The notes below the pieces were generated by a model. That model was not told where the DNA came from. It worked only from the letters and a program-made list of their open reading frames with translations, and searched no databases. A DNA stretch of 64,000 bases from a virus. Positions 1-64,000 of this stretch are shown here, piece by piece. How positions within the stretch are numbered: the stretch's first letter is position 1; every line of letters starts with the position of its first letter. The translations under genes were made by a program, and so were the position numbers. The stretch lies in IMG/VR virus record IMGVR_UViG_3300045988_175246; one strand, given 5' to 3'.

Positions 1-298
1 TTTCTTTTTTCTTTTTTTCTTTTCTTGGTTTTCTTAGTTCTTTCTTTTGATGTGATGGTGTTTTGTTTTTCTTTTTTCTGATTTTTGGTGGGGAGTGTTT
101 TCTATCTTTTTGTCTTTTTGGTTTTGGTTCTCTTTTCTTTTTTGAATCCGCTATTCATGTTGACCTACCGGCGCGGGGAATTGTTTTTCCCGTTTTCCCC
201 GTTTAGGGATGCTGTCGGGCGTTACACTCGTGAATTGAAAATACAGAACACCTCGTTCCGACTGTTAACAGCCTGTACGACCGGAGTGTTCGCTGGAT

Positions 299-1021
299 AT
301 GACGAAAGAAGGTATGATGCCAGACTTCACCAATTGGGGATTCAACAACAACCAGCAGTCGGAGCAGGACAATGGTTACGGTTCCGACAATTATGCTGAA
401 CCGGAGCAGTCTTCTGTCGAGGAGTCGCAGACGGAATCCGATTCTCTTAATCAGGAGAGTTCGGAGTCTGTCTCTGACGTGTCCGCACCGGCTGATGGTG
501 AGGATGTGAACGTGGACGCTGAGTCCACTGAAACCGAAGACAAGCCGAGGGGGAAGGGTAAGGGCCGTTCCAATCGCAAACCGCGTGAGAAGACCATGCC
601 GCACATCGAGGAACAGTTCGGCAAGAAGCTGATTCCTCTTGTCAAATCGTTGGATGACGAGCGTGTGGTTTCTCTCGCCAAGGCGTTGACCGATACGAAG
701 AAGAGCACTCCGGAAGCAGTGCTGGACGCATTGACCGAGCCGAAGAACCAACGTCGAATCTCTGAGTTCGCGTCCGCGTTGGAAGGGTTGGCTACAGCCG
801 AGCCGGGCATGATTGCCGCAGAGGTTACTCTGGTGTTCGCGCAGGGCAAGGATATGACCAACCTGCTGTTCTCCGTGCTGAACGCGGTCGCGCCGGAGAA
901 GAATTTCGGCCGTCCGGTTGACGACCAGTCTCCTGCCGGAATGCGTAAGAACCTGAGCAAGATTGTCGATAATTGGGGTGACGGTGTTGACCTTTCCGTT
1001 ATCGATGAGCTGAAAATCTGA
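299..1021 (+). CDS. hypothetical highly acidic protein
   Basis: 240-aa ORF; N-terminal half D/E/S-rich (SEQDNGYGSDNYAEPEQSSVEESQTESDS...), helical C-terminal half; hairpin at ~1040-1075 between convergent genes; antisense ORF 451..1080 rejected. Confidence 0.5.
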   Translation: MTKEGMMPDFTNWGFNNNQQSEQDNGYGSDNYAEPEQSSVEESQTESDSLNQESSESVSDVSAPADGEDVNVDAESTETEDKPRGKGKGRSNRKPREKTMPHIEEQFGKKLIPLVKSLDDERVVSLAKALTDTKKSTPEAVLDALTEPKNQRRISEFASALEGLATAEPGMIAAEVTLVFAQGKDMTNLLFSVLNAVAPEKNFGRPVDDQSPAGMRKNLSKIVDNWGDGVDLSVIDELKI

Positions 1022-1087
1022 GTTCCCATTCCGACATCATTGAGGGGAGTCGTCCTTACGGTCGGCTCCCCTCTGTTCATACTCGAA

Positions 1088-1852
1088 CTATTGTCTGCGA
1101 CGTAATCTCAAAGCGTCTTCGGACGAGTACACTCCGAACGGGCTGATGGTCACACTGTATTTCGTTATACGATACGTCCACTCGTTCTGACTGTCGTTTA
1201 ACTCCTTGAATCTATTTAGAAGATTCTGCTTGGAGAGGCTTTGCCTGCTTGCTGGAAGCAGTGATGGAAGGTCTGCCCGTTCGATGATGAGCCTATGGTC
1301 GTTCGGACAATACAATGCCGCCAATGCGAGCAGGTCTATCGCTATGGCGCTACCCGCGTTGGGGTACAGACACTTCAACGGCATCTGCCGGACGTTCCTT
1401 GTCATCATTTTTACGAACGGTTCCGTGAACGTGATTTTCCGATGCTCGATAGTGAGACTGTCGGCGGTGATTTCGGTGTGTTCGACCGGCGTGACTTTGA
1501 CTCCGTCCGCTCCGGTGAACTGGATTGACGAGAGCATGAGAAGCTGGTTCCGGACGGTAGTGCGTCCGTCTCCTCCACTGTTCAAACCGCATTTGTTGGC
1601 GAGGAAGAAGAAGTCGTCGCCGATGGTGAGCGTGCGGGTTTCCGCATCCCATTCGCGGCTTGGCGTGTTGATGAGAGTGGTGATGATTATGCTTAACAGT
1701 CTCGGTACTCTACCGGAGAAACTGTTCTTGGTTTTCGCACGATAGGGTGCGAACAGCGGATAGGATTCCGCGGTGAGATAGCCGATATCGTAGCCGAGTA
1801 TCGTATGATAGTCGGCTTTCAGGGTCTCCAGCCCATAGGTTCCTTCGTTCAT
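1088..1852 (-). CDS. hypothetical protein (possibly replication/DNA-associated; no diagnostic motif recognised)
   Basis: 254-aa ORF with ordinary amino-acid composition; overlapping plus-strand ORF 1206..1745 is S/R/C-rich junk. Confidence 0.45.
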   Translation of the reverse strand: MNEGTYGLETLKADYHTILGYDIGYLTAESYPLFAPYRAKTKNSFSGRVPRLLSIIITTLINTPSREWDAETRTLTIGDDFFFLANKCGLNSGGDGRTTVRNQLLMLSSIQFTGADGVKVTPVEHTEITADSLTIEHRKITFTEPFVKMMTRNVRQMPLKCLYPNAGSAIAIDLLALAALYCPNDHRLIIERADLPSLLPASRQSLSKQNLLNRFKELNDSQNEWTYRITKYSVTISPFGVYSSEDALRLRRRQ

Positions 1853-1976
1853 TGTGTCTCCTTATAAAAATGACGGGCGTGTGGTTCCGTCGATAACACA
1901 ATGATACCCCCAGTATTGTGAGGTCGGATACCAAAAGGTGCCGGTTGACAGCACCGTCCACCGGCACCCTGATGGG

Positions 1977-2285
1977 TTACAAGTCTTTCCTATCCGGCTT
2001 TGAACCGTTCCCATCCGTATCGGGTTTTTTATCCCTACCCACAGGTCTACGAAGTCCAGAGCCGGATTGTCCGGCCACACGACGTTCCAATCGAAGCTGG
2101 TACCGAATCTTCTCCAAGGTCTTCGACGTGTCAGTGATGTTCCCTTTACGGGCTTCACGAATCCACAGTTGACAACCCCGGTCGAGCATGACGACGTCGG
2201 ATAGTTTCGGTTGCCTTCCGGAACGTTTCAGTGACTTCGCCGGTGTCTGGTTTTGGTGTTGCTCATCGTCGCACATTCCGCCCAC
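1977..2285 (-). CDS. hypothetical small basic protein (gene model uncertain)
   Basis: One of three mutually overlapping minus-strand ORFs between the AAA ATPase gene and 1088..1852 (alternatives 1862..2158 and 2228..2443); charged K/R-rich composition favours this frame. Confidence 0.25.
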   Translation of the reverse strand: MGGMCDDEQHQNQTPAKSLKRSGRQPKLSDVVMLDRGCQLWIREARKGNITDTSKTLEKIRYQLRLERRVAGQSGSGLRRPVGRDKKPDTDGNGSKPDRKDL

Positions 2286-2490
2286 CTTTCCTTTTCACTG
2301 GGGTGGGCGAGCTGGTGTTGCGCCCACTTTCTCGCTTGTTTCATAGCGGCTTTCTTGCCGCCGTTGAGAGTGTGGGCAGTACCGTTCGCAATGGGAGTGA
2401 AGAATCCTTCATCTTCCACTTCGGCGCTCCACAGATATGACATGAAACCGTTTCTGCGGACATTGATATCGAACTTGTATCCGTCACGGT

Positions 2491-3447
2491 TCACTGGTTG
2501 GAAACCTCCATCTTCAGAGAGTTGAAAGCATTGACGAACAGGTCGGTCGGAATGGTTTCCGAACCGGAAATCAAAGTCTTGCGGGCCAGATTGTCCACTG
2601 TTTGGACGATAAGGGCTGGACTTATGTTCTCCACATTGATGTCGCATGGTCGAACGTCGGCTTGGATATTCAACTCCTTAAGCCGGTGCATGATAATAAG
2701 CCTTGTCGTAGTCTTGTCGGGAAGTGTCATGCGAACTCGAACGTCGAACCGACGCCATGCGGCACGGTCGATGAGACCGTCCATGTTGGTCGCGCAGATG
2801 AGAATGCAATCCTCCGGAAGCAGGTCTATTTTCTGTAACATGAGATTGGTTGCCCGACGCATTTCGGCAACGTCATGGGAGTTGTCGCGCCGTGCCAGAA
2901 GCATGTCGCATTCGTCTATGAACAGGAGCTTTCGTTCCATGTGGAGCCGGTCGAACACCAAGGCGATATTGGTTAACGTCTTACCGAGCTGACTGCTGAT
3001 AACACGGTCTGCACGAAGGATGACCCCATCCAGCCCAAGCCTCTCCGACAGGATGGAAGCGAAGGTGGTCTTACCCGTGCCGGGCGCTCCAGTGAGCATG
3101 ATTCGATTACGGGGAGCGAGATTATGCGCGGTCAGGACATCCAGTTTCCCATATTCGGCAACCAGCCCATCCAACAATCCCCGCACGGTCTTATCCCATA
3201 CGGGCTTATGAGTCCCGTCCGGTGGGAGCAACGGTTCGGTCAACCCGTCAACCGGTGCCAGACTCGCATTGACAGCCAGTCCCTTCTCTCGTTCCGACTC
3301 CGCCAGCCGACGTAGATTCGTAGTGTAGGCGGTCGGCTTGGCTTTCTCCACCGAGTCGGCCAGCAAGTCGATTTGCTGGGACAGTTTCAAATGGTCTCCG
3401 TTGCATGCGGCTCTGACCAGTCGAAGCATTTCCGTGCTGTTTAACAT
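2491..3447 (-). CDS. AAA+ family ATPase
   Basis: Walker A LTGAPGTGKTT, Walker B LLFIDECD, sensor region and C-terminal helical lid; 318 aa. Confidence 0.8.
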   Translation of the reverse strand: MLNSTEMLRLVRAACNGDHLKLSQQIDLLADSVEKAKPTAYTTNLRRLAESEREKGLAVNASLAPVDGLTEPLLPPDGTHKPVWDKTVRGLLDGLVAEYGKLDVLTAHNLAPRNRIMLTGAPGTGKTTFASILSERLGLDGVILRADRVISSQLGKTLTNIALVFDRLHMERKLLFIDECDMLLARRDNSHDVAEMRRATNLMLQKIDLLPEDCILICATNMDGLIDRAAWRRFDVRVRMTLPDKTTTRLIIMHRLKELNIQADVRPCDINVENISPALIVQTVDNLARKTLISGSETIPTDLFVNAFNSLKMEVSNQ

Positions 3448-3549
3448 ACTGACCTTCCTGCTTTCTGAAAATGATTTTTGTCAATAAACGTTATGGTCAA
3501 TGTTTGAGAAGTAGAAGGAAGTATAAATACGGCAGTCTTCCAATCTAAT

Positions 3550-3780
3550 CTATTTGAGAGAGGAACCGTAGACGATGATGGAACCCACCGAAACCGACAA
3601 CACCAGCAGTGACACGACGGTCATCAGCCGATAGTTGAACAGGTCTGAACGGGATTTCTCGTCAGGCATCCGACTCATTCTTCCTATCGACAGTCGAGCG
3701 TAATGCACCAGCGCGGTCAAGCTCAACGCCGACAATATTATGAGAGAAACCATGCAACATATCTGCTCTTTGGAATACAT
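3550..3780 (-). CDS. small membrane protein
   Basis: 76 aa with two hydrophobic segments (MVSLIILSALSLTALV..., LMTVVSLLVLSVSVGSIIVY). Confidence 0.4.
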   Translation of the reverse strand: MYSKEQICCMVSLIILSALSLTALVHYARLSIGRMSRMPDEKSRSDLFNYRLMTVVSLLVLSVSVGSIIVYGSSLK

Positions 3781-4121
3781 CAGACGCCTTTACGAAGCCA
3801 CAAATCTGGATGGTCGAGATACGGGTACAGTTCGGGAATCTTTCGCACAGCTTCCTGAATCCAACCGTTCTCGCAGATACGTTCTAAATAATCTAATGGC
3901 TTGCGTTGCAGGGACTTCGACTTGGTGTTCCGTGCCTTGTGGATTGCTTCCACAGCCTTCTTGTTCGCCTGTTGGAATGTGATTTTTCCTTTGGCCTTAT
4001 CGTCCGAAATGGTTTGCAACCTTGCTATCAGACGGTTGATGGTAGCCATATCCTTGGCGTATGGGCGTGCCGGAATGGCTGTTCTGCTTATGTTTTCCTT
4101 GCCGAATCCGTTGCCGCTCAA
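3780..4121 (-). CDS. hypothetical protein, paralog of 4118..4573
   Basis: Shares ...ISDDKAKGKITFQQANKKAVEAIHKA... and ENGWIQEAVRKIPELYPYLDHPDLW with its neighbour (TISYEEANHLAVDAVATA / TNGWIREAANEMGLVYPDLDYPERW); probable true start at internal Met (MATINRL...). Confidence 0.5.
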   Translation of the reverse strand: MSGNGFGKENISRTAIPARPYAKDMATINRLIARLQTISDDKAKGKITFQQANKKAVEAIHKARNTKSKSLQRKPLDYLERICENGWIQEAVRKIPELYPYLDHPDLWLRKGV

Positions 4122-4573
4122 ACCGTTGCCTTCCTTTCCTTTTTACGGCTATGGTCTCGATGTTTGCCCCACCGTTCCGGATAGTCCAAGTCCGGGTAAA
4201 CCAAGCCCATCTCGTTTGCCGCTTCACGAATCCAACCGTTGGTGCAAAGCTTGCAGAGTCGTACCATGGGGCCGCTCGTGGCGCGTGGCATTCCTCCGTT
4301 GGCGGTCGCCACCGCGTCCACGGCGAGATGGTTCGCCTCCTCATATGAGATTGTTCCGTCGCTTTTACCGTCGGCTATCTCCCACAATCTTTTACGCAGG
4401 TTGAAGAGCTTCTTGGCCTTCTCGAACGTTGGATGGTATGTCTGTATGGTTTCCGGCATTGTCCTGTCCGAATACTCCTTTCGTGTTGTCCACTGTGCTC
4501 GGATTGCGTTTTTCAGGTCAGAGTCCGGCCTGTTGGAAACGGCCAATCCAATATTTGTAGTCGGCGTCCGCAT
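4118..4573 (-). CDS. hypothetical protein, paralog of 3780..4121
   Basis: Tandem duplicate; stop/start overlap with downstream paralog; probable true start at internal Met (MPETIQTY...). Confidence 0.5.
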   Translation of the reverse strand: MRTPTTNIGLAVSNRPDSDLKNAIRAQWTTRKEYSDRTMPETIQTYHPTFEKAKKLFNLRKRLWEIADGKSDGTISYEEANHLAVDAVATANGGMPRATSGPMVRLCKLCTNGWIREAANEMGLVYPDLDYPERWGKHRDHSRKKERKATV

Positions 4574-4898
4574 ACGCTTTGTTGCATGTGGTGAGGATTT
4601 CCTGATATCGGACTTGAAGGTCGGGTTGGTATCGTTCAGTGGACTTCGGGAGCACTGTGGTCATGGCCCCATGGTTGAACAGCAACACCTCACGGTCGGC
4701 GGCTTCGTGTTCGAGTTTGCGGTCGATTCCCTCAAACCATTGGTGTACCTCGTCGTCGTTTGGCAGTCGGCCTTCGCCAATCATTCTGCTCATGGTGTCC
4801 TTGAGGTCGAGCAGCGCGTCCTGCATGCGTTCGTTCTTGAACAGGAGTCGTTCCACTTCGGTTCTCGGCTCTCGTTCGGTGTTGTTTTTATCGTCCAT
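4518..4898 (-). CDS. hypothetical protein
   Basis: 126-aa charged helical ORF (ERLLFKNERMQDALLDLKDTMSRM...). Confidence 0.45.
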   Translation of the reverse strand: MDDKNNTEREPRTEVERLLFKNERMQDALLDLKDTMSRMIGEGRLPNDDEVHQWFEGIDRKLEHEAADREVLLFNHGAMTTVLPKSTERYQPDLQVRYQEILTTCNKAYADADYKYWIGRFQQAGL

Positions 4899-4974
4899 TG
4901 GTTTCCTTCGTTCCTGCGAACATGCCTATGCCCCAGTCCGTTCGGGCTGGGGCATTCCTGTTTGTTTTAGGCGT

Positions 4975-5140
4975 CGAGTTTCTTGATGAAGTGAGCGAAC
5001 AGTGCGGTGGAGCTGAGTAGGAATGTGATGCTGGTGATTGCCATTACCACGTGGCCGTAATCCTGTCTCCACATGAGGAGTGCGCTGACGATTGTGATGA
5101 GTGTCAGTGTCAGGTTGATGTTGTTTTCCGTCTGTTTGCT
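4975..5140 (-). CDS. small membrane protein (55 aa), driven by a minus-strand copy of the conserved array promoter
   Basis: Own translation of minus strand: MSKQTENNINLTLTLITIVSALLMWRQDYGHVVMAITSITFLLSSTALFAHFIKKLDA; hairpin+T-rich 3' of stop (4931-4954); promoter motif copy at 5190-5212. Confidence 0.4.
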
Positions 5141-5189
5141 CATGGTTTCTTCTTTTTGTTCTGGCGTGTTGGGGAGTGTGTGGCTCCCT

Positions 5190-5212
5190 TTTTTGTGGAC
5201 GTTTCCAGTATA
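5190..5212 (-). promoter_or_regulatory. conserved promoter/leader motif, minus-strand copy (TATACTGGAAACGTCCACAAAAA)
   Basis: Reverse complement of 5190-5212 matches the motif repeated about 25 times at 25.9-52.5 kb; lies ~50 nt upstream of the ATG at 5140. Confidence 0.45.
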
Positions 5213-5342
5213 ACAAAGGGTGTGGTCGAACGCAAATCATCCGACCGCGAATCTCCGAACGCTTGCATACCCCCACCTAGTGTGTTAAGCTGACCTCGCC
5301 CACACAAAACATTCCACAGGAACGGAAAAGACCACAGAAACA

Positions 5343-5567
5343 ATGAGCGCAACCGAATACGACAACGGCAACACATCCGCACTCCAAGTCATCGGCAACG
5401 AGGGAACCAACAAACTCACCATCCTCCAATCCCCCAGCTTCGGGAAGGAACTCATGTTCACCATCACCGACAGCGACACCGCGACCAGCGTCGTCGTCAA
5501 CGATATAGAAACCCTCCGCAAAATCAGAGACTTCCTCAACGAAAGCATCCGCTGGATGGAAGCGTGA
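5343..5567 (+). CDS. hypothetical small protein
   Basis: 74-aa ORF; opposite-strand ORFs 5277..5879 and 5285..5638 are G/D/V-rich antisense artefacts. Confidence 0.4.
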   Translation: MSATEYDNGNTSALQVIGNEGTNKLTILQSPSFGKELMFTITDSDTATSVVVNDIETLRKIRDFLNESIRWMEA

Positions 5568-5570
5568 ACC

Positions 5571-6122
5571 ATGGTCGAAGACACTGTCTGCACCATCGGC
5601 GTATATGGTGGCCGACAACCGTCCATACTCGTCAACAACCATCTCGTCTACGGTCGGATGCCCGACTCCGAAACCCAGCCGGACATCATCGCGGACGTTC
5701 CGAAGAACAGGCTCGTCGCCAACCTCAACCCAGCCTCCGACGGCATGACGGACAGTCCCAGACTTCCGTTGGAACTGTTCGCCGCATGGCTCGCCAACGG
5801 TGACGTGGGCATCAGCTCGCTCGCCATCGTCCAACGGCTCACCGGAATCACAATGACCGTGAACGGCACGCGCAAACATGGTTGCGAGGACACTCCGAAA
5901 GACCCCGGAGACCTACGTCGGATACTCGGAATGTTCGACATGGTGCCATCCGCACGTGCCTATCTGAGTCTCATGCGCGACGTGTCGGACGATTGGAAAA
6001 CCATCATCGACCATTGGGACGAACTCGAAAAACAGTATCGGAAAGAGGAACACAATCCATCCGGTTGCGCCCCCAAAACCTACCGGATACTGAAACGATT
6101 GAAGGAAGGAAACCATGCCTAA
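5571..6122 (+). CDS. hypothetical protein
   Basis: 183-aa ORF; 8-nt overlap with the following ParB-like gene. Confidence 0.45.
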   Translation: MVEDTVCTIGVYGGRQPSILVNNHLVYGRMPDSETQPDIIADVPKNRLVANLNPASDGMTDSPRLPLELFAAWLANGDVGISSLAIVQRLTGITMTVNGTRKHGCEDTPKDPGDLRRILGMFDMVPSARAYLSLMRDVSDDWKTIIDHWDELEKQYRKEEHNPSGCAPKTYRILKRLKEGNHA

Positions 6123-7878
6123 CAAAGACATCAAAACCGAACCACGGTTCATGACCATGATTCAGAAAGACCTCCTCCCGACATGCAAGGCGTTGAATCT
6201 CGACGTTGACCCGTTCGCCAACGCGCGAACCGTGTTCATCGACCGTGACAGCGTGGGACGGATTCTCTCCTACATGAGCGACCATGAAATCAACCCCGAA
6301 TGGTACGGCCTCCTGCCTGATAATCTGTTCGTCGGAACCGGACTGCCGGTACTCACCGGCGTCGAAGGAGAATACTTCGCCCGTATGACCGGACGGAACC
6401 TCACCAAGAAAGTCGCGGCGAAAACATTCATCGCGGACATGGAAGCCTACTGGCTGAGCAAGGACAATCTGAAACGGACTGACGGTACGAAAGGCAACGG
6501 AACCACGCTCGGTTTCGGACGTTGCCCCGGACTACGCGAAGCCAGCCGATACAACGAACGCATCTTCAAAAGCAACGAATACGAGTACACGAATCCCGTG
6601 GACGAGTATGGCATCGACACTGTTTCACGTTACCGTCAGGTTGGTGAAATCTACAATGAGGTCGGACAATGCTTCAAGGGAATGGCACAGGCGAGTACTC
6701 CCCTCGCACCATTCGTCTTCCTCACCCATAAGGAATACGAGGGCGGACTGGACACGGTTGTGAACCACTGCCCATACATCACCCATTCGGACGCCACCCG
6801 CATCATCGACGGGATGAGACAGTTCCCTCCGAAACGAAGCGTGGACAGGTTCATGCTCGCGTTCACCATGACCGCGTTCGCGTTCGCCATGAATCAGGTC
6901 GAGGAATCCGAACAGTACGAGACGGTCGAAGTGAAACCACCGAAAACCGAAATCAGACGGCATTCCGGCGCTCCGAAAACCACGTTGCTCATCCATTTGA
7001 AACCGGAAGAGCCAGCACCCAAGGCCACGCCATCCTACGCCGGTGAAACCGACGAATACGATTGGGACAGCATCACCGGACGGGTCGAAACCATCACCCC
7101 GGACGTTGCCAAGGAAATGCTCGGCGTGAACACCAACAACCGCAACGTGAGCCGCACACAGGTCGAACTGTTCGCCCGAACCATGGCGCAGAAGGCTTGG
7201 AAAATGAACGGCGAAGCCATCAAATTCAGCAACGCGGGACGCTTGTTGGACGGACAGCACAGGCTCCTCGCATGCGTCGAATCCGGTGTTCCGTTCCGCA
7301 CTCTGGTCATTCGCGGACTGCCCGAAGACACGCAGGAGACCATGGATGCAGGCAAGAGCCGCACCATGGCTAACGTGCTCGAACTGAAAGGCCGCAACAA
7401 CGCCAAACAGCTTTCCACCGTGGCCCGTTCCATCTATCTGAGCGAACAGTTGGGTGTGGAAGCCGCATGCGTCAACAACATGTCACCGACCCGAAATGAA
7501 CTGCTGACGTTCATCGAAAGCACTCCGCAATTGGAGGATACGCTACGACAGGCCAGCACGTTCTACACGAAAAGCAACCATCTCATGTCCACCAGCATGG
7601 CCGCGCTCCTCTACTGGACGTTCAACGAAATCGACAGTGAGGCGTGCGAACGGTTCTTCGACATGCTCGCCACCGGCGCGAATCTTAACGAGGGAAGCCC
7701 CATCCTCGTACTCCGCAACACGCTGTTCGACATCAACAAGCGTGGAGCGCACAGCGACAGGACAAGCCGCCGACGCATCGTCGGAATCACCATCAAAGCG
7801 TGGAACAAATGGCGTGAGGGAGCGACTGTGAAACTCCTCAAATTCTCTCCGAACGAACAGTTCCCGGACGCAATCTGA
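6115..7878 (+). CDS. ParB/Srx-like nuclease-domain protein
   Basis: ParB N-terminal domain signature KFSNAGRLLDGQHRLLACVESG in the C-terminal third; 587 aa. Confidence 0.7.
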   Translation: MPNKDIKTEPRFMTMIQKDLLPTCKALNLDVDPFANARTVFIDRDSVGRILSYMSDHEINPEWYGLLPDNLFVGTGLPVLTGVEGEYFARMTGRNLTKKVAAKTFIADMEAYWLSKDNLKRTDGTKGNGTTLGFGRCPGLREASRYNERIFKSNEYEYTNPVDEYGIDTVSRYRQVGEIYNEVGQCFKGMAQASTPLAPFVFLTHKEYEGGLDTVVNHCPYITHSDATRIIDGMRQFPPKRSVDRFMLAFTMTAFAFAMNQVEESEQYETVEVKPPKTEIRRHSGAPKTTLLIHLKPEEPAPKATPSYAGETDEYDWDSITGRVETITPDVAKEMLGVNTNNRNVSRTQVELFARTMAQKAWKMNGEAIKFSNAGRLLDGQHRLLACVESGVPFRTLVIRGLPEDTQETMDAGKSRTMANVLELKGRNNAKQLSTVARSIYLSEQLGVEAACVNNMSPTRNELLTFIESTPQLEDTLRQASTFYTKSNHLMSTSMAALLYWTFNEIDSEACERFFDMLATGANLNEGSPILVLRNTLFDINKRGAHSDRTSRRRIVGITIKAWNKWREGATVKLLKFSPNEQFPDAI

Positions 7879-7900
7879 CCTTGGAAAGGACAAACAAAGC

Positions 7901-8269
7901 ATGGTCGAAAAACCGAACACATCCCCGGCGAAGCTTCTGACCGCAGACGAGGCTTTGGCCTTGGGAAGACGACCGGAAGTCGTCAACGTCTTGAAAAACA
8001 AGCACGGATGGTGGATAATCTTCACCACCCAATTCCAAGACGAAGTGACCCTCCGCTACCTGCAAGGGGAACGCCCCTCGGAGATATTCCGCAGTCACAA
8101 TCTCGGGCCGGAAATCCTCGGATACAAGCGCATAGAACGTTGCATATACCGGTGGGTCAACCATCCCAGCAACACCCGTATCAGACGTTGGCAAGCGGAA
8201 CACCGCCTATATGAGACGTTGAACAACAAGCAAACCAATCCTGACAAGAAGGAGAACGGCGACAAGTGA
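7901..8269 (+). CDS. small HTH-like DNA-binding protein
   Basis: 122 aa; segment RYLQGERPSEIFRSHNLGPEILGYKRIERCIYRW resembles transposase-type/sigma-like HTH; sits between ParB-like and DnaB genes. Confidence 0.35.
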   Translation: MVEKPNTSPAKLLTADEALALGRRPEVVNVLKNKHGWWIIFTTQFQDEVTLRYLQGERPSEIFRSHNLGPEILGYKRIERCIYRWVNHPSNTRIRRWQAEHRLYETLNNKQTNPDKKENGDK

Positions 8270-9606
8270 GCGTCCCCACACCAATCCACAAGGACATGGC
8301 CGAACAAGTATTGTTGGGGGCCATGCTTCAAGACTCGGAAACGTTGGACAAGGTCATCAGCCAGCTTTCCGAAGAGGACTTCTACCAGCCGACCAACCAG
8401 ACCATCTTCCATAATATAAAGGAACTGGCCGCAGACAATAACCGTGTGGACGCGCAAATGCTGTCCTCGCACATGATGGACAACGGACAGTTGGAACAGG
8501 TCGGCGGCATCGACTACATCGCCCAGCTTGTCGGCTCCGCGCCCACGTCGAACAACAGTGACTATTTCATCAAGCAGATTCGTGACGCGGCCATCCTCCG
8601 CCACATCAACGTGGTCGGACAGCAGTTGCAACAGATGAGCAACGTATCCGACGCGTCAGCCGAAGACGTGCTCAGCAAATCGTTGGAGGCCGCGTTCTCG
8701 TTGGAGGATTCAAGCCGTTCCGAAGACGACGAGTTGAAGACCGCATACCGCCTGTCCGACGAAATGCTCCAACAGTTGGATGAAATGTCACAGAATCCGA
8801 ACGAGTTCGGAACACCCACCGGCTTCCGTGACATCGACGCGTTGACGCACGGATTGCAAGCCGGACAAATGGTCATAGTCGCGGGCCGTCCGGGCATGGG
8901 CAAGAGTACTCTCGGCATGGATTTCGCGCGTAACGCCGCACTGCACAAGGGTCTGCCGACTGTGATTTTCAGTCTGGAAATGGGCGGTCACGAACTCATG
9001 CAACGCATGTTCGCAGCCGAAACAGGCATCCGTCTCGCATCGTTCCAACATCCCGAGAATCTGAACTCGAATGATTGGAACAAACTCAACGCGCTTTGCC
9101 ATCAGGTCGAGAAGGCACCATTGTGGGTTGATGATTCCGCCATCATCAACATGAGCACCATCCGTGCGAAATGCCGTGCTCTCAGCCGCAAGGTCAACGG
9201 GTTGAAGCTTATCGTCATCGACTACCTGCAACTCATGTCCTCCGGTAAAACCGTCGAGAACCGTCAGCAGGAAGTGTCGAACTTCTCCCGCCAATGCAAA
9301 ATGCTCGCCAAGGAACTGCAATGCCCCGTGGTCGTGCTCTCCCAGTTGAACCGTAATGCGGAACAGCGTGCCGACAAGAAGCCGGAACTGTCCGACCTGC
9401 GAGAGTCCGGTTCCATCGAACAGGACGCCGACATGGTGTTTCTCGTGCATCGTCCCGAATACTACGACCGTGAGGAACGTCCGGGCGAAGCCGACGTGAT
9501 TCTCGCCAAACATCGTAACGGGCCTACCGAAACGTTCAATCTCGCGTTCATGGGCGAATGCTCCAAATTCGCGGACATGGCCGCAGGTTTCGAAAACGAG
9601 TTCTGA
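8266..9606 (+). CDS. dnaB: replicative DNA helicase DnaB
   Basis: DnaB N-terminal domain (VLLGAMLQDSETLDKV), Walker A AGRPGMGKST, Walker B LIVIDYLQLM, arginine-finger region SQLNR...LSDLRESGSIEQDADMV; GTG start overlapping the upstream stop. Confidence 0.9.
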   Translation: MSVPTPIHKDMAEQVLLGAMLQDSETLDKVISQLSEEDFYQPTNQTIFHNIKELAADNNRVDAQMLSSHMMDNGQLEQVGGIDYIAQLVGSAPTSNNSDYFIKQIRDAAILRHINVVGQQLQQMSNVSDASAEDVLSKSLEAAFSLEDSSRSEDDELKTAYRLSDEMLQQLDEMSQNPNEFGTPTGFRDIDALTHGLQAGQMVIVAGRPGMGKSTLGMDFARNAALHKGLPTVIFSLEMGGHELMQRMFAAETGIRLASFQHPENLNSNDWNKLNALCHQVEKAPLWVDDSAIINMSTIRAKCRALSRKVNGLKLIVIDYLQLMSSGKTVENRQQEVSNFSRQCKMLAKELQCPVVVLSQLNRNAEQRADKKPELSDLRESGSIEQDADMVFLVHRPEYYDREERPGEADVILAKHRNGPTETFNLAFMGECSKFADMAAGFENEF

Positions 9607-9656
9607 AACAAGTTCTGTCATAGTGGGTACGCCCACAAAAAGAAAGGAAAAAGTCA

Positions 9657-11054
9657 ATGCCAACAACATTGATAATCGTCGCGGCAGTGGCGATACTCAT
9701 CATCCTGCTCGCAACCGCAAGCTACAAGGTCTGCCCCGCCGACCGAGTCATGGTCATCACCGGGCCGGGTGGACGACGCTTCGTCTCCGGCGGAAGCGCG
9801 TTCATCATACCCTTCATCATGCGCGTGGACTGACTCTCCCTCGGAGCGGTGCAGTCGCTCCTGAGAACCGACACGCCGATTCCGACGAAGGACGCAATCC
9901 TCATCGACGTGAACGCCGTCGCCAACTTCCAAATCGCATCCGAGACCATGACCGTGGATGAGAACGGTAAACAGGTGAAGGCATTAGAAAACGCCGCCAA
10001 GAACTATCTGAACCAGTCAAAGGAGCGCATGGAGAAGGACGTGACCCAAGTGCTCCTAGGCAAGCTGCGCGAGGTCATCGGCAGGACCGAGTTGAAGGCA
10101 CTCATGGAGAACAGGGACACGTTCGCCGCGACCGTGGCCGAATCCGCCCGCGTGGACATGGAACGGCTTGGCCTTCAATTGACCACGTTCAACATTCAAG
10201 ACTTCACCGACCGTCAGAACGTCATCGCCAACATGGGCGCTGAAATGGCCGCCGAAATCAGCCGGAATGCGAAGCTCGCGTCCATCAACGCGGAACAGGA
10301 CGTGGCCGTCCGTCAGAACCAGCTCGACCTGAAACGAGCCGAACTCCAATCCATCTCCGACAAGGCGCAGGCCGAGGCCGACGCGGTGAAGGGCATCACC
10401 GCCGCCGAACAGTCCAAGACTCTCAAGGTCAAGGAGCAGGAGGCGGAAATCGCCGCCGCCGAAAAGAAGGCAGTCCTCGAACAGAAGAACGCCGAAATCG
10501 AAGAGCAGAAACTGAACGCGACCATCCGCAAGAAGGCCGACGCCGACAGATACGCCGCCGAACAGCAGGCCGACGCGCAAGTGTACACGACCCGCAAGCA
10601 TGCGGATGCGGAACTGTATCTACGCCAGCAGGAGGCTCAGGCCACCCAATCCACCGCCGACGCGGACGCGCACGCGACCGAAGTCAAAGGCAAGGCCGAG
10701 GGTTCCGCCGCACAGGCCAAGGGTGTAGGCGAAGCCGAGGCAATCCGCGCCCAAGGCCGAGCCTACAATGCGATGAACAACACGTACATCCTCGCCCAAC
10801 AGTACATTCAGATTCTCCCCGACATGGTTCGAGCCGCCGCCGAACCGCTCACCAAGGTTGACCACATCACCATGTATGGCGACGGAAACAGCACGAAGCT
10901 CGTGGGCGACACGGTGAACAGTGTGAGCCAGTTGAGCGAAGGCTTGTCGCAATCCTTGGGCATCGATTTGAAAGCGTTGCTGAACAGTATGGTGTCCGGT
11001 CATGCCGCCGGTTCCGCACTAAGTGGGAAAGGTTCCGAACAGTCCGGAAACTAA
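9657..11054 (+). pseudogene. flotillin/band-7 (SPFH) family gene interrupted by a single in-frame TGA at 9831-9833
   Basis: 9657..9830 encodes the TM helix + YKVCPADRVMVITGPGGRRFVSGGSAFIIPFIMRVD; after TGA the same frame continues LSLGAVQSLLRTDTPIPTKDAILIDVNAVANFQI... through the coiled-coil flotillin body (ORF 9849..11054 in the same frame). Confidence 0.7.
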
Positions 11055-11072
11055 CCTGTTCAGGGACATGTT

Positions 11073-11108
11073 GGAGGGTAGGGGAAGCCATGCCCTCCTT
11101 ATTTTTAA
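11073..11108 (+). terminator. rho-independent terminator after flotillin gene
   Basis: GGAGGG-tagggga agccatg-CCCTCC followed by TTATTTTT. Confidence 0.5.
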
Positions 11109-11233
11109 GGGCTGAAAGCGTTCTTTCAAGGTTTTTAATGAGGGTGCGTGCGGTATATTAGGAATGTAATCCGATATTGACCCCGTTCGATGAATGAACG
11201 CGCGCCGGGTCTAGTAAGGAAAGGAAAACAAAG

Positions 11234-12937
11234 GTGAAAACCAAAAACCTGTTGAAGGCAACGGTCGCCACGCTTGTGGCCGGTGCCATGGGTTTGGCTG
11301 GAGTCGGCTCCGCCATGGCGGCTGATACTCGTGTTGACGAGTCCAAGCTTGGTGATGGTGCGGCTGCTCGTCAGACGTTGACCGTCGCTGCTAATGGTGA
11401 TATTAGCAATCGCACGTTGAAGGCTGTGCCGCTCGCCTACTATTCGTATGCGCAGACTGATGGCACTAATATTACCGGCTTTGACCTGATTGACGCGGGC
11501 AAGGCTTCTGCTATTGCTGACGCACTGACGAAAGCCCATATTGACACCCAGTCCAAGAAAGACCAGACTGCCGGATACCGATATAATGCGTCCAATCCGA
11601 TGGTGTGGGTCGTGCAGAATCTCCTTGATTCCGAGAACAGTCCGTGGGCTGGCAAGCTTCGTGACTTCATCGACCAGTTGAAGAACGAGGACGCCGTCAC
11701 CGGCGACAAGGGCACCGCGTTCGCCAAGGGCGCCGACGCCAAGCATATGACCGCATCCGTCCGTCCGGGCGTGTATGCGGTCGTGGACGCCACCAAGACC
11801 GGTCAGGCGTCCATCGTCATGTTCAACGGCACCGGCATCGACGGCAAGACCACGTTGAAGAACGGTGAAAAGACCTACACGCTGGGCACCGTGGACTATA
11901 AGGTGCATGACGCTGAAGTGACCAAGGGTATTACCGGTGTTGAGGATGGTGCTACGGATGAGAAAATCAGTAGGGAGAAGGAATACGCGGTAGCCAAGAC
12001 CTCCATCGGCAAGAAGGTCTCTTTCAAGATGACCAGCAAGGTGCCTGTTTGGACTGGCTACGACCACTACTATTATGCGCTCAACGATACGTATACTAAT
12101 GGCCTGACTTTCAACCCGGATAGTGTGAAGGTCACTGTCGGCGGTAAGGCTTTGACTGCTGGCAAGGATTACAAGGTGACGACCGAGACGGGCAAGTTCC
12201 ATATCCTGTTCGCCCCGACCGCTGACAATTCTTCCGACATCATCGCCGCCAAGACCACGTTCCCGGTCGGTACGCCCGTGCTTGTCACTTATGACATGAC
12301 CGTGAACAAGAACGCCCACGTGGACGGTGTTGACACCAACACGAGCGAAGTCGAATACTCCCACAATCCGAACAACGTCACCGACCATCAGAAGACTCCG
12401 GGCGACACCACTTACGTGTACGTCGGCAAGTTCACTCTGACCAAGACCGATACGAACAACGCTCCGCTCGCGGGTGCCATGTTCCACATCAAGGACGCCA
12501 AGAACAATATCGTCAAGTTCGTCAAGGTGAATGATAACGAGTATCGTGTCGCCGACTCGACTGAGGCCGCTACCGCAAGCGCCGACATCACCACCACCGA
12601 TAAGAACCATGGCGTCATCACCTTGAAGGGCCTGTACGGTGACTACACGGTGACCGAAACCAAGAGTCCGTTCGGTGGCAGCATTCTGCCGGAGTTCACT
12701 CTGACCGTTGGCGTGGCCCAGTCCCAAGACCATAACACCAGCACTTCGTCCCTCACCGCATTCGGACAAGATTCGAACAAGCTGGCCTCCAAGAGCAGTG
12801 ACGATGGAGTGACCGTCATCAACGCCCGCAACATCGCTGACATGCCGAAGACCGGTGCGGTCTGGCTGTCCATCTTCGGCGTGATGACCGTCCTGTTGGC
12901 TGGCGCTTCCGCCCTGCTGCTTCGTCGCAAGGCGTGA
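11234..12937 (+). CDS. sortase-dependent pilin / LPXTG-type surface protein (sorting motif MPKTG)
   Basis: Signal peptide MKTKNLLKATVATLVAGAMGLAGVGSAMAAD; E-box-like YTVTETKSPFGG; C-terminal MPKTG + hydrophobic helix + RRKA tail; GTG start. Confidence 0.8.
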   Translation: MKTKNLLKATVATLVAGAMGLAGVGSAMAADTRVDESKLGDGAAARQTLTVAANGDISNRTLKAVPLAYYSYAQTDGTNITGFDLIDAGKASAIADALTKAHIDTQSKKDQTAGYRYNASNPMVWVVQNLLDSENSPWAGKLRDFIDQLKNEDAVTGDKGTAFAKGADAKHMTASVRPGVYAVVDATKTGQASIVMFNGTGIDGKTTLKNGEKTYTLGTVDYKVHDAEVTKGITGVEDGATDEKISREKEYAVAKTSIGKKVSFKMTSKVPVWTGYDHYYYALNDTYTNGLTFNPDSVKVTVGGKALTAGKDYKVTTETGKFHILFAPTADNSSDIIAAKTTFPVGTPVLVTYDMTVNKNAHVDGVDTNTSEVEYSHNPNNVTDHQKTPGDTTYVYVGKFTLTKTDTNNAPLAGAMFHIKDAKNNIVKFVKVNDNEYRVADSTEAATASADITTTDKNHGVITLKGLYGDYTVTETKSPFGGSILPEFTLTVGVAQSQDHNTSTSSLTAFGQDSNKLASKSSDDGVTVINARNIADMPKTGAVWLSIFGVMTVLLAGASALLLRRKA

Positions 12938-13071
12938 GATTGGAGATTGGAATACTGCCGTATGAGAAAACTTTTCTGACCGTTTGACGGTTGGAAAAGC
13001 ATGAAATGTTCCGCTTGGCGTGTCGGGAACCCAAATATCGACACGCCACCTTTTAGATTCTTTATAACCGC

Positions 13072-13977
13072 ATGGGAGGGGTTTTGGGAAAACATACGGC
13101 GAAACCGAAAGGCTTGGGAAATCGAGCCATAGCGGGACTTCTCTGCCTAATCCTATCCGCCCTGTCCGGAACCATCCCATTCATTCTCATGATTTCGAAC
13201 AGCAGCCAATCCAACCGGTTGACCGACTCTCACGCGCAAGCCGTGGGAAACACTGACGTGAAACGAATCGCCCAAGAGTATGCGGACGCGCAAGCCTACA
13301 ATCAACGCCTATACGAGGAAGGCCAGCCTATTCTTGGTGAGGCGGAAGACCCTTGGACGGGCGTCAACAAGTCCGAATCGGACAACACGTATCGGAAGCA
13401 ACTATCCACCCCCAAGGATGGGGTCATGGCTACCATCAAATATCCACGCTTGGGCATCAACCTGCCCATCCGGCATGGCACGTCGCAAAACGTGTTGGCC
13501 GCTGGAGCCGGACACTTATATGGTTCCAGTCTCCCCGTCGGTGGCAAGAACACGCATACTGTCATATCCGCGCACACGGGTTTGGCCGACCAGCTCATGT
13601 TCGACAAGCTGCGAGGCTTCGGCAGTGAAGCCAAAAAGGGAGACGTCTTCTATCTGATAACCGCCGGACATATGCTCGCCTACAAGGTCACGGATATTAG
13701 CGTGGTAGACCCATCCGATTTCACCAAACTGAAAATCGTCGCCGGAAAAGACCTCGCCACACTTCTAACCTGCACGCCATACGGCATCAACAACAAGCGG
13801 CTCCTAGTGACCGGCACGCGCACCAGCATGCCGCACCCTGCACCCAGACCCGAAAACGCGCCGAAAGACCACACGAACCAATGGCTCATGCTGTACGTCG
13901 GCGGATTCTGGCTTGCGGTAATCATCATCACCATTCTCATCATCCGTAGAAAAAACCACGCAAAGAAGGAACACTAA
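13072..13977 (+). CDS. srtC: class C (pilus-associated) sortase
   Basis: N-terminal TM, VISAHTG histidine motif, TLLTCTPYG cysteine motif, C-terminal TM lid; stop overlaps start of next gene (TAATGA). Confidence 0.85.
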   Translation: MGGVLGKHTAKPKGLGNRAIAGLLCLILSALSGTIPFILMISNSSQSNRLTDSHAQAVGNTDVKRIAQEYADAQAYNQRLYEEGQPILGEAEDPWTGVNKSESDNTYRKQLSTPKDGVMATIKYPRLGINLPIRHGTSQNVLAAGAGHLYGSSLPVGGKNTHTVISAHTGLADQLMFDKLRGFGSEAKKGDVFYLITAGHMLAYKVTDISVVDPSDFTKLKIVAGKDLATLLTCTPYGINNKRLLVTGTRTSMPHPAPRPENAPKDHTNQWLMLYVGGFWLAVIIITILIIRRKNHAKKEH

Positions 13978-16900
13978 TGAGTATTCTCAAAAAGCATGTG
14001 GCACATCCGGTAGCATTATTGGCCGCAATCGCCACACTGGCATCCGGCCTGACATGCATGACCAATTCGGTAGCCTCTCCGAAAGCGCATGCGGACGAGT
14101 TGAAGCCCGCATATGCTACTGCGAAAATCGTTAAGAAAGCCGACGGTACGGGGCATGGCACGAGTTCGCAAACGTTCGTGAATTCGAAGAACGGGTTCGC
14201 CACGGGCGATGATTCCCCTACCGATGGCGTGGTCGCATCCGGTGATACGGTCGAATATTCTCTCACGTTGAACTTCAACGCGGCGGGCAAGCGTACCATC
14301 AACGTGAAGTTCGACTTGGATGACGCGCCGTATTTGCAGACTGCTGACGGTGGTGGCTTCTGCCAGCCGGGACAACTCGTCACCGCGAAGAAAAACAGTG
14401 ACGGCTCCTGCTCCTACACGGTTCCAGCCGGTGGCGTGGAAACCATGACCCAAACCTTCTATCTGAAAGCAAAAGACACGGGAGGCTTGGTCAAGCCGGG
14501 TCAGATTCCGAAAATCGTCGTCGCCCGCGAAGGTGGAACGTCAACCACGTATCGTACGGATGAGCTGACTGTAGTATCCGCTCCGGCGGCTGACTTGGTC
14601 ATTGACAATGGTGGCAATCCGGTGAAAGGTCAATACTCGTATGAGCATCGTACTTATTGGAGTCAGAACACCGATGCGACCGGCGATTTCACTATTCGTG
14701 CCGACGCGTTGACCTATCCGGGTTATTCGTCCACGAAGGGCGCGTCCACCAGCATCGATTGGACTACCAAAGTGGATATTTCCGACTTCCCGCAGGGCAC
14801 CGTGTGGACTGTAGGCGGTCAGCGGATTACCCGTAACAGTGATAAAGAACAGTATCTGACCGTATCCAGTGGCAAGAACGGTGCGGCGGTGACAATCAGC
14901 TACAGGATTCCCGCCGGAACCGACGCGCTCAAAAACATGAAAGAAGGAGACGTCAAATATTACGATGTCCACCTTGTTCCCGACGAAACCGTGTTCAGCG
15001 TCAAAGACGATAACGGCGACGCACTGTTGAACATGGGCAAAGGTGGAGAACCCGGCTGGAACATTGGACGGGACAAGAGCACCTACAACAAGGATACGGG
15101 TGCCCGCGTCGGCTACCCGTATGCGAACAATGACTGGTCACGAGCCATCATCCAACGGCTCAAGCCGACTCCAGCTGGCAAGATTCCACTGTTCGGCAAA
15201 GGACTGCAACGGCCTAACACTGCGTCCAAGACCATGTTCGACAAGGAGAATCTGACGTTCGACGCCGCCGAAGGCAAAGCCGACATCTACCATTACTATT
15301 CCGACGGTTCCGGCGACACCGTGTCCCGTGGAACGCAAGTCAAAACCATTTTGGAAATGTATGCGGCGAACGTTACGGCGGACAAGCTTAAAAACACTAC
15401 GCCGACCATGCAGGACGAGTGGGATAATACGCGCATGCGGTGGGATGGAAGCTTGGAAGTCACCCAGAACGGCGCTCCGGTTTCCGACTACAAAGTTCAA
15501 TGGGCTGATAGCAAAGACAATTGGCATGACGGGGAACCATCCGACACGGACGCTCCGAACGTCAAGAAGATTCGGGTGACGTTCAACCCCGACACTTTGA
15601 CTTTGGGAAAGGATGCGCCGAACGTTCAGGTCACGTTCAACACGCTCGCCATAGCCGACGTGTCCAAAGGCAATGTGGAAGCTTTGGATACGCTGACCGC
15701 ATGGCTTACCGAAGACGATAAGGCAAGCGTCACCAATTGGGTGTGGATTGCCAAGCCGGTAGACCCGACCACCAGTATCGACATCAGTCTGAAAGCCTAC
15801 GATGGTGAAGGCAATCAAGTGTATGCGAACAACAGTTCCAATCACCCGTCCGGAAGCGCAGTCGATTTGACTCCCGGCATGCGAGTGGATTATACGGTCA
15901 CGGAACAGTTGCGCACCATTCTCCTGTCCAATACAAGCATGACGCCGACCATCACGGTGCCGAAACCGAAAGGCTTGTACAATCCGACCTGTGATGATTC
16001 GTTCTGGCAGATGAAAGTGGACGGGAATAATCTCGTGTTCACGCCACGTTCCGGCAAAGTCACGCCGGAAGTAGACCGTATAGGGTCGGCCACTTTGCCT
16101 GACCTGCATTTCAGTGGCATCGTATCCAATCTCGCCACCGGGACTGTGACCGCCAGTGCGAATATGAGCGTGGACGTTGACGAGAACGGCGCATTGCAAG
16201 CCCAAACCATCAAAAGCAATACGCCCAGCGTCCCATTCCCTGTCTCCAATGCGGAAACCAACAGTGGCATCATGCGTGTGAAGACCACGAAGGCTGAAAT
16301 CAGTGACCCGCTTACTTGGGAGTTCAACGTGTACGGCAAGGGCGACGGCCATACCGGCACCATGGATAGCATGCTACTGCTTCCTGCGAATGGTGATGAG
16401 AAGTACGTGCAGGACAAGCTGGTCGAATATGAGCGTGGATACAGCAACTATCATGGCTCCTACGAACTGACCCAGCCCGTCACGGTCAATATGGACAATT
16501 CGACCAGTACGACCGTCTACTATTCAACCACCACCGGAAAGAAGTCGGATAATCCGGCTGACTACGAGTGGAAGACATGGGATGAATTGTCCGCCACCGA
16601 GAAGAAGAACATCACCGCCATCCGACTGACCAGCACTGTCGTCGCGTCCGACGATAAACTGTCCTATTCGGCGGTGAACGGCACCATCACGCTCACCCCA
16701 TCCGACAATGTGAAAGACGACAAGTACACGCTGTGGCTTGGTCGCAACTATTATTCCGACGCTTCCGACAAACCGGCGGGCAACCAGCCGTGGCCTGACG
16801 TGGCGAAGGTAGTGGCCGGTAGTATCAGCGGTACCGTCTGGTGGGATAAGGATGAGAACACGCTCATCGGAGACGGTGAGGAGCACATCGAAGGAGTGGA

Positions 16901-19367
16901 AGTCACCCTCGGCAAGCAGGATTCAAGCGGAGGCTGGCAGACCGTCAAAACGGTGAAGACTGACAAGGACGGCCATTACGAGTTCGACCTGCTCCACTCC
17001 GGCACCTACCGCACTTCGGTGAAACGCAACACTGGCACCAGTACGGGTGATGGCGTGCAGACGCAGGTCAAAACCTACTACAACAAGCTGGAAGACGTGG
17101 TGAACACGCGCAGCTGGTCGGACAAAATCAAGTCCAACGCGAAAGACACGTCCGACGACATCCACCTAGGCATCGGCGCAGACCAGAAGAACGTGGATTA
17201 CGGTTACGCGAAACCAGACCCGAAAGCCACCGTGGACAAAACCGTCACCGGCACCAGTTGCACTGATACGAAATGCGTTATCAACTGGGATGTCAAAGTA
17301 CAGAATTCTGGCACTAGTCGTTTTGACACGTCCAGTGTCGTTTCTGACCGTATGAGCGCTGATGTGCATGATGTTTCCGCTACCGCCGGTACGGTTTCCA
17401 TCGAGTCTGGTGGCGCGAAGCAGGTTGCGACGAGTGGCGACCATAAGTTTGTGTTGACGAGTGAGGGCTTGTTGTATGCGTGGGGTAACAACCAGTATGG
17501 TCAATTGGGTTTCAAGCCTGACTCCACGAACACGAGTACTCCGGTGAACGTGAACAAGCCGACCATCATCAACGGTAGTTGGCTGAAAGTCGCCGCCGGA
17601 GGCAAGCATTCCGCCGCCATCAGCACGGACGGACACTTGTATACGACTGGTTGGAATGGTAGCGGCCAATTGGGTACGGGTGATACGGATAATCGTGACC
17701 AGTGGACTCTAGTCGCAGAAGATAAGACGTTTGTTGACGTGGCGTGCGGCAACCAGTTCACTGTGGCGATAGCAAGTGACGGCACCTTGTGGGTGGTCGG
17801 AAAAGTCAGTTCCACCTCGTATTCAACGTGGACGCAAATCCAGTCGGGTAAGACGTTCACGCAGGTCAGCGCCAGCACGTACAGGTGGGTCGCGTTGACG
17901 TCCTACGGCGGTTGTGTGGTGGACGGCGACGAGTTTTTCTCTATTGGTTTCACGCAAGTTGTCGCCTCATTCGGCAACGCCTACGGGTTGACTGACGCGG
18001 GTACAGTGATAGTGCTCGTCGGCGGAGGTGATAGCGGTATCGACCAGTCCAATGTGTCTAATCTGAGGTACATCACCCGTATCGGTGGCGGATACAACAC
18101 TTTCTACGCCATCGACAAGAACCAACACTTGTGGGCGGCTGGCTGGAATGGTGACGGCCAATTAGCGAACGGTAAGACCGGTACAGGCAGGTATTGGACC
18201 AACGGCAGTACGAGCGGCAACGCGGATATTGTTTCCACGCCAATCGATACGGGCATTACCGCATCCGACGTTGCGGGCGGCGACCGTGACGTGCTCATTG
18301 TCGGCAAGCAGGTCATGATTGCGGGCTTCGACCCGTATGGTGACGGCAAGACGGGTGGCGCACGTTCCACCGGTTTGAAGGGAATGGTCGTATCGTCCGA
18401 CCCGACCGCCGTACCGGTCGAACCGTTGAGCGAGTCCACGGAGAAGGGGTTGACGACCCGCACGTACAATCTGCCGTATGCGATTGAGTCGGGCGGCTAT
18501 GTCATCTACCATTTCACTGGCACCGTTGACCGTGAAACTGCGGATACTACCAAGTGGTCTCCAACTGAGAAAGACGAGTGGGTCAAGAAGAATACGAAGA
18601 CCATTCTCAACCAAGCATGGTTCACCTCCGAACACACGCCATACTCAGGCACGCCACATGCAAGCGGCAAAACCAAGCCGGACCCTCCGAACGCATCCAA
18701 ACTGGATACGAACACGAATGACGTGACCGGCAATCCGACATGCCGCACCGACACCGACTATACGGAGGAAGGACACCAACACTGGTTCAGCACCAGCGAC
18801 GAAGACTCCTGCGACCAAGTCGGCACCATCATCACACCAACCACCAGCGCGAAGAAACTCGGCACCATCAGCGGCCTGTATTGGGAGGACACGGACAAGG
18901 ACGGTATTCGAAGCGACAACGAGTCGAACCGGTTCGCCAACCAGACCGTAATCCTGTACGACAAGAACGGCAAGCAGGTGGCATCCACCAAGACCGACAA
19001 GGACGGCAAGTACAAGTTCGAACACTTGGACGCGGACGGCGACCAGTACACCATCCAATTCAGCCGCGTCGCCCACCAAGAGTTCACCAAGCCGGATGCG
19101 AACGACATGGACATTCCGAATGACGCGAGTTCCACCGACTCCGACGCGAACACGAGCGACGACAAGTACGGTGAATCCACGTTCACCATCATCCTCACAC
19201 AGGATAAGCCGGACAAGGAGAATGTGGACGCGGGCGTCCTACCAGAAACATGGATGATGAGCATGCCCCACACCGGCATGGGCTTACTGTTGCCAATCCT
19301 CATACTCGTCAGCATTCTGGGACTCGTCACCGCAATCATCCTGTTGAGAAAGGAAGACCGTAAGTGA
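13977..19367 (+). CDS. large cell-wall-anchored adhesin (1796 aa) with RCC1-like beta-propeller repeats and Cna-B/SdrD-like domains; sorting motif MPHTG
   Basis: Signal peptide; RCC1-type repeats (LYAWGNNQYGQLG, HLYTTGWNGSGQLGTG, HLWAAGWNGDGQLANG) at ~17.4-18.2 kb; Cna-B-like GTVWWDKDENTLIGDGEEHIEGVEVTL and GLYWEDTDKDGIRSDNESNRFANQTVILYDKNGK; C-terminal MPHTG + TM + RKEDRK. Confidence 0.8.
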   Translation: MSILKKHVAHPVALLAAIATLASGLTCMTNSVASPKAHADELKPAYATAKIVKKADGTGHGTSSQTFVNSKNGFATGDDSPTDGVVASGDTVEYSLTLNFNAAGKRTINVKFDLDDAPYLQTADGGGFCQPGQLVTAKKNSDGSCSYTVPAGGVETMTQTFYLKAKDTGGLVKPGQIPKIVVAREGGTSTTYRTDELTVVSAPAADLVIDNGGNPVKGQYSYEHRTYWSQNTDATGDFTIRADALTYPGYSSTKGASTSIDWTTKVDISDFPQGTVWTVGGQRITRNSDKEQYLTVSSGKNGAAVTISYRIPAGTDALKNMKEGDVKYYDVHLVPDETVFSVKDDNGDALLNMGKGGEPGWNIGRDKSTYNKDTGARVGYPYANNDWSRAIIQRLKPTPAGKIPLFGKGLQRPNTASKTMFDKENLTFDAAEGKADIYHYYSDGSGDTVSRGTQVKTILEMYAANVTADKLKNTTPTMQDEWDNTRMRWDGSLEVTQNGAPVSDYKVQWADSKDNWHDGEPSDTDAPNVKKIRVTFNPDTLTLGKDAPNVQVTFNTLAIADVSKGNVEALDTLTAWLTEDDKASVTNWVWIAKPVDPTTSIDISLKAYDGEGNQVYANNSSNHPSGSAVDLTPGMRVDYTVTEQLRTILLSNTSMTPTITVPKPKGLYNPTCDDSFWQMKVDGNNLVFTPRSGKVTPEVDRIGSATLPDLHFSGIVSNLATGTVTASANMSVDVDENGALQAQTIKSNTPSVPFPVSNAETNSGIMRVKTTKAEISDPLTWEFNVYGKGDGHTGTMDSMLLLPANGDEKYVQDKLVEYERGYSNYHGSYELTQPVTVNMDNSTSTTVYYSTTTGKKSDNPADYEWKTWDELSATEKKNITAIRLTSTVVASDDKLSYSAVNGTITLTPSDNVKDDKYTLWLGRNYYSDASDKPAGNQPWPDVAKVVAGSISGTVWWDKDENTLIGDGEEHIEGVEVTLGKQDSSGGWQTVKTVKTDKDGHYEFDLLHSGTYRTSVKRNTGTSTGDGVQTQVKTYYNKLEDVVNTRSWSDKIKSNAKDTSDDIHLGIGADQKNVDYGYAKPDPKATVDKTVTGTSCTDTKCVINWDVKVQNSGTSRFDTSSVVSDRMSADVHDVSATAGTVSIESGGAKQVATSGDHKFVLTSEGLLYAWGNNQYGQLGFKPDSTNTSTPVNVNKPTIINGSWLKVAAGGKHSAAISTDGHLYTTGWNGSGQLGTGDTDNRDQWTLVAEDKTFVDVACGNQFTVAIASDGTLWVVGKVSSTSYSTWTQIQSGKTFTQVSASTYRWVALTSYGGCVVDGDEFFSIGFTQVVASFGNAYGLTDAGTVIVLVGGGDSGIDQSNVSNLRYITRIGGGYNTFYAIDKNQHLWAAGWNGDGQLANGKTGTGRYWTNGSTSGNADIVSTPIDTGITASDVAGGDRDVLIVGKQVMIAGFDPYGDGKTGGARSTGLKGMVVSSDPTAVPVEPLSESTEKGLTTRTYNLPYAIESGGYVIYHFTGTVDRETADTTKWSPTEKDEWVKKNTKTILNQAWFTSEHTPYSGTPHASGKTKPDPPNASKLDTNTNDVTGNPTCRTDTDYTEEGHQHWFSTSDEDSCDQVGTIITPTTSAKKLGTISGLYWEDTDKDGIRSDNESNRFANQTVILYDKNGKQVASTKTDKDGKYKFEHLDADGDQYTIQFSRVAHQEFTKPDANDMDIPNDASSTDSDANTSDDKYGESTFTIILTQDKPDKENVDAGVLPETWMMSMPHTGMGLLLPILILVSILGLVTAIILLRKEDRK

Positions 19368-19378
19368 AAGGAACAAAA

Positions 19379-20344
19379 ATGGGCATGCACGCCAGTAACC
19401 GTGTGAACCGCCACTTGGGACAACGAATCCTCGCCACCCTCGCCATCGTGGCGGCGGTCTGCGGCGGACTCATCACCGGTAGCGCCATCGCTTCGGAACC
19501 GGCCAAATGTTCGACCGGCGTGGACAAGGTCTGCTATGCGGGCTACAACGCCGCAGGATTGAAGCAGATTGCCGACGATTTGAGCGACAAGGGCAAGGGA
19601 AGCGCTTACTATGCGGAAATGGAGGATAATCTGACTAAGGGCACGCAAGGCTCGCTCACACTGTCGGACGGTTCCAATCTTCCATTCCGGCTCATCGGCA
19701 TCCTCCACGACGACAAGGCTGATGGTAGCGGCAAAAAGGCTGGCTTGACGTTCATGGCATGGAACGCGTTACCGAAAGCGTACTGCATAAACGGCGTCAT
19801 GCCAACCGACAACACGACCACCTGCACGAACGGCTACACCAACAAGGGCGGATGGCGCGACAGTAATCTCCGTCAATGGATGAACAATGGGGAAATCTGG
19901 AACCAATTCCCCACCGACTTCCAAAACAACGTGACCACCGTATTGAAACAAACCAACAACATGGACTACGGAAACACTTCCGGCTCCGCCGCATCCGCCA
20001 CAGCAGACAAGGTATGGCTCGTATCCTACAGGGAACTCGTACCAACCATATACGACGGGTGGAAAAGCTCTAATGGATTCCAAGCGTTAAGTCAGGAGGG
20101 AAGCCAATACGAGTATTTCCAAGGCAAGGTGATGCACAACTATTCAAACAATAATATTCTGTCTGGAATCTACGGAACCGTTTCCGGTTCAGCACTCTCC
20201 GGTGCCAACAGCCTCAGTTGGTGGGAGCGTTCGCCCGACCCGAGCTACAACTACGATTTCCTCCTAGTGTACTCGGGCGGCGACCCCAGCTGCGACTACT
20301 TTGCTGGCTATCGCTACTCCGTTGTCCCCGCTTTCTCCTTCTAA
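19379..20344 (+). CDS. DGR target (variable) protein, secreted; variable region at C-terminus
   Basis: Signal peptide (ILATLAIVAAVCGGLITGSAIAS); last ~50 codons are the VR homologous to the TR at 20965-21117; ORF track start 19364 (GTG), probable ATG 19379. Confidence 0.75.
   Translation: MGMHASNRVNRHLGQRILATLAIVAAVCGGLITGSAIASEPAKCSTGVDKVCYAGYNAAGLKQIADDLSDKGKGSAYYAEMEDNLTKGTQGSLTLSDGSNLPFRLIGILHDDKADGSGKKAGLTFMAWNALPKAYCINGVMPTDNTTTCTNGYTNKGGWRDSNLRQWMNNGEIWNQFPTDFQNNVTTVLKQTNNMDYGNTSGSAASATADKVWLVSYRELVPTIYDGWKSSNGFQALSQEGSQYEYFQGKVMHNYSNNNILSGIYGTVSGSALSGANSLSWWERSPDPSYNYDFLLVYSGGDPSCDYFAGYRYSVVPAFSF
20178..20330 (+). repeat. DGR variable region (VR)
   Basis: ~150 nt near-identical to 20965-21117; almost all mismatches fall where the TR has A (aac->agc/ctc/tac/gac/ggc etc.). 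Confidence 0.8.
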
Positions 20345-20357
20345 TCCCCCATCTTTA

Positions 20358-20379
20358 GGGGTGGGGTTCATCCCACCCC
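20358..20379 (+). promoter_or_regulatory. GC-rich hairpin immediately 3' of VR/stop codon (DGR homing-associated hairpin candidate)
   Basis: GGGGTGGG-gttcat-CCCACCCC, 8-bp perfect stem, 14 nt after the stop codon. Confidence 0.5.
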
Positions 20380-20450
20380 GCTAAAACATCACACGAAAGA
20401 AGCCCCTATGACAGTACCCACCAGCAAGCGGACAAAAGCAAAAAGCGAAT

Positions 20451-20930
20451 ATGCGAACCAAGCGAGAATCGTACTCTACGCCACCAGAAACCTCTTCCGG
20501 AAAATGGCCCAAAAGCCGAGACAACATCGAAACCATACACGTCATGCACATCGCCTACGACATGTACACAGCCGCCTACAGCGCCGACACCATCTACGCG
20601 AGCACCCTCGAAGAGCATAAGATGAAACTGCAACTCTTATGCAAGGCCCAAGGAATGCTGAACGCACTCTCCGGCCTCGTAGACGACTGGATAGACTATC
20701 CACCACGAGAACGCGACATGAAAGCCTACCAGAACAGTCAGGAAGGCGACCCCACCTACAATCCCGTAATCAAGGAGAAGAAATTTGTCAACTATGCGGG
20801 CACACTCTACAAAGCCATGGGGGTGTTCACGGGGGCAGTCCGATACGAGCGAGACCAGTTGAAGAAAGCCAAAACCGTCGAGTCAAAGACCACCACTAGA
20901 ATGGACACTTGGGTTCAACCCCAAATATAA
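20451..20930 (+). CDS. avd: Avd-like accessory variability determinant (helical bundle protein); possible frameshift near 5' end
   Basis: Located between VR and TR as in canonical DGRs; helical basic protein; an upstream overlapping frame (20408..) encodes a more Avd-like N-terminal helix (SEYANQARIVLYATRNLFRKMAQKPRQH). Confidence 0.55.
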   Translation: MRTKRESYSTPPETSSGKWPKSRDNIETIHVMHIAYDMYTAAYSADTIYASTLEEHKMKLQLLCKAQGMLNALSGLVDDWIDYPPRERDMKAYQNSQEGDPTYNPVIKEKKFVNYAGTLYKAMGVFTGAVRYERDQLKKAKTVESKTTTRMDTWVQPQI

Positions 20931-20964
20931 CTAAACAAAACCGGCCATATCCAAAATGGTGTTT

Positions 20965-21117
20965 CCGTTTCCGGTTCAGCACCCTCCGGTGCCAACAACA
21001 ACAATTGGTGGGAGCGTTCGCCCAACCCGAACAACAACAACAATTTCCTCCAAGTGAACTCGAACGGCGACCCCAGCTACAACAACAATGCTAACAATCG
21101 CTACTCCGTTGTCCCCG
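20965..21117 (+). repeat. DGR template region (TR)
   Basis: AAC/AAT-rich copy of the VR (ggtgccaacaacaacaattggtgggagcgttcgcccaacccgaacaacaacaacaat...); ORFs 20909..21094 and 21054..21239 over it are non-coding. Confidence 0.8.
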
Positions 21118-21311
21118 ATTCCTCTTACCAAAAACTAACATCAGATAGGCCAGTAGCCCAATGGGTGAAAGCCTCCCGAAGGGGAAGGGGATATGGTCGA
21201 ATGCGCTGCCCCTCGAAAAATGGGTTGCGCGTGAAATAGGTTGAGGGAGATATTAAGACTGTCGGAAACGACGGATACTCGCCCCTTAAGCTGGGCGTCC
21301 AACATCATTGC

Positions 21312-22541
21312 ATGTCTTGGGTTGTTGCCGACGACCTGCCCTCAACCATTCTTTTCTCTTTCCCTAGTGAAGGAAGCATTAAAATCGTGAATGCGAGTCA
21401 AAGACGTAGAAGACGCCAACGCAGACTGCAACAACGCTCGGATGATAAGTACAGGAAGCTCCACCGTTACATCGACTTCCAACAAACATTCGGATTCGAC
21501 GCGCTCTACCAAGCCGCAAGAAAATGCAAACGCGGCGTCACGTGGAAAAACACAGTGTTGAACTTCGACAATAGGCGTGCCGTCAACTGTTGGAAACTCG
21601 CCCAAGAATTAGAGGACGGCACATACAAGAAGAGAGCGCCAATCCGATTCGACATTTCCGAACGAGGCAAACTCCGCCACATCAGCGCGGTATCCTTCCG
21701 AGACCGGGTGGTGCAACGCGCCTTATGCGACAACAGTCTCGTCCCCATCGTGGAAAGCCAACTGATATACGATAATGCGGCAAGCCTACCGAAACGTGGA
21801 ACATCGTTCGCCCGAAAACGGTTCGAACTACACTATAAGCGGGCTTTGGGCAAATGGGAGCATCCGTATGCTGTCATCTTCGACTGTTCCAACTATTTCG
21901 GAAGTATCAGCTCCCAACGAGCGTTCGATATGATTTCCACCCTGTACCGGAGCATCGCCCGCACCGGACGGGAGAAGCAGGATGTGGAACGGATTCTAAC
22001 CGTATTGAGAATCTTCGTATTGGACGAACCACACTTAGGGTTAGGTAATCAGACGAGCCAAACCATGGCTATCTGGTATTTGAACAAGGTTGACCACTGG
22101 TGCATGTCGCAAGGATTCTACGGACGGTATATGGATGATGCCTACTGTTTCTGCGAGAATCGTGAACAGGCCGAACGTGTGTTGGCCGGTTATGAGCGGC
22201 GTGTCAACCAATTGGGATTGCGGTTGAACAAGCATAAGACCCGCATAGTGGACTGTCATACCGGTCAACTCACATTCCTGAAACGCGTATACAGTGTACA
22301 GGATGACGGCAGTATTCTTATCCGCATGCACCATAAGGCGTTGCGTGCAAGCCGACGGCATGCGTGTAACCTTATCTGCTCATATGATGGCGTGCATGTG
22401 GGATTGAGGACAGTTCAGGATTCTTGGACGAGCCATGAGAGCACACTGTCGGGTCTAACTCACCGTCGTGGACTGTGCGCTCGGGAGAAAGCGTGGTATC
22501 GGAGGCATTGTGAAATGCGGAAGCTGGCTTTTCACCCGTGA
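21312..22541 (+). CDS. DGR reverse transcriptase
   Basis: RT motifs: HISAVSFRDRVVQRAL, AVIFDCSNYFGSI, YGRYMDDAYCF (YMDD catalytic box), LNKHKTRIV. Confidence 0.85.
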   Translation: MSWVVADDLPSTILFSFPSEGSIKIVNASQRRRRRQRRLQQRSDDKYRKLHRYIDFQQTFGFDALYQAARKCKRGVTWKNTVLNFDNRRAVNCWKLAQELEDGTYKKRAPIRFDISERGKLRHISAVSFRDRVVQRALCDNSLVPIVESQLIYDNAASLPKRGTSFARKRFELHYKRALGKWEHPYAVIFDCSNYFGSISSQRAFDMISTLYRSIARTGREKQDVERILTVLRIFVLDEPHLGLGNQTSQTMAIWYLNKVDHWCMSQGFYGRYMDDAYCFCENREQAERVLAGYERRVNQLGLRLNKHKTRIVDCHTGQLTFLKRVYSVQDDGSILIRMHHKALRASRRHACNLICSYDGVHVGLRTVQDSWTSHESTLSGLTHRRGLCAREKAWYRRHCEMRKLAFHP

Positions 22542-22865
22542 TATTCCGGACTTTCCAGATTGTGTGGTGGAGGGGCGCAATCTGCTGGAAGCTTTGGATG
22601 GGACGAGAAAAAGATTGGCCGTCCGATTAGCAGAAATGGTGGCGCAGAATCTTCCGCTTCCTCAAGAGAGTCTTTTGGATGAGATTTCGTGAGGCTTGGA
22701 TTGTATCGTATTTCACTCGGCATGCTTGTCGGCTAGTTTTTCTTCCCGGCTTGGTGTTACACTGGGTTTACTTGCATTTCCTTCCTCGGGACTTCGCCCA
22801 TGTGGGGCTTTAGAGGTTATCAGCGCATTGGTCAGAGTATGCCGTTTGAGTGAAAGGAAACTGTC

Positions 22866-23495
22866 ATGGCAGGTTTTGATGATATTACGGTCACTCGCAG
22901 TGATGGCCGTTTGAAGGTTAAGGCTCCGTATAATCCGTTGTTCGCCCGTCGCTCCCGCGCGTTGGGCGGAACGTTTGATGACAAGTTGAAGACTTGGACG
23001 TTCAATGTTCGTGTGGAAAGGCTGGTGTTCGAAGCTTTAGACAAATACTTCTGGTGGCATAAGGGCGTGGACGCTGAAAAGCGCGTCACTCTAACCATTG
23101 ACCCCTACGACTACTTGTACGCGTACTCCAAGCAGGATAGCGACATTATCTGGTTCGCTGGTCGAATCCTAGTCGAAAAATATCAGCCCGACCGTCCACC
23201 GCGCATGATGCCGAATGTGGCTCTCGTGGATGGCATGTGGCCTAAAACCGGCTTGTATACGGGGTTGAATCTCAGTCCCGACAAACTCCGATTATTGGTA
23301 TGGGATGTTCCCACCAGTTTTCTGGAACGATTGTCGTCCGGCAAGTATGAGTTGTCTGAGCCGGATGGTGACACGTTGACTGCGGTTGACGTTCGTATTC
23401 AGGCTGTGGAGGAACGGTTAGGCCGGTTGAGGGAACTCCGAACCCGACTCGCCTCTAATAGTGAGGATGTGAATGATGCTCTCCGTGCCGATTGA
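22866..23495 (+). CDS. hypothetical protein
   Basis: 209-aa ORF downstream of the RT. Confidence 0.45.
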   Translation: MAGFDDITVTRSDGRLKVKAPYNPLFARRSRALGGTFDDKLKTWTFNVRVERLVFEALDKYFWWHKGVDAEKRVTLTIDPYDYLYAYSKQDSDIIWFAGRILVEKYQPDRPPRMMPNVALVDGMWPKTGLYTGLNLSPDKLRLLVWDVPTSFLERLSSGKYELSEPDGDTLTAVDVRIQAVEERLGRLRELRTRLASNSEDVNDALRAD

Positions 23496-24480
23496 TGGTC
23501 AAGTCCAGTCGCGTCTCATTCCGCCCACGTTCGTGGAAGACAACATCAGCGACATGTTCAAGGCTGTGGACGCCGGACACAATATCGTCGTGACGGCAGT
23601 GGACGAGTACGGTAATCGAACCAGTATTACCACGCCGGATAATGTGAATCATGACATGCTGGGGCGTTCTCTCGAATTCGCGTCCCATCCCGTACTGATG
23701 CGGAATGTGCGCCGTTGGATGGTTTGGCTGTTGCAAGCGCAATACTGCAAGGATTACAAGTGGGATACGAACAGGCTTGGAGGTTGGATGGAAGTGTTGG
23801 GTTTACCAGCCGACCTTGATGTTCCCGTAACGGAGGAACATTTACGCGTGTTGAAGCCTGTGTTTAACAAGGATGATGCCGACCCGTATCGGCTTGTCGC
23901 ACGATACGACAAGCAACATTATGCTTCATGCACCCTCGGCACTCTCATACGGTTAGCTGAACAAACCACGCCGAACTATGCCTTGAACAATCCCACCCGC
24001 TGGTGTCAAACCGACCGATACCGCAAACTCAGCATCCAACCCAATCCGAAAGAAAACTGGGACGGAATGGACAGGGTACGTGACTGTTGGAGCGGATGCG
24101 AATGGGCATACCCCGCATTGGAACGCTACTATAATCCGATTCGACTATTACGCGACGAATACCGGCGGGGAGGACTACCTGAAACCTTCCACTATCCAAT
24201 ACACACGACAAGAGGCGAATACCGGTTGGCGAAAGGACAAATCAGCCCCCACGCAACAATCCTCCTCAACGGCAAGCCGGTAGGACTCATGTTCAGCGAC
24301 GATTGCGAGGAACCATTCACCGACCGGATACCACCCGAATGGTGTGCCACACCCTTACCGGAAAACTATAAGACCACGCCACTCAACCGAAACATTCCCG
24401 TAAACGGCGAATTCAAACCATCATTCCAGCAAGCCATGCTGGGATTCGTGGAATGGTATGAGAAAACGCACAAGGGATAG
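23473..24480 (+). CDS. hypothetical protein
   Basis: 335-aa ORF, start overlaps previous gene. Confidence 0.45.
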   Translation: MMLSVPIDGQVQSRLIPPTFVEDNISDMFKAVDAGHNIVVTAVDEYGNRTSITTPDNVNHDMLGRSLEFASHPVLMRNVRRWMVWLLQAQYCKDYKWDTNRLGGWMEVLGLPADLDVPVTEEHLRVLKPVFNKDDADPYRLVARYDKQHYASCTLGTLIRLAEQTTPNYALNNPTRWCQTDRYRKLSIQPNPKENWDGMDRVRDCWSGCEWAYPALERYYNPIRLLRDEYRRGGLPETFHYPIHTTRGEYRLAKGQISPHATILLNGKPVGLMFSDDCEEPFTDRIPPEWCATPLPENYKTTPLNRNIPVNGEFKPSFQQAMLGFVEWYEKTHKG

Positions 24481-24587
24481 CAAAAGAGGAAAGCCCCTTA
24501 GTTGAGGGGCTTTCTGGTAAATGTCAAATGGTGGCAAGCTTGAATTCTTCCAGCTTGTCCATGCTAAACCGCCCAGAACAACAAAAC

Positions 24588-25745
24588 CTAGTTCTCCGAG
24601 CGTTCGCTGATATTCTCCCGCATCTGCAAATAAGCCCCATGCTCACGCAAGTAATCCCGCAAATACGGCATTTTGAAAGCGACTTCACCGTAACCGACCG
24701 GCTCAATCAAATCGTTCTCAATCAGCTTGGTTCTATACACGTTGGCGAACTGTGGCGAACGGTTCAACCGACGGGCGATTTCACCTGTATTCGACACCGT
24801 ATCATCCACCGACATGGCAAGCAGATAGTTCACCGCATGGGATGGCAAGCCATGCAATGCTGGGGCGTGAACCATATCCCCTAGTTTGGCTTGGGCTTTT
24901 TCGATACCCTTGACCGCGTCCTCCTCGGTCACTTGATTCACATGGCCGTTGGTTTCGGAAACCCTCCAAGCCCAATAACCCACCAGCTGAATCATGAACG
25001 GATAACCATGAGTGGCATTGGTCAACCGTATCAACGTTTCCATCCCGGCTTTCTTCTCCCCGCTGAAAGACTCCTCGAATGCTTTCAGAACCTTCTCCGT
25101 TGGCACGGAACCCAAATGATACCGTTCTGCCCGTTGAAGGAAGGTGATGGCATTATCCGACAGCACGTCGTTCACGGCGGACGGTAACCCAGCGAAAATG
25201 AACGCGATGTTCCGTCCTTCGCGGATAAGATGTTGCACGGCAGTGGACAAAGCTCTGATTTCGTCCATGGAACCGGATTGCACTTCGTCCAATGTGATGA
25301 GAATGCCCTGCTTGCTTTCATTCATCTTGTCCAAACGTTTGCCGACCGCTTGACGTAGCGTCAAGGAACGTTCCTCATTGTGTTCGAGTTCGATTCTCCC
25401 CAAACTCAGTTCCAGATTCCCTACATCACCTTTCAACCCGACGCTAGGCATGTCGTAGGCGGATATGCGAGTCGTGTCCTTGCCGGTAAGTGCGTCCACC
25501 AGTCTTTGGGTGAAACCTCTATCGGCGCTTTCGTTATAGACTTTCCAGCCTTGCTTCTGCGCGTGTGTTCCTAACGTGTCCAGCATGACTGTTTTCCCTA
25601 CACCTCTGGCTCCGGTGAGGAACATCAGCCGTCCGGGGCTTCCTACACCGTCTTTCAGCGCATAGTCGAAGTCTTCGATGATTTCTTCTCGTCCGACGAG
25701 TATCGGCGGGATACGTCCGGCGGTTGGTTTGAACGGATTGGTCAT
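24588..25745 (-). CDS. ATP-binding protein (AAA-type ATPase domain + C-terminal winged-helix-like region)
   Basis: Walker A FLTGARGVGKTVML, Walker B ILITLDEVQ; probable start MTNPF (internal Met of ORF 24588..25808). Confidence 0.7.
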   Translation of the reverse strand: MTNPFKPTAGRIPPILVGREEIIEDFDYALKDGVGSPGRLMFLTGARGVGKTVMLDTLGTHAQKQGWKVYNESADRGFTQRLVDALTGKDTTRISAYDMPSVGLKGDVGNLELSLGRIELEHNEERSLTLRQAVGKRLDKMNESKQGILITLDEVQSGSMDEIRALSTAVQHLIREGRNIAFIFAGLPSAVNDVLSDNAITFLQRAERYHLGSVPTEKVLKAFEESFSGEKKAGMETLIRLTNATHGYPFMIQLVGYWAWRVSETNGHVNQVTEEDAVKGIEKAQAKLGDMVHAPALHGLPSHAVNYLLAMSVDDTVSNTGEIARRLNRSPQFANVYRTKLIENDLIEPVGYGEVAFKMPYLRDYLREHGAYLQMRENISERSEN

Positions 25746-25981
25746 GTCTGTTTCCTTGATTTTATAATAATTATAATAAGTATAATACTTTAAAAAAGCA
25801 TGTACCAAGGGGTTAAGTTCGATAATAGGCAGCTTTGTCGAGAGTAGAGGTTGACGACCTAAACGGAAGTGGTTTAAAATAGATTCTTGTTTGAGATAAG
25901 GTCACTTTTCTAAAAGGCATTGAGGGACGGTTTCCGTTTTGGTCTCCGTCCCTCTTTTTTGTATTGTTTCCACGCTTGAAG

Positions 25982-26004
25982 TATACTGGAATCGTTCACA
26001 TAAA
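25982..26004 (+). promoter_or_regulatory. conserved promoter/leader motif copy 1
   Basis: TATACTGGAATCGTTCACATAAA; RBS+ATG 26 nt downstream. Confidence 0.5.
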
Positions 26005-26029
26005 AAAGTTGAAAAACCAAGGAGAAAAA

Positions 26030-26344
26030 ATGAATAAGCCCGCATACTTCAAGCAGTTCGGCGCAGATGACTACAACATTTTCGCAGTCAAGGACAAGTC
26101 GTATGTCATGAGTCGTTTCACAGACGACCCCGAGGGCGTCTACTACATGCTTTTCGAGCATGTCGAGGGTCAGACCGGCGTCAGCTATTACATGTTGGAC
26201 AATATTCCCGAGACTGTTTTGGACGGTGTTTCCGACGGTGGATATACCGATAGGGAGTTTGCTTCGAGGCTTGCCGGTCAGGATAGGTTTGTCCACAATA
26301 TCAATGTTCGTAGGCTTCTGCATCATTCCCACTTGGACGCCTGA
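26030..26344 (+). CDS. hypothetical protein, family F1 (paralog of 36056..36364)
   Basis: MNKPAYFKQFGADDYNIF...MLFEHVEGQTGV...VHNINVRRLL aligns with MNEYFARFGAEDYNIF...ALFEHIEGHAGV...VHSINIRRIL. Confidence 0.55.
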   Translation: MNKPAYFKQFGADDYNIFAVKDKSYVMSRFTDDPEGVYYMLFEHVEGQTGVSYYMLDNIPETVLDGVSDGGYTDREFASRLAGQDRFVHNINVRRLLHHSHLDA

Positions 26345-26446
26345 ACGATTCCGTAACAGTACTCTTCCTTCCCTTATAGGTTGGAGGGGTTTGTTTTTTC
26401 AGAGGTTGTTTATAGTTTTTTGGGTGTGTCGTTTTTTCGCACGCTG

Positions 26447-26469
26447 TATACTGGGATTGTTCACACAAA
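26447..26469 (+). promoter_or_regulatory. conserved promoter/leader motif copy 2
   Basis: TATACTGGGATTGTTCACACAAA; ATG at 26497. Confidence 0.5.
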
Positions 26470-26496
26470 AGATAAAAGAAAACCAAGGAGCAAAAA

Positions 26497-27321
26497 ATGA
26501 ACAACATCGACAGCATCATCGAACGCATCAACAACCTCATGGCAATAGCCGAAAACGAAGCATCCAGCGACAATGAGGCGCAAATGGCGTTCGAGCGGGC
26601 ACAGAAACTCATCAACGAATATCGTATCGAAGACTGGAAACGCGACCGCACCCGCACGAACAAGCCAATCATCGAACGTGGCGTGAACGTAAGCAAAACC
26701 ACCATCTACCATCAGCAAGGCTACCTTGCGACCATCATCGCCCAAGCTAACGAATGCCGCGCCTACATTCACGAAAGCCGGTGTGGCGGAAGGATTGAGG
26801 AACGTGCCGTCATGTTCGTAGGCGAGGAGGACGATGTGAACGCCGCAGTCCTTCTCTTCCAAAGCATCGACCTATACTGCTCAGTCCACGCCCGCACTAG
26901 CTACGCGGACATGATTGACCAGCACGCCAAAGCGTACTATGAGGACAACAAGGAATACGTCGAAACGCATTACGGACGTGAATCCTATCCGACGCTGACG
27001 GAATGCAAACAGTACATGCGTCGTGATTATCCACGCGCCAAGTTCTACTATGGTTATCGCGGTGGATTCAACGAACGTTTGAGCGAACGTTTCGAGGAGC
27101 TTCGCAAGCAGAGTCTCGCCATTCCTTCCGGTCGTGAGCTGGTGTCATGCAAGAGTCAGCGTCTGAACGAGTATTTTGACAAGCTTGAGCTGGTGCCGGG
27201 TCGTGCGGCCACTGCTCGTGGTAGCAAGGATGGTTTTGCTCGTGGTGTGAGTGACGCGAACAATGTGGGTTTGGGTTTGTCTGAAATGGGTGTTTCGTCC
27301 CATGCTTTGCTGAATGCCTGA
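26497..27321 (+). CDS. DUF2786-like protein
   Basis: N-terminus IIERINNLMAIAENEASSDNEAQMAFERAQKLINEYRI typical of DUF2786 plasmid/phage proteins (recalled, not searched); 274 aa. Confidence 0.45.
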   Translation: MNNIDSIIERINNLMAIAENEASSDNEAQMAFERAQKLINEYRIEDWKRDRTRTNKPIIERGVNVSKTTIYHQQGYLATIIAQANECRAYIHESRCGGRIEERAVMFVGEEDDVNAAVLLFQSIDLYCSVHARTSYADMIDQHAKAYYEDNKEYVETHYGRESYPTLTECKQYMRRDYPRAKFYYGYRGGFNERLSERFEELRKQSLAIPSGRELVSCKSQRLNEYFDKLELVPGRAATARGSKDGFARGVSDANNVGLGLSEMGVSSHALLNA

Positions 27322-27383
27322 CTTTTCAGCCCGCTTCCTTGCTTTGGGGAGTGGGCTGTTTTTGTTTTTTCCTACAAACATGG

Positions 27384-27406
27384 TATACTGGGATTGTTCA
27401 CACAAA
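27384..27406 (+). promoter_or_regulatory. conserved promoter/leader motif copy 3
   Basis: TATACTGGGATTGTTCACACAAA; preceded by hairpin CAGCCCGC...GGGCTG+T-tract; ATG at 27435. Confidence 0.5.
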
Positions 27407-27434
27407 AGATAGATTCCAACAAGGAGGAACAAAA

Positions 27435-27929
27435 ATGATTAAGACAATCACCAACCTCAAAATCACCAAACTACGCGAACTCTCCACACTGTCAGTGGAT
27501 AGTGAATATCTCACAATAGACTACTTGGACGAGGATGGCGAAGAACAGCGAATCGAAAAACTCACCCACGAGGAAGACCTTGGCGAATACAACGTCAAGA
27601 CCGACCTTTGGGAGGACATTCTCGAAGATTGGCGGCTCACCAAGCCGATTCCAGTACCCTCTGCCGAAAAAGAAGACTGGAAACTGCTGGAAGACTATGT
27701 TTGGAACCTCACCGACTCGAAGTATCAAGAACTGTCGGACAATCGCAATAAACTATACGAAGCCGACGACGTGGCGAATATCCTCCGCAGCATCAGTCGT
27801 CTCAGCGACGTAGGACGAGCCACGTTGAACAAACTGCTGGACAATGGTTCCAAGGATGTGGAGAATGAATACACGGAACAGTGGAACCGTATCGTTCCGC
27901 TCCGTCAGGCGGACGGCGAGGAAGAATAG
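27435..27929 (+). CDS. hypothetical acidic protein (164 aa)
   Basis: D/E-rich (LDEDGEEQRIEKLTHEEDLGEY...WEDILEDW...); size and charge compatible with a DNA-mimic (Ard-like) protein, unproven. Confidence 0.45.
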   Translation: MIKTITNLKITKLRELSTLSVDSEYLTIDYLDEDGEEQRIEKLTHEEDLGEYNVKTDLWEDILEDWRLTKPIPVPSAEKEDWKLLEDYVWNLTDSKYQELSDNRNKLYEADDVANILRSISRLSDVGRATLNKLLDNGSKDVENEYTEQWNRIVPLRQADGEEE

Positions 27930-27943
27930 GAGGAACGGGGAAA

Positions 27944-28321
27944 ATGAAGGCACGAGACGTTAGCTTCTTCAAGAAGAACGCTTGGAAGGGCACGTATTCC
28001 AGCATCCTCACCATTCCGGTTGAATCGTTGGCCGACAAGTGTTTCGGCGCTTGGTTGGATATAGAGGACACGAATTTTGCGGAAGCGACACTGCCGGACG
28101 AGAAGCTTGCCGGACGGTTCCGTGAGCTGGTCGATTCCGACGCCGAACAGGCGGAATGGGATGAATTCTATGCTTCCGTTGGCAAGGCTTTTTCCGCCAT
28201 GTCGGTGGATGAACTGGCGTCCAAGTTCGTTGAGCTGAACGACCCTGCGACCATCCGTCGTGTTCTTTGGGGTTACGGGAACAAATGGTATCTCGATTCC
28301 GATTGCGAGTATGAGTTCTGA
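27944..28321 (+). CDS. hypothetical protein, family F2 (paralog of frameshifted 29155..29543)
   Basis: MKARDVSFFKKNAWKGT...LADKCFGAWLDIEDTNF...DSDCEYEF; ATG 27944 inside ORF 27881..28321. Confidence 0.5.
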   Translation: MKARDVSFFKKNAWKGTYSSILTIPVESLADKCFGAWLDIEDTNFAEATLPDEKLAGRFRELVDSDAEQAEWDEFYASVGKAFSAMSVDELASKFVELNDPATIRRVLWGYGNKWYLDSDCEYEF

Positions 28322-28394
28322 CCGTCGGATTTTAGCGCCTCTCCCTTGGATGGGTGGGGCGCTTTTTGTTTGGCGTGTCGTACCCAACATGATG

Positions 28395-28417
28395 TATACT
28401 GGAATTGTTCACACAAA
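28395..28417 (+). promoter_or_regulatory. conserved promoter/leader motif copy 4
   Basis: TATACTGGAATTGTTCACACAAA; preceded by hairpin AGCGCC...GGCGCT+TTTTTG; ATG 28455. Confidence 0.5.
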
Positions 28418-28454
28418 CAAGGGTTCGTAAAACCCATCACCAAAAGGAGAAAAA

Positions 28455-28655
28455 ATGCATATCAAGGATGTTCTGCTTATGACGCTTGTCACCATCGCTT
28501 TCGGTGGGGTGGCAACCGCAGTCGCGTTCGGCATCTACTCGTTCGGCACTTGGCTGTTCACGTTTGGCCGCACGTTCGGTATCGTATCCGTGTGCGCCAT
28601 TACGGTGGTGTTGCTGACCGTCGCGGTTGAGGTTCGTTTGAGCATGAATCGTTAG
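28455..28655 (+). CDS. small membrane protein (2 TM)
   Basis: 66 aa, LLMTLVTIAFGGVATAVAFGIY and FGIVSVCAITVVLLTVAV. Confidence 0.45.
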   Translation: MHIKDVLLMTLVTIAFGGVATAVAFGIYSFGTWLFTFGRTFGIVSVCAITVVLLTVAVEVRLSMNR

Positions 28656-28735
28656 TTTTCAGGATTGTGGCCTCGTCGTTTTGGCGGGGCTTTTGTTTTT
28701 TGGCGTGTCCGTGTTGCCTGTTTTACAAAGTGCGC

Positions 28736-28758
28736 TATACTGGAATTGTTCACACAAA
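28736..28758 (+). promoter_or_regulatory. conserved promoter/leader motif copy 5
   Basis: TATACTGGAATTGTTCACACAAA; ATG 28824. Confidence 0.5.
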
Positions 28759-28823
28759 ACATTGGAACCGTATTACGTCGCATCGTTCAGACAACGGGGA
28801 AGACTGAGAAAAAAGGAGGAAGC

Positions 28824-29039
28824 ATGAATGTCAAGTTCACCGGATTCGACTACATCAGCGACAACGACGGCATGGGCATTCACGTCGTCGCGGGAGCCGA
28901 CGACATCTGGTTGCCGGTCGATGACCGTGAGCGTGTGAGGTTCGCACTCGCCGTGCTGGACGGGTTGGAACCCAAGGAACTGGATGAAGTCGCCTATCAG
29001 TTCGCCTTGGAGAGGACACGCGGACATGGTTCGCTTTGA
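28824..29039 (+). CDS. hypothetical small protein
   Basis: MNVKFTGFDYISDNDGMGIHVV...; 71 aa. Confidence 0.4.
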   Translation: MNVKFTGFDYISDNDGMGIHVVAGADDIWLPVDDRERVRFALAVLDGLEPKELDEVAYQFALERTRGHGSL

Positions 29040-29101
29040 CGCCTTAATGCATTGAAAACGCGCTTGGCTGGAAGCTGGTTTGACGTTCTTGTGCATTCAT
29101 G

Positions 29102-29124
29102 TATACTGGAATCGTTCACACAAA
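29102..29124 (+). promoter_or_regulatory. conserved promoter/leader motif copy 6
   Basis: TATACTGGAATCGTTCACACAAA; ATG 29155. Confidence 0.5.
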
Positions 29125-29154
29125 AACAGAAAGCCATTGAATAGGAGTTAGACC

Positions 29155-29543
29155 ATGGAACACAAGACCAAGGCCGTAGAAGTCAGTTTTCTAAAAACCA
29201 AAAGTGGACGGGCACCGCCACGAGAATGCTGACCTTCCCGGTCGGAGAACTGGCCGACAGGTGCTTGAATGCATGGCTCGATATCACGGATGAAGGCTTC
29301 TCCCATGCCATACTCCCATCCACGCAACTGGCGGAACGGTTCTCCACGCTCATGGAATCGGACGCCGACCAAGCCGCTTGGGACGAATTCTATAAAGCCG
29401 TGGGCGAGGAGTTCTCCCGCTTGTCGGCGGACGAGCTTGCCGCGTTTTTCATCGACCTGAACGACCCTTCGACCATAGAGGCCGTGCTGTGGAGCGACGG
29501 CGAACACGAGTTTTTGGATTCCGGTTGCGAATGCCGGTATTAA
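29155..29543 (+). pseudogene. frameshifted family-F2 paralog
   Basis: ATG 29155 frame gives MEHKTKAVEVSFLKTKSGRAPPREC-stop; frame of ORF 29226..29543 continues ...FSKNQKWTGTATRMLTFPVGELADRCLNAWLDITDEGF matching 27944..28321; shift maps to the ttttctaaaaacc run. Confidence 0.5.
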
Positions 29544-29560
29544 CGAAAGAGGACTTGACA

Positions 29561-29740
29561 ATGAGAACCAAAGCCAAGGAACTGCCAGCCATCCTCACTA
29601 TAGCTGACACGATGGCCTACCTCTCCTGCTCACGCCAGCACGTGTACGACCTGCTGAAGGCCGGTCGCATACGCACCTACAAAATCGGACGACGCCGGTA
29701 CATCGACGCCGATTCGCTCGCCCACCTGTTCTGGAGGTAA
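29561..29740 (+). CDS. excisionase/Xis-family HTH DNA-binding protein
   Basis: LPAILTIADTMAYLSCSRQHVYDLLKAGRIRTYKIGRRRYIDADSLAHL; RBS aaagagga upstream of ATG 29561. Confidence 0.55.
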   Translation: MRTKAKELPAILTIADTMAYLSCSRQHVYDLLKAGRIRTYKIGRRRYIDADSLAHLFWR

Positions 29741-29744
29741 CGCG

Positions 29745-29903
29745 ATGCCGAACGTGAACCGTGTGGTCATGTTGCCCGCCGACCTGTACCGGCTGACCAT
29801 GCAGTACGCCGACGATAACGAACTCACGTGGAACGCGGCGGTGAGAGCACTGGTCGAACGGGGGCTGAGGCAAACCGTCGAACCATGTGGGGAGCTGTCA
29901 TGA
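29745..29903 (+). CDS. small protein (52 aa), possible ribbon-helix-helix
   Basis: Own translation MPNVNRVVMLPADLYRLTMQYADDNELTWNAAVRALVERGLRQTVEPCGELS; stop overlaps next ATG (ATGA). Confidence 0.3.
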   Translation: MPNVNRVVMLPADLYRLTMQYADDNELTWNAAVRALVERGLRQTVEPCGELS

Positions 29904-30223
29904 CCGGGGACAGGCTACCCGCGTTCTTTCTCAAGGGCGTGTGGCAGGGGTTGAAAATAGCCCTCATACCGCACGCCCGTCTGCGTGACCCGTTGGGTCC
30001 CATGCCGACCGTGCGCGATTGGCTCGACATGTACGGAGGCACCCGCATGGACGCGGACATGTTCGACCGTTGCGAGAGCGAATGGTACGCACTGCTGGAG
30101 CAACGGAAACGTCGGATGAGCGCGTTCCTCGCGGGCGGATACGCGGGCACGTGGATGTATGCGATTGGGGTGCTCGTACTGTTGGGGTTGGTCGGCTGGC
30201 GGATTTGGCAGCTGATTCCCTGA
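29900..30223 (+). CDS. membrane protein (C-terminal TM)
   Basis: MTGDRLPAFFLKGVWQGL...WMYAIGVLVLLGLVGWRIWQLIP. Confidence 0.4.
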   Translation: MTGDRLPAFFLKGVWQGLKIALIPHARLRDPLGPMPTVRDWLDMYGGTRMDADMFDRCESEWYALLEQRKRRMSAFLAGGYAGTWMYAIGVLVLLGLVGWRIWQLIP

Positions 30224-30302
30224 GATTCTAAACCCGTCGGATTCGACGGGTTTAGCTTTTTGCGGCTGTGCAGTGAGGGATTTTTGCATTATCCCTCTGT
30301 GG

Positions 30303-30325
30303 TATACTGGAATCGTCCACACAAA
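30303..30325 (+). promoter_or_regulatory. conserved promoter/leader motif copy 7
   Basis: TATACTGGAATCGTCCACACAAA; ATG 30350. Confidence 0.5.
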
Positions 30326-30349
30326 AACCATTTTAAAAAGGAGAACAAC

Positions 30350-30541
30350 ATGTATATAGAACACGCCTACCAGCAGACACAGCAGGTGTGGCCGGTCGAA
30401 TACGAAGACCAGCTCACACTCTTAACTTCGCTTGAGAGCGCCGAACAGTACACCCACGAACACGGGGGAACTATCCTCGACCCCCCCCCGAAGGCTCTGA
30501 GGTCTTTCGTCAGGGCGCAGGGCTTGGTCTTCCGCTTCTAG
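30350..30541 (+). CDS. hypothetical small protein (63 aa)
   Basis: MYIEHAYQQTQQVWPVEYEDQ...; note C8 homopolymer at ~30481. Confidence 0.4.
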   Translation: MYIEHAYQQTQQVWPVEYEDQLTLLTSLESAEQYTHEHGGTILDPPPKALRSFVRAQGLVFRF

Positions 30542-30592
30542 GCGCTGGTCGGCATTTTTGTTTTTCGTATTGTGATATTTCAGACCATGTGT

Positions 30593-30615
30593 TATAGTGG
30601 TCATGTCCACACAAA
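30593..30615 (+). promoter_or_regulatory. conserved promoter/leader motif copy 8 (variant TATAGTGGTCATGTCCACACAAA)
   Basis: ATG 30651. Confidence 0.45.
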
Positions 30616-30650
30616 AAGGGTTCGGCCTCACAACAACAAAAGGAGAAAAC

Positions 30651-30947
30651 ATGAACACCATCCAGCCAATCGCATTCGACAACGGCACCATCAGCATCGT
30701 CGCAAGCGACAACACCTACGACCACACCTACGCAGACAAGCCCATGAACGAAGCCATCGTGGAAACCTCCCACAGCAAGCCCAACCCAACCAACTGGAAG
30801 CACGTCGTATCCAACTGCGACGAACGCTGGAACCTCATCAAAGGCGACGCATGCTTGGCAGTCCTGAGCGGCAACTGGGACGTTTTCGAGAACCGCCACG
30901 AAAACAGAATCATGCTCGTCACCCGCAAGGGAACCCGAATCCTCTGA
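30651..30947 (+). CDS. hypothetical protein (98 aa)
   Basis: MNTIQPIAFDNGTISIVASDNTYDH... Confidence 0.45.
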   Translation: MNTIQPIAFDNGTISIVASDNTYDHTYADKPMNEAIVETSHSKPNPTNWKHVVSNCDERWNLIKGDACLAVLSGNWDVFENRHENRIMLVTRKGTRIL

Positions 30948-31032
30948 CCCATGCTAAAAGCCTCGGGGAGAAGCGTCATCCAGACCGCTTCTCCCCTCTC
31001 TCATATCCGACAAAAAAGAAAGGAAGCCTTGC

Positions 31033-31755
31033 ATGAAAGAACGGGATATCTCGCTGGAAAACGACCTCATGATGTTAGGTCAGGAACCGATGGACGAACC
31101 CGACTCGTCCACCACCATCGAACTGCAAAGAGTAGTCAAAGAGACGGAACGGAAAATGTTGAAACCACCGGCACCGCCCATGGAAGCCGAAAAGAAGAAC
31201 GTTCCTAAGCCCGTCGAACCGAAGAACGACCCTACAGTCAAGACGAAACCTAAAGCAAAGACCGAAACCGTGTCCACGAAAGAACCGAAGACCTACAGGC
31301 CGACCATCTCACGCAAACAGTCAAAACCCGTCAAAATCGCTCCGACCCTCACCAATCCCTATGCTCCCGTCGAATACGATTGCAACGGCAATTGGCGCCA
31401 GCTCGTGGCCGGAATCGCCATCATCGGCGTTCTCGTGGCGGTAATCGCCCTACTGGTAGGGGCCAAAACATATTGGCGGTTCATCACCGTAGGAGTATTA
31501 GCCGCTTTCGCCATGCTCCCACTTTACGGTTGGTTTGATGAACTCGAACGGGATATGGCCGTCAAAGCCGTGGAAAAGGATTACAGGATTCGTATTCTGC
31601 AAGCGAACGGTGGCGGTGGACTGGTGGAAGTTTATTACACGTTCCAGCAGAATCCGACCGTCAAAGCTGGTGTTGTTTCCTATGGTCACGGCTTGGCATG
31701 GTTGCGGAACGCGGACGGTAAGAAGATTGTCGGACGCGGCAAACCGTTGGACTGA
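31033..31755 (+). CDS. membrane protein with K/P/E-rich N-terminal region and two TM helices
   Basis: 240 aa; QLVAGIAIIGVLVAVIALLVGA and FITVGVLAAFAMLPLYGWF. Confidence 0.5.
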   Translation: MKERDISLENDLMMLGQEPMDEPDSSTTIELQRVVKETERKMLKPPAPPMEAEKKNVPKPVEPKNDPTVKTKPKAKTETVSTKEPKTYRPTISRKQSKPVKIAPTLTNPYAPVEYDCNGNWRQLVAGIAIIGVLVAVIALLVGAKTYWRFITVGVLAAFAMLPLYGWFDELERDMAVKAVEKDYRIRILQANGGGGLVEVYYTFQQNPTVKAGVVSYGHGLAWLRNADGKKIVGRGKPLD

Positions 31756-31799
31756 TTGAGTTAATCTGGAAGCAATCACACCCACTACGGTAAGGAGCA

Positions 31800-33480
31800 T
31801 TTGACGTGCTGAACAACGGAATCTGCGCAATCTGCAAAAAGAACAAGTGGACTATCCTCTGCCCCGAATGCTCCCGACCGTTATGTTCCGACTGTTTGAC
31901 GTCCTCCCGGTGTTGAAACACCGGGATTCCAACACTTATCGTGTTGAGGTTTTGCACGTCATGGTGGAAGCGTTCTTCCCGCGATAAGCGGGTTGGACGG
32001 CTGATTCCGTTTCGGCGTGCTCGGCTTCGTCCAAGCCGATAAGATGGTCCAATCCCCGTTTGAGGATGTTGTTGGCCGCGTTCAAGTCGGCGTTCATGCT
32101 CATGTGGCATTGCTTGCATTCGAAGTCCGCTTGGCTTTCACGGTTTCGACTGTCGCAATAACCGCATTCACTGCATGTCTGGCTTGTGTACGCGGGGTTG
32201 ACGAGTATGAGACGGTTTCGTCCGGTCAACTGTGTTTTGTATTCGAGTTTGCCGACGATTCCGCCAAGGCTTGCCGCACGTAGACCACGGTTGAGTCCAC
32301 GTTTTGCCGACTGGCTGTTATGCAGGTACGCGCCCGGCCTTTCCGGGTCTGGTTTGGCTTTCGCCTTGCGGCTCATGTCTTGCAGGTTGAGGTTTTCCAA
32401 TACGATGAGGTCGTATTGTTTGACGAGACTGGTGGTGGTCTTGTGTTGCCAATCGTCTATGATTCGGTGGGCTTTCGCGTACAGTCGGCCGATTTCCCTG
32501 CCGGTGCGCTCATAGGTGCGGCTTGCATGCTGACGGTATTGTTTTAATGTTTTGCCGGACATGCTCACGCGTCTCGCCTGTGCTTTCTGACGGCGGCGTA
32601 TCTCCCTGTCGATACGGTTCAACCGTTCCTTGGGAAGGTCGATGAAAGTGTTGTCGGACGTGGCGAGCGTGTGGACGCAACCCCTGTCCAAGCCGACCAT
32701 GGCTCCCGTGCGCTCACGGCCTATCGGCAGCGGGTCGTTGACGAACACGAGCGTGCGTCGTGTCCAGTTCACCCCGATGCTCGTATAGTCGCGTATGGAC
32801 TGGCTGACCCGGACACGGATATGGATGCTGTAACGGCATGATTGCCCGTCCAGACGATATGCGCCCGGATTCTGTCCGGTGATGACGACCTCGCCGTGAT
32901 TCCGGTTCAACTGCCGGTAGTTCGCGTTCGCGCCCTTATTGTGCCAGCAGACGAAATACAGGTCGTCATGACGTGATTTGAACCGTGGCATCATGCCCGG
33001 ATTCCTATGCTTTTTCTTCAACGTCCTACGACGCTTGTTCGCACTCCACCAGTCCGTGTTCTCTATCCTGTTCGGGGATTGCAACACCATGGAGGGGATG
33101 GCCGCAAGCCAAGAGCATTCCAATCTAACCTGACGGTCGGAACGCATGTCCGGCCTCCCGTTCAACGGGACGGCCGTCTGGGATTCCCTGTCCCACTTGG
33201 TGCGACGGGAGCGCAGCTGATTGTACCTGCAACGCCATCCGTCGCACAGCCAGCGCATCACGATGTCCGGGTTGGTCGAATACAAGGGGGCCTGCTGCCC
33301 GTCTGGGGTCGCACTCATGCCGAGATATGGTGCGGCACCCCGCACCTGCACTCGTTCTATCACGACCTTCTGGGACATGATTCCGATTATATCACTACGC
33401 GCGTATAATGAAAGAAAACTTAGACCGAAAGGAGGGGGCGGTTCCTCCCGGCATTGAAATACCGGGCATCCCCGCCCGGA
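31800..33480 (-). mobile_element. IS200/IS605-family tnpB-only (IS1341-like) insertion within the gene array
   Basis: TnpB ORF with no tnpA; hairpin-rich sequence at 33420-33480 (CCCGG-cattgaaata-CCGGG and flanking GC dyads) resembling IS605 end structures; interrupts the otherwise regular cassette array. Confidence 0.5.
31936..33378 (-). CDS. tnpB: TnpB (IS605 OrfB family RNA-guided endonuclease-like transposase accessory protein)
   Basis: RuvC-like motifs and zinc finger: LVNPAYTSQTCSECGYC...FECKQCHMSMNADLNAANNILKRG; 480 aa. Confidence 0.85.
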   Translation of the reverse strand: MSQKVVIERVQVRGAAPYLGMSATPDGQQAPLYSTNPDIVMRWLCDGWRCRYNQLRSRRTKWDRESQTAVPLNGRPDMRSDRQVRLECSWLAAIPSMVLQSPNRIENTDWWSANKRRRTLKKKHRNPGMMPRFKSRHDDLYFVCWHNKGANANYRQLNRNHGEVVITGQNPGAYRLDGQSCRYSIHIRVRVSQSIRDYTSIGVNWTRRTLVFVNDPLPIGRERTGAMVGLDRGCVHTLATSDNTFIDLPKERLNRIDREIRRRQKAQARRVSMSGKTLKQYRQHASRTYERTGREIGRLYAKAHRIIDDWQHKTTTSLVKQYDLIVLENLNLQDMSRKAKAKPDPERPGAYLHNSQSAKRGLNRGLRAASLGGIVGKLEYKTQLTGRNRLILVNPAYTSQTCSECGYCDSRNRESQADFECKQCHMSMNADLNAANNILKRGLDHLIGLDEAEHAETESAVQPAYRGKNASTMTCKTSTR

Positions 33481-33712
33481 AACTGGTGAGGATAGGTGAG
33501 CCGTTAACCTTTTAGATAGGAGTGAGAAATGGAAGAGGTCGGTAGGGAAAATGATTTTCGCGTATCGGCTTGGGGATGGGGTTTGCTGGTCGGATTGTCC
33601 CTTATGGTTCTGGCATATCTGTCTATTATTGCATTGATGAGCTTGCTGGTTTTTTGTGTGATTGGGTAGTTTGTTTTGACGTGCCGACTTGCGTAATTGC
33701 TATTCTTGAATA

Positions 33713-33735
33713 TATACTGGGATTGTTCACACAAA
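33713..33735 (+). promoter_or_regulatory. conserved promoter/leader motif copy 9
   Basis: TATACTGGGATTGTTCACACAAA; ATG 33762. Confidence 0.5.
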
Positions 33736-33761
33736 AACTTGGTCTACAAAAGGAGCAACCC

Positions 33762-34139
33762 ATGAACACCTACTACGCCGCCATCGTCAACCACCCCAAC
33801 CAGAAGCTTGACCCCGACAACAACATTCCACTAATCCAAATTTTCCACAGCGCCACCGAACGCAATAACTGGGTGAAAGCCTACGCTGATAATCCCCACG
33901 TGAAGACCATCGACTCGAAACAGGCGATTCGTTGGCTCCGCTTCACCTACCGCCAGTATCGAAACCAGAAGATTCCCTCCCGCATGAGCAGAGACGGCGT
34001 GGTCACGAAGTTCCTCCGCACCTGCTCGTTCCAACCCCTGCTCCACACGAAGAGAATCAGTCTCACGCCGGAAGAGGTCATCAAGCGTCTCTCCAGCCCC
34101 GAAGACCATGTGCTGAGGAAAATCGGATACACTCGCTGA
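33762..34139 (+). CDS. hypothetical protein (125 aa)
   Basis: MNTYYAAIVNHPNQKLDPDNNIPLIQIFHSATERNNW... Confidence 0.45.
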   Translation: MNTYYAAIVNHPNQKLDPDNNIPLIQIFHSATERNNWVKAYADNPHVKTIDSKQAIRWLRFTYRQYRNQKIPSRMSRDGVVTKFLRTCSFQPLLHTKRISLTPEEVIKRLSSPEDHVLRKIGYTR

Positions 34140-34150
34140 AAGGACAAAAA

Positions 34151-34564
34151 ATGAGTGACATTATCGAAAACGCCAAGACCGAACCCCGTCCGACTTGGAC
34201 GAAGCTAAAGGACGGTTGGAAAGTCCGAATCCCGAAAGAATGGTGGGATAACTGGAGTGAGGCTGGTGAAACCGACGAGTTCCCGGTATTCAAAGCCAAC
34301 GGCGAGGTGTCCCATGTAAACATCGTCAAGGTCAGCAAGCCGTTCGTGTTGGACGGTGTGGAATACGTCATAGGCACGCCAAGGAAGGAAACCTACCGTC
34401 GTGGGTCTGCCCCCTCCCGCACTTCCACTACCGCTCGTAAGCGCAGTGGCATTCGTTGTGAGGAGTGCGGCTCCACCAAGGGCGTGCATCTGACAAGGGA
34501 TATTAACGGCATCGGTTGCCTGTTATGCTCTCTTTGCGATGATGGTTCCGCGAGCGTCTGCTGA
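34151..34564 (+). CDS. hypothetical protein with C-terminal Cys cluster (zinc-ribbon-like)
   Basis: RCEECGSTKGVHLTRDINGIGCLLCSLCDDG; RBS aaaggacaaaaa + ATG 34151. Confidence 0.45.
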   Translation: MSDIIENAKTEPRPTWTKLKDGWKVRIPKEWWDNWSEAGETDEFPVFKANGEVSHVNIVKVSKPFVLDGVEYVIGTPRKETYRRGSAPSRTSTTARKRSGIRCEECGSTKGVHLTRDINGIGCLLCSLCDDGSASVC

Positions 34565-34644
34565 TTGGGTTTGCGGGGATTATTGGTCTTGTTGCTGTAG
34601 TTCCCGCTTTTTTGTTTTGTGGCGTGTTTTGTCCAAGCAAATTG

Positions 34645-34667
34645 TATACTGGAATTGTTCACACAAA
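34645..34667 (+). promoter_or_regulatory. conserved promoter/leader motif copy 10
   Basis: TATACTGGAATTGTTCACACAAA; preceded by hairpin GCGGGGA...TCCCGC+TTTTTTG; ATG 34691. Confidence 0.5.
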
Positions 34668-34690
34668 AATATGGAAGCCAAGGAACAAAA

Positions 34691-35611
34691 ATGAGCAACA
34701 TCAACTGGAACGAAACCGCAGTCTACGAATTCATGCGATTCGAGCGCGAACCCGAACGCCGAGTATTCCCCGACCGCGACATCACCAAACTCGCCAAAGC
34801 TGGACTCATTCAGGAAAACGAGACGGGCGACTGGACTCTCACCCAAACAGGCGAAGACGAACTCGCCAACATCAGACAGCATTTCAACTCCGGCAAACTC
34901 TCCGAACTACCCCTGAAAGTCCGTAACTACTACTTCGACTGGCGCGTATACGACGAAAAGAAACTACCCGTCAAGGAACTATCCAAAGTGGCCCTACATG
35001 ACAGGAGCGCCGAGATTCGCAAGAAAGCGGCCACAATGCTCAACAAGTTCAGCAAGCTCGACAAGGAAACGTCGAACGGTTTGGCCCACGACGAGGATTA
35101 TCAGATTCGACTCATGGCGGCAAAGAACGCAGACCCTCACCTCTTCTTCGAGGAGTCGGACGAGCGTGTGGTCAAAACCCTTATCTATAACCATAACTTC
35201 GATAAGGAATGCGTCGAACATTGGCTGGACAATCCCAACAGTCAGATTCGCGTTCAGGCGGCTCTCCTGACCGAAGACGGCAAGGTGGATGAAGTGTTGG
35301 CCCGTCTTAACCCGCAGGATGTGGCGCATGTGCTGGCCGACGAGCCGCAGTGGGCCACTTGTGAGCGTGTCATGAACGCTTGGGAGAACGCGGACGAGGT
35401 GGGACGTTACAGACTGGTCAAGGTCATGCGCGACATGCCGGACTCGTTCATCAATCAGGCGTTCAAGAGCGACGCGTACATGGCCTTGCATGACCGTTTG
35501 GAGGAATACCGAGAAGCCGTCCGTCAAGTGTTGGAGCTTGGCTTCATGTTTTCCGAGGACAGTGAGATTCGCCGGAAGATTTGGGAGCGTGCCGAGCACG
35601 AGATTGGCTGA
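34691..35611 (+). CDS. alpha-helical repeat (HEAT/LRV-like) protein, family F3 (paralog of 36519..37484)
   Basis: Repeats HDRSAEIRKKAATML / DEDYQIRLMAAKNA / NPNSQIRVQAALLT; alignable end-to-end with 36519..37484. Confidence 0.5.
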   Translation: MSNINWNETAVYEFMRFEREPERRVFPDRDITKLAKAGLIQENETGDWTLTQTGEDELANIRQHFNSGKLSELPLKVRNYYFDWRVYDEKKLPVKELSKVALHDRSAEIRKKAATMLNKFSKLDKETSNGLAHDEDYQIRLMAAKNADPHLFFEESDERVVKTLIYNHNFDKECVEHWLDNPNSQIRVQAALLTEDGKVDEVLARLNPQDVAHVLADEPQWATCERVMNAWENADEVGRYRLVKVMRDMPDSFINQAFKSDAYMALHDRLEEYREAVRQVLELGFMFSEDSEIRRKIWERAEHEIG

Positions 35612-35622
35612 AAGGGGCAGCA

Positions 35623-35919
35623 ATGCGAAAAGCGACATTCATTAGGAAATACTACGGGCACGGATATGACGCACATATGGTCTATCTTGTCTACAGCTAT
35701 CGTGGGCACGAATACACGGTGTATGAGAACCTAGCCCAAGGCAACCGGCCTCTCGCGTGGCAACACCGCAATGAGCAAAGTCGAATAGACCAGTTAATAG
35801 AACAGGAAGAGAAAGAAAAGAACGCACAGCCGAAGCCATGCCGTTATGAAGACACCGCGCAGTATGCCCTCGACCAGCTTTATAACTTTCTCGATGGTAA
35901 ACCGTCGGACTTCGACTAA
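35623..35919 (+). CDS. hypothetical protein (98 aa)
   Basis: MRKATFIRKYYGHGYDAHMVYLVYSYRGHEYTVYENL...; no own promoter, co-transcribed with 34691. Confidence 0.4.
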   Translation: MRKATFIRKYYGHGYDAHMVYLVYSYRGHEYTVYENLAQGNRPLAWQHRNEQSRIDQLIEQEEKEKNAQPKPCRYEDTAQYALDQLYNFLDGKPSDFD

Positions 35920-36013
35920 CTAATAGTGGTAAAAATTTCCGAGTCGTGTGAATGCTTTTTGTATTTGCACGGCTTTTTGTTTTTTGCGCTTTTGCGCTTT
36001 CTCTTAAATATGA

Positions 36014-36036
36014 TATACTGGAATTGTTCACACAAA
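36014..36036 (+). promoter_or_regulatory. conserved promoter/leader motif copy 11
   Basis: TATACTGGAATTGTTCACACAAA; ATG 36056. Confidence 0.5.
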
Positions 36037-36055
36037 TATGAGAGAAAGAGCCACA

Positions 36056-36364
36056 ATGAACGAGTATTTCGCACGATTCGGAGCAGAGGACTACAACATC
36101 TTCCACAACGGCAATGCCTCCTATGTCATGTTGCGCGTTGCGGACGAGAACATGACCTACTTCGCCTTGTTTGAGCACATCGAGGGTCATGCTGGCGTCG
36201 GCTGTAGGATGTTCGACTCTCCGACTGAGGTGTTTTTGGATGCCGCCGTTGACGAGACGTGCTCCGACGAGCAGCTTGCCGACTTCGTTGGACAGCCTGA
36301 CACCGCTTTCGTCCACAGTATCAATATCCGCAGGATTCTGTATCGCTCCGGACTTCTGAACTAA
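36056..36364 (+). CDS. hypothetical protein, family F1 paralog
   Basis: See 26030..26344. Confidence 0.55.
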   Translation: MNEYFARFGAEDYNIFHNGNASYVMLRVADENMTYFALFEHIEGHAGVGCRMFDSPTEVFLDAAVDETCSDEQLADFVGQPDTAFVHSINIRRILYRSGLLN

Positions 36365-36474
36365 CACGGGGATGCGCCCGCAGGGCAACCGGTGGGCACA
36401 TCCCTTTTTCGTGTGCGCGGGGATTGCCCTTCGTTTTGGCTTGGTTGCGTGTTGTGTTTTTACCTCACTTACGC

Positions 36475-36497
36475 TATACTGGAATTGTTCACACAAG
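36475..36497 (+). promoter_or_regulatory. conserved promoter/leader motif copy 12
   Basis: TATACTGGAATTGTTCACACAAG; preceded by imperfect hairpin GGGATGCGCCC...GGGCACATCCC+TTTTTCG; ATG 36519. Confidence 0.5.
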
Positions 36498-36518
36498 ATA
36501 TGCTGAGAAGGAGAAACC

Positions 36519-37484
36519 ATGGACAACGACGCAATCAACACTCTCACCAAAAAGTGGAACGCCAACCTCGTCTACTACTTCGAGGACTTCGACAACGAAA
36601 CCCACTCGCAACGACTGAGCGCATACATCGACCAGAAGCCCTTAGACAAAATCAAGGAAGCCAACCTAATCGAACTGACCAAGGAACGCGACCGTTGGAA
36701 GCTTACCAACAAGGGAATCGACCTGCTGGAAAGCATCAAGAACATCTACCGGAGTGGAAGAATATTTCTGCTCCCCCTACCATTCCGTCACTACTACATC
36801 AACTGCAAGTTGAAGTACAACATGAAAATCGAGGACGGAAAAATATACGACGGACTGCGTGAAACCGTGTTGAAAGACCGGAGTCGTGACGTTCGCCGCA
36901 AAGTGGCCGACTATCTGGAATACAAGGGAAAACTCAACTACAAGACCGCGACCAGCCTCGCCAAGGACAAAGACCCCGAACTACGCAAGCTCGCCGCAAA
37001 GCATACCGTTGCAAGCATATACTGGGAGGAAACGGATTACGACGTTATCCGCTACATGGTGGAAAACAAGCTGGCCGATAGGCTCTGCTTCGAGCATTGG
37101 GTGAAAAGCGAAGACGAAACCATCCGCGCCCTATCGGCACCGTTGGCGGAAGAAAAGGACATAGACCCATTGCTGGACTCCCTCTCCGACGAATCCGCCA
37201 TCCAAGTCTTGTTTAATAATCCGGAATGGGTCAAAGGTGAGCGTGCCGTGCGCTTGTGGCGTCGCATGGGCGGGGAAAACCGCCGTTGGATTATGTCCTT
37301 TATGTGGAATGTTCCCGATTCTCTGATTGAGGAGTCGTTGGCTGAACCTCGTAATTGGCAAATCTCTTCTCGATTGGAGGAGTATAAGAAGGCGTTGCAG
37401 ACCGTGTCCCGTATGGAGCGCTTGTTTGCCAAGGGTAGTGAGATTAAACGCAAGATGCGTGCCCGTGCCGGTTTGTCCGATTGA
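36519..37484 (+). CDS. alpha-helical repeat protein, family F3 paralog
   Basis: 321 aa; RSRDVRRKVADYL / DPELRKLAAKH repeats; paralog of 34691..35611. Confidence 0.5.
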   Translation: MDNDAINTLTKKWNANLVYYFEDFDNETHSQRLSAYIDQKPLDKIKEANLIELTKERDRWKLTNKGIDLLESIKNIYRSGRIFLLPLPFRHYYINCKLKYNMKIEDGKIYDGLRETVLKDRSRDVRRKVADYLEYKGKLNYKTATSLAKDKDPELRKLAAKHTVASIYWEETDYDVIRYMVENKLADRLCFEHWVKSEDETIRALSAPLAEEKDIDPLLDSLSDESAIQVLFNNPEWVKGERAVRLWRRMGGENRRWIMSFMWNVPDSLIEESLAEPRNWQISSRLEEYKKALQTVSRMERLFAKGSEIKRKMRARAGLSD

Positions 37485-37566
37485 GGTTTGACGGAGGAGA
37501 AGCGGGACGCTGTTTTTGGTGTCCTGCTTCTTGTTTTTGGGGTTTTGCGGTTTCTCTCAAGTGTGC

Positions 37567-37589
37567 TATAGTGGAATTGTTCACACAAA
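37567..37589 (+). promoter_or_regulatory. conserved promoter/leader motif copy 13 (TATAGTGGAATTGTTCACACAAA)
   Basis: ATG 37618. Confidence 0.5.
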
Positions 37590-37617
37590 GAGCGATAGGC
37601 AAAAAGGAGCACATAAC

Positions 37618-37875
37618 ATGTACGCAATCCACTACATCGGCGGCGCAATCAACGTCAGGAAAATGCCCAAAGCCCAAGCCATCGAATACGCCAAACAAAT
37701 CAACGACAACCCCACAGGCACATTCCCCGAAAGCGTGAAACTCGCACAAAGCGCCGAAGCCCGAGACATCATGCAAAACAGACTCTTCGCAAAAGATATC
37801 TACCCCCGCCACAGCGACGTATACAGCATGAGCATGGCTGAACTCGTCAACGCAGTCAACGAATACTGTTGCTGA
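37618..37875 (+). CDS. hypothetical small protein (85 aa)
   Basis: MYAIHYIGGAINVRKMPKAQAIEYAKQINDNPTG... Confidence 0.4.
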   Translation: MYAIHYIGGAINVRKMPKAQAIEYAKQINDNPTGTFPESVKLAQSAEARDIMQNRLFAKDIYPRHSDVYSMSMAELVNAVNEYCC

Positions 37876-37922
37876 AAAAACAATCGCCACAAAAACCAAC
37901 CACACGAAAAAGGACAATCAGA

Positions 37923-38285
37923 ATGTACTCGAAAATCAGCGAAGACACCTATCGGAAACTCATCGACAAACTCGTCAGAATCCCCTACGTGACCGGCGCA
38001 CACGCAACCCGAGCCATCTTCGGAGACGGAATCGAAGTCGCATTCCAACACCGTTACATGGGCAAGCAGGTCGAATACTATCTGGTAGCCGACTCACAAC
38101 GAGACGGCAGACGCTCCTACCGTTGGCGTGGCGGAGTATACACGGTTCCGTCCGCACACTGGATTTTCGATGACGGGGAATGCACTCCCGTGGATTTGCC
38201 GTCGCATAAGCTGGAATCGTTGGATGTTGACGGACTGTATGACGCGATTGTGTCCGATTTAGACAAGGCCATGAGGGAATTGTAG
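37923..38285 (+). CDS. hypothetical protein (120 aa)
   Basis: MYSKISEDTYRKLIDKLVRIPYVTGAHATRAIF...; ATG 37923 inside ORF 37869..38285. Confidence 0.4.
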   Translation: MYSKISEDTYRKLIDKLVRIPYVTGAHATRAIFGDGIEVAFQHRYMGKQVEYYLVADSQRDGRRSYRWRGGVYTVPSAHWIFDDGECTPVDLPSHKLESLDVDGLYDAIVSDLDKAMREL

Positions 38286-38295
38286 GAAAACGAAA

Positions 38296-38670
38296 ATGCG
38301 ATTCACGGACGGCAAGGAAAAGCTGGAAATTAAAATCCACGAAGGTCAGCATTCGTGGGATACGACGGTAGAATTCTTCGACCATTTGACGGCTCCCATT
38401 GTGAATGGGACTCGTCAGGTGGGAAACGTTCGCACTCTACTGACGAACGTGTACAACAGGATTCTAGGCATGTCCGGCTATCCCGCACCGGAAGCCGACA
38501 CTCGGGCAATCTACACCATCACCGACTTGGCTGGAAACATTGTCAAGGAAGGTTCTTTCACTTCGTCCGACAATCCAGCCAACATGTATTGCAGCGGTTG
38601 CGGTTGCCTTCTCAGCGAGGAGAACGAGAACCTTTGCGGTGATACCAGCTGGTGCGATAACTGCTATTGA
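38296..38670 (+). CDS. hypothetical protein with C-terminal Cys cluster
   Basis: MYCSGCGCLLSEENENLCGDTSWCDNCY. Confidence 0.45.
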   Translation: MRFTDGKEKLEIKIHEGQHSWDTTVEFFDHLTAPIVNGTRQVGNVRTLLTNVYNRILGMSGYPAPEADTRAIYTITDLAGNIVKEGSFTSSDNPANMYCSGCGCLLSEENENLCGDTSWCDNCY

Positions 38671-38740
38671 GAAATTGGAAGACTACCGTTTCTACGCTTC
38701 CTTATTGTTCTATCGGATTGTGTTTTGCGCTAATATCATA

Positions 38741-38763
38741 TATACTGGAATTGTTCACACAGC
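38741..38763 (+). promoter_or_regulatory. conserved promoter/leader motif copy 14
   Basis: TATACTGGAATTGTTCACACAGC; ATG 38792. Confidence 0.5.
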
Positions 38764-38791
38764 AAGAAGTTGCATCCTACTAAGGAGAAAA

Positions 38792-39046
38792 ATGAGCAAC
38801 ACCACCACAGAAATCAACTGGCACAACACTCTCCCCCAAAACTTGGAAGGCCACAAGTGCATCGCAGTCACCAAAACCGGTGAAACCATCGAAGGCATAC
38901 TGGAATATCGCACGGCACAACCCGACATGTACGTGAGAATCGATAGCCTCCACCTCCCCGGCGTCAAACCATGGGTTATTGTCAACCAATGCGAATCCGG
39001 CAACGAAATGGGCGAAGAATTCCAGTCCGTGAAAGTGTTCGCCTGA
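38792..39046 (+). CDS. hypothetical small protein (84 aa)
   Basis: MSNTTTEINWHNTLPQNLEGHKCIAVTKTGETIEG... Confidence 0.4.
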   Translation: MSNTTTEINWHNTLPQNLEGHKCIAVTKTGETIEGILEYRTAQPDMYVRIDSLHLPGVKPWVIVNQCESGNEMGEEFQSVKVFA

Positions 39047-39057
39047 AAGGTTCACGA

Positions 39058-39222
39058 ATGAGTAACCACGACTGGGTAGCAACCGACAGTCCCAATAAAA
39101 ACAACACTCACAAGAACAACCGTTCCACTCATAACGGATGGGACGCCGGTAGCGCTTGGAACCCGCAATCCACGAAACGAAACGAATTCGGCATACGCAA
39201 TACCGACTGGAGCAATGACTAG
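39058..39222 (+). CDS. hypothetical N/T/W-rich small protein (54 aa)
   Basis: ATG 39058 in ORF 38971..39222. Confidence 0.25.
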   Translation: MSNHDWVATDSPNKNNTHKNNRSTHNGWDAGSAWNPQSTKRNEFGIRNTDWSND

Positions 39223-39259
39223 CTCCCACGTCAAAAAACGTTAGACCAAAAGGAGAAAA

Positions 39260-39582
39260 ATGAACAGCGACTACATGAGTATCTGACCACCTCAGCCAAA
39301 AACGACCCTGAACTGAACGAGCATGACAAGGAAACCGTATTGGCTTTCCTGAAACGACTCGACACCAACCCCGACAAGTATGCGGTAGCCCCAAGAACAA
39401 TCGCCTATTTGGACGAGGAGTCTTTGGCGGATGCTGACATCACAGCCGAAACCCTCAAGAAGTTCGACATGAGCGTGCCACAATTCTTGGACGAGTGGTG
39501 GGAAAACGTCTGGGGTAGCACTACTATTGAGGACGATTGCCTTGAGGGACTACGAAGTTCTAGAACTTCACGAAGTCAGTAG
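39260..39582 (+). pseudogene. small gene with apparent frameshift near its 5' end
   Basis: RBS aaaaggagaaaa + ATG 39260 gives MNSDYMSI-stop; the protein-like frame (HEYLTTSAKNDPELNEHDKETVLAFLKRLDTNPDK..., ORF 39340..39582) has no ATG start and overlaps by one nt. Confidence 0.3.
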
Positions 39583-39652
39583 ATGATACCAGAATGCCCG
39601 TGGAAAACGACTTCCACGGGCATTCTCGTCTCAATTTTTGGAAGGAGCGCGA

Positions 39653-39868
39653 ATGCCCCACTACTTGTTGGACGCGGCTAATGACGCGACTGAACTCCCA
39701 TCCGCAGACTTGGATAACATCCAGTCGATTCTGCGTACCACGCCTACTCTTGATTCGGAAGCGCCCGTGTTGGCTTGCGAGATTCTGGATGCTTGGGACG
39801 AGGATTGTAGGATTCTTCGCCGCCGCCCTAGACTGGTGTTGCTGAATGTTGAGGAGCCGGAATTCTAA
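39653..39868 (+). CDS. hypothetical small acidic protein (71 aa)
   Basis: RBS ggaagga + ATG 39653; MPHYLLDAANDATELPSADLDNIQSIL... Confidence 0.4.
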   Translation: MPHYLLDAANDATELPSADLDNIQSILRTTPTLDSEAPVLACEILDAWDEDCRILRRRPRLVLLNVEEPEF

Positions 39869-39910
39869 GTGTGGGAAGGTGGTTTTTCGTTCTTTGCACT
39901 ACCCTGTTGT

Positions 39911-39940
39911 GTTAGAGTGAGATAGCCCACACCAAAAAAG
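39911..39940 (+). promoter_or_regulatory. degenerate copy of the conserved promoter/leader motif (copy 15)
   Basis: GTTAGAGTGAGATAGCCCACACCAAAAAA; ATG 39949. Confidence 0.3.
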
Positions 39941-39948
39941 GAAAACCA

Positions 39949-40194
39949 ATGGCCTTAAAAGAACTTCCCTATCAAGACGGAATCAACTGGAAAGAATTCG
40001 AAGGCAAGTCCGCGATATTCAAATGGAACGGCAAACCCATGGCCGGAACCCTCTACTTGGACGGTTTCAGCAATCTCGCAGTTCGTGAACTGTCCGGTTA
40101 CATGCCGGTCTTATATATTTGGCCGGATGATACGAGTCATGTCAACGTCGAGCGTGTGACGGATTTTCATGTGTTCGAGTTCGTTGAGGATTAG
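39949..40194 (+). CDS. hypothetical small protein (81 aa)
   Basis: MALKELPYQDGINWKEFEGKSAIFKWNGKPMAG... Confidence 0.4.
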   Translation: MALKELPYQDGINWKEFEGKSAIFKWNGKPMAGTLYLDGFSNLAVRELSGYMPVLYIWPDDTSHVNVERVTDFHVFEFVED

Positions 40195-40624
40195 TGTAGT
40201 TCGGGACGCTGGCACTGCGGCTTCTATTCCCATTCCGGGGACAATCCGAACGTATTATCCCGGCTTCGATATTTGGTTCAACCGCACGGTTCTCCCCTCA
40301 TTAGGGAAAGGCCGTGCGATTCTTTTAGCCCGCATAAACGGTGAGTTGGCGGGGTTTTGCGTTCTCAAGAGAAATCCGTCTGAACGGAAGATTTGCACCT
40401 TGTATGTTTTCAAGGCTTTCCGAAATCGAGGGGTCGGTTCCTCGCTGGTCGAATATGCATTGAAATTGCTGGACGAACGGTTCCCTCTGGTGACAGTGCC
40501 GGAAGAGTTGTTGCCGCTGTATGAGGGTTTCTTCCGTCGTTTTGGTTTTCGTCTGTCCGGCTCGCGTGTGGGTTTGTATCGGGTTGGGAAGAGGGAGTTC
40601 TTTTTTAATCGAACGCTGGCTTAG
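40169..40624 (+). CDS. GNAT-family N-acetyltransferase
   Basis: Motif A region CTLYVFKAFRNRGVGSSLVEYAL; 151 aa. Confidence 0.6.
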   Translation: MCSSSLRISVVRDAGTAASIPIPGTIRTYYPGFDIWFNRTVLPSLGKGRAILLARINGELAGFCVLKRNPSERKICTLYVFKAFRNRGVGSSLVEYALKLLDERFPLVTVPEELLPLYEGFFRRFGFRLSGSRVGLYRVGKREFFFNRTLA

Positions 40625-40657
40625 GTTTGCGTGTTGCGTTTTTCTACCCCCTTGTGT

Positions 40658-40680
40658 TATAGTGGGATTGTTCACAACAA
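40658..40680 (+). promoter_or_regulatory. conserved promoter/leader motif copy 16 (TATAGTGGGATTGTTCACAACAA)
   Basis: gene start 40714 (TTG). Confidence 0.45.
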
Positions 40681-40713
40681 AAAACAAAGACAAAACCCAA
40701 AAAGAAGGACGCA

Positions 40714-41085
40714 TTGAATCAAGCAACTGGCATCGGCAAACGAATCCTCTTCGATGACCACCCAACTCGCGCGGTATACGACACTGAGGAACTGCCAGCA
40801 TATGACTCCTATGCGCTTTACCGCGTATACCTGCGTTCTTGGCAACGACATTCCTGCCGACCGGGAACCGAGGATACTCCCATGTTCGACGTAATATGCC
40901 CGGCAAGATGGTGCCGTTGGATTGCTCACGTCAGCATTCTGAACTATTTGGACGGCATAAGCTGGTTGGCTTGGCCGGTGGAAGGTGGCGTCAGTTGGCG
41001 GCATAGGACAATCGACCCTTATTCCGTCCACTATTCCACCGATACACATATTCCGGTAATCGACTTGCGCGAAAGCGAAGAATAG
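40714..41085 (+). CDS. hypothetical protein (123 aa)
   Basis: W/C-containing; ...VICPARWCRWIAHVSILNYLDGISWLAWPVEGGVSW... Confidence 0.4.
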   Translation: MNQATGIGKRILFDDHPTRAVYDTEELPAYDSYALYRVYLRSWQRHSCRPGTEDTPMFDVICPARWCRWIAHVSILNYLDGISWLAWPVEGGVSWRHRTIDPYSVHYSTDTHIPVIDLRESEE

Positions 41086-41093
41086 GAGAGAAC

Positions 41094-41489
41094 ATGTCCG
41101 ACACTCAGAACACGTCCCGATTCTCAAACGAAGGCGTCACCTACACGAAGCATCAGAACAATGCGGCGCTTAGCATGAGTCCCGCCGAAGATTCGACCAT
41201 GCGCCGACTGGGATTCACCGACCACCGTGAGGAGTATTGGTACCTCTGCCGTTCAGTCTCCCCCGACCATGACATGACATTGAATGTCGAGATTGCCAAG
41301 GACGGTAGCGACTGGCAGATAGACGTGTTGGACGAGAACTTCTGCCAACCCTACGACTACCAGTATTTACTCAACGTGAACCCGACGTTGGATTATCCCA
41401 ACAAGGTGGCTGACGAATGCGAGAAATGGTTCCGGAAACTATCCGAATGGGGTTTGCTACACGGCTGGCATGAGGGAATGTACGTCTGA
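41094..41489 (+). CDS. hypothetical protein (131 aa)
   Basis: MSDTQNTSRFSNEGVTYTKHQNNAALSMSPAED... Confidence 0.45.
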   Translation: MSDTQNTSRFSNEGVTYTKHQNNAALSMSPAEDSTMRRLGFTDHREEYWYLCRSVSPDHDMTLNVEIAKDGSDWQIDVLDENFCQPYDYQYLLNVNPTLDYPNKVADECEKWFRKLSEWGLLHGWHEGMYV

Positions 41490-41512
41490 AAAAACAGAAA
41501 GGAAAACAAAAA

Positions 41513-41782
41513 ATGAGCATTCTCAACGAAGAACTGGAAGAACGGTATCCCATCGAGGAAGGCGACTGCATCACGCTCACACGGGAACAGTTGGCGTTAC
41601 AGTTGCGTCGCGCATACAAGGCGGGTGCGACCCGCGACTATAAGCGCACTCCGCACGGGCATACGGAACTGGTGGAGATTATCGGAAACCTCCAAGACTC
41701 CCACTTATTGCCTGATGGCACGGACTTCGAGGATGTCGTAAGAACAGTTCTGGACGGGCGTGTCAAGGCCATCACCAAATAG
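41513..41782 (+). CDS. hypothetical small protein (89 aa)
   Basis: MSILNEELEERYPIEEGDCITLTREQLALQLRRAYKAG... Confidence 0.45.
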   Translation: MSILNEELEERYPIEEGDCITLTREQLALQLRRAYKAGATRDYKRTPHGHTELVEIIGNLQDSHLLPDGTDFEDVVRTVLDGRVKAITK

Positions 41783-41786
41783 GCGT

Positions 41787-41809
41787 TATACTAGAAACGT
41801 CCACACATT
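41787..41809 (+). promoter_or_regulatory. conserved promoter/leader motif copy 17 (TATACTAGAAACGTCCACACATT)
   Basis: ATG 41833. Confidence 0.45.
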
Positions 41810-41832
41810 CACTTATCCAAGGAGACCACACC

Positions 41833-42417
41833 ATGAGCTGGGACAAATACCAAAGTCGAGACCCCAGAAGAATCGACCCAATGAAAACACCACTCTACGA
41901 TTACGTGGTCTTGGATACCGAAACCACCGGCTTCAAACCCGAAAACGGGGCTAAACTCATCGAAATCGGAGCCGTGAAAATCCATGACGGAAAACTCGTA
42001 GACCGATACGAGCAACTGATTGACCCACACCAGCCAATCCCCGAATACATCACCTCGCTCACCGGAATCAACGACAGCATGGTCATCGGACAACCCGACG
42101 TAAGCCAAGCCATCATCCGATTCGACAAGTGGCTTGGCCCGCGAACCATCATCATGGCGCATAACGCGTCATTCGATTTAAGTTTCTTGGACGCGGCCAT
42201 GAAAACCGTGAACGGTGGAATGTTCTTCTTTCCACACCGGTTCGTGGACACGTTGGAAATGAGCCGGAAAATCCATCCCGAAAAGCCAAGCCATAAGGTT
42301 GCCGTGCTTATCCGCGACTATGGTATCGGTGACGTGGAAGAGCATCGCGCCTTGTCCGACGCGACTCAGGAAAACATGCTGTATGAAGCCATGCGCAGAG
42401 AGGAATTTGGCCGCTAA
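41833..42417 (+). CDS. DnaQ-like (DNA polymerase III epsilon family) DEDDh 3'-5' exonuclease
   Basis: Exo I VVLDTETTG, Exo II AHNASFDLSFL, Exo III HRALSDA. Confidence 0.8.
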   Translation: MSWDKYQSRDPRRIDPMKTPLYDYVVLDTETTGFKPENGAKLIEIGAVKIHDGKLVDRYEQLIDPHQPIPEYITSLTGINDSMVIGQPDVSQAIIRFDKWLGPRTIIMAHNASFDLSFLDAAMKTVNGGMFFFPHRFVDTLEMSRKIHPEKPSHKVAVLIRDYGIGDVEEHRALSDATQENMLYEAMRREEFGR

Positions 42418-42675
42418 ATGGGATACGAGGACATGTTCAGTCCCGAATGCAGGGACTATCTGAAATCACGCAAGCCGTCGCAACGGGAGCGGGAGATAGC
42501 GAAGCTTGAGAAACAGGCCGACAAGAAGCATGACATGTATGGCAACAAAACCCTCTACGAAGTCTCAGGAGAGGTTGCGGCCATCTACGAAAGCCAGAAG
42601 GCGTTGCGCTTGAGGTTGGAAAGCATCGAGGAAAAACTGGACGAACTCTTAAGGACTCAGAAAGGACTGGGGTGA
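42418..42675 (+). CDS. hypothetical small coiled-coil protein (85 aa)
   Basis: ...EREIAKLEKQADKKHDMYGNK...LRLRLESIEEKLDELLRTQ. Confidence 0.4.
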   Translation: MGYEDMFSPECRDYLKSRKPSQREREIAKLEKQADKKHDMYGNKTLYEVSGEVAAIYESQKALRLRLESIEEKLDELLRTQKGLG

Positions 42676-43241
42676 GAAACCTTCTTACATGCCCATGCTG
42701 TAACAGCATTCCCGAATTTAAGTATCGGGCTAAATCTGAACTCCACTGCACTTGGGACGACGAGCAATATTTTCTGCCGAAAGGTTGGGGATACTCCCAC
42801 TTTTGTCCAGTGGATAATGGTTTGCAAACATCTGGCGGAGTCGGCTTCCAAACCTTGCACGACGCACAGCGCGACTGGAACTGTAAGGTTGGAAGTTTTC
42901 TCCGTAACCCGCTGAACAGTTTCCACTCGTCCATCGAGACCGGTGCGGAACTGCTGACCGAATTAGATGATTGTTTCGTTGGGCAGCGAATTCAGCTTGG
43001 CGACCGGATATTATTGAGTCGGCGTTCTCTAACCGTTCGAGGTATCGTGCAGTTCATCCAACGGGACAGTGTTGGCGAAATCAGCGTCATCCTGCGGGAT
43101 ACGGACACCATCAAGTATGTGATTTATTCGCCGGTCTGGGAGCGTCGGAAGTACATGTTCTCGTATTATATCGAAAGGCGAATGCATTGGATAAAAAAGC
43201 CGAAAGGCTCCTCTGCGACGCATACCATCGTGGACGCTTAG
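42672..43241 (+). CDS. hypothetical Cys-containing protein (gene model uncertain)
   Basis: MRNLLTCPCCNSIPEFKYRAKSELHCTWDDEQYF...; an overlapping frame 42971..43390 ends with a protein-like segment (MSLIDNGYADYWRTLLGHEAIRLTDHGLGAARKLESDY), so a frameshift or second short gene is possible. Confidence 0.3.
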   Translation: MRNLLTCPCCNSIPEFKYRAKSELHCTWDDEQYFLPKGWGYSHFCPVDNGLQTSGGVGFQTLHDAQRDWNCKVGSFLRNPLNSFHSSIETGAELLTELDDCFVGQRIQLGDRILLSRRSLTVRGIVQFIQRDSVGEISVILRDTDTIKYVIYSPVWERRKYMFSYYIERRMHWIKKPKGSSATHTIVDA

Positions 43242-43419
43242 CGGAGGTTAACGAACATAATCAGGACGCGGCTATGTCCCTTATCGATAACGGGTATGCC
43301 GACTATTGGCGTACTCTGTTGGGACACGAGGCCATCAGGCTGACCGACCACGGGCTTGGTGCCGCACGGAAACTGGAGTCGGATTACTGATTTTCCAGCG
43401 TTTTTAAAGACTGGATTGT

Positions 43420-43442
43420 TATACTGGAACAGTGGGCACAAT
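43420..43442 (+). promoter_or_regulatory. conserved promoter motif copy 18 (TATACTGGAAC...) followed by a perfect hairpin in the leader
   Basis: TATACTGG then CAGTGGGCAC-aatact-GTGCCCACTG + TTTTCTT at 43429-43465, before RBS aggagga and ATG 43482. Confidence 0.45.
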
Positions 43443-43481
43443 ACTGTGCCCACTGTTTTCTTATTCTCAGGAGGAACCGGG

Positions 43482-43742
43482 ATGACCCAGCATAGCGACA
43501 AAAGCCACAAGAACAAGAAGGTCGTGGTCATTGAGAAGGTGCGGGACAAGTATGGTTCCGTCATCGCTTTGAAGGTTGTATTGTATCGTCGGCATGATAG
43601 TGAGAATGGGAAGGTTTGGGACATGAAGCGTTCTCATACGTTCAGTGCGGCTTTCAGTCGTCGTGCTTGTAGGGAACAGGCGAAGACGTTGGCTCGTCAG
43701 TGGGCCGATAAGTATGGTGCGAAGGTTGTGAAGAGGGGGTAG
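43482..43742 (+). CDS. hypothetical small basic protein (86 aa)
   Basis: MTQHSDKSHKNKKVVVIEKVRDKYGSVIALKVVLYRRHD... Confidence 0.45.
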   Translation: MTQHSDKSHKNKKVVVIEKVRDKYGSVIALKVVLYRRHDSENGKVWDMKRSHTFSAAFSRRACREQAKTLARQWADKYGAKVVKRG

Positions 43743-43765
43743 TTGTCCTCTCTGATGGTTTATGT

Positions 43766-43788
43766 TATACTGGGGGTGTTCACATAAA
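43766..43788 (+). promoter_or_regulatory. conserved promoter/leader motif copy 19 (TATACTGGGGGTGTTCACATAAA)
   Basis: followed by 27-aa ORF 43814..43897 (MKNIDPYELMHDWDWNTAVLLLPFAEQ), then gene 43913. Confidence 0.45.
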
Positions 43789-43912
43789 AACCATTCCAAA
43801 AAAGGAGAACACCATGAAAAACATCGACCCATACGAACTCATGCACGATTGGGATTGGAATACTGCCGTATTACTACTTCCTTTTGCTGAACAGTAAGAG
43901 GAGACGGACATC

Positions 43913-44539
43913 ATGCACAGCTTATACAAGACCGCAGGTAAATGCACTCTGAACCGAAGCAAAGTCCGCTACCCCAACAAAAGGGAAGCCCAACTCGCAT
44001 TGGCTGTCATCAAAGGACGAGGAAATCCGAAACACACTGAGAAACGCGCATACCATTGCCCCATATGCCACGGATGGCATCTGACCAGCGCCGAAACCGT
44101 TAATGATACAGTCCTGTCCGGGAGCGTGCTCCAACACACCAATCCAGACGCGTTCGACACAGGAATGAAAGCGTTCCTCTCTGGTTCCAAACGCGGCAAA
44201 TATTCCGCAAGCAAAGCCAGCCTGACCCGACGTGTCCGACATTTGCTCCACTTGTTCGCGGCTAACGATATTCCGAATGACTCTTGGGACAATCCATGGT
44301 TGTGGGCAACTCTTAGATTCCAAATCATGTGGAGGGGTGGAGACCAGAAGGCCGAACAGCTTCTATCCACTTCGAAGAAAACGGTCAAAATGGCGGGCGA
44401 CATGCTCGCCGAAGACAAGGAGCCGTTCCTTCGCGTGGCTGAAACCCGGAAGGAAGCACAGAAATTACAGAATACACCGCTACCGGCATGGTTGGCCGTC
44501 GCACTGATGGCCGACAAGGGAAAGGAGCAGAAAGTTTGA
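43913..44539 (+). CDS. hypothetical protein (208 aa) with CPICHGWH motif
   Basis: EKRAYHCPICHGWHLTSAETVNDTVL...; RBS gaggagacgg. Confidence 0.45.
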   Translation: MHSLYKTAGKCTLNRSKVRYPNKREAQLALAVIKGRGNPKHTEKRAYHCPICHGWHLTSAETVNDTVLSGSVLQHTNPDAFDTGMKAFLSGSKRGKYSASKASLTRRVRHLLHLFAANDIPNDSWDNPWLWATLRFQIMWRGGDQKAEQLLSTSKKTVKMAGDMLAEDKEPFLRVAETRKEAQKLQNTPLPAWLAVALMADKGKEQKV

Positions 44540-44715
44540 ACGAAAACGAACTGAAAGAAAGGGCCGTACACTCATTGCTCCAATCGAAGCTTGGTAAAGT
44601 CGCTCCGGCGGAAGCGTTTGTCATCGGATGGCGGAAAGGCTGGGACGAGGCTATCGACATGGCTTTGGAAATCCTTCGCAATGAACTCGATAAAGATGGC
44701 GAGAACGAATCGTGA
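44536..44715 (+). CDS. hypothetical small protein (59 aa, TTG start)
   Basis: (M)NENELKERAVHSLLQSKLGKVAPAEAFVIGWRKGWDEAIDMALEIL... Confidence 0.3.
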   Translation: MNENELKERAVHSLLQSKLGKVAPAEAFVIGWRKGWDEAIDMALEILRNELDKDGENES

Positions 44716-44984
44716 TTTGTTCCAAATACACATGCATGTTGTGCGGAAGAGTCACCGACTTGGACACCGGCTACAAGTACATCATCTCCGTCGTCCAAAC
44801 AGGCGGTCACGGTCGATGCTCATACGCTCGAACATTGGTCATCTGCCAGCATTGCATGCGCACGCATAAAACCGTCATGACCTTGCAACGCAAATCCTTG
44901 AATGAGGAAAACGTTCTTGAATTCCACAGGCCACCGAAAACCCGAAAAACGTCCACCAAGAAAACCAGCGAGAAGAAAGGCTGA
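44712..44984 (+). CDS. hypothetical Cys-rich small protein (zinc-ribbon-like)
   Basis: CSKYTCMLCGRVTDLD...GGHGRCSYARTLVICQHCMRTH. Confidence 0.4.
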   Translation: MICSKYTCMLCGRVTDLDTGYKYIISVVQTGGHGRCSYARTLVICQHCMRTHKTVMTLQRKSLNEENVLEFHRPPKTRKTSTKKTSEKKG

Positions 44985-44992
44985 ACCGTTTT

Positions 44993-45877
44993 ATGGACAC
45001 TAGTGAAAAGCAGATTATCGGAGAGAACGCCAAATACGTTTCCGACACCATCCCGCAGGAAACCAAGGATGGGCTTCGCGCCCATTTGAAGCCCGGATAC
45101 GCCATGCCGGACGGCACCCATTATGCGACAGGCATGGATTACACGGAACTTATGCGCAATCTGCGCAACATCCAATACTGTGGCTGTCCGCTCTGCCACG
45201 ACACGCAGTCCGGATTGGAAACCATTCTCGCGACCAGCGGCATGACCGTCCGTGAGCTTGCCGAGGAAATCGCATGCGACGAATACGATTCGTATTCTGT
45301 CTCTGAAATCCGCGACCTTGACCCGGAACAGTTGAAGCCAGTGGACGAGATTATCGAGGATATCAACCGTTGGAGCCACGACCAGCATGCGCTCGAACAC
45401 GCTTCCTTCGGCACTGTCAGGCTTCTGTCCGTCTACTTGAACGTCAGCCTCGACCAGATGTACGACGAATTGGATTATCAGACGCTCATCTACACGCCAT
45501 GGGAGGAGGACTCCCACATTCACGGCTATGTGACGGTCATCCGTTACAAGGACGGAAAGTATGAGGTGGATGTTCCGGAATGCCGATACCAGTGCGACGA
45601 AATGTATTGGAACGCGCGTCGCAAGATGGAAGAATCCAACACTCCCATCACGTTGGATGTTCTGCGTAGCGAACCGTGGAGCAAGGAGCATCGCACTCCC
45701 GTGGCATTGCCGGAACAGTATCGTGGCAAACAGTATCATCTGGGAGACCCTTACAGCCTGTCATTGCTGGACAAGCTGGCCTCACATGATGTTCCGGTGG
45801 ACGAGAGAGTTCTTATCGCCCTCGAACTGGAGGAACAGTTCCCGTTGCGGTTGACTCCACTGTCCGAAAAGGACTGA
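44993..45877 (+). CDS. hypothetical protein (294 aa)
   Basis: Contains CGCPLCHD and CRYQCDEMYW Cys pairs; 310-aa antisense ORF 44807..45739 rejected. Confidence 0.5.
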   Translation: MDTSEKQIIGENAKYVSDTIPQETKDGLRAHLKPGYAMPDGTHYATGMDYTELMRNLRNIQYCGCPLCHDTQSGLETILATSGMTVRELAEEIACDEYDSYSVSEIRDLDPEQLKPVDEIIEDINRWSHDQHALEHASFGTVRLLSVYLNVSLDQMYDELDYQTLIYTPWEEDSHIHGYVTVIRYKDGKYEVDVPECRYQCDEMYWNARRKMEESNTPITLDVLRSEPWSKEHRTPVALPEQYRGKQYHLGDPYSLSLLDKLASHDVPVDERVLIALELEEQFPLRLTPLSEKD

Positions 45878-45937
45878 CATTTTCTAGGGAGAAGCCGATA
45901 GCAGCCTCTCCCTCTCTTAGTCAAGAAAGGAAACCCG

Positions 45938-46993
45938 ATGGTTAGAAAAATGGTGAGCGTTCAAAAGATTGAGAGAGTGTATCCCATTGAGAACGCAGAC
46001 CGTATCGAGAAGATTCGCATTGGCGGTTGGATTGTCGTAGTAGGCAAGGACATGGGATTAAAGCCCGGCGACCATGTGGCCTATTACGAAATCGACTCCA
46101 TGCTGCCCGCCGACGACCCACGCTATACGGACTTGCAGAAGCGTGGTCAGCGTACCGTTCCCGTGTCCAACACGATTACCGGCGAAGAGAAGGAAATCAC
46201 CGGACACGTGCTACGTACCGCGCGACTGCGCGGAGTGTACAGTCAAGGACTAGTCATGCCGCTTTCAACGATTGGCGTACCGGAGGACACTCCCATCGGC
46301 ACTGATATCACCTTACAGGCGGACGTATGGAAGTATGAGGAACTGCCACCATTGAAAGGCGGTGACATGGTTGGTGCTTTCAACGCGCCATGCTCCAAGT
46401 CCGACGCCACGCGAGTGCAGAATCTCACCGCGTATTGGGATGAAATCAAACGGATTGCGTGGACGCCAACCGTGAAAGTGGATGGTACCAGCACCACAAT
46501 CTACCGTGATATGGATGATATGGTTCACGTCTACTCTCGCAATTGGGAGTTGAAGCCGGAATGCGCGAACATGCAGGTGGCGGTGAAAACCGGATTGGTT
46601 GACGCGTTGGAGAAGGGCATGGTCTGCCAGTTCGAGCTGTGCGGCCCAAGTGTCAACGGCAACAGGTTGAAGCTGGCGTCCTATCGTCCATTCGTGTTCG
46701 CCGTATGGCGTGACAATATGAAACTCGACCGTAGGGATTGGCCGAAAGCCATGCTTGACAACGCCGTCCCACTCTTGGATGAAACCGAGTGGAAGCCGAC
46801 CGGCGATGTGATGGACATGATTGCCAAAGTGGACGGTCTGCGCGGCAACGTGACCCGCGACTTGTTGGACGAAGGAATCGTCTGGCATGCGAAAGCGGGC
46901 GAACGGTTGAGCGACGGCCTGTACAACGAGCTTGGCAGCAACCGTTGCTTTAAAATCATCAACAACAAGTATCTGACCAAGCATGGTCTTTGA
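45938..46993 (+). CDS. ATP-dependent RNA ligase-like nucleotidyltransferase
   Basis: N-terminal VSVQKIERVYPIENADRIEKIRIGGWIVVVGK segment; nucleotidyltransferase motif I WTPTVKVDGTS (KxDG, presumptive adenylated lysine); 351 aa. Confidence 0.55.
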   Translation: MVRKMVSVQKIERVYPIENADRIEKIRIGGWIVVVGKDMGLKPGDHVAYYEIDSMLPADDPRYTDLQKRGQRTVPVSNTITGEEKEITGHVLRTARLRGVYSQGLVMPLSTIGVPEDTPIGTDITLQADVWKYEELPPLKGGDMVGAFNAPCSKSDATRVQNLTAYWDEIKRIAWTPTVKVDGTSTTIYRDMDDMVHVYSRNWELKPECANMQVAVKTGLVDALEKGMVCQFELCGPSVNGNRLKLASYRPFVFAVWRDNMKLDRRDWPKAMLDNAVPLLDETEWKPTGDVMDMIAKVDGLRGNVTRDLLDEGIVWHAKAGERLSDGLYNELGSNRCFKIINNKYLTKHGL

Positions 46994-47065
46994 TGTCGAA
47001 TAGGGGTCTGGGCTTACTTTTGTGTTCAGACCCCTGTTTCGTCTTTCATATCATTCCTGTCTTGT

Positions 47066-47088
47066 TATACTGGGGATGTTTGCAAATG
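47066..47088 (+). promoter_or_regulatory. conserved promoter/leader motif copy 20 (TATACTGGGGATGTTTGCAAATG)
   Basis: preceded by hairpin GGGTCTG...CAGACCC; first gene 47093. Confidence 0.4.
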
Positions 47089-47092
47089 CCGG

Positions 47093-47290
47093 ATGAAACA
47101 AAGAAGTGGCGAATTGAATATCTCCAACATGTCGGAAGAGACGATAGAAGAAAACCTACCCGACCTGTCCCCGCATTTAGAGGATGGGTTCAGTCTGAAA
47201 CAGCTTGAAACACTCCACGATTATGCCATGGAAGCTTTCAAGGCCGGAATCGAATACGCCAACAACAATCAAAAAGGAGCCACAAATTGA
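47093..47290 (+). CDS. hypothetical small acidic protein (65 aa)
   Basis: MKQRSGELNISNMSEETIEENLPDLSPHLEDGFSLKQLETLHDYAMEAF... Confidence 0.35.
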   Translation: MKQRSGELNISNMSEETIEENLPDLSPHLEDGFSLKQLETLHDYAMEAFKAGIEYANNNQKGATN

Positions 47291-48285
47291 CCAAGAGGAA
47301 ACCGTGGGTCATTTCCGTTTCACCAGTCAAATGCCCCGACGATATGACCGGAATCCCCGACGTTTACATCCAAGCATGGAAGAAATACGTCGGCAAGGTA
47401 GAACCGCAGGGTGGAGACCGTGAGGATTGGATTGAAACCTGTTCCCGACTCTACTGGGGTGTCCGTAATCTAGGTGAGGACGCCATAGTCCGAGTGCATG
47501 GGAAAACCGACATCGACTCGAAACAGCTAATCGGATTACCGCACTTCGGACAAGTGTTGGACATGCCGCCAATCGACCAGTATGCGGACCCGTCTCATGC
47601 CGACCGTTACGCCATCAATTCCAACGTGCGTATGCTCATGCATCGGAAGACGAAACTCAGTTCCATCTACGAGGATGACATCAAACATGCGTTCGCTTCT
47701 CTTATTAGGGACGGTGTCTCGTCGTTCTTCATCAAATTCATGAACCAAGCCAAATGGCTACCGAATTTGAAAATCTCCGGAACTAATCTTGACGAGCTTG
47801 AACAGCAGGTGCAGGAGTGGGGAGATTGGGCGTTTGTTCATGCGGATGATGACCCGAATGCTCTGCTTATTCAGGAGAATGTCGATATCCAATACGAGTA
47901 TCGCATGTTCATGGTTGGCAACCAGCCTGTCTGCGGCGCGGGCAATATCGGATTGAAAACACCAATCGACAACATGCATACGAGATTCGACCCTCAAATG
48001 CAGAAGATTCGTGACGACACCACCGTTAAGAATGTTGAACTCAGACCGGAATTGGCAGAACAATACCGTGAGTTCGCCACGCGAGCCGGACGAATGTTCT
48101 CACACTGCGGTTACGGCGCGTACACGCTCGACCTGTGTCTTATCAACGGTGAAGTGTCAATCGTGGAATTGAACGGTTTGATGAATTCCGGACTGTTCGC
48201 ATTGAACATGAACGATTTGACGAGCGCGTTGCGAGTCAATTGGAAAGAGTGCCTTCCCCCGGTTCTGCTCGAACCGGCTATCTAA
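47287..48285 (+). CDS. ATP-grasp-like enzyme (tentative)
   Basis: C-terminal YEYRMFMVGNQPVCGAGN...YGAYTLDLCLINGEVSIVELNGLMNSG resembles ATP-grasp C-terminal fold; start codon uncertain (TTG 47287 / ATG 47345). Confidence 0.35.
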   Translation: MTKRKPWVISVSPVKCPDDMTGIPDVYIQAWKKYVGKVEPQGGDREDWIETCSRLYWGVRNLGEDAIVRVHGKTDIDSKQLIGLPHFGQVLDMPPIDQYADPSHADRYAINSNVRMLMHRKTKLSSIYEDDIKHAFASLIRDGVSSFFIKFMNQAKWLPNLKISGTNLDELEQQVQEWGDWAFVHADDDPNALLIQENVDIQYEYRMFMVGNQPVCGAGNIGLKTPIDNMHTRFDPQMQKIRDDTTVKNVELRPELAEQYREFATRAGRMFSHCGYGAYTLDLCLINGEVSIVELNGLMNSGLFALNMNDLTSALRVNWKECLPPVLLEPAI

Positions 48286-48298
48286 GAAAGGGACGATA

Positions 48299-48796
48299 TT
48301 GGAAAACGAAGAAAAATGTCTCACATGCACCAAACGCGAGGTGACACTTTCGGATTATCCGAACTGGTGTCGATGCAACTTGGGCGTACTCCGCGATTGC
48401 GTGAACAGGCTCAACAATTCCGATGCCGGAATAGACTTCGGAATGCATTTCGGAAACCCGGACTTCGTACTGGAAGGCGACCCTAATCCAGCAAAAGAGA
48501 ACATTCTTTTCTGCAAAGAGGACAAAAAGTACGTCTATCTGGAAGTCCTCACCATGGGAGACGAGAACACTCCGAAAGAGCATATTCCAATAGTCCGAAT
48601 GTGCAAACCTTGCATGGCTCTTATGGGGGAATATTTTTGGAGCGAATATCTTCCGAAAGAGTTTTGGGAAGGATACGAGCAAAATGTGTTGCACACTCTG
48701 AAAAGACTGGTGGACGACCCCAGTGTCGAATCAGACGCCGACCTGATTAAGTATGCGAGAGAAATCGTCCACGGCGACATGCTCATCGACTGGTAG
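48299..48796 (+). CDS. hypothetical Cys-rich protein (165 aa)
   Basis: CLTCTKREVTLSDYPNWCRCNLG...MCKPCMALMGEY. Confidence 0.45.
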   Translation: MENEEKCLTCTKREVTLSDYPNWCRCNLGVLRDCVNRLNNSDAGIDFGMHFGNPDFVLEGDPNPAKENILFCKEDKKYVYLEVLTMGDENTPKEHIPIVRMCKPCMALMGEYFWSEYLPKEFWEGYEQNVLHTLKRLVDDPSVESDADLIKYAREIVHGDMLIDW

Positions 48797-48907
48797 TGTC
48801 TGTTGGCTTGTTTTTAAGGAGCGCGTTTTTGGACACGCTCCTTTCTGTTATCGACTTTGACTATCCGTTTTGTGATGCGCGAGAAAAAACTATGTACTAT
48901 CACGTAC

Positions 48908-48930
48908 TATACTGGGATTATCTACATAGA
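48908..48930 (+). promoter_or_regulatory. conserved promoter/leader motif copy 21 (TATACTGGGATTATCTACATAGA)
   Basis: preceded by hairpin AGGAGCG...CGCTCCT; gene start TTG 48943. Confidence 0.4.
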
Positions 48931-48942
48931 GAGGGAGTATTT

Positions 48943-49347
48943 TTGAGACCACAATCAGAAGACACCGGGGAACTCACCACCGTCATCGACCCCGCGTCCA
49001 TCACACGCATGGCGTCCAGCCATCCAGACAACAGGGAGACCACCATGTATGGCAGACATGGCAAGCATGACGGTAAGCCGCCAAAAATCAAAAGGTCGCG
49101 GACTAAAACAGATAAACCCAAACATCCCATAGAACAGGTCATGCTATTCGTCATGCTCGCCGTAAGTATTGTTTTCTTGGCTGGAACGGTGCCGCTTCTC
49201 TGGTTCATGCCGGTTTCGGAACCAGAGGATATGATTGTCCGACCTATTCTGACTGGCTTGATTGGTGTGGCGGCGGTTTCCGCCGACATTCCGGCTTGGA
49301 TATATTTCGCCCGTTGGCGTCGGAATTTATGTAAAAGCCAAATTTGA
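48943..49347 (+). CDS. membrane protein (2 TM)
   Basis: VMLFVMLAVSIVFLAGTVPLLWFM and ILTGLIGVAAVSADIPAWIYF; start inferred downstream of promoter copy 21 (ORF track 48796..49347). Confidence 0.4.
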   Translation: MRPQSEDTGELTTVIDPASITRMASSHPDNRETTMYGRHGKHDGKPPKIKRSRTKTDKPKHPIEQVMLFVMLAVSIVFLAGTVPLLWFMPVSEPEDMIVRPILTGLIGVAAVSADIPAWIYFARWRRNLCKSQI

Positions 49348-49360
49348 AACATTTCCTTGT

Positions 49361-49383
49361 TATACTGGAATCAACCACATTCA
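49361..49383 (+). promoter_or_regulatory. conserved promoter/leader motif copy 22 (TATACTGGAATCAACCACATTCA)
   Basis: ATG 49404. Confidence 0.45.
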
Positions 49384-49403
49384 AGCAAAAGCAAGGAAAA
49401 CAC

Positions 49404-49673
49404 ATGCCTAGAACCACACTGGCCGATGTCGCATCCGACTACGTGCGCAAACACCAGCACGAGCGACAATGCCGACAACTCGACTCCAACAGCCGGGTCA
49501 CGCTCACCGTCATCCAAAACCAGTGGGCGAAACTTGCAGGACAGGAACCCATGACCATTTTCGACGCGCCGGAAGTCGTAATCAGAAGCATCGAAACCAC
49601 ACAACGCGGCCACGAACTGTTCGACCGCACAAAAGAAACAAACGGGGTCGTCTACTACGGCCTGAAAAACTGA
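49404..49673 (+). CDS. hypothetical small protein (89 aa)
   Basis: MPRTTLADVASDYVRKHQHERQCRQLDSNSRVTLTVIQNQW... Confidence 0.45.
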   Translation: MPRTTLADVASDYVRKHQHERQCRQLDSNSRVTLTVIQNQWAKLAGQEPMTIFDAPEVVIRSIETTQRGHELFDRTKETNGVVYYGLKN

Positions 49674-49690
49674 AAGGAAACAAAAACATA

Positions 49691-50080
49691 ATGTCGGAAC
49701 TCGCAGAGGACACCAGAAGGGTAACGCTTCTACTGGGAGACAATCCGGAAGGAAAAACTCAATGGCATACATGCTTGGACTTGTCCCACAACGAGTATGC
49801 CATCCAAAAACTGCGTGAGACCGGAAGACTGGAAGCGGGGAAGGCCACTTCGCTGACCGTCGGACAGTTGCAGAACCTTCTCACCAAGGCACAGAAGGAC
49901 GCCCACGGGTTCCAAGACACTCCCGCCAGCAAATGCTTGCGGGGCAGTGAGCCTGAACGGAGACTACAGGCATACAAGTTCGCTGAAAACCTCAACCGTG
50001 CCCTCTGTGAAGGCTCTCCCGTGTATTGTTCGGAGTTTGAGCCGAGGCTGGACTTATCTTTCCCGAGTTTCAAGGACTGA
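49691..50080 (+). CDS. hypothetical protein (129 aa)
   Basis: RBS aggaaacaaaaa + ATG 49691 inside ORF 49469..50080; MSELAEDTRRVTLLLGDNPEGKTQWHTC... Confidence 0.45.
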   Translation: MSELAEDTRRVTLLLGDNPEGKTQWHTCLDLSHNEYAIQKLRETGRLEAGKATSLTVGQLQNLLTKAQKDAHGFQDTPASKCLRGSEPERRLQAYKFAENLNRALCEGSPVYCSEFEPRLDLSFPSFKD

Positions 50081-50086
50081 CCATAA

Positions 50087-50593
50087 TTGGGAAGGCATTC
50101 AAACAGACAAGCCCGACCGACGACGATAGGCGAGACGCCTTCTTTTGATAGTCTTATCGCCGCCGGGGTGAGGGATGGTGAGGAATGGGTGAGACAGCGT
50201 GTGCAGAAAAGGATAGCCGCCGTACTGTCCGTTCTTGTCGCCCTGTCCTTGTGTTGTGGCGGCGGATACTATTGGTGGGATACCCAAGGCAAGGCGAAGC
50301 GTGCCCATGCCGAAGCTGAGGACGCCTGTTTCCAACAAGTCAGCAGGATGACGGAATCGTATAATAAGTCGCTCCGACTGTATGCTCAGGTGTCTTCCAA
50401 GTTCAACGAATTGGACGAATCATATGATTTGGACACGTTGGCCGCTTTGCAGGATAAGAAACCGAAGGAATATGAGAATCTGCATTGCTCCACGGATTTG
50501 GATGGCGACAATCGGAGGGCTAGGTCTTTGAAACGTTCGTATGATGAGCTTTCGAAGGAGTATCGCAAGGCTCTTACCCCCATTAGAAAATAG
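50087..50593 (+). CDS. membrane-anchored protein (1 TM)
   Basis: RIAAVLSVLVALSLCCGGGYYWW followed by charged helical region. Confidence 0.4.
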   Translation: MGRHSNRQARPTTIGETPSFDSLIAAGVRDGEEWVRQRVQKRIAAVLSVLVALSLCCGGGYYWWDTQGKAKRAHAEAEDACFQQVSRMTESYNKSLRLYAQVSSKFNELDESYDLDTLAALQDKKPKEYENLHCSTDLDGDNRRARSLKRSYDELSKEYRKALTPIRK

Positions 50594-50598
50594 TATGC

Positions 50599-50621
50599 TA
50601 TACTGGAAACGTTCACATACA
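50599..50621 (+). promoter_or_regulatory. conserved promoter/leader motif copy 23 (TATACTGGAAACGTTCACATACA)
   Basis: gene start TTG 50644. Confidence 0.45.
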
Positions 50622-50643
50622 GCCTATCGTTTAGGAGAAAAAC

Positions 50644-51216
50644 TTGCACAACGATAACGTCAACCACCCCAACCACTACACGTCAGGCCCCTTCGAATGC
50701 ATCGAACTGACATCACGATACCCGTTCCTAGGAGGCAACGCAATCAAATACGTGTACCGCTGGCAGGGCAAGAACGGTCTGGAAGACTTAAGGAAAGCCC
50801 TCTGGTATCTGAACCGAGCGAAAGAGGAAAGCCCCTACGAGCCTCTTGGACTCTATCCGCTCGACTCGTTTGTTCCACCCTACTGTTACTTCCACATGGA
50901 CGACGAATCAGTGCATATGCTGAGGAAACTCGCCCGACTCAACTGGCAGAACATGCGAGGATTCTGGAAGGGCATGGCCGAACTCGCTTGCGACCACAAG
51001 TCCGGCTACACCCGCGCCAAGAAGACGTTGGAGCGTCGAATCCGACTGCTGGAATCCATGCTGACCGACGAGGAGCAGACCGTCCTGTCCGCCATCTGGC
51101 AGGACAAGGAGCTGACCGAATCGCAGAATCGAATCGCCTACCGTCTGCAAGCCCGTGGTCTTGCGAAACTGGACAAGTCCGATGGCGTGTGGAACCCGAC
51201 CGGAAAGGAGCGCTGA
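50644..51216 (+). CDS. DUF3310-like protein (NHPxHY motif)
   Basis: N-terminus NDNVNHPNHYTSGPFECIELTSRYPFLGGNAIKYVYRWQGKNGLEDLRKA recalled as typical of phage DUF3310 family. Confidence 0.4.
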   Translation: MHNDNVNHPNHYTSGPFECIELTSRYPFLGGNAIKYVYRWQGKNGLEDLRKALWYLNRAKEESPYEPLGLYPLDSFVPPYCYFHMDDESVHMLRKLARLNWQNMRGFWKGMAELACDHKSGYTRAKKTLERRIRLLESMLTDEEQTVLSAIWQDKELTESQNRIAYRLQARGLAKLDKSDGVWNPTGKER

Positions 51217-51217
51217 C

Positions 51218-51487
51218 ATGAAGGAGGAGAACGAAACGTTCCTTGAGCGAGTGTCCTATGCTATGTTCCGGTATGGTCTGGGTTTGTACTTGCTGTCCGG
51301 AATGGTGTCCCTGTTGGGGCTTGTCGGCTCTTTTTTGCTGAAACGATTTTCTTGGTATTGGGGTTTGCCTTTCGTCGTATGCGGCATACTGTTTCTAGTC
51401 GTGTTTCCACTGGCGTTGTTTCTCCTGTCGGTGGATGATTGGAGACAGAAAAAACATGTCGGAGAAAACGAGATTAAGGTTTCGTAG
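51218..51487 (+). CDS. small membrane protein
   Basis: MKEENETFLERVSYAMFRYGLGLYLLSGMVSLLGLVGSFLL...FVVCGILFLVVFPLALFLL. Confidence 0.4.
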   Translation: MKEENETFLERVSYAMFRYGLGLYLLSGMVSLLGLVGSFLLKRFSWYWGLPFVVCGILFLVVFPLALFLLSVDDWRQKKHVGENEIKVS

Positions 51488-51845
51488 AATCGAAGCCGGA
51501 TTGTTGAAAGCCTTCCATCGGGGTTTCAGTCTGTTGCTGGCGGTGTTTATTTTTACCTTGCTGGCGATTGTGGTGCTTCATGTCCTGTACAGCACGTATG
51601 CCGTGGGTCTTCTGGTAATCCCATCCGTCGTGGTGATTATAGAAGCCCTGTTGGCTGGGTTTGATTTTCTGTTTGAGTTCCTTGCAGGGGATACCACTTA
51701 TGAACAGGCTGGTGTAGAACCCCCCGAAGGAACTTTTTCCAAAAAATCCGAAAATTCTTCCGTGATGGATGACGCTCGTATGTTTGCCGCCGTTTTGAAG
51801 GCTTCTCGCAAGGCTGGCAAGTCGAAGAAGGGTGACGCGCACTGA
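51456..51845 (+). CDS. membrane protein (2 TM)
   Basis: MSEKTRLRFRRIEAGLLKAFHRGFSLLLAVFIFTLLAIVVLHVLY...LLVIPSVVVIIEALLAGF. Confidence 0.4.
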   Translation: MSEKTRLRFRRIEAGLLKAFHRGFSLLLAVFIFTLLAIVVLHVLYSTYAVGLLVIPSVVVIIEALLAGFDFLFEFLAGDTTYEQAGVEPPEGTFSKKSENSSVMDDARMFAAVLKASRKAGKSKKGDAH

Positions 51846-51876
51846 GTTTAGGTTGTCCCCCTAAGATGGTACAAGT

Positions 51877-51899
51877 TATATTGGAATTGTCCACATATG
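51877..51899 (+). promoter_or_regulatory. conserved promoter/leader motif copy 24 (TATATTGGAATTGTCCACATATG)
   Basis: ATG 51913. Confidence 0.45.
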
Positions 51900-51912
51900 G
51901 TAATATGGGGGC

Positions 51913-52446
51913 ATGACTGGTACAACACACTCAAAAGAAATCCTGATGATACGAATCGGATACGCACCCCGACAAGGCCGCGTATACTTCCAACCACACA
52001 CCGTGATGCAGGAATACCTCCGATTCAGCAAAGAACACGACAACCACGTCCTATGGAAATGCGGAATCATCGGCGTCATGAAAAACGTGGAGCAGGTAAT
52101 CCTGTACGCGCACGACGAAGACCTCATGCTCATAGGCGAAGTGACTGGCTTCGGAAGCCCATACAATCCAAGGACATGGGACGAAGGAAGCTTCTACCAA
52201 TGTCCCAAACCATGGTCTAAAGAACCAGCCAAATACTGGATAGCGTTGGACGACCTGAGACCATTGGAAGGTTTCAACCCAGACCTGTATGAACTCGCCG
52301 CAGGTAAAGACAAGGGCAAACCATTGTCCTTGGTGTTCGAACGCAAGGTACCCATGCTGACCATGGCCGACGCCGATGGCAAACGCAAGTCCGCTACCAC
52401 TTCCCGACGTTCGGGGCTTACCCGTATTCGACTACGTGAGGTGTGA
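51913..52446 (+). CDS. hypothetical protein (177 aa)
   Basis: MTGTTHSKEILMIRIGYAPRQGRVYFQPHTVMQEYLRF... Confidence 0.45.
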   Translation: MTGTTHSKEILMIRIGYAPRQGRVYFQPHTVMQEYLRFSKEHDNHVLWKCGIIGVMKNVEQVILYAHDEDLMLIGEVTGFGSPYNPRTWDEGSFYQCPKPWSKEPAKYWIALDDLRPLEGFNPDLYELAAGKDKGKPLSLVFERKVPMLTMADADGKRKSATTSRRSGLTRIRLREV

Positions 52447-52482
52447 ATGGTTCCAGTATTGGACACATTCGCAAAAACACCC

Positions 52483-52505
52483 TATACTGGAAGTAGTCAC
52501 ATAAG
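52483..52505 (+). promoter_or_regulatory. conserved promoter/leader motif copy 25 (TATACTGGAAGTAGTCACATAAG)
   Basis: ATG 52521. Confidence 0.45.
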
Positions 52506-52520
52506 AGTAAGGATAACACC

Positions 52521-53060
52521 ATGACCGAAACACTCATGGACAGACGCGCAGTATTCATGCGCATCAGTTCGGAATCAGACCTCATTGGAAAAGCCAGCGT
52601 CAAACCCGACGAAGACACCATCATCCGCTACAACTGGCGACAGGCGGAAAGCATGATGGATGAAATCATCAACCATGCGGAACAGAACGATGGCAAAGCC
52701 ATCATCCCGTTCGACAGCATCGTTTCAGTCCGCTCGCTCGACACCTGCTCCCAGTTCATCCTCTGGCGCACCGACGGCAGATATCTCATCGGCAAACTGT
52801 ACGAGTCCGGAGAGGACTACAAGTACGGTATGGACGACCGTGACGGCTACACCGCACCGACCGCACTGCGGGCGAAAACCGCGTCCCGCTGGGTGAAGGT
52901 CAAGAACATCAAAAGCGGAGACGACTTCCCGTTCGAGAAATGGTATATCGAAGCATACCGTCATCGCGCTCGTAGCAAAACACCATTGGATGCGGCCTTG
53001 AAGAACAGCCACATGAACGTCATGTTCGTATATAAGGAGGAAGGTAAGGAAGATGCCTAA
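52521..53060 (+). CDS. hypothetical protein (179 aa)
   Basis: MTETLMDRRAVFMRISSESDLIGKASVKPDEDTIIRYNW... Confidence 0.45.
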   Translation: MTETLMDRRAVFMRISSESDLIGKASVKPDEDTIIRYNWRQAESMMDEIINHAEQNDGKAIIPFDSIVSVRSLDTCSQFILWRTDGRYLIGKLYESGEDYKYGMDDRDGYTAPTALRAKTASRWVKVKNIKSGDDFPFEKWYIEAYRHRARSKTPLDAALKNSHMNVMFVYKEEGKEDA

Positions 53061-53370
53061 AATCATCGTGCCGGGCAAACGTCTCACGGCGGATGTCACC
53101 CATAAGATTCAGCCCATGATTACAGTCAAGGATACGACCGGCAAGGAATGGTTCGCCCGAGCCATGTTCCTTAATCTGAACCGTGGGACAGGCGACAATT
53201 GGAAGGTCGAGGATTTCAGCCTGTCCATCGCCGCCAAGGAAAACTATGCGTTCTACAAGAACACCAAGCTTGGAGTGGAAGTCCGTCTCGACCAGAATCC
53301 TGAACTCAAGAAACTGGTAAACGAATACGTGTCCATAGTCAAAAAAGACACCACTCAAGCCGGAGTCTGA
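53053..53370 (+). CDS. hypothetical protein (105 aa)
   Basis: MPKIIVPGKRLTADVTHKIQPMITVKDTTGKEWFARAMFLNL... Confidence 0.45.
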   Translation: MPKIIVPGKRLTADVTHKIQPMITVKDTTGKEWFARAMFLNLNRGTGDNWKVEDFSLSIAAKENYAFYKNTKLGVEVRLDQNPELKKLVNEYVSIVKKDTTQAGV

Positions 53371-53444
53371 TTTTTCCCAAAACAGCAAGAATAGAACCTC
53401 CCTTTCGCGTAAGGTTGTTTACAGCGAAAAGGAGGTTTTCTTCT

Positions 53445-54239
53445 ATGGCATATAATCCGTCAGAACCGCGCGACCCGCTGGGCAAGTGGATGAAAGCGCA
53501 TGGCGGCAATCCGAAGGCGAGTCTTGCCGATAATGTCAAAAGTCTCAACTATGCGGAAGAGCATGGGGCGGCTGTCGATACCAAAAACACGCCGACAGCG
53601 GTAATTGACCAGATAGCCAAGACCGGCAAAGACGAGGACAACCGGCTGGAGGCGCTGATGAACCCGAACATCGGCGACGAGACACTTGACTCGTTCAAGT
53701 ACAGCGACGATGTGAGGGAGCGCACGGCAGTCGCGTCCAATCCGAAACTGGATGGCAAGACGCTCGACATGATGGCGGACGATGACAACTTCTATGTGAA
53801 ACGTGCCGTGGACCTCAACCGCAACACCCCGACCAACACTCTGGAACGGCTCGAAGGCGATGCCGACAAGGACATTGCCGACTACGCTCTCATGGCATGG
53901 TGTCGGAACCGTTCGCTGGAATACTGCAAGGAAGGCGATTACGGTAATCCCAGCGTCCTGCTCGGGCAGAACAGATACCATCAAACACTGAGGCTCGAAG
54001 AGCTTATGGACTACGACGATGTGAGAGACCCCATGCCGCTACCGGGGCAGGACGGTTACAACGACTATATCGAGACCAACGAGAAACTGCATGTCTGCGA
54101 CATATACACGTCGGAGATAGCCACGGAGGCGGCTAGGAACGGCGACTACGACGCAGCCTTGCAAATCTTCGAGGCCGGTCACAGCGAATGGACGGACGAC
54201 AGGGCGGGAACCACCTTCCCCTTAGCAAAGGCAGGATGA
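53445..54239 (+). CDS. LRV/HEAT-like repeat protein, family F4
   Basis: N-terminus MAYNPSEPRDPLGKWMKAHGGNPKAS shared with 54685..55866; repeats of type D..VR..VA.NP.L....L..L (e.g. SDDVRERTAVASNPKLDGKTLDMMADDDNFYVKRAVDLNRNTPTNTLERL). Confidence 0.55.
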   Translation: MAYNPSEPRDPLGKWMKAHGGNPKASLADNVKSLNYAEEHGAAVDTKNTPTAVIDQIAKTGKDEDNRLEALMNPNIGDETLDSFKYSDDVRERTAVASNPKLDGKTLDMMADDDNFYVKRAVDLNRNTPTNTLERLEGDADKDIADYALMAWCRNRSLEYCKEGDYGNPSVLLGQNRYHQTLRLEELMDYDDVRDPMPLPGQDGYNDYIETNEKLHVCDIYTSEIATEAARNGDYDAALQIFEAGHSEWTDDRAGTTFPLAKAG

Positions 54240-54667
54240 AATGCCCCGCCATGGCTATCGACGCGGAGACGAAATTGGCTGACCAGTTCCTCTACCACGC
54301 CTCGTCCGAGCAGTGCGAAAAACTCCATGAGCTAGGCTACGATTCGTCGGCGCAGGGCATACTGAACCGTTTCGACATGACCAACACCATCAGCACCCGC
54401 CCCATGGCGGAACACTGCACGGTGCCGGACAGGCTCGACAGGCTCTCCCAGTCGAAGGACTCAGAGACGAGACTTCATGTGGCGGGCAATCCGAACACCA
54501 GCCTTCACACGTTGGAGACGCTAAGCGAAGACAAGGACGAGAAAGTCAGCCGTAGGGCCGTCATGAATCTTGAACATCGCCGTGAGAATCAAAGACTCTC
54601 GGACGAATACGCGGGAGTCGATTTCAACGACGATAGCGGATACGACGATATCCAATTCGAATACTAA
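54236..54667 (+). CDS. LRV/HEAT-like repeat protein, family F4
   Basis: SETRLHVAGNPNTSLHTLETLSEDKDEKVSRRAVMNLE repeat units; ATG 54236 overlaps upstream stop. Confidence 0.45.
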   Translation: MKCPAMAIDAETKLADQFLYHASSEQCEKLHELGYDSSAQGILNRFDMTNTISTRPMAEHCTVPDRLDRLSQSKDSETRLHVAGNPNTSLHTLETLSEDKDEKVSRRAVMNLEHRRENQRLSDEYAGVDFNDDSGYDDIQFEY

Positions 54668-54684
54668 AAGAAAGTGGAGGAGGA

Positions 54685-55866
54685 ATGTACAATCCTTTAC
54701 AAGCAAGAGACCCGCTAGGCAAATGGGTCAAGGAGCATGGCGGCGCTTCGATTGAGGACGTAGTCTCCAAGACCAGCATGGTCGATTTGGAGAACATGGC
54801 CTTGGATGATAGGACGCCTACCGCCGTGTTGAACAATCTCGCCACGACCGAATACGGGTTCAACCATCCGTTCGATGAGGACAAGACTTATCCGAATGCG
54901 AACGGCGAACCACCGAAGGACGCGAGGGAGAACCGGTACAATTACGAGCAACAGTTGGTCAGATATGACGCCAAGGTTCGTTGCACGGCAATCGAACGTG
55001 GCGCTGATGATACCGCGTTGAGCGTATGCCGGTTCGACTACAATCCCCAAATCCGTAATGCGGTAGCACGCAACACAGATGACGCCCGCACATTGGATGT
55101 GCTCTCGTCCGACGAGTCTTGGAAGGTTCGTGGTGCCGTGGCTGGCAATCCACATACTCCGAAGAACGCTACGGAACGACTGTTGAACGATGATGAGGCC
55201 ATCGTCCGTGCGGAAGCGTTGAAACGTTCGGATTTGAGTTCCGAACAGATTCGGAAAGCCGTGGATGATAGTTTGGAACCGGCCCTTCATGGTGATGGTG
55301 CCGTGACCGATGATATGACGAAAATAACCCGTGCCGCGTCCGACAATTGGCAGGCCGACGCCGATACTCTTCACGAATGCCTTCGTGTGGACGATTATGA
55401 GACTCAACGAAACGTCGCGGAGCATGAGCATACGTCTCAGGAGGATTTGCACCGGCTGGCTTCCAGCGAGGATAACGCTGTCCGCGAGCAGGTGGCGTTC
55501 AACCCCCATGCGTCATCGGCTACGTTGAGCTTTTTGGCCTACGACGATTGGGCTCAGACCCGCGTCAACGTGGCGGGCAATCCCAACACGACTCCCGATA
55601 CGTTGGAGTACATGTCGAACCAGTGGAGTCCGCATGTGAAGCGTGCTATCGCCGTGAACTCAAACGCCTCCGTGGATACGTTGAGAAAGCTGTCCCACGA
55701 TTCAGATAAGACCGTGAGACGATTGGCTTATTCCGGACTGAAGCAAAAAGGTGAGAAACCCATCGACAAGCCATTTAAACCAGCCAAGCCGGTCGAAGAC
55801 GACAATCCCGGAAAATACATGAGCGCCGACTTCAACCCCGTGGAGTTCTTCGGTTTGGATGACTGA
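54685..55866 (+). CDS. LRV/HEAT-like repeat protein, family F4 (393 aa)
   Basis: N-terminus MYNPLQARDPLGKWVKEHGG; many repeats (ESWKVRGAVAGNPHTPKNATERLLNDDEAIVRAEAL; DNAVREQVAFNPHASSATLSFLAYDDWAQTRVNVAGNPNTTPDTLEYM; SPHVKRAIAVNSNASVDTLRKLSHDSDKTVRRLAYS). Confidence 0.55.
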   Translation: MYNPLQARDPLGKWVKEHGGASIEDVVSKTSMVDLENMALDDRTPTAVLNNLATTEYGFNHPFDEDKTYPNANGEPPKDARENRYNYEQQLVRYDAKVRCTAIERGADDTALSVCRFDYNPQIRNAVARNTDDARTLDVLSSDESWKVRGAVAGNPHTPKNATERLLNDDEAIVRAEALKRSDLSSEQIRKAVDDSLEPALHGDGAVTDDMTKITRAASDNWQADADTLHECLRVDDYETQRNVAEHEHTSQEDLHRLASSEDNAVREQVAFNPHASSATLSFLAYDDWAQTRVNVAGNPNTTPDTLEYMSNQWSPHVKRAIAVNSNASVDTLRKLSHDSDKTVRRLAYSGLKQKGEKPIDKPFKPAKPVEDDNPGKYMSADFNPVEFFGLDD

Positions 55867-55877
55867 AATCACGTTCT

Positions 55878-55918
55878 AAAAATCCCTCCTCAAACATCCA
55901 TTCCAGAGGAGGGATTTT
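55878..55918 (+). terminator. strong rho-independent terminator closing the gene array
   Basis: AAATCCCTCCT-caaacatccattccag-AGGAGGGATTT + TTCCGTTTTT. Confidence 0.6.
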
Positions 55919-56011
55919 TCCGTTTTTAGAAGGTTTATAACATTTGGAGCCATTAGAGTCGAAACCAGCAATGTAGAAAAATTCCACAAAATCGAAAGCG
56001 ATTGACCCGAA

Positions 56012-58672
56012 ATGGCAAGAGACGGTTTCTATCGTCCGGAAAGCTTCATTAGTCCCGGCAGTGAATACGGTCTGCTTCGAGCGGCCACGCCGGACAGGAC
56101 TGTATGGCTGTATGCGAAGATTCCTTGGACGAGCGCACTATTGGATGGTGCCGGTGATTCCAAGAGAAAGGAAGCCGAGCAAAGCTTCATGGCTTTCTTC
56201 GACGGGCTGGCCGGTGAGGTCAGCGTGGCGGGCATGCGCTACAGGGATTTGCTGAAAAGCGAATACCGTGAATTCCATCTGCTTACGGGTTCCATGCCTA
56301 TCCCCTACCGTCCGCCGGTAATGCAACAGGATGATTTGAAAAGCTATCAGGCTTACTATTACCGCAATCTGAACGTGTGCAAGCAGTTCGCTGTCATCGG
56401 AGTCCCGTTGAAACTGGGTGGCGAAGCCGGTAGGAAAGGCCGTAAACAGTCGCTTCTTCGGAAAGTCACCACGAAGTTCAATCAGCTTAGCTTCTCCATG
56501 GCGAACGGTTACGCCATGTTCGAGGAGTATCTGCCGGACGCGCATCGTATCGAACGCATCATGTTGAACGCCGGTCTTATCCCGTTCACCATCATGGAGG
56601 AAAGCGAACGCGAGCAGATGGTTGCGATGATGGAGACTTGGTGGGTGAGCCGCGCGTCCGCGTCCGCCCTTCCCATCATTGCCGAGAACGACCACCTGCA
56701 TTTCTTCCCGAACAGTAAGGTCTGCCAGAACGCGAAACGACTATACGATGAGGGAATCGACTGCGACCAGTGGAACATCGACAGCGAGTATCCGGCGTCC
56801 ATCTGCTTCGCCCGAACAACCCAGTTCGCACAATCGGACATCACCGACCCGTCCAACCTGTGGATTGCGAAACTGATGGAAGTCGCTACGGCGGGTGGCG
56901 CGAACGCCGTCGGAACGTCCATTCGCGGCAAGGTCGAACCCGGCAAGGTGACGGCTGACACGATTCGCCGTAACGCCCGCACGATTGACGAGAACATCAA
57001 GGAACGTTATCAGCATGGCCGTGAGGCTTCCGCCGATATGACCGATTTGAAATATCGTCTGGACTATAAGAAGGCCATTTACAATTCTCCCGAAATGCCG
57101 CCGAGCATCATCGATTTGAGTGTCGCCACCTGTGTGGCAGGTAACGCTCAGATTGCCGTGGACTCGTTGCAGAACATCCAGAATTTCGAGTTCACGAATC
57201 TGACCACGGCCAACGAACAGTTGATGGCGTTCAAAAGCATGCAGGCGTGTTCTCCGGTGCGTATGACACCGTATGAGATTCACTGGTCTGCGACCTGCGT
57301 GGCTGGTGGCGGCGTGAGTAGTTTCGCCAAGGCCGGTGATGATACTGGAGCACTGGTCGGATTGACCGAAGCGAACCGGCAACCCGTTTACGTGGGCACT
57401 ACCACCGTGCAGGATAAGGATACCCGACCGGGCATTCTGGTCATCGGTGAAACCGGTTCCGGAAAGTCCATGCTGTTGGTGAGCCTGTTCCTCCAGTGGA
57501 TGCTGATTGACTCCCGTAGCGGCAAGGGCAAAACGCCTTGTATTCTCGTCAATCCGAAGGAAGGCAACGACTTCGAGGATGCCGTCCTGTCCCGTAACGG
57601 AACAGTGCTCCGAATGGATTCCGACATCGCTGACGGAACATTCGACCCGTACAATGTGCTCCGAAGCGAGGAAGAGGCCAAGGATATGGCCGCTATCATG
57701 ATTTCCGATATTCTGAAACCTGACGGCGACACCTCCTATGAGCTTACCGTCAAGGCCATGCTGGATTACGGTTACAAGAAGGGTGGCCGCTGTTGCGGGA
57801 CCATCCTATACAAGGCGGCTACCGACTTCCGTGCTCTCCAGCAAGCAGGGAAAGACCCTTCGCAATACAACTTGTATCCGGACACGTTGGACGTGTTCAA
57901 ACTGATTACGATGAGCGTCAACACGAACCAGTCGTTGCGTCTTATCTTCGGTACGAACGATAACGTGGCCCCTTTGCGTGTCAGTCAGAACCTTACCCTT
58001 ATCAACGCTGGCAACCGTTCCATGATTCCGGAACCGGGAGCCGAGAACACCGTTACAGGACGTATCCAACGTTGGGTGCTTCGTATGATTGTGTTCGGCG
58101 CGGGTGCCGCAGTAAGCGAACGAGACGGAATGGTCGGCATCGATGAGGCTTGGGCAATCCTAGGCGAGGACAAGGGTGCCGCCAAGGTGAACGAGTGGAT
58201 GCGTACCGCACGTTCCCGCCGGTTCACCCCGGTGTTCGCCTCCCAGAAGGTCAAGGAGTTCATCAACGCCGGTATGACCGGCGGTATCGGCCGAGCGTTC
58301 CTGCTGGCTTTGGACGACCCGATTCAAGATTCTCCTGCCCGTGACGCTTTGCGACTGTTGCAGATTGAGGATTCCGGCAATCGTATCCGCTCCCGTATGA
58401 GCATGGGTGATACGAAGGAGAACGATGAGCCGAACTGGGCTGGCATGAGGCGTCTGCGTATCAAGGACAAGGAGACCGGCAAGGACAAGACCATTCGTGG
58501 TGCCGTCGCCTACTTCAAGGATTCCAGCAAACAGCCGGTACCCGTCGAAGTCATCATTCCGCCAGACCTGTTGAAGGAAATCTCCACGACCGCAACCGAT
58601 AAGATTCGCCGTGAAGAGGAAAAGAAGAAAGCAATGCAAGCGTCAGAAACGCAGGAAGGACAAGAACAGTGA
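56012..58672 (+). CDS. VirB4/TrbE-like type IV secretion (conjugative transfer) ATPase
   Basis: Walker A VIGETGSGKSMLL in the C-terminal half, Walker B GMVGIDEAWAIL (DEAW), downstream FASQ motif; no N-terminal TM; 886 aa. Confidence 0.55.
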   Translation: MARDGFYRPESFISPGSEYGLLRAATPDRTVWLYAKIPWTSALLDGAGDSKRKEAEQSFMAFFDGLAGEVSVAGMRYRDLLKSEYREFHLLTGSMPIPYRPPVMQQDDLKSYQAYYYRNLNVCKQFAVIGVPLKLGGEAGRKGRKQSLLRKVTTKFNQLSFSMANGYAMFEEYLPDAHRIERIMLNAGLIPFTIMEESEREQMVAMMETWWVSRASASALPIIAENDHLHFFPNSKVCQNAKRLYDEGIDCDQWNIDSEYPASICFARTTQFAQSDITDPSNLWIAKLMEVATAGGANAVGTSIRGKVEPGKVTADTIRRNARTIDENIKERYQHGREASADMTDLKYRLDYKKAIYNSPEMPPSIIDLSVATCVAGNAQIAVDSLQNIQNFEFTNLTTANEQLMAFKSMQACSPVRMTPYEIHWSATCVAGGGVSSFAKAGDDTGALVGLTEANRQPVYVGTTTVQDKDTRPGILVIGETGSGKSMLLVSLFLQWMLIDSRSGKGKTPCILVNPKEGNDFEDAVLSRNGTVLRMDSDIADGTFDPYNVLRSEEEAKDMAAIMISDILKPDGDTSYELTVKAMLDYGYKKGGRCCGTILYKAATDFRALQQAGKDPSQYNLYPDTLDVFKLITMSVNTNQSLRLIFGTNDNVAPLRVSQNLTLINAGNRSMIPEPGAENTVTGRIQRWVLRMIVFGAGAAVSERDGMVGIDEAWAILGEDKGAAKVNEWMRTARSRRFTPVFASQKVKEFINAGMTGGIGRAFLLALDDPIQDSPARDALRLLQIEDSGNRIRSRMSMGDTKENDEPNWAGMRRLRIKDKETGKDKTIRGAVAYFKDSSKQPVPVEVIIPPDLLKEISTTATDKIRREEEKKKAMQASETQEGQEQ

Positions 58673-59511
58673 GCTACAAGGATTTCTTCGGAGAGAACCG
58701 TCCGACGCCCCATAAGACGGAGGATGAGCAGAACATCACACCATTGTCTCCGCCGACGTTCGACACCACGCCGGTCGTTGAAAAATATGATGTGATGTCT
58801 TTCCAAGGCTTCTCCAGTGGAAGACCGTTGCTGTTGGAACGGCCCACCAAGTATGTGAATCGTATCGTCAATTCGATGAAGCAGATTATCGCCATTCCGG
58901 AGAACGACCAATATGGTGGGGTCGAGGGAAGGGTCTACCTGTCGCCTATCTTCACACTCCCCGTGGCACTGCTCCATGAGGGAGACAAAATCGGCAATGA
59001 GACAGTGAACCGTTATCCGTATCTGCATTTCCCGACGAACCATGACTGGAATGCGGACGAAATCAGTCTGGACGAGTATCTCCTCGCCATCGAATACATG
59101 TTCGTCATCCATGACATTGCTCAGGAAAGCACCGAAGGAGACCTGCTCACCTATGGTGTGGACGGAGATTATACGATGGACGATGACGCGTGGAAAACCG
59201 CTTGCGAATGGTCTAAGGAAATCAGCAAACCATTGTCCGACCTTAATCGTGGCCGACTATTGGGTTTTGCCATCAACAGTAAAAGCGAGAAGGAAGTCGA
59301 TACGGTCGTGAACCTGTTCGACCTTTGGGGGAGGAACGGGAACCGCAACAGATTCTATCCGACGCGCAGACTGCGGCGGGTGACGTGGAAGACCTTTACG
59401 ATATGGTGTTCAGTATCCCGTTTGAACCATTCCACTGATTTCCCCTTACTATCTAAAAAAATTCTGTTAACTTGGAAGAGATGGCAAAAATCTCTTCCAA
59501 GTTTTTTGTAA
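58669..59511 (+). CDS. hypothetical protein (conjugation-module associated)
   Basis: 280-aa ORF, GTG start overlapping the upstream stop. Confidence 0.4.
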   Translation: MSYKDFFGENRPTPHKTEDEQNITPLSPPTFDTTPVVEKYDVMSFQGFSSGRPLLLERPTKYVNRIVNSMKQIIAIPENDQYGGVEGRVYLSPIFTLPVALLHEGDKIGNETVNRYPYLHFPTNHDWNADEISLDEYLLAIEYMFVIHDIAQESTEGDLLTYGVDGDYTMDDDAWKTACEWSKEISKPLSDLNRGRLLGFAINSKSEKEVDTVVNLFDLWGRNGNRNRFYPTRRLRRVTWKTFTIWCSVSRLNHSTDFPLLSKKILLTWKRWQKSLPSFL

Positions 59512-59521
59512 GGCGGGTACA

Positions 59522-61858
59522 GTGCAAAGTTTTGGAAAAATGGCGGCGATGGGGATGGCTGGCCTACTCCTCTTCGACCTGACGCTGGCGGTCGGCGTGA
59601 CCAGTATGAGTACCGTGTCCGATACGACCATGATGTCCATTCGCTCCAACGGGTGCAAGAAAACCTCTGCTCAAAGCAGTTCGGACATTGGTGGCAGTCT
59701 CATAGACAAGTACATAGCCAAGGCCGAGGAAATGGCTAAGGATGATAAAATCGGCTACAGTCAGTCGAAACGAAAGCTCAATCCCGATGTTGACTGTTCG
59801 AGTTTCGTCTACTATGCGTTGACGAAAGGCGGTGTCAAGAATCTGGGTGACTCACCGTTCAACACGTCCAGTATGGACGGCCCGATGAGCAAGGCCGGTT
59901 TCACAAAAACCGACTTCGACGGTTCGGCGGACAAGCTCCAGAAAGGTGACGTGGTCTGGCGGGACGGTCATACGGAAATCTATATCGGTGACAGTAAGAC
60001 CGTGGGCGCTCACGAGGACACCGACGGCAAGGATGGAGACAGCAAGGGGGACGAAGTGTCGGAAGTCCCATTGGATTACGGTGGGGGCAAATACACCGCC
60101 TACTATCGTCTTTCCGACTCCTCAGCTTCCGACTCCTCCGATTCTTCCTCTTCGGACTCCGGTAGCGCCAGTTCCTCTTCGGATTTCAAGACCAATGACG
60201 TGGCAATCAAAATCGCCAAGGCGTTCGCGTCAGCGGGATTCTCCAAAGCGGCCACGGCTGGAGTATTGGGCAACGTGTATGCCGAATCCGGTTTCGTAGC
60301 GGACAGAAGCAGCCCCGACAATGGATACGGTCTCGGACAATGGACTCCCCGAAGCAAAATCCGCACTTGGATGGACGCCAACGGACTGGAGGGCACGCCT
60401 GATTCGGACGAGGACGGGCAGATAAAAATGCTTGTGGCAACCGCGAAAAGCTCCTTCAACAATCATTACTTGTCGGAAGCCAAGGCCGAGATAACCGTCA
60501 AGAACGACAGTCTGTATGATACTTGGCATGAAGCCAGCGACCCGGAAGTGGCCGCAGTCGCATGGATGGCCGGATGGGAAAGGCCAAATTGGGCATCCCG
60601 TAATGAGGATAACCGAAAACAGGTAGCCAAGAACTATTACGACAAAGGATTGAACGACATCTCCTTCAACGGCAAGAGTGGAGACTCCGATGATGACAGT
60701 TCCCAATGTTGCACACAATCCGACGATACGGACGGAACCACCGATACCGCGTCGGCCAATGTGACAGTAACCAATTCCGTTCAAGCATATACGGATAAGT
60801 ATGGTCAGGCCGCTTTCGATATCGGCAAGAAGTACGGTATCCCATATGAGGCGATTCTTGGACAGTCCGCAGTGGAAAGCGCTTGGGGCGCTTCCAGTCT
60901 GACGACCAAATATCATAACTTCTTTGGCATCAAGGCGGTCAATGGTCAAAAGTCGGTCAAGCTTGCCACCAAGGAATGCAATCAAGGTGGATGCTATGAC
61001 ACGACCGGTGATTTCGCGGTCTACGATTCCGACGAGGATGGTTTCGCCGGTTATGGCAAGTTCATCACCGAGAATTCCCGTTATGCGACGGCTTTGCAGA
61101 AGCGCACCGACCCACACGCGTATATTCAGGAGTTAAAGAATGCCGGATATGCCACGGATAATAATTACGTCTCGACCGTTTGGGGTGTGACCCAACAGTT
61201 CATCGCATATATTAAGCAGACCAACAAGTTCCCACCATCCTCTGAAGTGCAGTTTGATTCTGCGCCACCGGCTGACACGGGTGGTTCCTCCAATGATTCC
61301 TCTTCCGATAACGTTGTATGTCCGACCAGTAGTGACGGTGATGGGGATTCCGCCCAAAACGGTGAAATCGGTGGTGCGCCAACCAACACCGACAATTATG
61401 GGTGGATGTGCAGCGGCAAGGCGAAAGTCTGCAAGGATGGCGACACCGGTCCAAGCTTCCTCTGGTCTAATGGCCCTGATTACCAATGCTACTGGTATTG
61501 GCTGATGCGCTCCTATATGGTGTTCGGCAGTATGGAGAATCCCCATACTGCTACGGGCGGTGACTTGTATGCCGACCTTCAGGGTAAACAAGGTTGGACT
61601 ACGTCGAAGACTCCTAAGCCCGGTGCTGGTGTCTCATTCAAGGACGGTAGTGGTGCTATAACTCACGTCGCTTTTGTGGAAAAGGTCGAAACAGACTCCT
61701 CCGGTAAATGGAAGATATTTATCAGTGAGGGAAATTCGAGGGATAGTAGTGCCTACGGTCATTGGAATGAATACAATACCCGATGGGTTACTCCCGGAGA
61801 TAAATGGTATGGGTACATCCAAGGATTCTTCTGGCGTACGGAATGGAAGATGTCCTAA
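59522..61858 (+). CDS. secreted multi-domain peptidoglycan hydrolase (NlpC/P60-like + GH73 glucosaminidase/lysozyme-like + CHAP-like)
   Basis: Signal/TM N-terminus; Cys-His pair DCSSFVYYA...DGHTEIYIG; GNVYAESGF...GLGQWTP; GH73-like QSAVESAWGASSLTTKYHNFFGIKA; C-terminal QCYWYW...GAITHVAFVEK; Ser/Asp-rich linkers. Confidence 0.7.
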   Translation: MQSFGKMAAMGMAGLLLFDLTLAVGVTSMSTVSDTTMMSIRSNGCKKTSAQSSSDIGGSLIDKYIAKAEEMAKDDKIGYSQSKRKLNPDVDCSSFVYYALTKGGVKNLGDSPFNTSSMDGPMSKAGFTKTDFDGSADKLQKGDVVWRDGHTEIYIGDSKTVGAHEDTDGKDGDSKGDEVSEVPLDYGGGKYTAYYRLSDSSASDSSDSSSSDSGSASSSSDFKTNDVAIKIAKAFASAGFSKAATAGVLGNVYAESGFVADRSSPDNGYGLGQWTPRSKIRTWMDANGLEGTPDSDEDGQIKMLVATAKSSFNNHYLSEAKAEITVKNDSLYDTWHEASDPEVAAVAWMAGWERPNWASRNEDNRKQVAKNYYDKGLNDISFNGKSGDSDDDSSQCCTQSDDTDGTTDTASANVTVTNSVQAYTDKYGQAAFDIGKKYGIPYEAILGQSAVESAWGASSLTTKYHNFFGIKAVNGQKSVKLATKECNQGGCYDTTGDFAVYDSDEDGFAGYGKFITENSRYATALQKRTDPHAYIQELKNAGYATDNNYVSTVWGVTQQFIAYIKQTNKFPPSSEVQFDSAPPADTGGSSNDSSSDNVVCPTSSDGDGDSAQNGEIGGAPTNTDNYGWMCSGKAKVCKDGDTGPSFLWSNGPDYQCYWYWLMRSYMVFGSMENPHTATGGDLYADLQGKQGWTTSKTPKPGAGVSFKDGSGAITHVAFVEKVETDSSGKWKIFISEGNSRDSSAYGHWNEYNTRWVTPGDKWYGYIQGFFWRTEWKMS

Positions 61859-61897
61859 AAATTGACTTCCTCCCCCGGCTAAAGCCGGAGGTTTTAC

Positions 61898-61947
61898 GGC
61901 GCAACACATAAGTAGGGGCGAACGGTTAGGTTCGCCCCTACTTATTT
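61898..61947. terminator. bidirectional terminator between convergent genes
   Basis: AAGTAGGGGCGAAC-ggttag-GTTCGCCCCTACTT followed by TTTTTT; additional CCGGC-taaa-GCCGG hairpin at 61877-61890. Confidence 0.6.
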
Positions 61948-61953
61948 TTTCCG

Positions 61954-62907
61954 TCAGCTTGCGGGACAGTTCTGACAGCCGGTATTGGAGGAGAAGGACA
62001 CGTCGTCCCACATGCTCCAATCAACCTTGCCATCCAAATCACCTTTGCTTTCAGGCGCATTCAACACTCGTGTAATGCCGGTGGGATTCATACCGTTCCA
62101 GTTCAAACCGCCAGAAACCGGAATGGCGATTCTAGTTCCATACCCCAGACTGTCGGCCACTTTATCCGGAGTCCACTGTGATAGGAATGGGTTAATCCAC
62201 CAATACTGGGCTCCTTCGTATTCAATATCGGAGACCTTGCCGTTTTCAATGGTGAGCAAGTCATCGATTTGATAATCCCTCCACGCTGGGGTAAGGGCAT
62301 TGTAGTCACCCTCAGAATAAGTGTCTCCACTAGTCACGAGGATGGTACGAACTTTACCCTTCACCCGGACTTTACCATCATCGTACACTTTGGCCGTCGG
62401 GTCTTTGACCCATCTGGTTCCAGTGCCCCACACTTCGTTCTTCCACCATGCTTGGGATGTGGGCATGGTGTCGCACAAAGACTGGTAGTCGGAGGTGTTG
62501 CACACGTAGGAGGGGGCGTTGCTTCCCCATGATTGGTTCATTTTCATGGATGAGGGCATGTCGGCGGGGGCTGTGATATTGTCTGGTGTTCTTAATGCGG
62601 CCAATACTTGGTCGGCTGGCTGTTTGGCCCACTGGTGTGGGTCTGCGAGCGAGTCCACTCCCCAATTGCGCATGTCTTTTTCCATTTGGAGGGCGATGGT
62701 CTTGTTCTGTTCCTTTTGTTTGTCGGACAAGACTGGGGTTTTCTTCTTTTTGGCCTTGTTGGTGGAGCTGGAGGAGCTGGTGTTGGCGCTGGCTTGGGTC
62801 TCTTTGGTGGACGTGACGTGCTTGCGCCATGCGCACCATCCGATGACGAGCGCCAACACTAGGACGACTGCTGTGATTATGGTGATGGTTTTTTTGTTGT
62901 GGGACAT
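61954..62907 (-). CDS. membrane-anchored secreted protein (N-terminal TM, S/K-rich linker)
   Basis: IITAVVLVLALVIGWCAW then SSSSSTNKAKKKKTP; 317 aa. Confidence 0.5.
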   Translation of the reverse strand: MSHNKKTITIITAVVLVLALVIGWCAWRKHVTSTKETQASANTSSSSSTNKAKKKKTPVLSDKQKEQNKTIALQMEKDMRNWGVDSLADPHQWAKQPADQVLAALRTPDNITAPADMPSSMKMNQSWGSNAPSYVCNTSDYQSLCDTMPTSQAWWKNEVWGTGTRWVKDPTAKVYDDGKVRVKGKVRTILVTSGDTYSEGDYNALTPAWRDYQIDDLLTIENGKVSDIEYEGAQYWWINPFLSQWTPDKVADSLGYGTRIAIPVSGGLNWNGMNPTGITRVLNAPESKGDLDGKVDWSMWDDVSFSSNTGCQNCPAS

Positions 62908-62962
62908 GAGTTCAGCCTTTTGCTAGGAAGTTCGGACGGGTGTTCAAACATCTAGAAGAATC

Positions 62963-63430
62963 TTAGCGAGCAGCCCTGCCGTCAGCCTTCTTGTACTGGG
63001 ATTCCCTTCCGTCCAACCCGTTCTTTCCGAGGCGAAGCAGGATGGTGTTCATCCACATGACACCCGTGGGGATGAGGTATCCGATAAGTGCGAGCATGAG
63101 GCAGAAATTATCTCCGGGGTTCCAGTGAACGTAGAGCATTGGAACGATTGCCATGAGCACGCAGTCGATGGGGATGTCACGCAGTTTGCCCTCATGGAAT
63201 TCGATTCGGAAGCACCAGATGATGGTTTGGAGGATGGCAACGAAGATGAGGAACGTGAAGATGTCGAATGCTCCGACGGCTATTGAGGGGATGACTGTTC
63301 CGAAGAAGTTGTTGAACATCGTTTCGAACGTTTGTCCTGCACTGGTCATGGACAGTCCTCCGATTGCGAGGACGATGACGCAAATCGAGTAGACGATGAA
63401 CGTGCCGATTGAGATAAGTAGCGTTGCCAT
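62963..63430 (-). CDS. integral membrane protein (about 4 TM)
   Basis: 155 aa, multiple hydrophobic helices. Confidence 0.5.
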   Translation of the reverse strand: MATLLISIGTFIVYSICVIVLAIGGLSMTSAGQTFETMFNNFFGTVIPSIAVGAFDIFTFLIFVAILQTIIWCFRIEFHEGKLRDIPIDCVLMAIVPMLYVHWNPGDNFCLMLALIGYLIPTGVMWMNTILLRLGKNGLDGRESQYKKADGRAAR

Positions 63431-63691
63431 TTTGTTTTTTCTCCTTTTTCTTTAGGTCATAATTTGTTTCCTTATGGCGACTCTTTTTTTGTGGACAATC
63501 TCAGTATAGCACGAACCTAAACTTTCTACAATAACTCGCCACCCAAGACGACGACACGCCAAGAAAACACCCCAACTAGCCCCAACCTCCCCAAACAATT
63601 TTCCTGTTTTCAAAAGGTTTACAACAAACAGTCCGTTAGTGTCGTTAATAGATTTCCGACATTCAAAAACAGATAATGAATGGAGTCCTCG

Positions 63692-64000
63692 ATGGCACAG
63701 AATCGCGGTGGACGAAGCCGCAGTAGGAGCAAAGAGCCGACCCATATCTGGAGCGGCTTCTGGTGTGGACTCATAATCATCATCGGCGTAATCCTCTGGG
63801 CTTTACTGAGACTTCCGCTCATGCCGTTCATCTGGCTGGGAATCCTCGTAGGAGGAACCACGGCCACCTATCCGACGCCCGCACGTAAGACAGACCCCAT
63901 AGACCCGAAGAAACTCAACGTCTACTACCGTTGGAAGGATATGTTCTCCGGGCTGAAACCTTACTCCCGTCCCGAAAAGGACGACGAGTTCGATGAGAAC
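63692..64000 (+). CDS. membrane protein, 5' partial (runs off window end)
   Basis: ATG 63692: MAQNRGGRSRSRSKEPTHIWSGFWCGLIIIIGVILWALLRLPLMPFIWLGILVGG...; no stop before 64000. Confidence 0.3.
   Translation, partial: MAQNRGGRSRSRSKEPTHIWSGFWCGLIIIIGVILWALLRLPLMPFIWLGILVGGTTATYPTPARKTDPIDPKKLNVYYRWKDMFSGLKPYSRPEKDDEFDEN

Follow-up and report, generated by a model that had tools for sequence, protein, structure and literature searches.

The question raised by this locus is whether the repeated sequence, the reverse transcriptase (RT) gene and the small helical-protein gene lying beside a pilus operon make up a complete diversity-generating retroelement (DGR), which protein such an element would diversify and on what kind of replicon it is carried. 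In this study, the window, that is, the whole stretch of 64,000 nucleotides analysed, was interpreted with a probability of about 0.93 as carrying a DGR of canonical layout (target gene with variable repeat, VR; hairpin; accessory gene; template repeat, TR; spacer; RT) on a probable pMP7017-like Bifidobacterium conjugative megaplasmid, where it diversifies a predicted secreted C-type-lectin-like protein of the pilus operon. A complete DGR at a pilus locus had been proposed in the initial annotation, and the proposal was supported by the adenine-specific mismatches, the DGR-type RT, the lectin-like target, the cis elements and the heterogeneity of the VR. The sequence anatomy is collected in Table 1.

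Table 1. Coordinates of the pilus operon and DGR features in the 64-kb window.
Feature	Position	Strand	Evidence and remarks
Backbone pilin	11234..12937	+	Pfam GramPos_pilinBB 1.4e-18, SpaA 4.8e-09; MPKTG, hydrophobic stretch and basic tail
Sortase	13072..13977	+	Pfam Sortase 4.5e-21
Surface adhesin, 1796 aa, RCC1 propeller repeats	13977..19367	+	WD40_RLD 2.8e-46, RCC1_2, SdrD_B 1.5e-22, SpaA
DGR target, 321-aa DUF6273 protein	19379..20344	+	C-type-lectin-like predicted fold; no LPXTG-type motif
VR	20178..20330	+	Codons 267-317 of the target gene; 22 mismatches to TR
IMH-like VR 3' end, CTTTCTCCTTCTAA	20331..20344	+	Identical in all 14 loci with an intact VR end
GC-rich hairpin	20358..20379	.	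13 nt 3' of the target stop; 8 Watson-Crick pairs and one G-T pair
Accessory gene, Avd-like four-helix-bundle protein	20408..20930	+	173 aa if intact; split by an extra A at 20501-20504
TR	20965..21117	+	Non-coding; 43 adenines; 13 AAC and 4 AAT codon-equivalents
IMH*-like TR 3' end, ATTCCTCTTACCAA, and TR-RT spacer	21118..21311	+	Presumed 3' part of the DGR RNA
DGR-type RT, 409 aa	21312..22541	+	LGNQTSQ and YMDD motifs; Pfam RVT_1 7.8e-14; PHROG 1423 2.7e-56

Pairwise alignment of the VR with the TR was gapless over 153 nt at an offset of 787, which confirmed the near-copy described earlier, and the same pair was recovered by an independent repeat search (167 nt, 84% identity). TR adenines accounted for 21 of the 22 mismatch sites (11 A>G, 9 A>T and 1 A>C), and the sole non-A mismatch, at 20196, corresponded to a TR cytosine. 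With 43 A among the 153 bases of the TR, the bias was highly significant (Fisher p=5.5e-13), in agreement with the claim that the differences sit almost exclusively at TR adenines. Every A-mismatch fell at codon position 1 or 2, and the TR proved to be as rich in AAC as had been stated (counts in Table 1, out of 51 codons). The further remote VRs that had been envisaged were not encountered, since a scan of the 64-kb window on the non-A TR positions gave no second VR, the next-best site having 61/110 mismatches.

The adenine pattern was observed far beyond this single copy. When 27 related loci were pooled, VR/TR mismatches numbered 520 at TR adenines and 10 at other bases, and the loci contained 25 distinct VRs against 13 distinct TRs; the heterogeneity of the VR in populations that the initial annotation had anticipated was thus strongly borne out. 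The TR was 100% identical in L011 and L013-L016. In the window, L013 and L015, which share an identical TR and upstream flanks of 99.9-100% identity, the VRs were only 86-90% identical, and 26 of the 27 variable VR sites among them were TR-A sites. A second near-identical group (L001, L002, L003 and L005) showed the same diversification, with 28/29 variable VR sites at TR adenines. The element family appears to have been active recently, because identical TRs and almost identical flanks accompany different VRs; as the comparison is at the level of contigs and not of reads, this activity is read from differences between assemblies. Moreover, the exact RT protein was present on 245 metagenome contigs and listed in 372 blocks of the collection index, and the 90%-identity cluster of the target comprised 1229 distinct sequences, the listed members of which occur on 1-4 contigs each; the window's own target protein was not on record in an exact-protein look-up.

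A competing explanation would make the RT a group II intron, retron or defence enzyme and would have the repeat arise when the 3' end of the gene was partly duplicated in the ordinary way. Weak NCBIfam matches to group II intron RT (83.6 bits), Drt and retron models point in that direction, but all of them lie far below the respective cutoffs of 300, 450 and 235 bits, and no ordinary divergence could concentrate 520 out of 530 mismatches on a single template base. The best PDB match of the RT was 8ub7_A (1.7e-13), from an RT-Avd complex entitled 'DGR ribonucleoprotein reverse transcriptase'; the LGNQTSQ motif aligns with IGSLTSQ of that chain, and RYMDD is present. The best phage match, in tblastn, was the RT of Roseburia phage Shimadzu (35% identity), alongside which an Avd is annotated, Bordetella phage RTs were also among the tblastn matches, and the best-covered plasmid match was a cyanobacterial Acaryochloris RT adjoining an annotated avd. 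A scan of genome contigs with the RT gave no relatives. An Rfam search of 19000-23500 gave no match, and no intron RNA family was found. This explanation can therefore be given almost no weight; by its motifs and nearest relatives the RT is of DGR type, and the initial assignment of a YMDD-containing RT downstream of the TR holds.

The elements expected around a homing VR are also present. In all loci compared, the VR side ends in CTTTCTCCTTCTAA and the TR side in ATTCCTCTTACCAA; the former matches its TR-side counterpart at 9/14 bases, with differences at non-A positions too. By analogy with studied DGRs, the two fixed ends would act as IMH and IMH*, and the spacer may form part of the DGR RNA. 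An 8-bp GC hairpin had been placed 14 nt after the VR stop; the hairpin and its 8 Watson-Crick pairs were verified, whereas the distance is 13 nt and an additional G-T pair was found. Its DNA fold has an energy of -9.9 kcal/mol (z -2.5). The stem is a perfect 10 bp in near-identical contigs, and the hairpins of relatives have 10-bp and 12-bp stems with compensatory changes on both arms and a common TTCAT loop. The hairpin persists in Bifidobacteriaceae assembly loci that have neither a TR nor an intact RT. A role in homing is suggested by the hairpins of other DGRs. The RNA fold of the TR-RT spacer was no better than shuffled sequences (z -1.2), and a promoter and terminator scan was uninformative. 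Exceptional conservation of this spacer was considered and dropped, the spacer only matching the identity of about 97% of the RT and backbone; the adhesin, target and accessory genes were 75-78% identical. From these sequence comparisons, the pattern across segments is that of a mosaic and not of RNA constraint.

Between the VR and the TR, an Avd-like helical protein gene had been reported. Its position, its predicted fold and a profile match to the annotated Avd of phage Shimadzu, the only relative detectable outside its own family, agree with that description, whereas the gene is frameshifted in the window and gave no match to Pfam bAvd (PF22296). The ORF at 20451-20930 is the downstream part only, the true start of the accessory gene being at 20408. 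The reconstructed protein and 22 relatives did not match bAvd even at E<=1, while the controls did (BPP-1 Avd at 7e-36 and Acaryochloris Avd at 4e-21). Searches of Pfam, NCBIfam, PHROGs and PDB sequences with the accessory protein gave no matches either, and homology to BPP-1 Avd was undetectable by hhalign. The protein is thus Avd-like solely by fold, position and one profile match, and it represents a divergent four-helix-bundle family.

If the frameshift is a genuine lesion of the accessory gene, the DGR in the window would be inactive, and its VR/TR pattern would record past activity only. The window reads A4 at 20501-20504, which splits the gene, where five close relatives read A3. In the cluster of the accessory protein, other assemblies contribute many variants that are truncated or frameshifted in various ways, the accessory gene is absent and the VR and TR are fused in 5 of 32 informative related loci, and two Bifidobacteriaceae assemblies keep DGR relics only; because of these variants, fused loci and relics, loss of activity seems to be common in the family. 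The fused form, seen in L009, L011, L016, L017 and L045, may reflect either real 787-bp recombinational deletions or loop-skipping by the assembler. However, over 11.6 kb the window differs from L011 by 5 homopolymer indels of one base each and by no substitution, which is typical of homopolymer sequencing error, and the same window-specific indels recur against L015, three of them inside the hairpin. Furthermore, none of the 26 other loci that retain an intact VR/TR pair has a broken accessory gene. The 1-nt insertion is therefore probably a homopolymer sequencing error, and an inactive copy is unlikely; if the insertion is real, this DGR copy is currently switched off.

The target was assigned to DUF6273 by Pfam, and the structure prediction that the initial annotation had called for gave a C-type-lectin-like fold, with the VR occupying the 3' end of the ORF. 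The first 37 or so residues look like a signal peptide. A reading of the target as a lipoprotein was dropped, the Cys of 'AVCGG' not being conserved among homologs. Relatives' gene calls use the ATG equivalent to 19379, which lies 11 nt past the adhesin stop; the overlap of the target start with that stop described earlier arises only with the GTG at 19364. A scan of genome contigs with the target alignment matched only 6 Coriobacteriia loci. DUF6273 has been published as a DGR target domain in gut phages.

The neighbouring genes constitute a sortase-dependent pilus operon, with a backbone pilin, a sortase and a large adhesin bearing a sorting signal (MPHTG, followed by a hydrophobic stretch and a basic tail). 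The Pfam domains and C-terminal signals corroborate the earlier statement that the target follows a 1796-aa MPHTG adhesin of a sortase pilus locus. The suggested link between the diversified secreted protein and surface structures stood in part: the operon association is conserved beyond the element, whereas the target has no sorting signal and its attachment to the pilus would follow by analogy. The C-terminus (...RYSVVPAFSF) has no LPXTG-like motif, hydrophobic stretch or basic tail; since it lacks such a signal and ends in VVPAFSF, the target cannot be a conventional sortase substrate. For this reason, the DGR may be real and its target nevertheless unrelated to the pilus, being a free secreted lectin, with host glycans or other cells as possible ligands, whose gene simply lies in the same operon. 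That the C-terminus is the VR itself, and that DUF6273 domains turn up in settings as unlike this one as an IgA peptidase and the receptor-binding proteins of phages, would fit a free lectin. On the other hand, two Bifidobacteriaceae genome assemblies and Senegalimassilia, whose locus was placed by tblastn only, have the same gene order pilin-sortase-RCC1 adhesin-DUF6273, with proteins that are 45-63% identical. This order persists without an intact DGR: relics remain in the two assemblies and the Senegalimassilia operon has no DGR. The adhesin and target genes as called share 14 nt in both B. moukalabense and the MCC02031 assembly. A free lectin is accordingly quite possible, at somewhat short of even odds, and physical attachment of the target to the pilus may be proposed on the model of other systems. 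A literature search found no description of a DGR in a Gram-positive pilus context.

The backbone resembles the Bifidobacterium conjugative megaplasmid pMP7017, as judged from gene content. Its VirB4-like ATPase shares 66.5% identity with the pMP7017 protein, and a lysozyme gene follows in the same order; across pMP7017 and related B. longum megaplasmids the ATPase identity is 63-66%, the order ATPase, hypothetical, lysozyme is common to them, and TnpB elements are shared with the window. The lengths of related contigs range over 176-226 kb. Relatives of the element are catalogued in IMG/VR as viral, which makes a megaplasmid the probable rather than the certain replicon type. The window gave no phage structural genes, and a PHROG scan of ten of its further proteins yielded none either. 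By megablast, the DNA of 9-33 kb matched nothing among phages, and among plasmids only the TnpB gene matched. Neither the DGR target nor a close RT nor the RCC1 adhesin occurs on any PLSDB plasmid, and the pilus-DGR module accordingly belongs to this uncatalogued lineage alone.

The mechanism itself is of a known kind. By analogy with BPP-1 and other DGRs, the accessory-TR-RT region would be transcribed, and the TR RNA would be copied to cDNA by the RT in concert with the four-helix-bundle accessory protein, with misincorporation opposite template adenines. This cDNA would replace the VR, with the IMH-like VR end and the GC hairpin setting the direction; the TR is proposed to stay constant because the VR-specific 3' end and the hairpin give homing its direction. 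Because the TR adenines sit in AAC and AAT codons, randomisation would affect some 17 surface residues at the C-terminus of the predicted secreted DUF6273 protein. As the product of the fourth operon gene, this protein most likely acts with the surface fibre as a variable ligand-binding component.

The order of target-VR, accessory gene, TR and RT is the same as in the prototype DGR of Bordetella phage BPP-1 (mtd-VR, avd, TR, brt), with which the element shares a VR at the 3' end of a C-type-lectin-fold target, adenine-specific differences and a GC hairpin past the VR, and the RT of that system is the closest solved relative of the RT here. The RT is longer (409 aa against 328 aa), the 173-aa accessory protein differs from BPP-1 Avd in its lack of a bAvd match, and the target is a predicted secreted bacterial protein in a pilus operon of a Gram-positive actinobacterium instead of a phage tail fibre tip. 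Gut-phage DGRs (Toutatisvirus; the 'tentaclins' of phages nd4 and nd12; Roseburia phage Shimadzu) likewise have a DUF6273 C-type-lectin-like target with a C-terminal VR, and Shimadzu provides both the closest RT among phage records and the sole outside relative of the accessory protein; unlike in these phages, the cassette here lies within a pilus operon on a plasmid-like backbone. The Legionella pneumophila DGR resides on a mobile island and diversifies LdtA, a Tat-exported, lipid-anchored surface lipoprotein with a C-type-lectin fold. It resembles the present element in being cellular and borne by a mobile element, with a surface-exposed C-type-lectin target (an exposure that here is presumptive), and differs in its lipid anchor, no lipobox being conserved among homologs of the present target. 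Closest in setting are the Bacteroides type V pilus DGRs, which are carried, as this element probably is, by a conjugative element of a gut commensal and whose targets also lie directly downstream of pilus structural genes, with the VR as the C-terminal C-type-lectin-fold region. In contrast, the pilus here is sortase-assembled, the target, lacking both a pilin module and a sorting signal, is not itself a covalent pilus subunit, and the carrier is probably a megaplasmid where that of Bacteroides is an ICE.

On this basis it is tentatively suggested, with more doubt than confidence, that the DUF6273 lectin is a non-covalent hypervariable binding module of the sortase pilus or RCC1 adhesin on a conjugative megaplasmid. 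It would correspond, in a Gram-positive setting, to the type V pilus tips diversified in Bacteroides, and might adjust the binding of host glycans or even the recognition of mating partners. Gut-phage DGRs would then be the source of the cassette and its divergent Avd family, and repeated losses would account for the relics in Bifidobacteriaceae assemblies.

To our knowledge, DGRs are the only natural targeted protein hypermutation systems in prokaryotes, and interest in the genus Bifidobacterium has centred on colonisation of the host and on probiotic traits. Insight into DGR targets in gut commensals is recent and comes mainly from the type V pilus tips of Bacteroides. The present analysis describes an abundant element on a probable pMP7017-related megaplasmid that is tied into a Bifidobacterium sortase-pilus operon, and it delimits an Avd-like accessory family missed by current profile libraries. 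The intact, VR/TR-fused and relic versions of the element offer natural comparisons for the retention and loss of accelerated evolution. If the variable lectin does act on the pilus, the adhesion specificity of bifidobacteria could be both hypervariable and horizontally transferable.

The VR at the 3' end of the target gene and the TR form a direct repeat, 787 nt from start to start, and the two copies were aligned without gaps over 153 nt with 22 mismatches. Twenty-one of these mismatches fell at TR adenines (11 A>G, 9 A>T and 1 A>C) and the remaining one at a C, in a TR with 43 adenines among its 153 nucleotides (Fisher p=5.5e-13). Read in the frame of the upstream ORF, all of the adenine mismatches lay in the first or second position of a codon, and the in-register triplets of the TR included 13 AAC and 4 AAT. 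The pair was also recovered by an independent repeat search, and no further copy was found in the 64-kb window by a scan scoring non-A template positions only. Both the near-copy and the bias toward TR adenines proposed in the initial annotation were therefore borne out by the alignment. The best solved relative of the reverse transcriptase (RT) was 8ub7_A (1.7e-13), an entry titled 'DGR ribonucleoprotein reverse transcriptase', in which IGSLTSQ and RYMDD were paired with LGNQTSQ and RYMDD of the window's protein. The motif [ILV]GxxxSQ is a signature of the RTs of diversity-generating retroelements (DGRs). In tblastn searches, the best-covered plasmid match was the Acaryochloris RT, which adjoins an annotated avd gene, and the best phage match was that of Roseburia phage Shimadzu, also with an annotated Avd; the phage matches further included Bordetella phages. 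Scores against models of group II intron, retron and Drt RTs were far under the respective cutoffs. The rival reading, a non-DGR RT beside an ordinary duplication, was refuted, and the proposed DGR RT with a YMDD box was upheld.

Coordinates of the DGR and of other features in the window
Feature	Position	Strand	Size	Matches or content
Target ORF	19379-20344		321 aa	DUF6273 (1.9e-18)
VR	20178-20330		153 nt	
GC hairpin	20358-20379			
TR	20965-21117		153 nt	
RT ORF	21312-22541		409 aa	Pfam RVT_1; PHROG 1423 (2.7e-56)
AAA ATPase	24588-25808	-		weak Orc1/Cdc6-like match (AAA_16 in relatives)
DUF2786/DUF7168 protein	26497-27321			
TnpB/IS605-family gene	31936-33378	-		
Putative conjugation module	56012-61858			VirB4-like AAA_10 ATPase (886 aa), then 280-aa ORF, then 778-aa hydrolase

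Moreover, the expectation that VR heterogeneity would be limited to TR-adenine sites was confirmed between assemblies. When VR and TR were compared in the 27 loci that retain both repeats intact, mismatches numbered 520 at TR adenines and 10 at other positions, and these loci carried 25 distinct VRs and 13 distinct TRs. The TR is the same, base for base, in the window and in the related contigs L013 and L015, and their 800-nt upstream flanks are 99.9-100% identical, yet their VRs were only 86-90% identical, with 26 of the 27 variable sites at TR adenines; in a second group (L001, L002, L003 and L005), the proportion was 28 of 29. The exact RT protein was present on 245 contigs (the index gives 372 blocks of the collection), and the 90%-identity cluster of the target comprised 1229 distinct sequences, with 1-4 contigs per listed member. 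Codon-sized length changes in the repeats were indicated by two contigs, L014 (about 8862-9017) and L043, in which the VR is one codon longer than its own TR in an AAC-rich stretch, and by the L008 lineage, in which one AAC is missing from both the TR (9657-9806) and the VR. Comparison of window 17867-23495 with L001 revealed a mosaic: identity was 75-78% in the adhesin, target body and accessory gene, 90% in the TR, and 95-97% from the spacer through the RT to the downstream gene. In addition, the target allele of contigs with an identical RT protein can be of the 310-aa or the 321-aa type. These sequence patterns imply module exchange within the cassette.

Beyond the last shared base, the VR side reads CTTTCTCCTTCTAA and the TR side ATTCCTCTTACCAA, with 9 of 14 bases identical and differences that include non-A positions. 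Each of these sequences is invariant across all related loci, and such invariant, differing 3' ends are what an IMH/IMH* pair predicts. The GC hairpin noted after the VR stop was present, at 13 nt past the target stop codon instead of 14 nt. Relatives carry either GGGGGTGGGG-TTCAT-CCCCACCCCC or TGGTGGGTGGGG-TTCAT-CCCCACCCACCA, two versions with compensatory changes on both arms and an unchanged loop. No T-run was found 3' of the hairpin, which is thus not a typical intrinsic terminator.

The DGR accessory gene is divided by an extra A in the A4 run at window 20501-20504 into ORFs 20408-20620 and 20451-20930, the former of which, in the other frame, resembles the true N-terminus; joining the two with one A skipped gives a predicted 173-aa protein. 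The junction NLFRKWPKSRDNIETIHV is read in a single frame by database homologs, five close relatives have AAA at this site, and in each of the 26 loci besides the window that keep VR and TR intact, the gene is unbroken (167-173 aa). Over 11.6 kb, the window differed from the near-identical contig L011 by no substitutions and 5 single-base homopolymer indels, and the same window-specific indels were seen again against L015, three of them within the hairpin. Differences of this kind lie at window 20361, 20371, 20375, 25954, 28690-28695, 29192, 30331, 30480 and 30554-30560, where single-base homopolymer length is the sole kind of difference from near-identical contigs. This suggests that the window derives from an assembly with homopolymer errors, and its other apparent frameshifts may be artefacts too. 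Because the window-specific differences from L011 and L015 are homopolymer indels, without substitutions against L011, the accessory-gene frameshift is most likely a homopolymer sequencing error; a genuine inactivating mutation private to this copy, which would mean that its DGR was frozen only recently, is less probable.

No match to ORF 20451-20930 was found among Pfam, NCBIfam and PHROG families or PDB sequences, and the accessory family is small: a search of 1.84 billion proteins gave 34 representatives at E<=1e-3. Pfam bAvd was matched by the BPP-1 and Acaryochloris Avd proteins and by none of 22 family members. The family profile aligned with the annotated Avd of phage Shimadzu (hhalign 89%, E 2.2e-6, 120 columns) and matched neither BPP-1 nor Acaryochloris Avd. 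For the gene between VR and TR that the initial annotation called Avd-like, the Shimadzu match makes a relationship to Avd possible; ORF 20451-20930 is not the whole gene, and bAvd is not recognised in its product. The 90% cluster of the accessory protein also holds many frameshifted or truncated variants with differing break points (P0003 and P0175-P0188), and one variant carries two compensating indels close to the window's frameshift site; these may reflect frequent natural inactivation or assembly noise.

In 5 of 32 informative related contigs (L009, L011, L016, L017 and L045), a single fused copy stood in place of VR and TR, and the intervening sequence of approximately 790 bp, with the accessory gene in it, was absent. 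The fusions lie at about 8855-9928 in L009, L011 and L016 and at 8927-9928 in L017; crossover points vary, and the target, here 357 or 333 aa long, runs on into the flank of the TR. Either real recombination that kills the DGR or loop-skipping by the assembler could account for them, and in L016 real decay is favored because the pilin and sortase genes are missing as well.

The target was modeled with confidence (pLDDT 84.5, pTM 0.83; 36-sequence alignment). Its residues 1-37 were disordered with a charge-then-hydrophobic pattern and probably form a signal peptide ending in AIA, before SE, and no LPXTG-like signal was found in the protein sequence. The VR encodes residues 267-317, the hypervariable block of a family alignment in which the scaffold WWERS...GDPS...R.SVVPAFSF is kept. 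Upstream of the target lie the genes for a sortase and for two proteins with sorting signals, namely a backbone pilin and an adhesin of 1796 aa with RCC1, SdrD_B and SpaA domains. The order pilin-sortase-adhesin-DUF6273 also occurs in Bifidobacterium moukalabense, Bifidobacteriaceae bacterium MCC02031 and a Senegalimassilia genome, in keeping with the suggested attachment of the DGR to a pilus/adhesin locus. The first two loci come from genome assemblies, in which they lie between housekeeping genes on contigs of 745 kb and 444 kb; they encode operon proteins 47-63% identical to the window's, and their called target and adhesin genes overlap by 14 nt. The hairpin and first accessory-gene codons (MTVPASKR) are retained there (L021 10972-11250; L024/L025 11020-11490), with a 71-aa RT fragment in L024/L025, and TR and intact RT are absent, which marks these loci as DGR relics. 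At the Senegalimassilia locus (45-53% identity), no DGR trace was seen. Since the order is kept with or without a DGR, the target is a conserved member of the pilus operon; this conservation opposes a target unrelated to the pilus, which is nevertheless a real, if lesser, possibility.

Encoded on the backbone are DnaB, a VirB4-like ATPase and a multi-domain hydrolase of the cell wall, which combines lysozyme, glucosaminidase and CHAP domains. Identity of the ATPase to its counterpart on the B. breve megaplasmid pMP7017 is 66.5%, the local gene order matches, and by sequence this region is a putative Gram-positive conjugation module. Neither the target nor a close RT nor the adhesin was on any PLSDB plasmid. 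IMG/VR catalogues the relatives (L033-L049, 90-217 kb) as viral; as the window yielded no phage structural genes and its transfer genes look like those of a conjugative megaplasmid, this listing may be a misclassification, or the replicons may be phage-plasmids. Within 9-33 kb, only the TnpB/IS605 gene matched known Bifidobacterium plasmids at the nucleotide level (78-88%), and its placement differs among related contigs. The AAA ATPase and DUF2786/DUF7168 genes, just 3' of the DGR, are kept in most related contigs. At 45938-48285, an RNA ligase (PHA02142 OB-fold and RNA_ligase domains) adjoins an R2K-type ATP-grasp protein, a nucleic-acid repair or modification pair.

In conclusion, the element is a DGR by all sequence-level features except a recognisable bAvd, and canonical mutagenic retrohoming, its biochemical steps taken by analogy, is the best-supported reading. 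Retrohoming would vary some 17 residues on the surface of the target, a secreted lectin-like protein that would work together with the pilus or adhesin. Bifidobacterium DGRs are already on record; the cassette most resembles DGRs of gut phages whose targets are DUF6273 proteins, and the closest functional analogue is the ICE-borne class of Bacteroides DGRs, by which the tips of type V pili are diversified. No paper joining DGR, pilus and sortase was found in the literature searched. The finding is of moderate interest for its sortase-pilus and megaplasmid setting, for an Avd-like family so far unrecognised, and for the presence of intact, fused and relic versions of the element.

Follow-up and report, generated by a model that had tools for sequence, protein, structure and literature searches.

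The window analysed here (the whole 64,000-nt stretch) belongs to a ~220 kb conjugative megaplasmid of the pMP7017 family in Bifidobacterium adolescentis, and it carries about 27 copies of one short motif. The best explanation overall, which we hold at a little under even confidence, is a promoter module specific to pMP7017-type bifidobacterial conjugative megaplasmids, with a likely DnaA box in its second half and a role in recombination. The resemblance of the second half to a DnaA box, and the behavior of motif copies as recombination joints, both appear to be new.

A Bifidobacterium conjugative element was originally proposed as the carrier, and this assignment holds. The VirB4-like protein has 66% identity to its pMP7017 counterpart; the window also encodes DnaB, a Gram-positive pilin and a CHAP hydrolase, and the members of its DnaB cluster are named B. 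adolescentis. In human gut metagenomes the pMP7017-family megaplasmid of this species is frequent. No oriT or relaxase was located. In a motif scan of 185,579 species genomes, matches clustered in contigs of B. callitrichidarum alone and were otherwise chance-level singletons, so this is not a generic host promoter.

Scoring TATACTGGAATTGTYCACAYAAA at 17/23 or better (background scores tail off at 15-16) finds 25 sites, 23 on the plus strand (25982-52505) and two on the minus strand (5190-5212 and 63486-63508); four weaker copies lie at 39913, 47066, 5286 and 9619. At three or fewer mismatches the 23-mer has 13 matches in the window, against none in 100 shuffles. The repetition reported in the original prediction is thus real, far beyond chance and correctly placed, but the second minus-strand copy had been overlooked. 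Conservation runs, much as had been described, from ~3 nt upstream of TATACT to ~17 nt downstream; there is no fixed −35. Nearly every copy is intergenic, oriented like the next gene, and followed 12-65 nt downstream by a Shine-Dalgarno sequence and start codon. A hairpin and T-tract precede at least 11 copies, which bears out the proposed terminator-promoter-leader-gene units; these cassettes hold one to four genes, nearly each headed by a direct-orientation motif of 23-26 bp, usually after a terminator. The strong terminator said to close the array ahead of the T4SS ATPase is also there. The recurring block TTTTGGCGTGT is present, but in only ~8 copies and at variable spacing. We rejected the motif as an RNA element: the leaders form little structure and leave the conserved 11 nt unpaired, and there is no Rfam hit.

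The proposed cargo calls mostly stand, with precomputed Pfam hits for an RNase_T exonuclease, an RNA ligase, GNAT and DUF3310, but the ATP-grasp call (R2K_3) is a faint hit only; most cargo proteins have no family hits, and the suggested leading-region or anti-defence role is conjectural. Paralogous cargo proteins share 31-52% identity, and in the one pair directly compared (motifs at 25982 and 36014) the motifs differ at 2 of 23 positions.

Table. Motif copies, terminators and associated features of the window.
Feature	Position	Strand	Remark
Motif copy TATACTGGAATCGTTCACATAAA	25982..26004	+	First of array; gene start 26030
Motif copy	26447..26469	+	Heads DUF2786/DUF7168 gene 26497-27321; pMP7017 orthologue likewise has motif
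Motif copy	27384..27406	+	Left partner, 7.2 kb deletion junction in L154
Motif copy	28395..28417	+	Exact consensus
Motif copy	28736..28758	+	Exact consensus; left partner, 366-nt deletion junction (4 loci)
Motif copy	29102..29124	+	Right partner, 366-nt deletion junction
Motif copy	30303..30325	+	GTCCACA variant
Motif copy TATAGTGGTCATGTCCACACAAA	30593..30615	+	
Motif copy	33713..33735	+	
Motif copy	34645..34667	+	Exact consensus; right partner, 7.2 kb deletion junction; homology blocks recurrently start here
Motif copy	36014..36036	+	Exact consensus; left partner, 461-nt deletion junction (L154, L156)
Motif copy	36475..36497	+	Right partner, 461-nt deletion junction
Motif copy	37567..37589	+	−10 is TATAGT
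Motif copy	38741..38763	+	
Weak copy TAGAGTGAGATAGCCCACACCAA	39913..39935	+	16/23
Motif copy	40658..40680	+	
Motif copy	41787..41809	+	Heads RNase_T 3'-5' exonuclease 41833-42417; pMP7017 orthologue likewise has motif
Aberrant copy	43420..43442	+	Good −10; perfect hairpin and T-tract (43426-43459) replace downstream half
Motif copy TATACTGGGGGTGTTCACATAAA	43766..43788	+	
Weak copy	47066..47088	+	15/23; intact −10, degenerate box
Motif copy	48908..48930	+	Box TTATCTACA; homology blocks of L030 and L034 start here
Motif copy	49361..49383	+	18/23
Motif copy	50599..50621	+	Heads DUF3310 gene
Motif copy	51877..51899	+	Perfect TTGTCCACA box
Motif copy	52483..52505	+	19/23; last of array
Motif copy	5190..5212	-	Half of divergent promoter pair, conserved in pMP7017 (56070-/56120+)
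Weak copy TAAGCTGACCTCGCCCACACAAA	5286..5308	+	Second half of divergent pair
Weak copy CATAGTGGGTACGCCCACAAAAA	9619..9641	+	Directly downstream of dnaB
Motif copy	63486..63508	-	Perfect TTGTCCACA box; missing from original list
Hairpin, then T-tract	25924..25952	+	Upstream of first copy; read from sequence, not in terminator scan output
Terminator, 13-bp stem	27327..27358	+	Before copy 27384; terminator scan
Hairpin, then T-tract	28334..28363	+	Before copy 28395; read from sequence, not in terminator scan output
Terminator	28669..28691	+	Before copy 28736; terminator scan
Terminator	30228..30255	+	Before copy 30303; terminator scan
Hairpin, then T-tract	34573..34607	+	Before copy 34645; read from sequence, not in terminator scan output
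Terminator	35941..35975	+	Before copy 36014; terminator scan
Terminator, 16-bp stem	37497..37532	+	Before copy 37567; terminator scan
Hairpin, ~12 pairs, 14-nt loop, then T-tracts	55878..55919	+	Array end, before VirB4-like gene at 56012
IS605-family TnpB insertion	31936..33378	-	Breaks up array
Orc/STAND-like AAA+ ATPase, C-terminal winged helix	24588..25745	-	Divergent from first motif copy; candidate plasmid-encoded binder, not supported

The original prediction could assign this repeated promoter and leader to no feature class it could name, but the class is already published for pMP7017. In 19 pMP7017 promoters, Dineen et al. (2024; PMC10832533) found a 34-bp motif that overlaps the −10; they interpreted it as the probable site of a transcription factor, restricted to these plasmids, and presumed that the 19 promoters, with 56 genes, form a plasmid-specific regulon. 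The window motif is homologous, a denser variant of pMP7017's. Our search of pMP7017 found 26 copies on both strands over the whole 190 kb, among them copies at ssb, at cas genes, at a WhiB gene and at a pair of divergent promoters in the backbone; about one quarter of the pMP7017 coding capacity is predicted to be expressed from the homologous motif. This spread, together with the window copies at 5.2 and 63.5 kb, argues against the suggestion that the motif marks an accessory or anti-defence island. Between orthologous promoters, 15-19 of the 23 motif bases are retained, with flanks at 22-35% identity and downstream proteins at only 30-56%. All that four plasmid lineages have in common is TATACTG-N3-NYGTYCACA. 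T and C account for nearly all bases at position 12 (two of the 26 pMP7017 copies carry A); 13 is G, 14 is T, and 16-19 are a nearly invariant CACA; positions 8-11, 15 and 20 vary and the flanks are randomised, with GT.CACA fixed at a constant distance from the −10. The proposed TTGT-N4-ACAA dyad operator is not conserved in the related plasmids, where the conserved core is instead the asymmetric 9-mer.

Comparison of natural variants shows, from their junctions, that motif copies are points of cassette deletion and exchange between plasmids. Homology breakpoints fall within 5 nt of a copy in 12 of 43 cases against 1.3 expected, about ninefold (maximum of 7 in 10,000 randomisations), although breakpoints there are to some extent predictable, since unrelated cassettes have nothing but the motif in common. 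The variants are set apart by loss of cassettes, which leaves chimeric junctions built from two motif copies; three junctions were resolved base by base, each a chimera of two window copies (27384|34645, 36014|36475 and 28736|29102), and the crossover intervals of the events lie at motif positions 10-24, 1-22 and 1-11. Such differing intervals are expected under homology-driven exchange. One apparent motif-flanked indel, at window 43766 relative to L152, was not a clean motif-motif junction. Among 553 motif instances from 139 sequences, 113 upstream contexts are joined to 90 downstream contexts in 157 combinations. The array behaves like the promoter/stem-loop (PeSL) modules in hyperplastic regions of T4-type phages.

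The proposal of a −10 promoter fused to a conserved downstream element is well founded. The first half would be a host sigma-A promoter of the actinobacterial extended −10 type, often TGn and then TATACT-G, and its geometry alone predicts a transcription start ~7 nt downstream, at G13 of the 23-mer. The second half is a likely DnaA box: NYGTYCACA begins exactly four bases past the hexamer, across the predicted +1, and matches the actinobacterial box TTGTCCACA, a high-affinity DnaA box in M. tuberculosis and S. coelicolor (PMC4285127) that is found with TTATTCACA among the box types of B. longum oriC (PMC2430713). The main form in the window, TTGTTCACA, departs from the consensus at position 5; some copies have TTGTCCACA. 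Among the 27 copies tabulated for box mismatches (23 strong and two weak on the plus strand, two on the minus strand), two are perfect, 13 have one mismatch and seven have two, and several copies have three to five. The most variable box positions are 1, 2 and 5; position 1 is free, and position 5 is the N of the classical TTATNCACA consensus. TT[AG]TNCACA occurs 14 times in the window against 3.5 expected, nearly always as a motif copy. By a rough estimate, a short asymmetric 7-9-mer would match a DnaA box by chance at ~2e-3 (GTYCACA core, either orientation, any offset). A conserved host protein, most probably DnaA, may bind the 9-bp element and would gate all these otherwise strong promoters together; a DnaA-gated regulon is our leading hypothesis, put forward tentatively from sequence comparison. 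Any repression would be partial, because six motif promoters rank with the most strongly expressed genes of pMP7017 during log phase (PMC10832533). The text and supplement available to us do not mention dnaA among host genes whose expression differs in carriers of pMP7017, which lends no support to strong DnaA titration.

The same promoter module could instead carry in its downstream half the operator of a dedicated plasmid-encoded global repressor or activator, resembling KorA/KorB of IncP plasmids, with the DnaA-box likeness a coincidence or mimicry. We think this possible but rather unlikely. It agrees with the published interpretation ('likely transcription factor binding site'; PMC10832533), with the confinement of the motif to these plasmids, and with the lineage differences at positions 20-23, which are expected of an operator co-evolving with its binder. 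Candidates exist, including ImmA-like/HTH modules on pMP7017 and on the B. thermophilum-type element L164, and the AAA+ winged-helix protein, divergent from a motif copy in the window and pMP7017 alike, yet none is supported. Structurally, the AAA+ protein matches archaeal STAND-type ATPases and NLRs best, its DnaA match is limited to the ATPase region with no DnaA-type DNA-binding domain found, and distant homologues sit in chromosomes that lack the motif. The HTH_17 gene suggested earlier as regulator (29561-29740) belongs to a cassette missing from several natural variants. Moreover, the site lacks the symmetry of most repressor operators, and the GTYCACA core is constant across lineages whose backbone proteins are 30-66% identical, a better fit to a highly conserved host binder.

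We regard it as improbable that no trans factor acts and that the module is an optimised expression cassette (strong extended −10, favourable start and initial transcribed sequence, unstructured CA/A-rich leader) whose uniformity is maintained by gene conversion among copies and by selection for high expression. Phage T5 early promoters likewise share conserved transcribed-region sequence. Unstructured leaders, a conserved stretch that in pMP7017 continues through the Shine-Dalgarno sequence, and the rank of motif promoters among that plasmid's most highly transcribed genes (PMC10832533) favour such a cassette, and concerted evolution fits the homogeneity within a plasmid, the differences between lineages and the demonstrated recombination between copies. 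The position-specific conservation of GT.CACA is, however, tighter than known initial-transcribed-sequence effects require, and the conserved bases match a site to which a protein is known to bind. That the copies are site-specific recombination sites (compare integron attC/attI) or ends or remnants of insertion elements is largely refuted. Indel junctions do fall inside the 23-26 bp core, and several IS605/TnpB insertions occur in arrays of different variants, but these lie at varied positions off the motif, which lacks an extended dyad, target-site duplications and terminal inverted repeats. Crossover intervals are not constant between events, and nearly every copy is co-oriented just upstream of a gene; the cassettes each own a promoter, unlike integron cassettes. 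No integrase family was found among the called genes of related loci covering ~18.8-64 kb of the window, nor among the large ORFs scanned at 1-18.8 kb. Equally far-fetched is a promoter for a plasmid-encoded sigma factor or RNA polymerase, on the model of 23-bp T7 promoters or T4 MotA-type sigma appropriation. The conserved length (~23-34 bp) would suit it, as would the B. callitrichidarum box GGCGTGTC, which lies at the −35 location a fixed 17 nt upstream, but that box is lineage-specific (the window and pMP7017 lack it or have it at variable spacing) and TGnTATACTG is a textbook sigma-A extended −10. No such factor or polymerase is annotated in pMP7017 or found among the window ORFs scanned, and the pMP7017 motif promoters are active in a transconjugant under ordinary growth (PMC10832533).

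We accordingly return to the family-specific module with its likely DnaA box. If DnaA does gate these promoters, at least 23 transcription units in the window would be coupled to the state of the host's replication initiator.

A search of the window with the 23-mer TATACTGGAATTGTTCACACAAA found 13 matches at three mismatches or fewer, all on the plus strand (25982-38763), against 0 in 100 dinucleotide-preserving shuffles. When every window position is scored against TATACTGGAATTGTYCACAYAAA, the background ends at 15-16 of 23 and a distinct population of 25 sites stands at 17-23, so that the repetition reported in the original prediction is real. The plus-strand array that it described is confirmed, with 23 strong copies, as is its minus-strand copy, but a second minus-strand copy, at 63508, had been overlooked. 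Copies are named here by their coordinate in the window; 23 of them fall within 27 kb, at a median spacing of about 1 kb. In the aligned copies conservation runs from about 3 nt 5' of the TATACT hexamer to about 17 nt 3' of it, and upstream there is a weak T-rich stretch. A fixed −35 is absent from the aligned window copies; a consensus promoter scan finds a −35 of 4/6 or better at five copies only (29102, 28736, 30593, 43766 and 52483). Almost all copies are intergenic and point the same way as the following gene, the start codon of which, with its Shine-Dalgarno sequence, comes 12-65 nt on in nearly all cases, and at least 11 have a hairpin and T-tract terminator immediately 5'. The picture of a promoter with a shared downstream element, set in terminator-promoter-gene units, therefore stands, as does the strong terminator said to end the array before the VirB4-like ATPase.

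Coordinates of motif copies, the closing terminator, motif-to-motif junctions and related features (window coordinates unless another locus is named; L-numbers are related loci fetched for comparison)
Feature	Position	Strand	Remark
Strong copies (n=23)	25982...52483	+	at least 17/23 against TATACTGGAATTGTYCACAYAAA
Strong copies	5212 and 63508	-	at least 17/23 against TATACTGGAATTGTYCACAYAAA
Weaker copies	39913, 47066, 5286, 9619		pattern kept in part
Hairpin of ~12 pairs, then T-tracts	55878-55919		closes array ahead of VirB4-like gene
Junction in L154	left flank copy 27384, right flank copy 34645		7.2 kb, ~15 genes lost
Junction in L154 and L156	left flank copy 36014, right flank copy 36475		461 nt lost
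Junction in L160 and three further loci	left flank copy 28736, right flank copy 29102		366 nt lost
TnpB in variants	L154 16784-18363; L156 2517-3641; L157 1946-2770; L032 7700-9148; L034 4024-5700		
B. callitrichidarum loci with GGCGTGTC	L003, L008-L010, L013, L017, L020, L021, L025		

One copy, at 43420-43459, keeps its −10 but has in place of the downstream half a perfect 15-pair hairpin and then a T-run, so that the predicted transcript would open with a structure like a terminator or attenuator. At 5190-5308, upstream of the dnaB operon, two motif promoters diverge, strong on the minus strand and weak on the plus strand; the Bifidobacterium breve megaplasmid pMP7017 keeps this divergent pair (56070-/56120+).

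The large genes of the window encode a DnaB replicative helicase, a VirB4-like AAA_10 ATPase, a glucosaminidase/CHAP cell-wall hydrolase, a Gram-positive pilin, an RCC1/SdrD-repeat adhesin and a reverse transcriptase. The VirB4-like ATPase is 66% identical to that of pMP7017 and 63% to those of B. longum megaplasmids; the exonuclease and the DUF2786 protein are 56% and 30% identical to their pMP7017 orthologues. In the assembly collection 164 indexed blocks contain an identical VirB4 protein, and many of the carrier contigs are 205-225 kb long. The DnaB protein falls in a 90% cluster whose members bear the name B. adolescentis, one of them on a 221,143-bp contig of GCA_040917845.1. From the gene set, the VirB4 identity, the contig sizes and the DnaB cluster names we conclude that the window comes from a pMP7017-family megaplasmid (about 220 kb) that has B. 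adolescentis as its host and is common in human gut samples; the Bifidobacterium plasmid suspected at the outset is thus the carrier. A phage early region was rejected, with 0 nucleotide matches in 50,697 phage records and genes of the Gram-positive conjugative plasmid type. The sole nucleotide match to plasmids is an IS605-family TnpB element (31936-33378, minus strand), 82-90% identical to B. longum plasmid copies; in other plasmid variants IS605-family TnpB elements are inserted elsewhere in the cassette array (table).

A homologous element has been published. Dineen et al. (2024; PMC10832533) reported from the pMP7017 transcriptome a 34-bp promoter motif and presumed regulon, AWAYATGY-TATACT-GAATATGTCCACATAAAAWA, which overlaps the −10, lies within about 60 bp 5' of the start codon in the orientation of the gene, and was proposed to be a transcription-factor binding site. 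They reported 13 further copies in pMP7017, predicted the motif promoters to drive 56 genes (about 24% of coding capacity), and found the motif in related plasmids but not in bifidobacterial chromosomes (PMC10832533). The motif-driven genes in their Table S1 include a DNA methylase (p0197), cas genes and a WhiB-family gene (PMC10832533). Our own scan of the whole of pMP7017 gives 26 copies at 17/23 or better, on both strands and always co-oriented with the next gene; they head ssb, DUF2786, exonuclease, the cas operon, a WhiB-containing operon and the divergent backbone pair. The genes so driven are a mix of establishment-type and backbone functions, and the motif is not confined to an accessory island, as the original prediction had it.

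The core TATACTG-N5-GTYCACAYAAA is common to the window motif and the published one, which share the TATACT −10, the following G, the spacing and the GTCCACA core; both are plasmid-specific, co-oriented, 60 nt or less 5' of start codons, and head some 20-26 units on homologous backbones. Three orthologous loci (DUF2786, exonuclease and the divergent backbone pair) carry the motif in both. The two differ in host and in relatedness, the VirB4 identity of 66% lying under the 70% cut-off of Dineen et al. (PMC10832533), and the spacer and tail of their consensuses differ (GGAATTGTTCACACAAA in the window, GAATATGTCCACATAAA in pMP7017), the window motif keeping the spacer and upstream AWAYATGY only partly. 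The window is also much denser in copies, and most of its units have their own terminator. The window element is therefore a new lineage-specific member of the published family; it is no new class, whereas the original prediction had found no name for it. A refutation test set by that prediction, that the motif might be a generic host promoter, was run by scanning TATACTGNNNNNGTYCACAYAAA for exact matches through one genome per species (185,579 species): clustered matches occur only in three B. callitrichidarum contigs, and the 16 singletons elsewhere are about chance expectation, so that the motif is no generic host promoter. One pMP7017 copy, at 120545 (+), faces a stretch of about 5 kb without listed protein genes, and the pMP7017 papers place tRNA genes on the plasmid (PMC10832533 among them), which suggests that the module may also drive RNA genes.

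Four lineages could be compared: the window (26 copies), pMP7017 (26), B. callitrichidarum (22) and a B. thermophilum-type element (7) found via a homologue of the AAA+ gene that neighbours the array. All share TATACT, G, three free bases and then N-Y-G-T-Y-C-A-C-A. In 23-mer numbering, position 12 is almost always T or C (A in 2 of the 26 pMP7017 copies), 13 is G, 14 is T, 15 is C or T and 16-19 are a nearly invariant CACA; positions 8-11 and 20-23 vary by lineage. Comparison of orthologous genes in pMP7017 and the window shows 15-19 of the 23 motif bases retained, where the 60-nt flanks are 22-35% identical, that is, random, and the downstream proteins 30-56%. Inside the window, four paralogous cargo pairs are 31-52% identical; in one of them (26030/36056) the heading motifs (25982 and 36014) differ at 2 of 23 positions. 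Because the motif is kept amid random flanks and diverged proteins, within plasmids and between them, these alignments argue that it is under long-term, position-specific constraint and is more than the trace of a recent duplication.

Other proposed elements do not share this constancy. The TTGT-N4-ACAA dyad, once read as a common operator, is not conserved in pMP7017 or the other lineages. Nor is a fixed −35 or upstream box a universal part of the motif: B. callitrichidarum has a second box, GGCGTGTC, fixed 17 nt 5' of TATACT, where a −35 would lie, and preceded by a T-run, and this fixed spacing is found there only; about 8 window copies have the box, at 15-44 nt, and pMP7017 is mostly without it.

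We aligned to the window 16 related loci retrieved via identical proteins. Homology blocks begin at the exact first base of copies 25982, 26447, 29102, 34645, 36475 and 48907, and stop either at a copy or at the start codon that follows it. Among 43 distinct internal breakpoints (25.9-53 kb), 12 lie within 5 nt of a copy against 1.3 expected (at most 7 in 10,000 randomisations) and 19 within 30 nt against 3.3 expected; such alignments are bound to break at the motif, since it is the only sequence that unrelated cassettes have in common. Three junctions written out base by base are chimeras of two motif copies. The crossovers lie inside 23-26 nt of shared sequence, and as the interval varies between events, homology-driven exchange between direct repeats fits better than a single fixed cut site. 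A further candidate, 43766 compared with L152, is not a clean motif-motif deletion, its right end lying outside a motif copy. Across 553 motif instances in the window and 138 loci, 113 upstream and 90 downstream contexts occur in 157 combinations, and 35 of the 90 downstream contexts are joined to two or more upstream contexts (counts from k-mer clusters, hence approximate).

The closest described analogue of this module is the PeSL (promoter-early stem-loop) of T4-type phage hyperplastic regions, a terminator/early-promoter repeat that shuffles small ORFan genes (Arbiol et al. 2010, PMC2839356; Comeau et al. 2014, PMC4122927). Both are composites of a terminator and a strong sigma-70-type promoter, placed as direct repeats between small, mostly ORFan genes, and in both the indels and replacements among close relatives end in the repeats. 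The window copies all have a near-consensus −10. Ours is an analogue and not a member: it belongs to a Gram-positive actinobacterial conjugative plasmid instead of a phage, has no sequence relation to PeSL, and conserves a −10 and downstream box where PeSL conserves a promoter and stem-loop. This comparison of natural variants gives good support to a PeSL-like part played by the copies in cassette turnover. An integron cassette array was rejected, each cassette having its own promoter and the repeat lacking an extended dyad; in the related loci, which span about 18.8-64 kb of the window, the called genes include no integrase family.

The first half of the motif reads as a standard actinobacterial sigma-A extended −10. 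A TG often stands one base 5' of the hexamer, TGY is nearly universal in pMP7017, and the G(G) 3' of the hexamer also fits the Corynebacterium-type −10 consensus TAnaaTgg. Sigma-70-type promoters usually start 6-9 nt 3' of the hexamer, which predicts +1 at about G13 of the 23-mer. The downstream half contains a 9-mer box (positions 11-19), of which the main window form is TTGTTCACA; copies 51877 and 63508, and several from B. callitrichidarum, have TTGTCCACA, and pMP7017 has ATGTCCACA. TTGTCCACA is the high-affinity DnaA box of Mycobacterium tuberculosis and Streptomyces coelicolor (PMC4285127, Table 1), and the DnaA-box types annotated in the B. longum oriC include TTGTCCACA and TTATTCACA (PMC2430713, additional file 4 legend). 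Against the DnaA consensus (TTGTCCACA/TTATNCACA), the 27 tabulated window copies (23 strong and two weak on the plus strand, two on the minus strand) comprise 2 perfect boxes, 13 with one mismatch and 7 with two; a lone mismatch usually affects box position 5, which is N in the classical TTATNCACA. The pattern TT[AG]TNCACA occurs 14 times in the window, nearly always in motif copies, where 3.5 are expected (60 Markov sequences gave 10 at most); outside the motif, looser box-like 9-mers in the window are no more frequent than chance.

On this likeness between box and consensus we offer, as a tentative hypothesis that falls somewhat short of an even chance, that the downstream half is a DnaA box; the dominant TTGTTCACA form may be a weak one. 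DnaA-controlled promoters are familiar from dnaA autoregulation, the B. subtilis DnaA regulon and DnaA acting downstream of lambda pR. The window resembles these in its asymmetric 9-mer matching TTGTCCACA/TTATNCACA and in the overlap of the putative box with the start region, a place at which any bound protein would have to act on RNA polymerase; it differs in that many copies are one or two mismatches off consensus. We know of no plasmid with some 25 promoters, each with one DnaA box at a fixed distance from the −10, and a literature search found no precedent on conjugative plasmids for promoters under DnaA-box control. The core is the same in lineages with proteins only 30-66% identical, so that a host reader, itself highly conserved, is a more economical assumption than a plasmid regulator that diverges along with its plasmid; the candidate host readers would be RNA polymerase for the first half and DnaA for the second. 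In the available text and supplement of the transcriptome study dnaA is not named among the host genes changed in pMP7017 carriers, and no DnaA-titration signature was found in the host transcriptome, a text search being weak evidence (PMC10832533).

A regulator encoded by the plasmid itself, reading the downstream half, strikes us as somewhat less likely than DnaA. Conjugative plasmids have global repressor regulons, KorA/KorB of IncP RK2 and the ArdK/StbA/KorA network of IncW R388, whose coordinated control lets expression surge when the plasmid enters a new cell. Like these, the window has one short repeated site at many plasmid promoters, overlapping core promoter elements; Kor-type operators, however, are palindromes bound by identified plasmid proteins, whereas the window site is asymmetric and the candidates examined are without support. 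The stoperators of cluster A mycobacteriophages, asymmetric sites of about 13 bp repeated 20-30 times in one orientation relative to transcription, are a second parallel from an actinobacterial mobile element, but they have no fused −10 and block elongation when bound by the phage repressor. Within the 64-kb window we found no supported regulator candidate. The gene at 24588-25745, for a 385-aa AAA+ protein, runs divergently from the first motif copy, and pMP7017 likewise has an ATP-binding gene at 173878 on the opposite strand beside copy 173725; we take the pMP7017 gene to be p0202, an AAA ATPase annotated as DnaA/Orc-like in the supplement of PMC10832533. The 385-aa protein gives a confident model (30-sequence alignment, pLDDT 82.7) with a C-terminal winged helix. 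As a DnaA-like binder this Orc/STAND-like protein was rejected, its profile match to DnaA being weak and confined to the Walker A region, and its distant chromosomal homologues have no motif nearby; as a motif binder of any kind it is a possible but unsupported candidate. The HTH_17 protein (29561-29740), put forward in the original prediction, belongs to a dispensable cassette missing from several variants and does not qualify as global regulator, and for the small proteins encoded near the divergent promoter pair and ahead of dnaB no convincing DNA-binding family was found. Between these divergent promoters and dnaB lies a 587-aa protein (6115-7878, plus strand) with no Pfam match, the C-terminal part of which contains 'LLDGQHRLL', in a sequence reading reminiscent of ParB/DGQHR-type domains. 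Improbable in our estimate is that the motif is an optimised expression module requiring no factor. A structured leader was rejected, since conserved RNA structure is absent, folding is weak and the conserved 11 nt are predicted unpaired; as, moreover, 0 Rfam families match the leaders or motif, we argue that the motif acts at the DNA level. Six motif promoters of pMP7017 have high steady-state expression (PMC10832533), so that any repression is incomplete.

The DnaA-box hypothesis and the cassette exchange can be joined in a reading that we regard as possible but doubtful: a working DnaA box would put DnaA, the replication initiator of the host, on the start sites of about 25-30 promoters of a megaplasmid family that is widespread in gut Bifidobacterium, and the module would also be a portable recombination joint. 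DnaA at these sites would set the output of the 25-30 plasmid promoters together, keyed to DnaA status, and every copy of the plasmid would bring the cell a datA-like load of extra DnaA boxes. As a joint, the module would have assembled a population-wide pool of about 90 alternative cassettes.

Most cargo products have no Pfam match and belong to no family. The recognisable ones are DUF2786/DUF7168, a GNAT acetyltransferase, an RNA ligase, DUF3310, the HTH_17 protein, two LRV-repeat paralogues and an RNase_T-type 3'-5' exonuclease that is also matched by a CRISPR-associated DEDDh model; the nucleic-acid enzymes first listed thus hold up except the ATP-grasp protein, whose R2K_3 match is faint. 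Coordinated control of establishment genes by the motif is plausible; the leading-region reading of the original prediction is a conjecture, no oriT or relaxase having been located. The LRV-repeat gene at 53445-54667, a 32%-identical paralogue of 54685-55866, is split in the window (53445-54239 and 54236-54667) and in one relative (L033), and is a single 407-aa ORF in most relatives (L029-L032); the split is probably a frameshift.

Several neighbours of the array resemble defence or surface genes. A 318-aa AAA ATPase (2491-3447, minus strand) has a PADLOC match (E = 2.7e-62) to IetA, from the Iet anti-phage system; the neighbouring 254-aa product (1088-1852, minus strand) has no match, and the IetS protease partner expected of IetA was not found there. 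The reverse transcriptase (21312-22541, plus strand) matches RVT_1 and, in PADLOC, the generic RT and several DRT classes, and Rfam shows no group II intron RNA with it; together with two downstream genes of unknown function, 22866-23495 and 23473-24480, it may form a retron/DRT-type defence module just before the array. A Gram-positive pilus/adhesin cluster (11234-20344) contains a SpaA/pilin-backbone protein, a DUF6273 protein and a 1796-aa RCC1- and SdrD-repeat surface protein, with an SPFH/Band 7 protein (9849-11054) ahead of it.

The DnaA-box identity and the PeSL-like cassette role go beyond the literature that we found: no link between DnaA and the motif appears in the available text of the two pMP7017 papers (PMC10832533 among them), and we found no statement on recombination at the motif in that of PMC10832533. 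The megaplasmid is abundant in human gut metagenomes, and its host genus supplies probiotics. Should one module control a quarter of the megaplasmid genes, that module would offer a handle on plasmid establishment and host cost, and a ready-made strong promoter part for Bifidobacterium genetics. Cassette exchange at the copies accounts for the differing accessory content of otherwise near-identical plasmids and, by analogy, would carry the PeSL idea over from phages to plasmids. If DnaA is the reader, a mobile element would here tie its gene expression to the host cell cycle in a new manner.

Follow-up and report, generated by a model that had tools for sequence, protein, structure and literature searches.

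Four old gene families of two members each, named F1 to F4, are carried in an array of mostly orphan genes within the 64,000-nt stretch of IMG/VR record IMGVR_UViG_3300045988_175246 analysed here (hereafter, the window), which is part of an element of about 180 kb. In our reading, to which we give a probability of roughly 75%, the array belongs to a plasmid of the pMP7017 family, its genes are grouped in co-regulated cassettes, the four families have suffered sporadic losses while homopolymer errors mimic others, and the solenoid proteins among them would bind partners to which each paralog is tuned. Megaplasmids of this kind are common in human gut Bifidobacterium, and most genes that they carry have no known function; the exact sequence of the VirB4-like ATPase of the element occurs on 103 contigs, and one member of the F2a cluster on at least 1000. 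The four families, which are old, conserved, individually dispensable and, as predicted, independently transcribed, provide a short list of candidates for studies of plasmid–host interaction, and two of them are predicted binding scaffolds.

A megaplasmid of Bifidobacterium

B. breve JCM7017 harbours pMP7017, a conjugative megaplasmid of 190 kb with relatives in B. longum (Dineen et al. 2024, PMC10832533). The element studied here was identified by the kinship of its VirB4-like ATPase (Table 1) to the pMP7017 counterpart, which extends across 99% of the length, the identity to the B. longum megaplasmids being about 63%. Furthermore, DnaB (54% identity), a ParB-like protein, an exonuclease (56%), a 179-aa gene (40%), the ATPase and a hydrolase (42–53%) follow one another in the same order in the window and in pMP7017. 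The family is delimited in PMC10832533 by a RepB replicase with iterons and at least 70% identity to pMP7017 backbone proteins; since the window backbone proteins compared are 40–66% identical, under this cut-off, they point to a related but distinct lineage. The replicase of the element is situated outside the window. The element also encodes a multi-domain peptidoglycan hydrolase, and an FtsK/SpoIIIE protein is found downstream of the window. The NCBI cluster names among its proteins are those of B. adolescentis, B. catenulatum and B. pseudocatenulatum, and the host is most likely B. adolescentis or a close relative. The window belongs to a megaplasmid related to pMP7017, and conjugative as read from its genes.

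With regard to other plasmids, positions 1–25,000 of the window matched none of the PLSDB plasmids by megablast. F1, F2 and F4 were not found in the 50 kb of pMP7017 compared, and F3a and F4c had no specific match in PLSDB, which includes pMP7017 and the B. longum megaplasmids, so that nothing can be transferred to these families from the plasmids already studied.

The IMG/VR label would make this element a large bacteriophage and the families phage early genes. IMG/VR 'viral' contigs, the longest reaching 217 kb and most measuring 110–217 kb, carry more than 115 stretches bearing the promoter motif described below, and the phage-like items comprise a DGR, a tail-lysozyme domain, DUF3310, an RNA ligase and several PHROG matches. 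However, 50,697 phage genomes yielded no match by DNA, nor for the ATPase and FtsK proteins, whereas the nearest relatives are plasmids from cultured Bifidobacterium, among them pMP7017, which is reported to be conjugative. Together, the genes for the VirB4-like protein, FtsK/SpoIIIE and the cell-wall hydrolase make up a conjugation module of the Gram-positive type, and no capsid, portal or convincing terminase gene was found in the window or the 8 kb beyond it. A phage origin is thereby very improbable, and the viral label of this contig family is probably wrong.

Four families of two members

The array of about 55 mostly orphan genes is flanked by the replication genes on one side and the type IV secretion genes on the other. 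Paralogs were searched for by six-frame self-BLASTP of the window and by iterated jackhmmer over 16,447 six-frame segments from the window and its relatives, which retrieved exactly four families among the array genes, and no further ones, each with two members in the window (Table 1). These are the four that a first-pass annotation had proposed; its open reading frames all lie where it had placed them, the motifs that it quoted are present, and the families are real, with self-BLASTP E-values of 1e-12 to 3e-46.

Table 1. Positions of the family members, promoter motif and neighbouring features in the window.
Feature	Position	Strand	Remarks
F1a, 104-aa acidic orphan protein	26030..26344	+	promoter motif at 25982; terminator-like hairpin 26370-26389
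F2a, 125 aa, pI 4.4	27944..28321	+	second gene of the cassette under the motif at 27384
F2b, true gene 129 aa	29155..29543	+	A5 in the window, A6 in other assemblies, at 29193
TnpB (IS605 OrfB / Cas12f-like) insertion element within the array	31936..33378	-	
F3a, 306 aa	34691..35611	+	promoter motif at 34645; N-terminal winged-helix-like domain and HEAT-like alpha-solenoid (model)
F1b, 102 aa, F1a paralog	36056..36364	+	promoter motif at 36014; hairpin 36417-36434
F3b, 321 aa, F3a paralog	36519..37484	+	promoter motif at 36475; terminator hairpin 37497-37532
Frameshifted small gene, outside all families	39260..39582	+	80-codon ORF remains from TTG 39340
Promoter/operator motif TATACTGGAATTGTTCACA at gene cassette heads, 24 copies	25982..52501	+	variant of the published pMP7017 34-bp motif
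F4ab, 407-aa LRV-repeat gene, N-terminus MAYNPSEPRDPLGKW	53445..54667	+	split in the window: one C of a C5 run missing at 54218
F4c, 393-aa LRV-repeat protein, tandem paralog of F4ab	54685..55866	+	directly upstream of the VirB4-like ATPase
VirB4-like AAA_10 conjugation ATPase	56012..58672	+	66.5% identical to the B. breve pMP7017 counterpart

F2a and F2b (29145–29540) share about 52–54% identity (alignment of 124 aa, E 1e-43), F1a and F1b about 44–45.5% (119 aa, E 3.5e-26), and F4c is 35% identical to F4ab. The F3 proteins share about 31–32% (312 aa, E 3e-46) and can be aligned end to end, as had been noted. F1 and F2 are orphans restricted to Bifidobacterium: none of the 16 homolog clusters of F1a is named, and the 90% cluster of F2a bears the NCBI name 'hypothetical protein [Bifidobacterium adolescentis]'. 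A structure model of F2 was of low confidence (pLDDT 67) and gave no fold match. The F1, F2 and F4 proteins are acidic, with pI values of 4.3–5.2.

Sequence errors and real frameshifts

The first-pass annotation had counted three F4 members, all with the N-terminus YNPxxxRDPLGKW. The two upstream frames, 'F4a' and 'F4b', were rejected as separate genes, for they form a single 407-aa gene in ENA ERZ504881 NODE_20 and one full-length match in 24 of 28 IMG/VR relatives, with 96–99% identity in 23 of them. F4 has two members, since 'F4a' and 'F4b' are one gene, and its N-terminal motif occurs in only two window proteins, F4b lacking it. F4c matches the F4a part over 173 aa (32%, E 1e-12) and the F4b part over 100 aa (33%, E 2e-5).

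Over 35.4 kb, the window differs from other assemblies of the same sequence (L117, L118 and L121) by no substitution and by 14 one-base indels, of which thirteen are bases absent from the window in runs of at least five, the remaining one being an extra T in a T3 run, and their rate climbs with run length, from 0/309 for 4-mers to 4/100 for 5-mers, 4/33 for 6-mers and 5/8 for 7-mers. This pattern is an error signature. The frameshift of F2b, previously taken as decay, amounts to the loss of one A from the A6 run in the window only; three further assemblies of this sequence and three relative loci contain the intact 129-aa frame, and residues 1–126 stand in one frame in five more loci. The frameshift at 39260 is real: it is a 1-nt deletion after codon 5, outside any homopolymer and shared with L117, and L120, which is 99.6% identical, has an intact gene of 109 aa. 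Among the three decay events first cited, this one stands, and those of F2b and F4a/F4b are homopolymer artefacts specific to the window, where frameshifts in homopolymer runs are no safe sign of gene decay.

Age, selection and loss

In all four pairs, synonymous sites are saturated (pS 0.62–0.74, dS 1.3–3.0, with 1.3 for F1 and 1.7 for F3), and on these distances the duplications are shown to be ancient; close orthologs in relatives (at least 80% amino acid identity) have a dS of about 0.1–0.2. Both copies of F1–F3 are retained in most relatives as distinct lineages, with about 90% identity or more, and some relatives possess divergent alleles (about 65%) instead. The ongoing duplication once proposed for these genes is not supported, given this saturation and the losses and allele swaps, with no gains, that relatives display. 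Divergence and loss are supported, though through breaks and remnants in relatives and not through the evidence first cited.

Losses in relatives have occurred through insertion elements, deletions, recombination between tandem copies and frameshifts. F1b is reduced to a 41-codon 3' remnant in four loci (L026, L048, L094 and L016), in L093 a stretch of 16 bp is duplicated in tandem within F2a, and F3b has a +G frameshift in L062 and L077, persists as fragments in L028 and as a short N-terminal piece in L031. In 16 of 28 loci, F4c is broken by TnpB insertion elements, which are of two different kinds; L126 and L143 show it fused to F4ab or deleted against it, and L126 keeps a single hybrid copy. 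As far as such sporadic losses tell, individual copies are dispensable.

Between close orthologs, dN/dS of the family copies ranges from 0.14 to 0.40 (F1a 0.40, F1b 0.16, F2a 0.21, F3a 0.155 and F3b 0.14), within the 0.05–0.45 of the other array genes; it is 0.16–0.29 for deeply divergent alleles and 0.03 for VirB4. Judged by these ratios, gene-wide selection on all family copies is purifying, and since the copies persist in most relatives as separate lineages under such selection, they are functional and have diverged functionally.

These data bear on the interpretation first given to the families, namely, an arms-race set of anti-defence or host-takeover genes with current duplication, rapid diversification and pseudogenisation. 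The array is mosaic, with neighbouring cassettes ranging from 96% to 80% nucleotide identity across relatives, its family proteins evolve 5–10 times faster than VirB4, copies have been lost in relatives, and F1, F2 and F4 are acidic; the RNA ligase, nucleotide kinase, GNAT acetyltransferase and exonuclease also encoded in the array could be counter-defence enzymes, and the leading regions of plasmids concentrate anti-defence genes (PMC11541004). Yet the saturated synonymous sites leave no recent duplicates, dN/dS is below 0.45 for every member, as for other array genes, and artefacts account for two of the three pseudogenes first cited. F1–F4 match no functionally annotated Pfam or PHROG family, only LRV/HEAT repeats and one PHROG of no assigned function, and therefore no known anti-defence family; nor did they or the other 45 array proteins give an anti-defence match in Pfam or PHROGs at E ≤1e-3. 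We hold the arms-race interpretation to be rather unlikely, and the observation behind it is partly confirmed, its interpretation partly supported.

Predicted solenoid proteins

The AlphaFold2 model of F3a is an alpha-solenoid (pLDDT 87), for which Foldseek ranks alphaRep, YibA and the PP2A-A subunit highest (E about 4e-3, TM 0.3–0.5). In Pfam searches for HEAT repeats (PF02985 / PF13646), F3a reached 22.2 bits against a cut-off of 23.5, and F3b 19.7 against 27.7. On the model, F3 is predicted to combine a winged helix with a HEAT-like solenoid. With regard to F4, the LRV family (PF01816, gathering cut-off 21.6 bits) is matched by F4c (75.9 bits, E 1e-21), the F4a part (23.2) and the F4b part (22.4), all above the cut-off. 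The solenoid fold says 'binding scaffold' and does not name the ligand. We can propose that F3 and F4 proteins bind host or plasmid macromolecules, each paralog being tuned to a different partner, and that such binding would serve plasmid establishment or host interaction.

Alternatively, F4, and possibly F3, might serve the conjugation machinery as accessory components or be its substrates, the shared F4 N-terminus acting as a secretion or assembly signal. F4ab and F4c lie directly upstream of the VirB4-like gene, and the absence of any motif copy between the one at 52483 and these genes suggests a shared transcription unit; moreover, conservation within the pair is highest over the N-terminal 20 residues, where a 64-nt stretch is 73% identical. 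However, pMP7017 has no F4 pair between the same flanking genes, insertion elements destroy F4c in 16 of 28 relatives whereas the adjacent ATPase is 96–99.9% identical, and L126 has one hybrid copy. A role within the conjugation apparatus is accordingly improbable, and binding of host or plasmid partners remains the preferred reading of the solenoids.

Promoter motif and cassettes

The array is laid out as short promoter–gene–terminator cassettes, each headed by a plasmid-specific promoter/operator motif, with terminator-like hairpins 3' of F1a, F1b and F3b. In pMP7017, a conserved 34-bp motif overlaps the -10 hexamer, and 19 copies drive 56 mostly unassigned genes (PMC10832533). The exact variant of the window matches once among 185,579 species-representative genomes, a hit to a non-bifidobacterial MAG that we attribute to chance, versus more than 115 stretches on contigs of plasmid size. 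The motif suggests, by analogy with the pMP7017 transcriptome, that the cassettes form a co-regulated plasmid regulon.

The array is strongly mosaic among relatives, adjacent cassettes differing within the identity range given above. Among the homology blocks with at least 85% identity, 48 of the 104 left ends and 27 of the 95 right ends are located between -60 and +40 nt relative to a motif, where 8.8% are expected; part of this clustering could arise because no intergenic sequence other than the motif is conserved. Recombination at the shared promoter motif may create new combinations of cassettes. In a bolder version, which we deem unlikely, the motif, besides acting as a promoter, would be a portable recombination site, single cassettes being exchanged and duplicated in an integron-like manner without integrase, and F1–F4 would be interchangeable host-range or anti-defence determinants adapted to different Bifidobacterium hosts.

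Comparison with known systems

The leading-region or establishment gene arrays of conjugative plasmids (Samuel et al. 2024, PMC11541004; pLS20 establishment genes, PMC8708921) resemble the present one in their long one-strand run of small, mostly uncharacterised genes adjoining transfer genes, their dedicated promoters and their high turnover between related plasmids. In the present array, oriT and relaxase were not located; ordinary double-strand promoters of the -10 type with a conserved operator-like extension are found instead of ssDNA promoters (Frpo), and no ArdA, KlcA, Acr, SSB or PsiB family was detected. MOB-suite found no relaxase in pMP7017 either.

With regard to solenoid proteins, F4c and F4ab are alike to LRV proteins (PF01816), to which F4 adds its family-specific N-terminal motif. 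The F3a model shares the alpha-solenoid fold of HEAT-like/PBS-lyase proteins (E. coli YibA, 1oyz, and the alphaRep scaffolds), but F3 falls under the Pfam HEAT cut-offs and bears the extra N-terminal winged-helix-like domain.

The published work on pMP7017 makes no mention of paralog families (PMC10832533). The window differs from the pMP7017 family in its cluster names, which are of the B. adolescentis/catenulatum group and not of B. longum/breve, and in its motif variant (GGAATTGTTCACA versus GAATATGTCCACA in pMP7017). It resembles it in the size class of about 180 kb, the ATPase (63–66% identical), the common order of DnaB, ParB-like protein, exonuclease and cell-wall hydrolase, the TnpB insertion elements, the same kind of conserved motif heading many genes, and a weak F3-like gene with the motif upstream (L122, 39231-40163).

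Paralog families of the array

Self-comparison of the window by BLASTP of six-frame, stop-to-stop segments, together with iterated jackhmmer searches of each of the ~55 array genes against the window and its relatives (16,447 six-frame segments), revealed paralogy that is real and far above chance. The four families proposed by the first-pass annotation, F1 to F4, are supported by E-values from 3e-46 to 2e-5, the ORFs and motifs quoted for them lie at the positions given, and jackhmmer returned exactly these four and no further family in the array. F4, however, had been credited with three members and has only two in the window, 'F4a' and 'F4b' being a single 407-aa gene (F4ab). Likewise, the N-terminal motif (A)YNPxxxRDPLGKW(V/M)KxHGG, also ascribed to the middle ORF 'F4b', is carried by two proteins only, F4ab and F4c, and occurs nowhere else in the window; the stretch encoding it is where the pair is most strongly conserved, with 73% DNA identity over 64 nt. 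A third F2 copy is located elsewhere on the contig of at least one relative (locus L006 with L004), so the families extend beyond the copies seen in the window. Joint segmental duplication of F1 and F3 was considered and rejected, as a DUF2786 gene, not an F3 copy, follows F1a. Outside the array, a weak pair of minus-strand segments was noticed (37% identity over 78 aa, E 7e-14). The families are absent from published work on this element family and its promoter motif (PMC10832533).

Coordinates of the features in the window
Feature	Position	Strand	Remark
F1a	26030-26344	+	
F1b	36056-36364	+	
F2a	27944-28321	+	
F2b	29155-29543	+	
F3a	34691-35611	+	
F3b	36519-37484	+	
F4ab	53445-54667	+	earlier 'F4a' and 'F4b'
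F4c	54685-55866	+	
F4 N-terminal motif	53445-53514; 54685-54751	+	
Promoter motif copies	25982-52483	+	24 copies
Weak paralog pair	4121-4660; 3783-4142	-	outside the array
Surface protein	13977-19367		1796 aa, RCC1/SdrD-B/SpaA domains
Diversity-generating retroelement	19364-22541		complete
Retroelement target gene	19364-20344		326 aa
Variable repeat	20178-20333		C-terminus of target gene
Template repeat	20965-21120		
Reverse transcriptase	21312-22541		domain scan
TnpB element	31936-33378	-	IS605 OrfB/Cas12f-like, inside the array
RNase T-type exonuclease	41833-42417		
RNA ligase	45938-46993		phrog_968, TIGR02306 type
Gene with end altered by indel at 59327	58669-59511		280 aa in window, 256 aa in NODE_20

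Apparent frameshifts

Exact-protein look-up identified other assemblies of the same sequence, namely, ENA ERZ504881 NODE_20 (180,364 bp) and JGI 3300053491 (180,288 bp), as well as a third, error-prone one (ERZ504860). Compared with the first two, the window shows no substitution over 35.4 kb and 14 one-base indels, at 25955, 28695, 28696, 29193, 30331, 30555, 35980, 37534, 40679, 41507, 41508, 54218, 59327 and 63589; in thirteen of them the window lacks a base in a run of at least five, and in the remaining one it carries an additional T in a T3 run. Shortening affects five of the eight 7-base runs, 4/33 of the 6-base and 4/100 of the 5-base runs, and none of 309 4-base runs. Since its frequency climbs with run length in the absence of any substitution, these window-specific indels are an error signature and not evolution, and any homopolymer-run frameshift in the window is suspect.

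Two of the three events cited as decay are such artefacts. The F2b frameshift stems from an A6 run read as A5 at 29193; the gene is an intact 129-aa ORF in the other assemblies and in three relative loci, and its residues 1-126 are matched in one frame in five further loci. Programmed -1 frameshifting in F2b was also considered, and rejected because the otherwise identical assemblies carry one more A and an intact ORF. Similarly, a C5 run read as C4 at 54218 cuts F4ab into the supposed split copies; F4ab is one ORF in NODE_20 and gives a single full-length match in 24 of 28 relative loci, with 96-99% identity in 23 of them. The third event, at 39260, is real, being a 1-nt deletion after codon 5 in non-repetitive sequence that is also found in L117, an assembly of the same sequence. 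The affected gene, complete at 109 aa in a relative with 99.6% identity, is however not a member of any of the four families.

Loss and inactivation in relatives

Genuine inactivation is found in the relatives. F4c is intact in 12 of 28 loci, interrupted after codon 22 by a plus-strand TnpB element with ~250 codons missing in 14, and interrupted after codon 104 by a different, minus-strand TnpB element in the other two. A larger deletion affects the F4 locus in L143, and L126 has a single hybrid gene combining an F4ab-type N-terminus with the F4c body. Such a gene would result from recombination between F4ab and F4c across their conserved 64 nt at the 5' end, the likely crossover site. Only the last 41 codons of F1b remain in four loci; of F3b, L028 retains fragments and L031 a short N-terminal piece. 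Frameshifts include a 16-bp tandem duplication (L093) and a T-run deletion (L057) in F2a, and a +G in F3b common to L062 and L077. Similar sporadic frameshifts occur in other array genes, so inactivation is not specific to the paralogs.

TnpB elements are active in this plasmid family. The window's own element occupies a site that is much shorter in L023, and two further TnpB types, which share 56% and 30% identity with it, hit F4c independently in relatives (L135-L150, about 2240-4000).

Age of the duplications and selection

All four pairs, once aligned by codon, showed saturated synonymous sites, and each F1-F3 copy was recovered separately, at ~90% identity or above, in most relatives. The duplications therefore long predate the sampled plasmid diversity. 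Of the duplication, divergence and loss initially suggested as ongoing, divergence and loss stand, whereas the duplications are ancient.

Divergence of the paralog pairs, and dN/dS among orthologs of each copy
Pair	BLASTP identity (length)	E	Identity in codon alignment	pS	dS	dN/dS, a; b
F1	44% (119 aa)	3.5e-26	45.5%	0.62	1.3	0.40; 0.16
F2	52% (124 aa)	1e-43	54.4%	0.70	2.0	0.21; 0.22
F3	31% (312 aa)	3e-46	32.1%	0.67	1.7	0.155; 0.14
F4, F4c with 'F4a' part	32% (173 aa)	1e-12	34.9% (whole pair)	0.74	3.0	
F4, F4c with 'F4b' part	33% (100 aa)	2e-5				

Ortholog dN/dS (Nei-Gojobori, at least 80% amino-acid identity, dS ~0.1-0.2) revealed purifying selection on every copy, and the F1-F3 values fall within the range of other array genes (0.05-0.45). 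In some relatives, the same position is occupied by a deeply divergent allele (F3a 65%, F1a 64%, F4c 72%), with dS of 0.7-1.2 and dN/dS of 0.16-0.29, compared with 0.03 for the neighbouring VirB4-like ATPase (its value against L127 was left out as seemingly inconsistent with the tblastn identity). All copies are thus constrained proteins, under looser constraint than the transfer machinery, and variation comes mainly from the swapping of old alleles, not from fast point evolution.

Cassette organisation

The motif TATACTGGAATTGTTCACA stands 5' of nearly every small gene of the array, and directly upstream of F1a, F1b, F2b, F3a and F3b. F2a is the second gene behind the copy at 27384, and the F4 pair lies downstream of that at 52483, with no motif between the pair and the ATPase gene. 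Hairpins resembling terminators lie behind F1a, F1b, F3b and several of their neighbours. Homology blocks (at least 85% identity; window 25982-52501 against L002-L116) end close to a motif, between -60 and +40 nt from it, in 48/104 (left ends) and 27/95 (right ends) cases, that is, 3-5 times more often than the expected 8.8%, and adjacent cassettes can differ from 96% to 80% nucleotide identity. This clustering makes the promoter-gene-terminator cassette the unit of variation, and cassettes appear to be exchanged by recombination at the motif. Within this mobile element, the array is an accessory region with fast turnover.

Folds and possible functions

F4ab and F4c score above the Pfam LRV cut-off (F4c, E 1e-21), and F3 slightly under those of HEAT. 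In the AlphaFold2 model of F3a (pLDDT 87), an alpha-solenoid is preceded at the N-terminus by a small helix-strand domain of the winged-helix type; Foldseek matched the model best to alphaRep scaffolds, E. coli YibA and the PP2A A subunit (E ~4e-3). F1 and F2 are acidic orphans with 16 (F1a) and 18 (F2a) homolog clusters, all unnamed or 'hypothetical'. When 1.84 billion representatives were searched exhaustively with an F2 profile, only 45 clusters emerged, including B. dentium and B. moukalabense members. The F2 structure model was poor, without fold match, and fused F2 relatives harbour no Pfam domain hinting at function. Profiles of F1, F2 and F3 retrieved nothing under E 0.02 from PDB sequences, and F1-F3 had no match in PHROGs. 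A weak match of an F2 relative to a helicase-associated-domain protein was judged spurious, and the UniRef label 'DUF1642' on an F2a cluster member was not reproduced by a Pfam scan (E up to 0.1).

Known anti-defence families had no match among 45 other array proteins. Recognisable products comprise an exonuclease, a GNAT acetyltransferase, a nucleotide-kinase-like protein, an RNA ligase, R2K ATP-grasp, HTH_17, DUF2786/DUF7168 and DUF3310 proteins; the RNA ligase and kinase recall phage tRNA-repair counter-defence. The families most likely represent co-regulated plasmid accessory proteins that serve establishment or interaction with the host, two of the families being binding scaffolds; they may have a role in counter-defence.

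The complete diversity-generating retroelement lies directly downstream of the surface-protein gene, and 22 of 23 mismatches between its repeats fall at template adenines. Given this neighbourhood, the retroelement probably targets a plasmid-encoded cell-surface or adhesion protein.

Relationship to bifidobacterial megaplasmids

Neither the phage nor the plasmid collections contained a megablast match to the 20-25 kb of the window used as query, and the ATPase and FtsK proteins had no tblastn match among phages. Domain scans identified an 886-aa AAA_10 (VirB4/TraC-type) ATPase, a 778-aa hydrolase with NlpC/P60, tail-lysozyme, glucosaminidase and CHAP domains, a 1130-aa FtsK/SpoIIIE protein just outside the window, DnaB, an RNA ligase, a minus-strand TnpB gene and a protein with the domain that phage annotators call ParB-like nuclease. 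Clusters of window proteins at 90% identity bear the names of B. adolescentis (DnaB, F2a) and B. catenulatum (RNA ligase), and F3a relatives at 64% identity those of B. pseudocatenulatum or B. catenulatum.

Dozens of IMG/VR 'viral' contigs, most of 110-217 kb (L002-L116, L123-L150), share with the window the motif, array genes and a VirB4-like ATPase (96-99.9%). The window's motif variant occurs in more than 115 stretches of such contigs, up to 217 kb long, which relates them to this conjugative megaplasmid; they are probably plasmids that were misclassified. An exact-pattern scan of species-representative genomes found one match, in a non-bifidobacterial MAG, taken as chance.

With regard to known plasmids, the ATPase shares 66.5% identity over 99% of its length (tblastn) with that of the 190-kb Bifidobacterium breve megaplasmid pMP7017, and ~63% with five B. 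longum megaplasmids of 169-198 kb. The F3-like gene of pMP7017 carries no annotation in the supplement of PMC10832533. Dineen et al. (2024; PMC10832533) described a 34-bp motif, found by them in no other than pMP7017-type plasmids, that overlaps the -10 hexamer, is predicted to drive 56 genes from 19 copies in pMP7017, and was read as a regulator binding site; the window motif is the same element. Gene order around the ATPase is also common to both, but the backbone proteins of the window are 40-66% identical to those of pMP7017, under the 70% criterion of its authors (PMC10832533), and the element thus represents a sister lineage, not pMP7017 itself.
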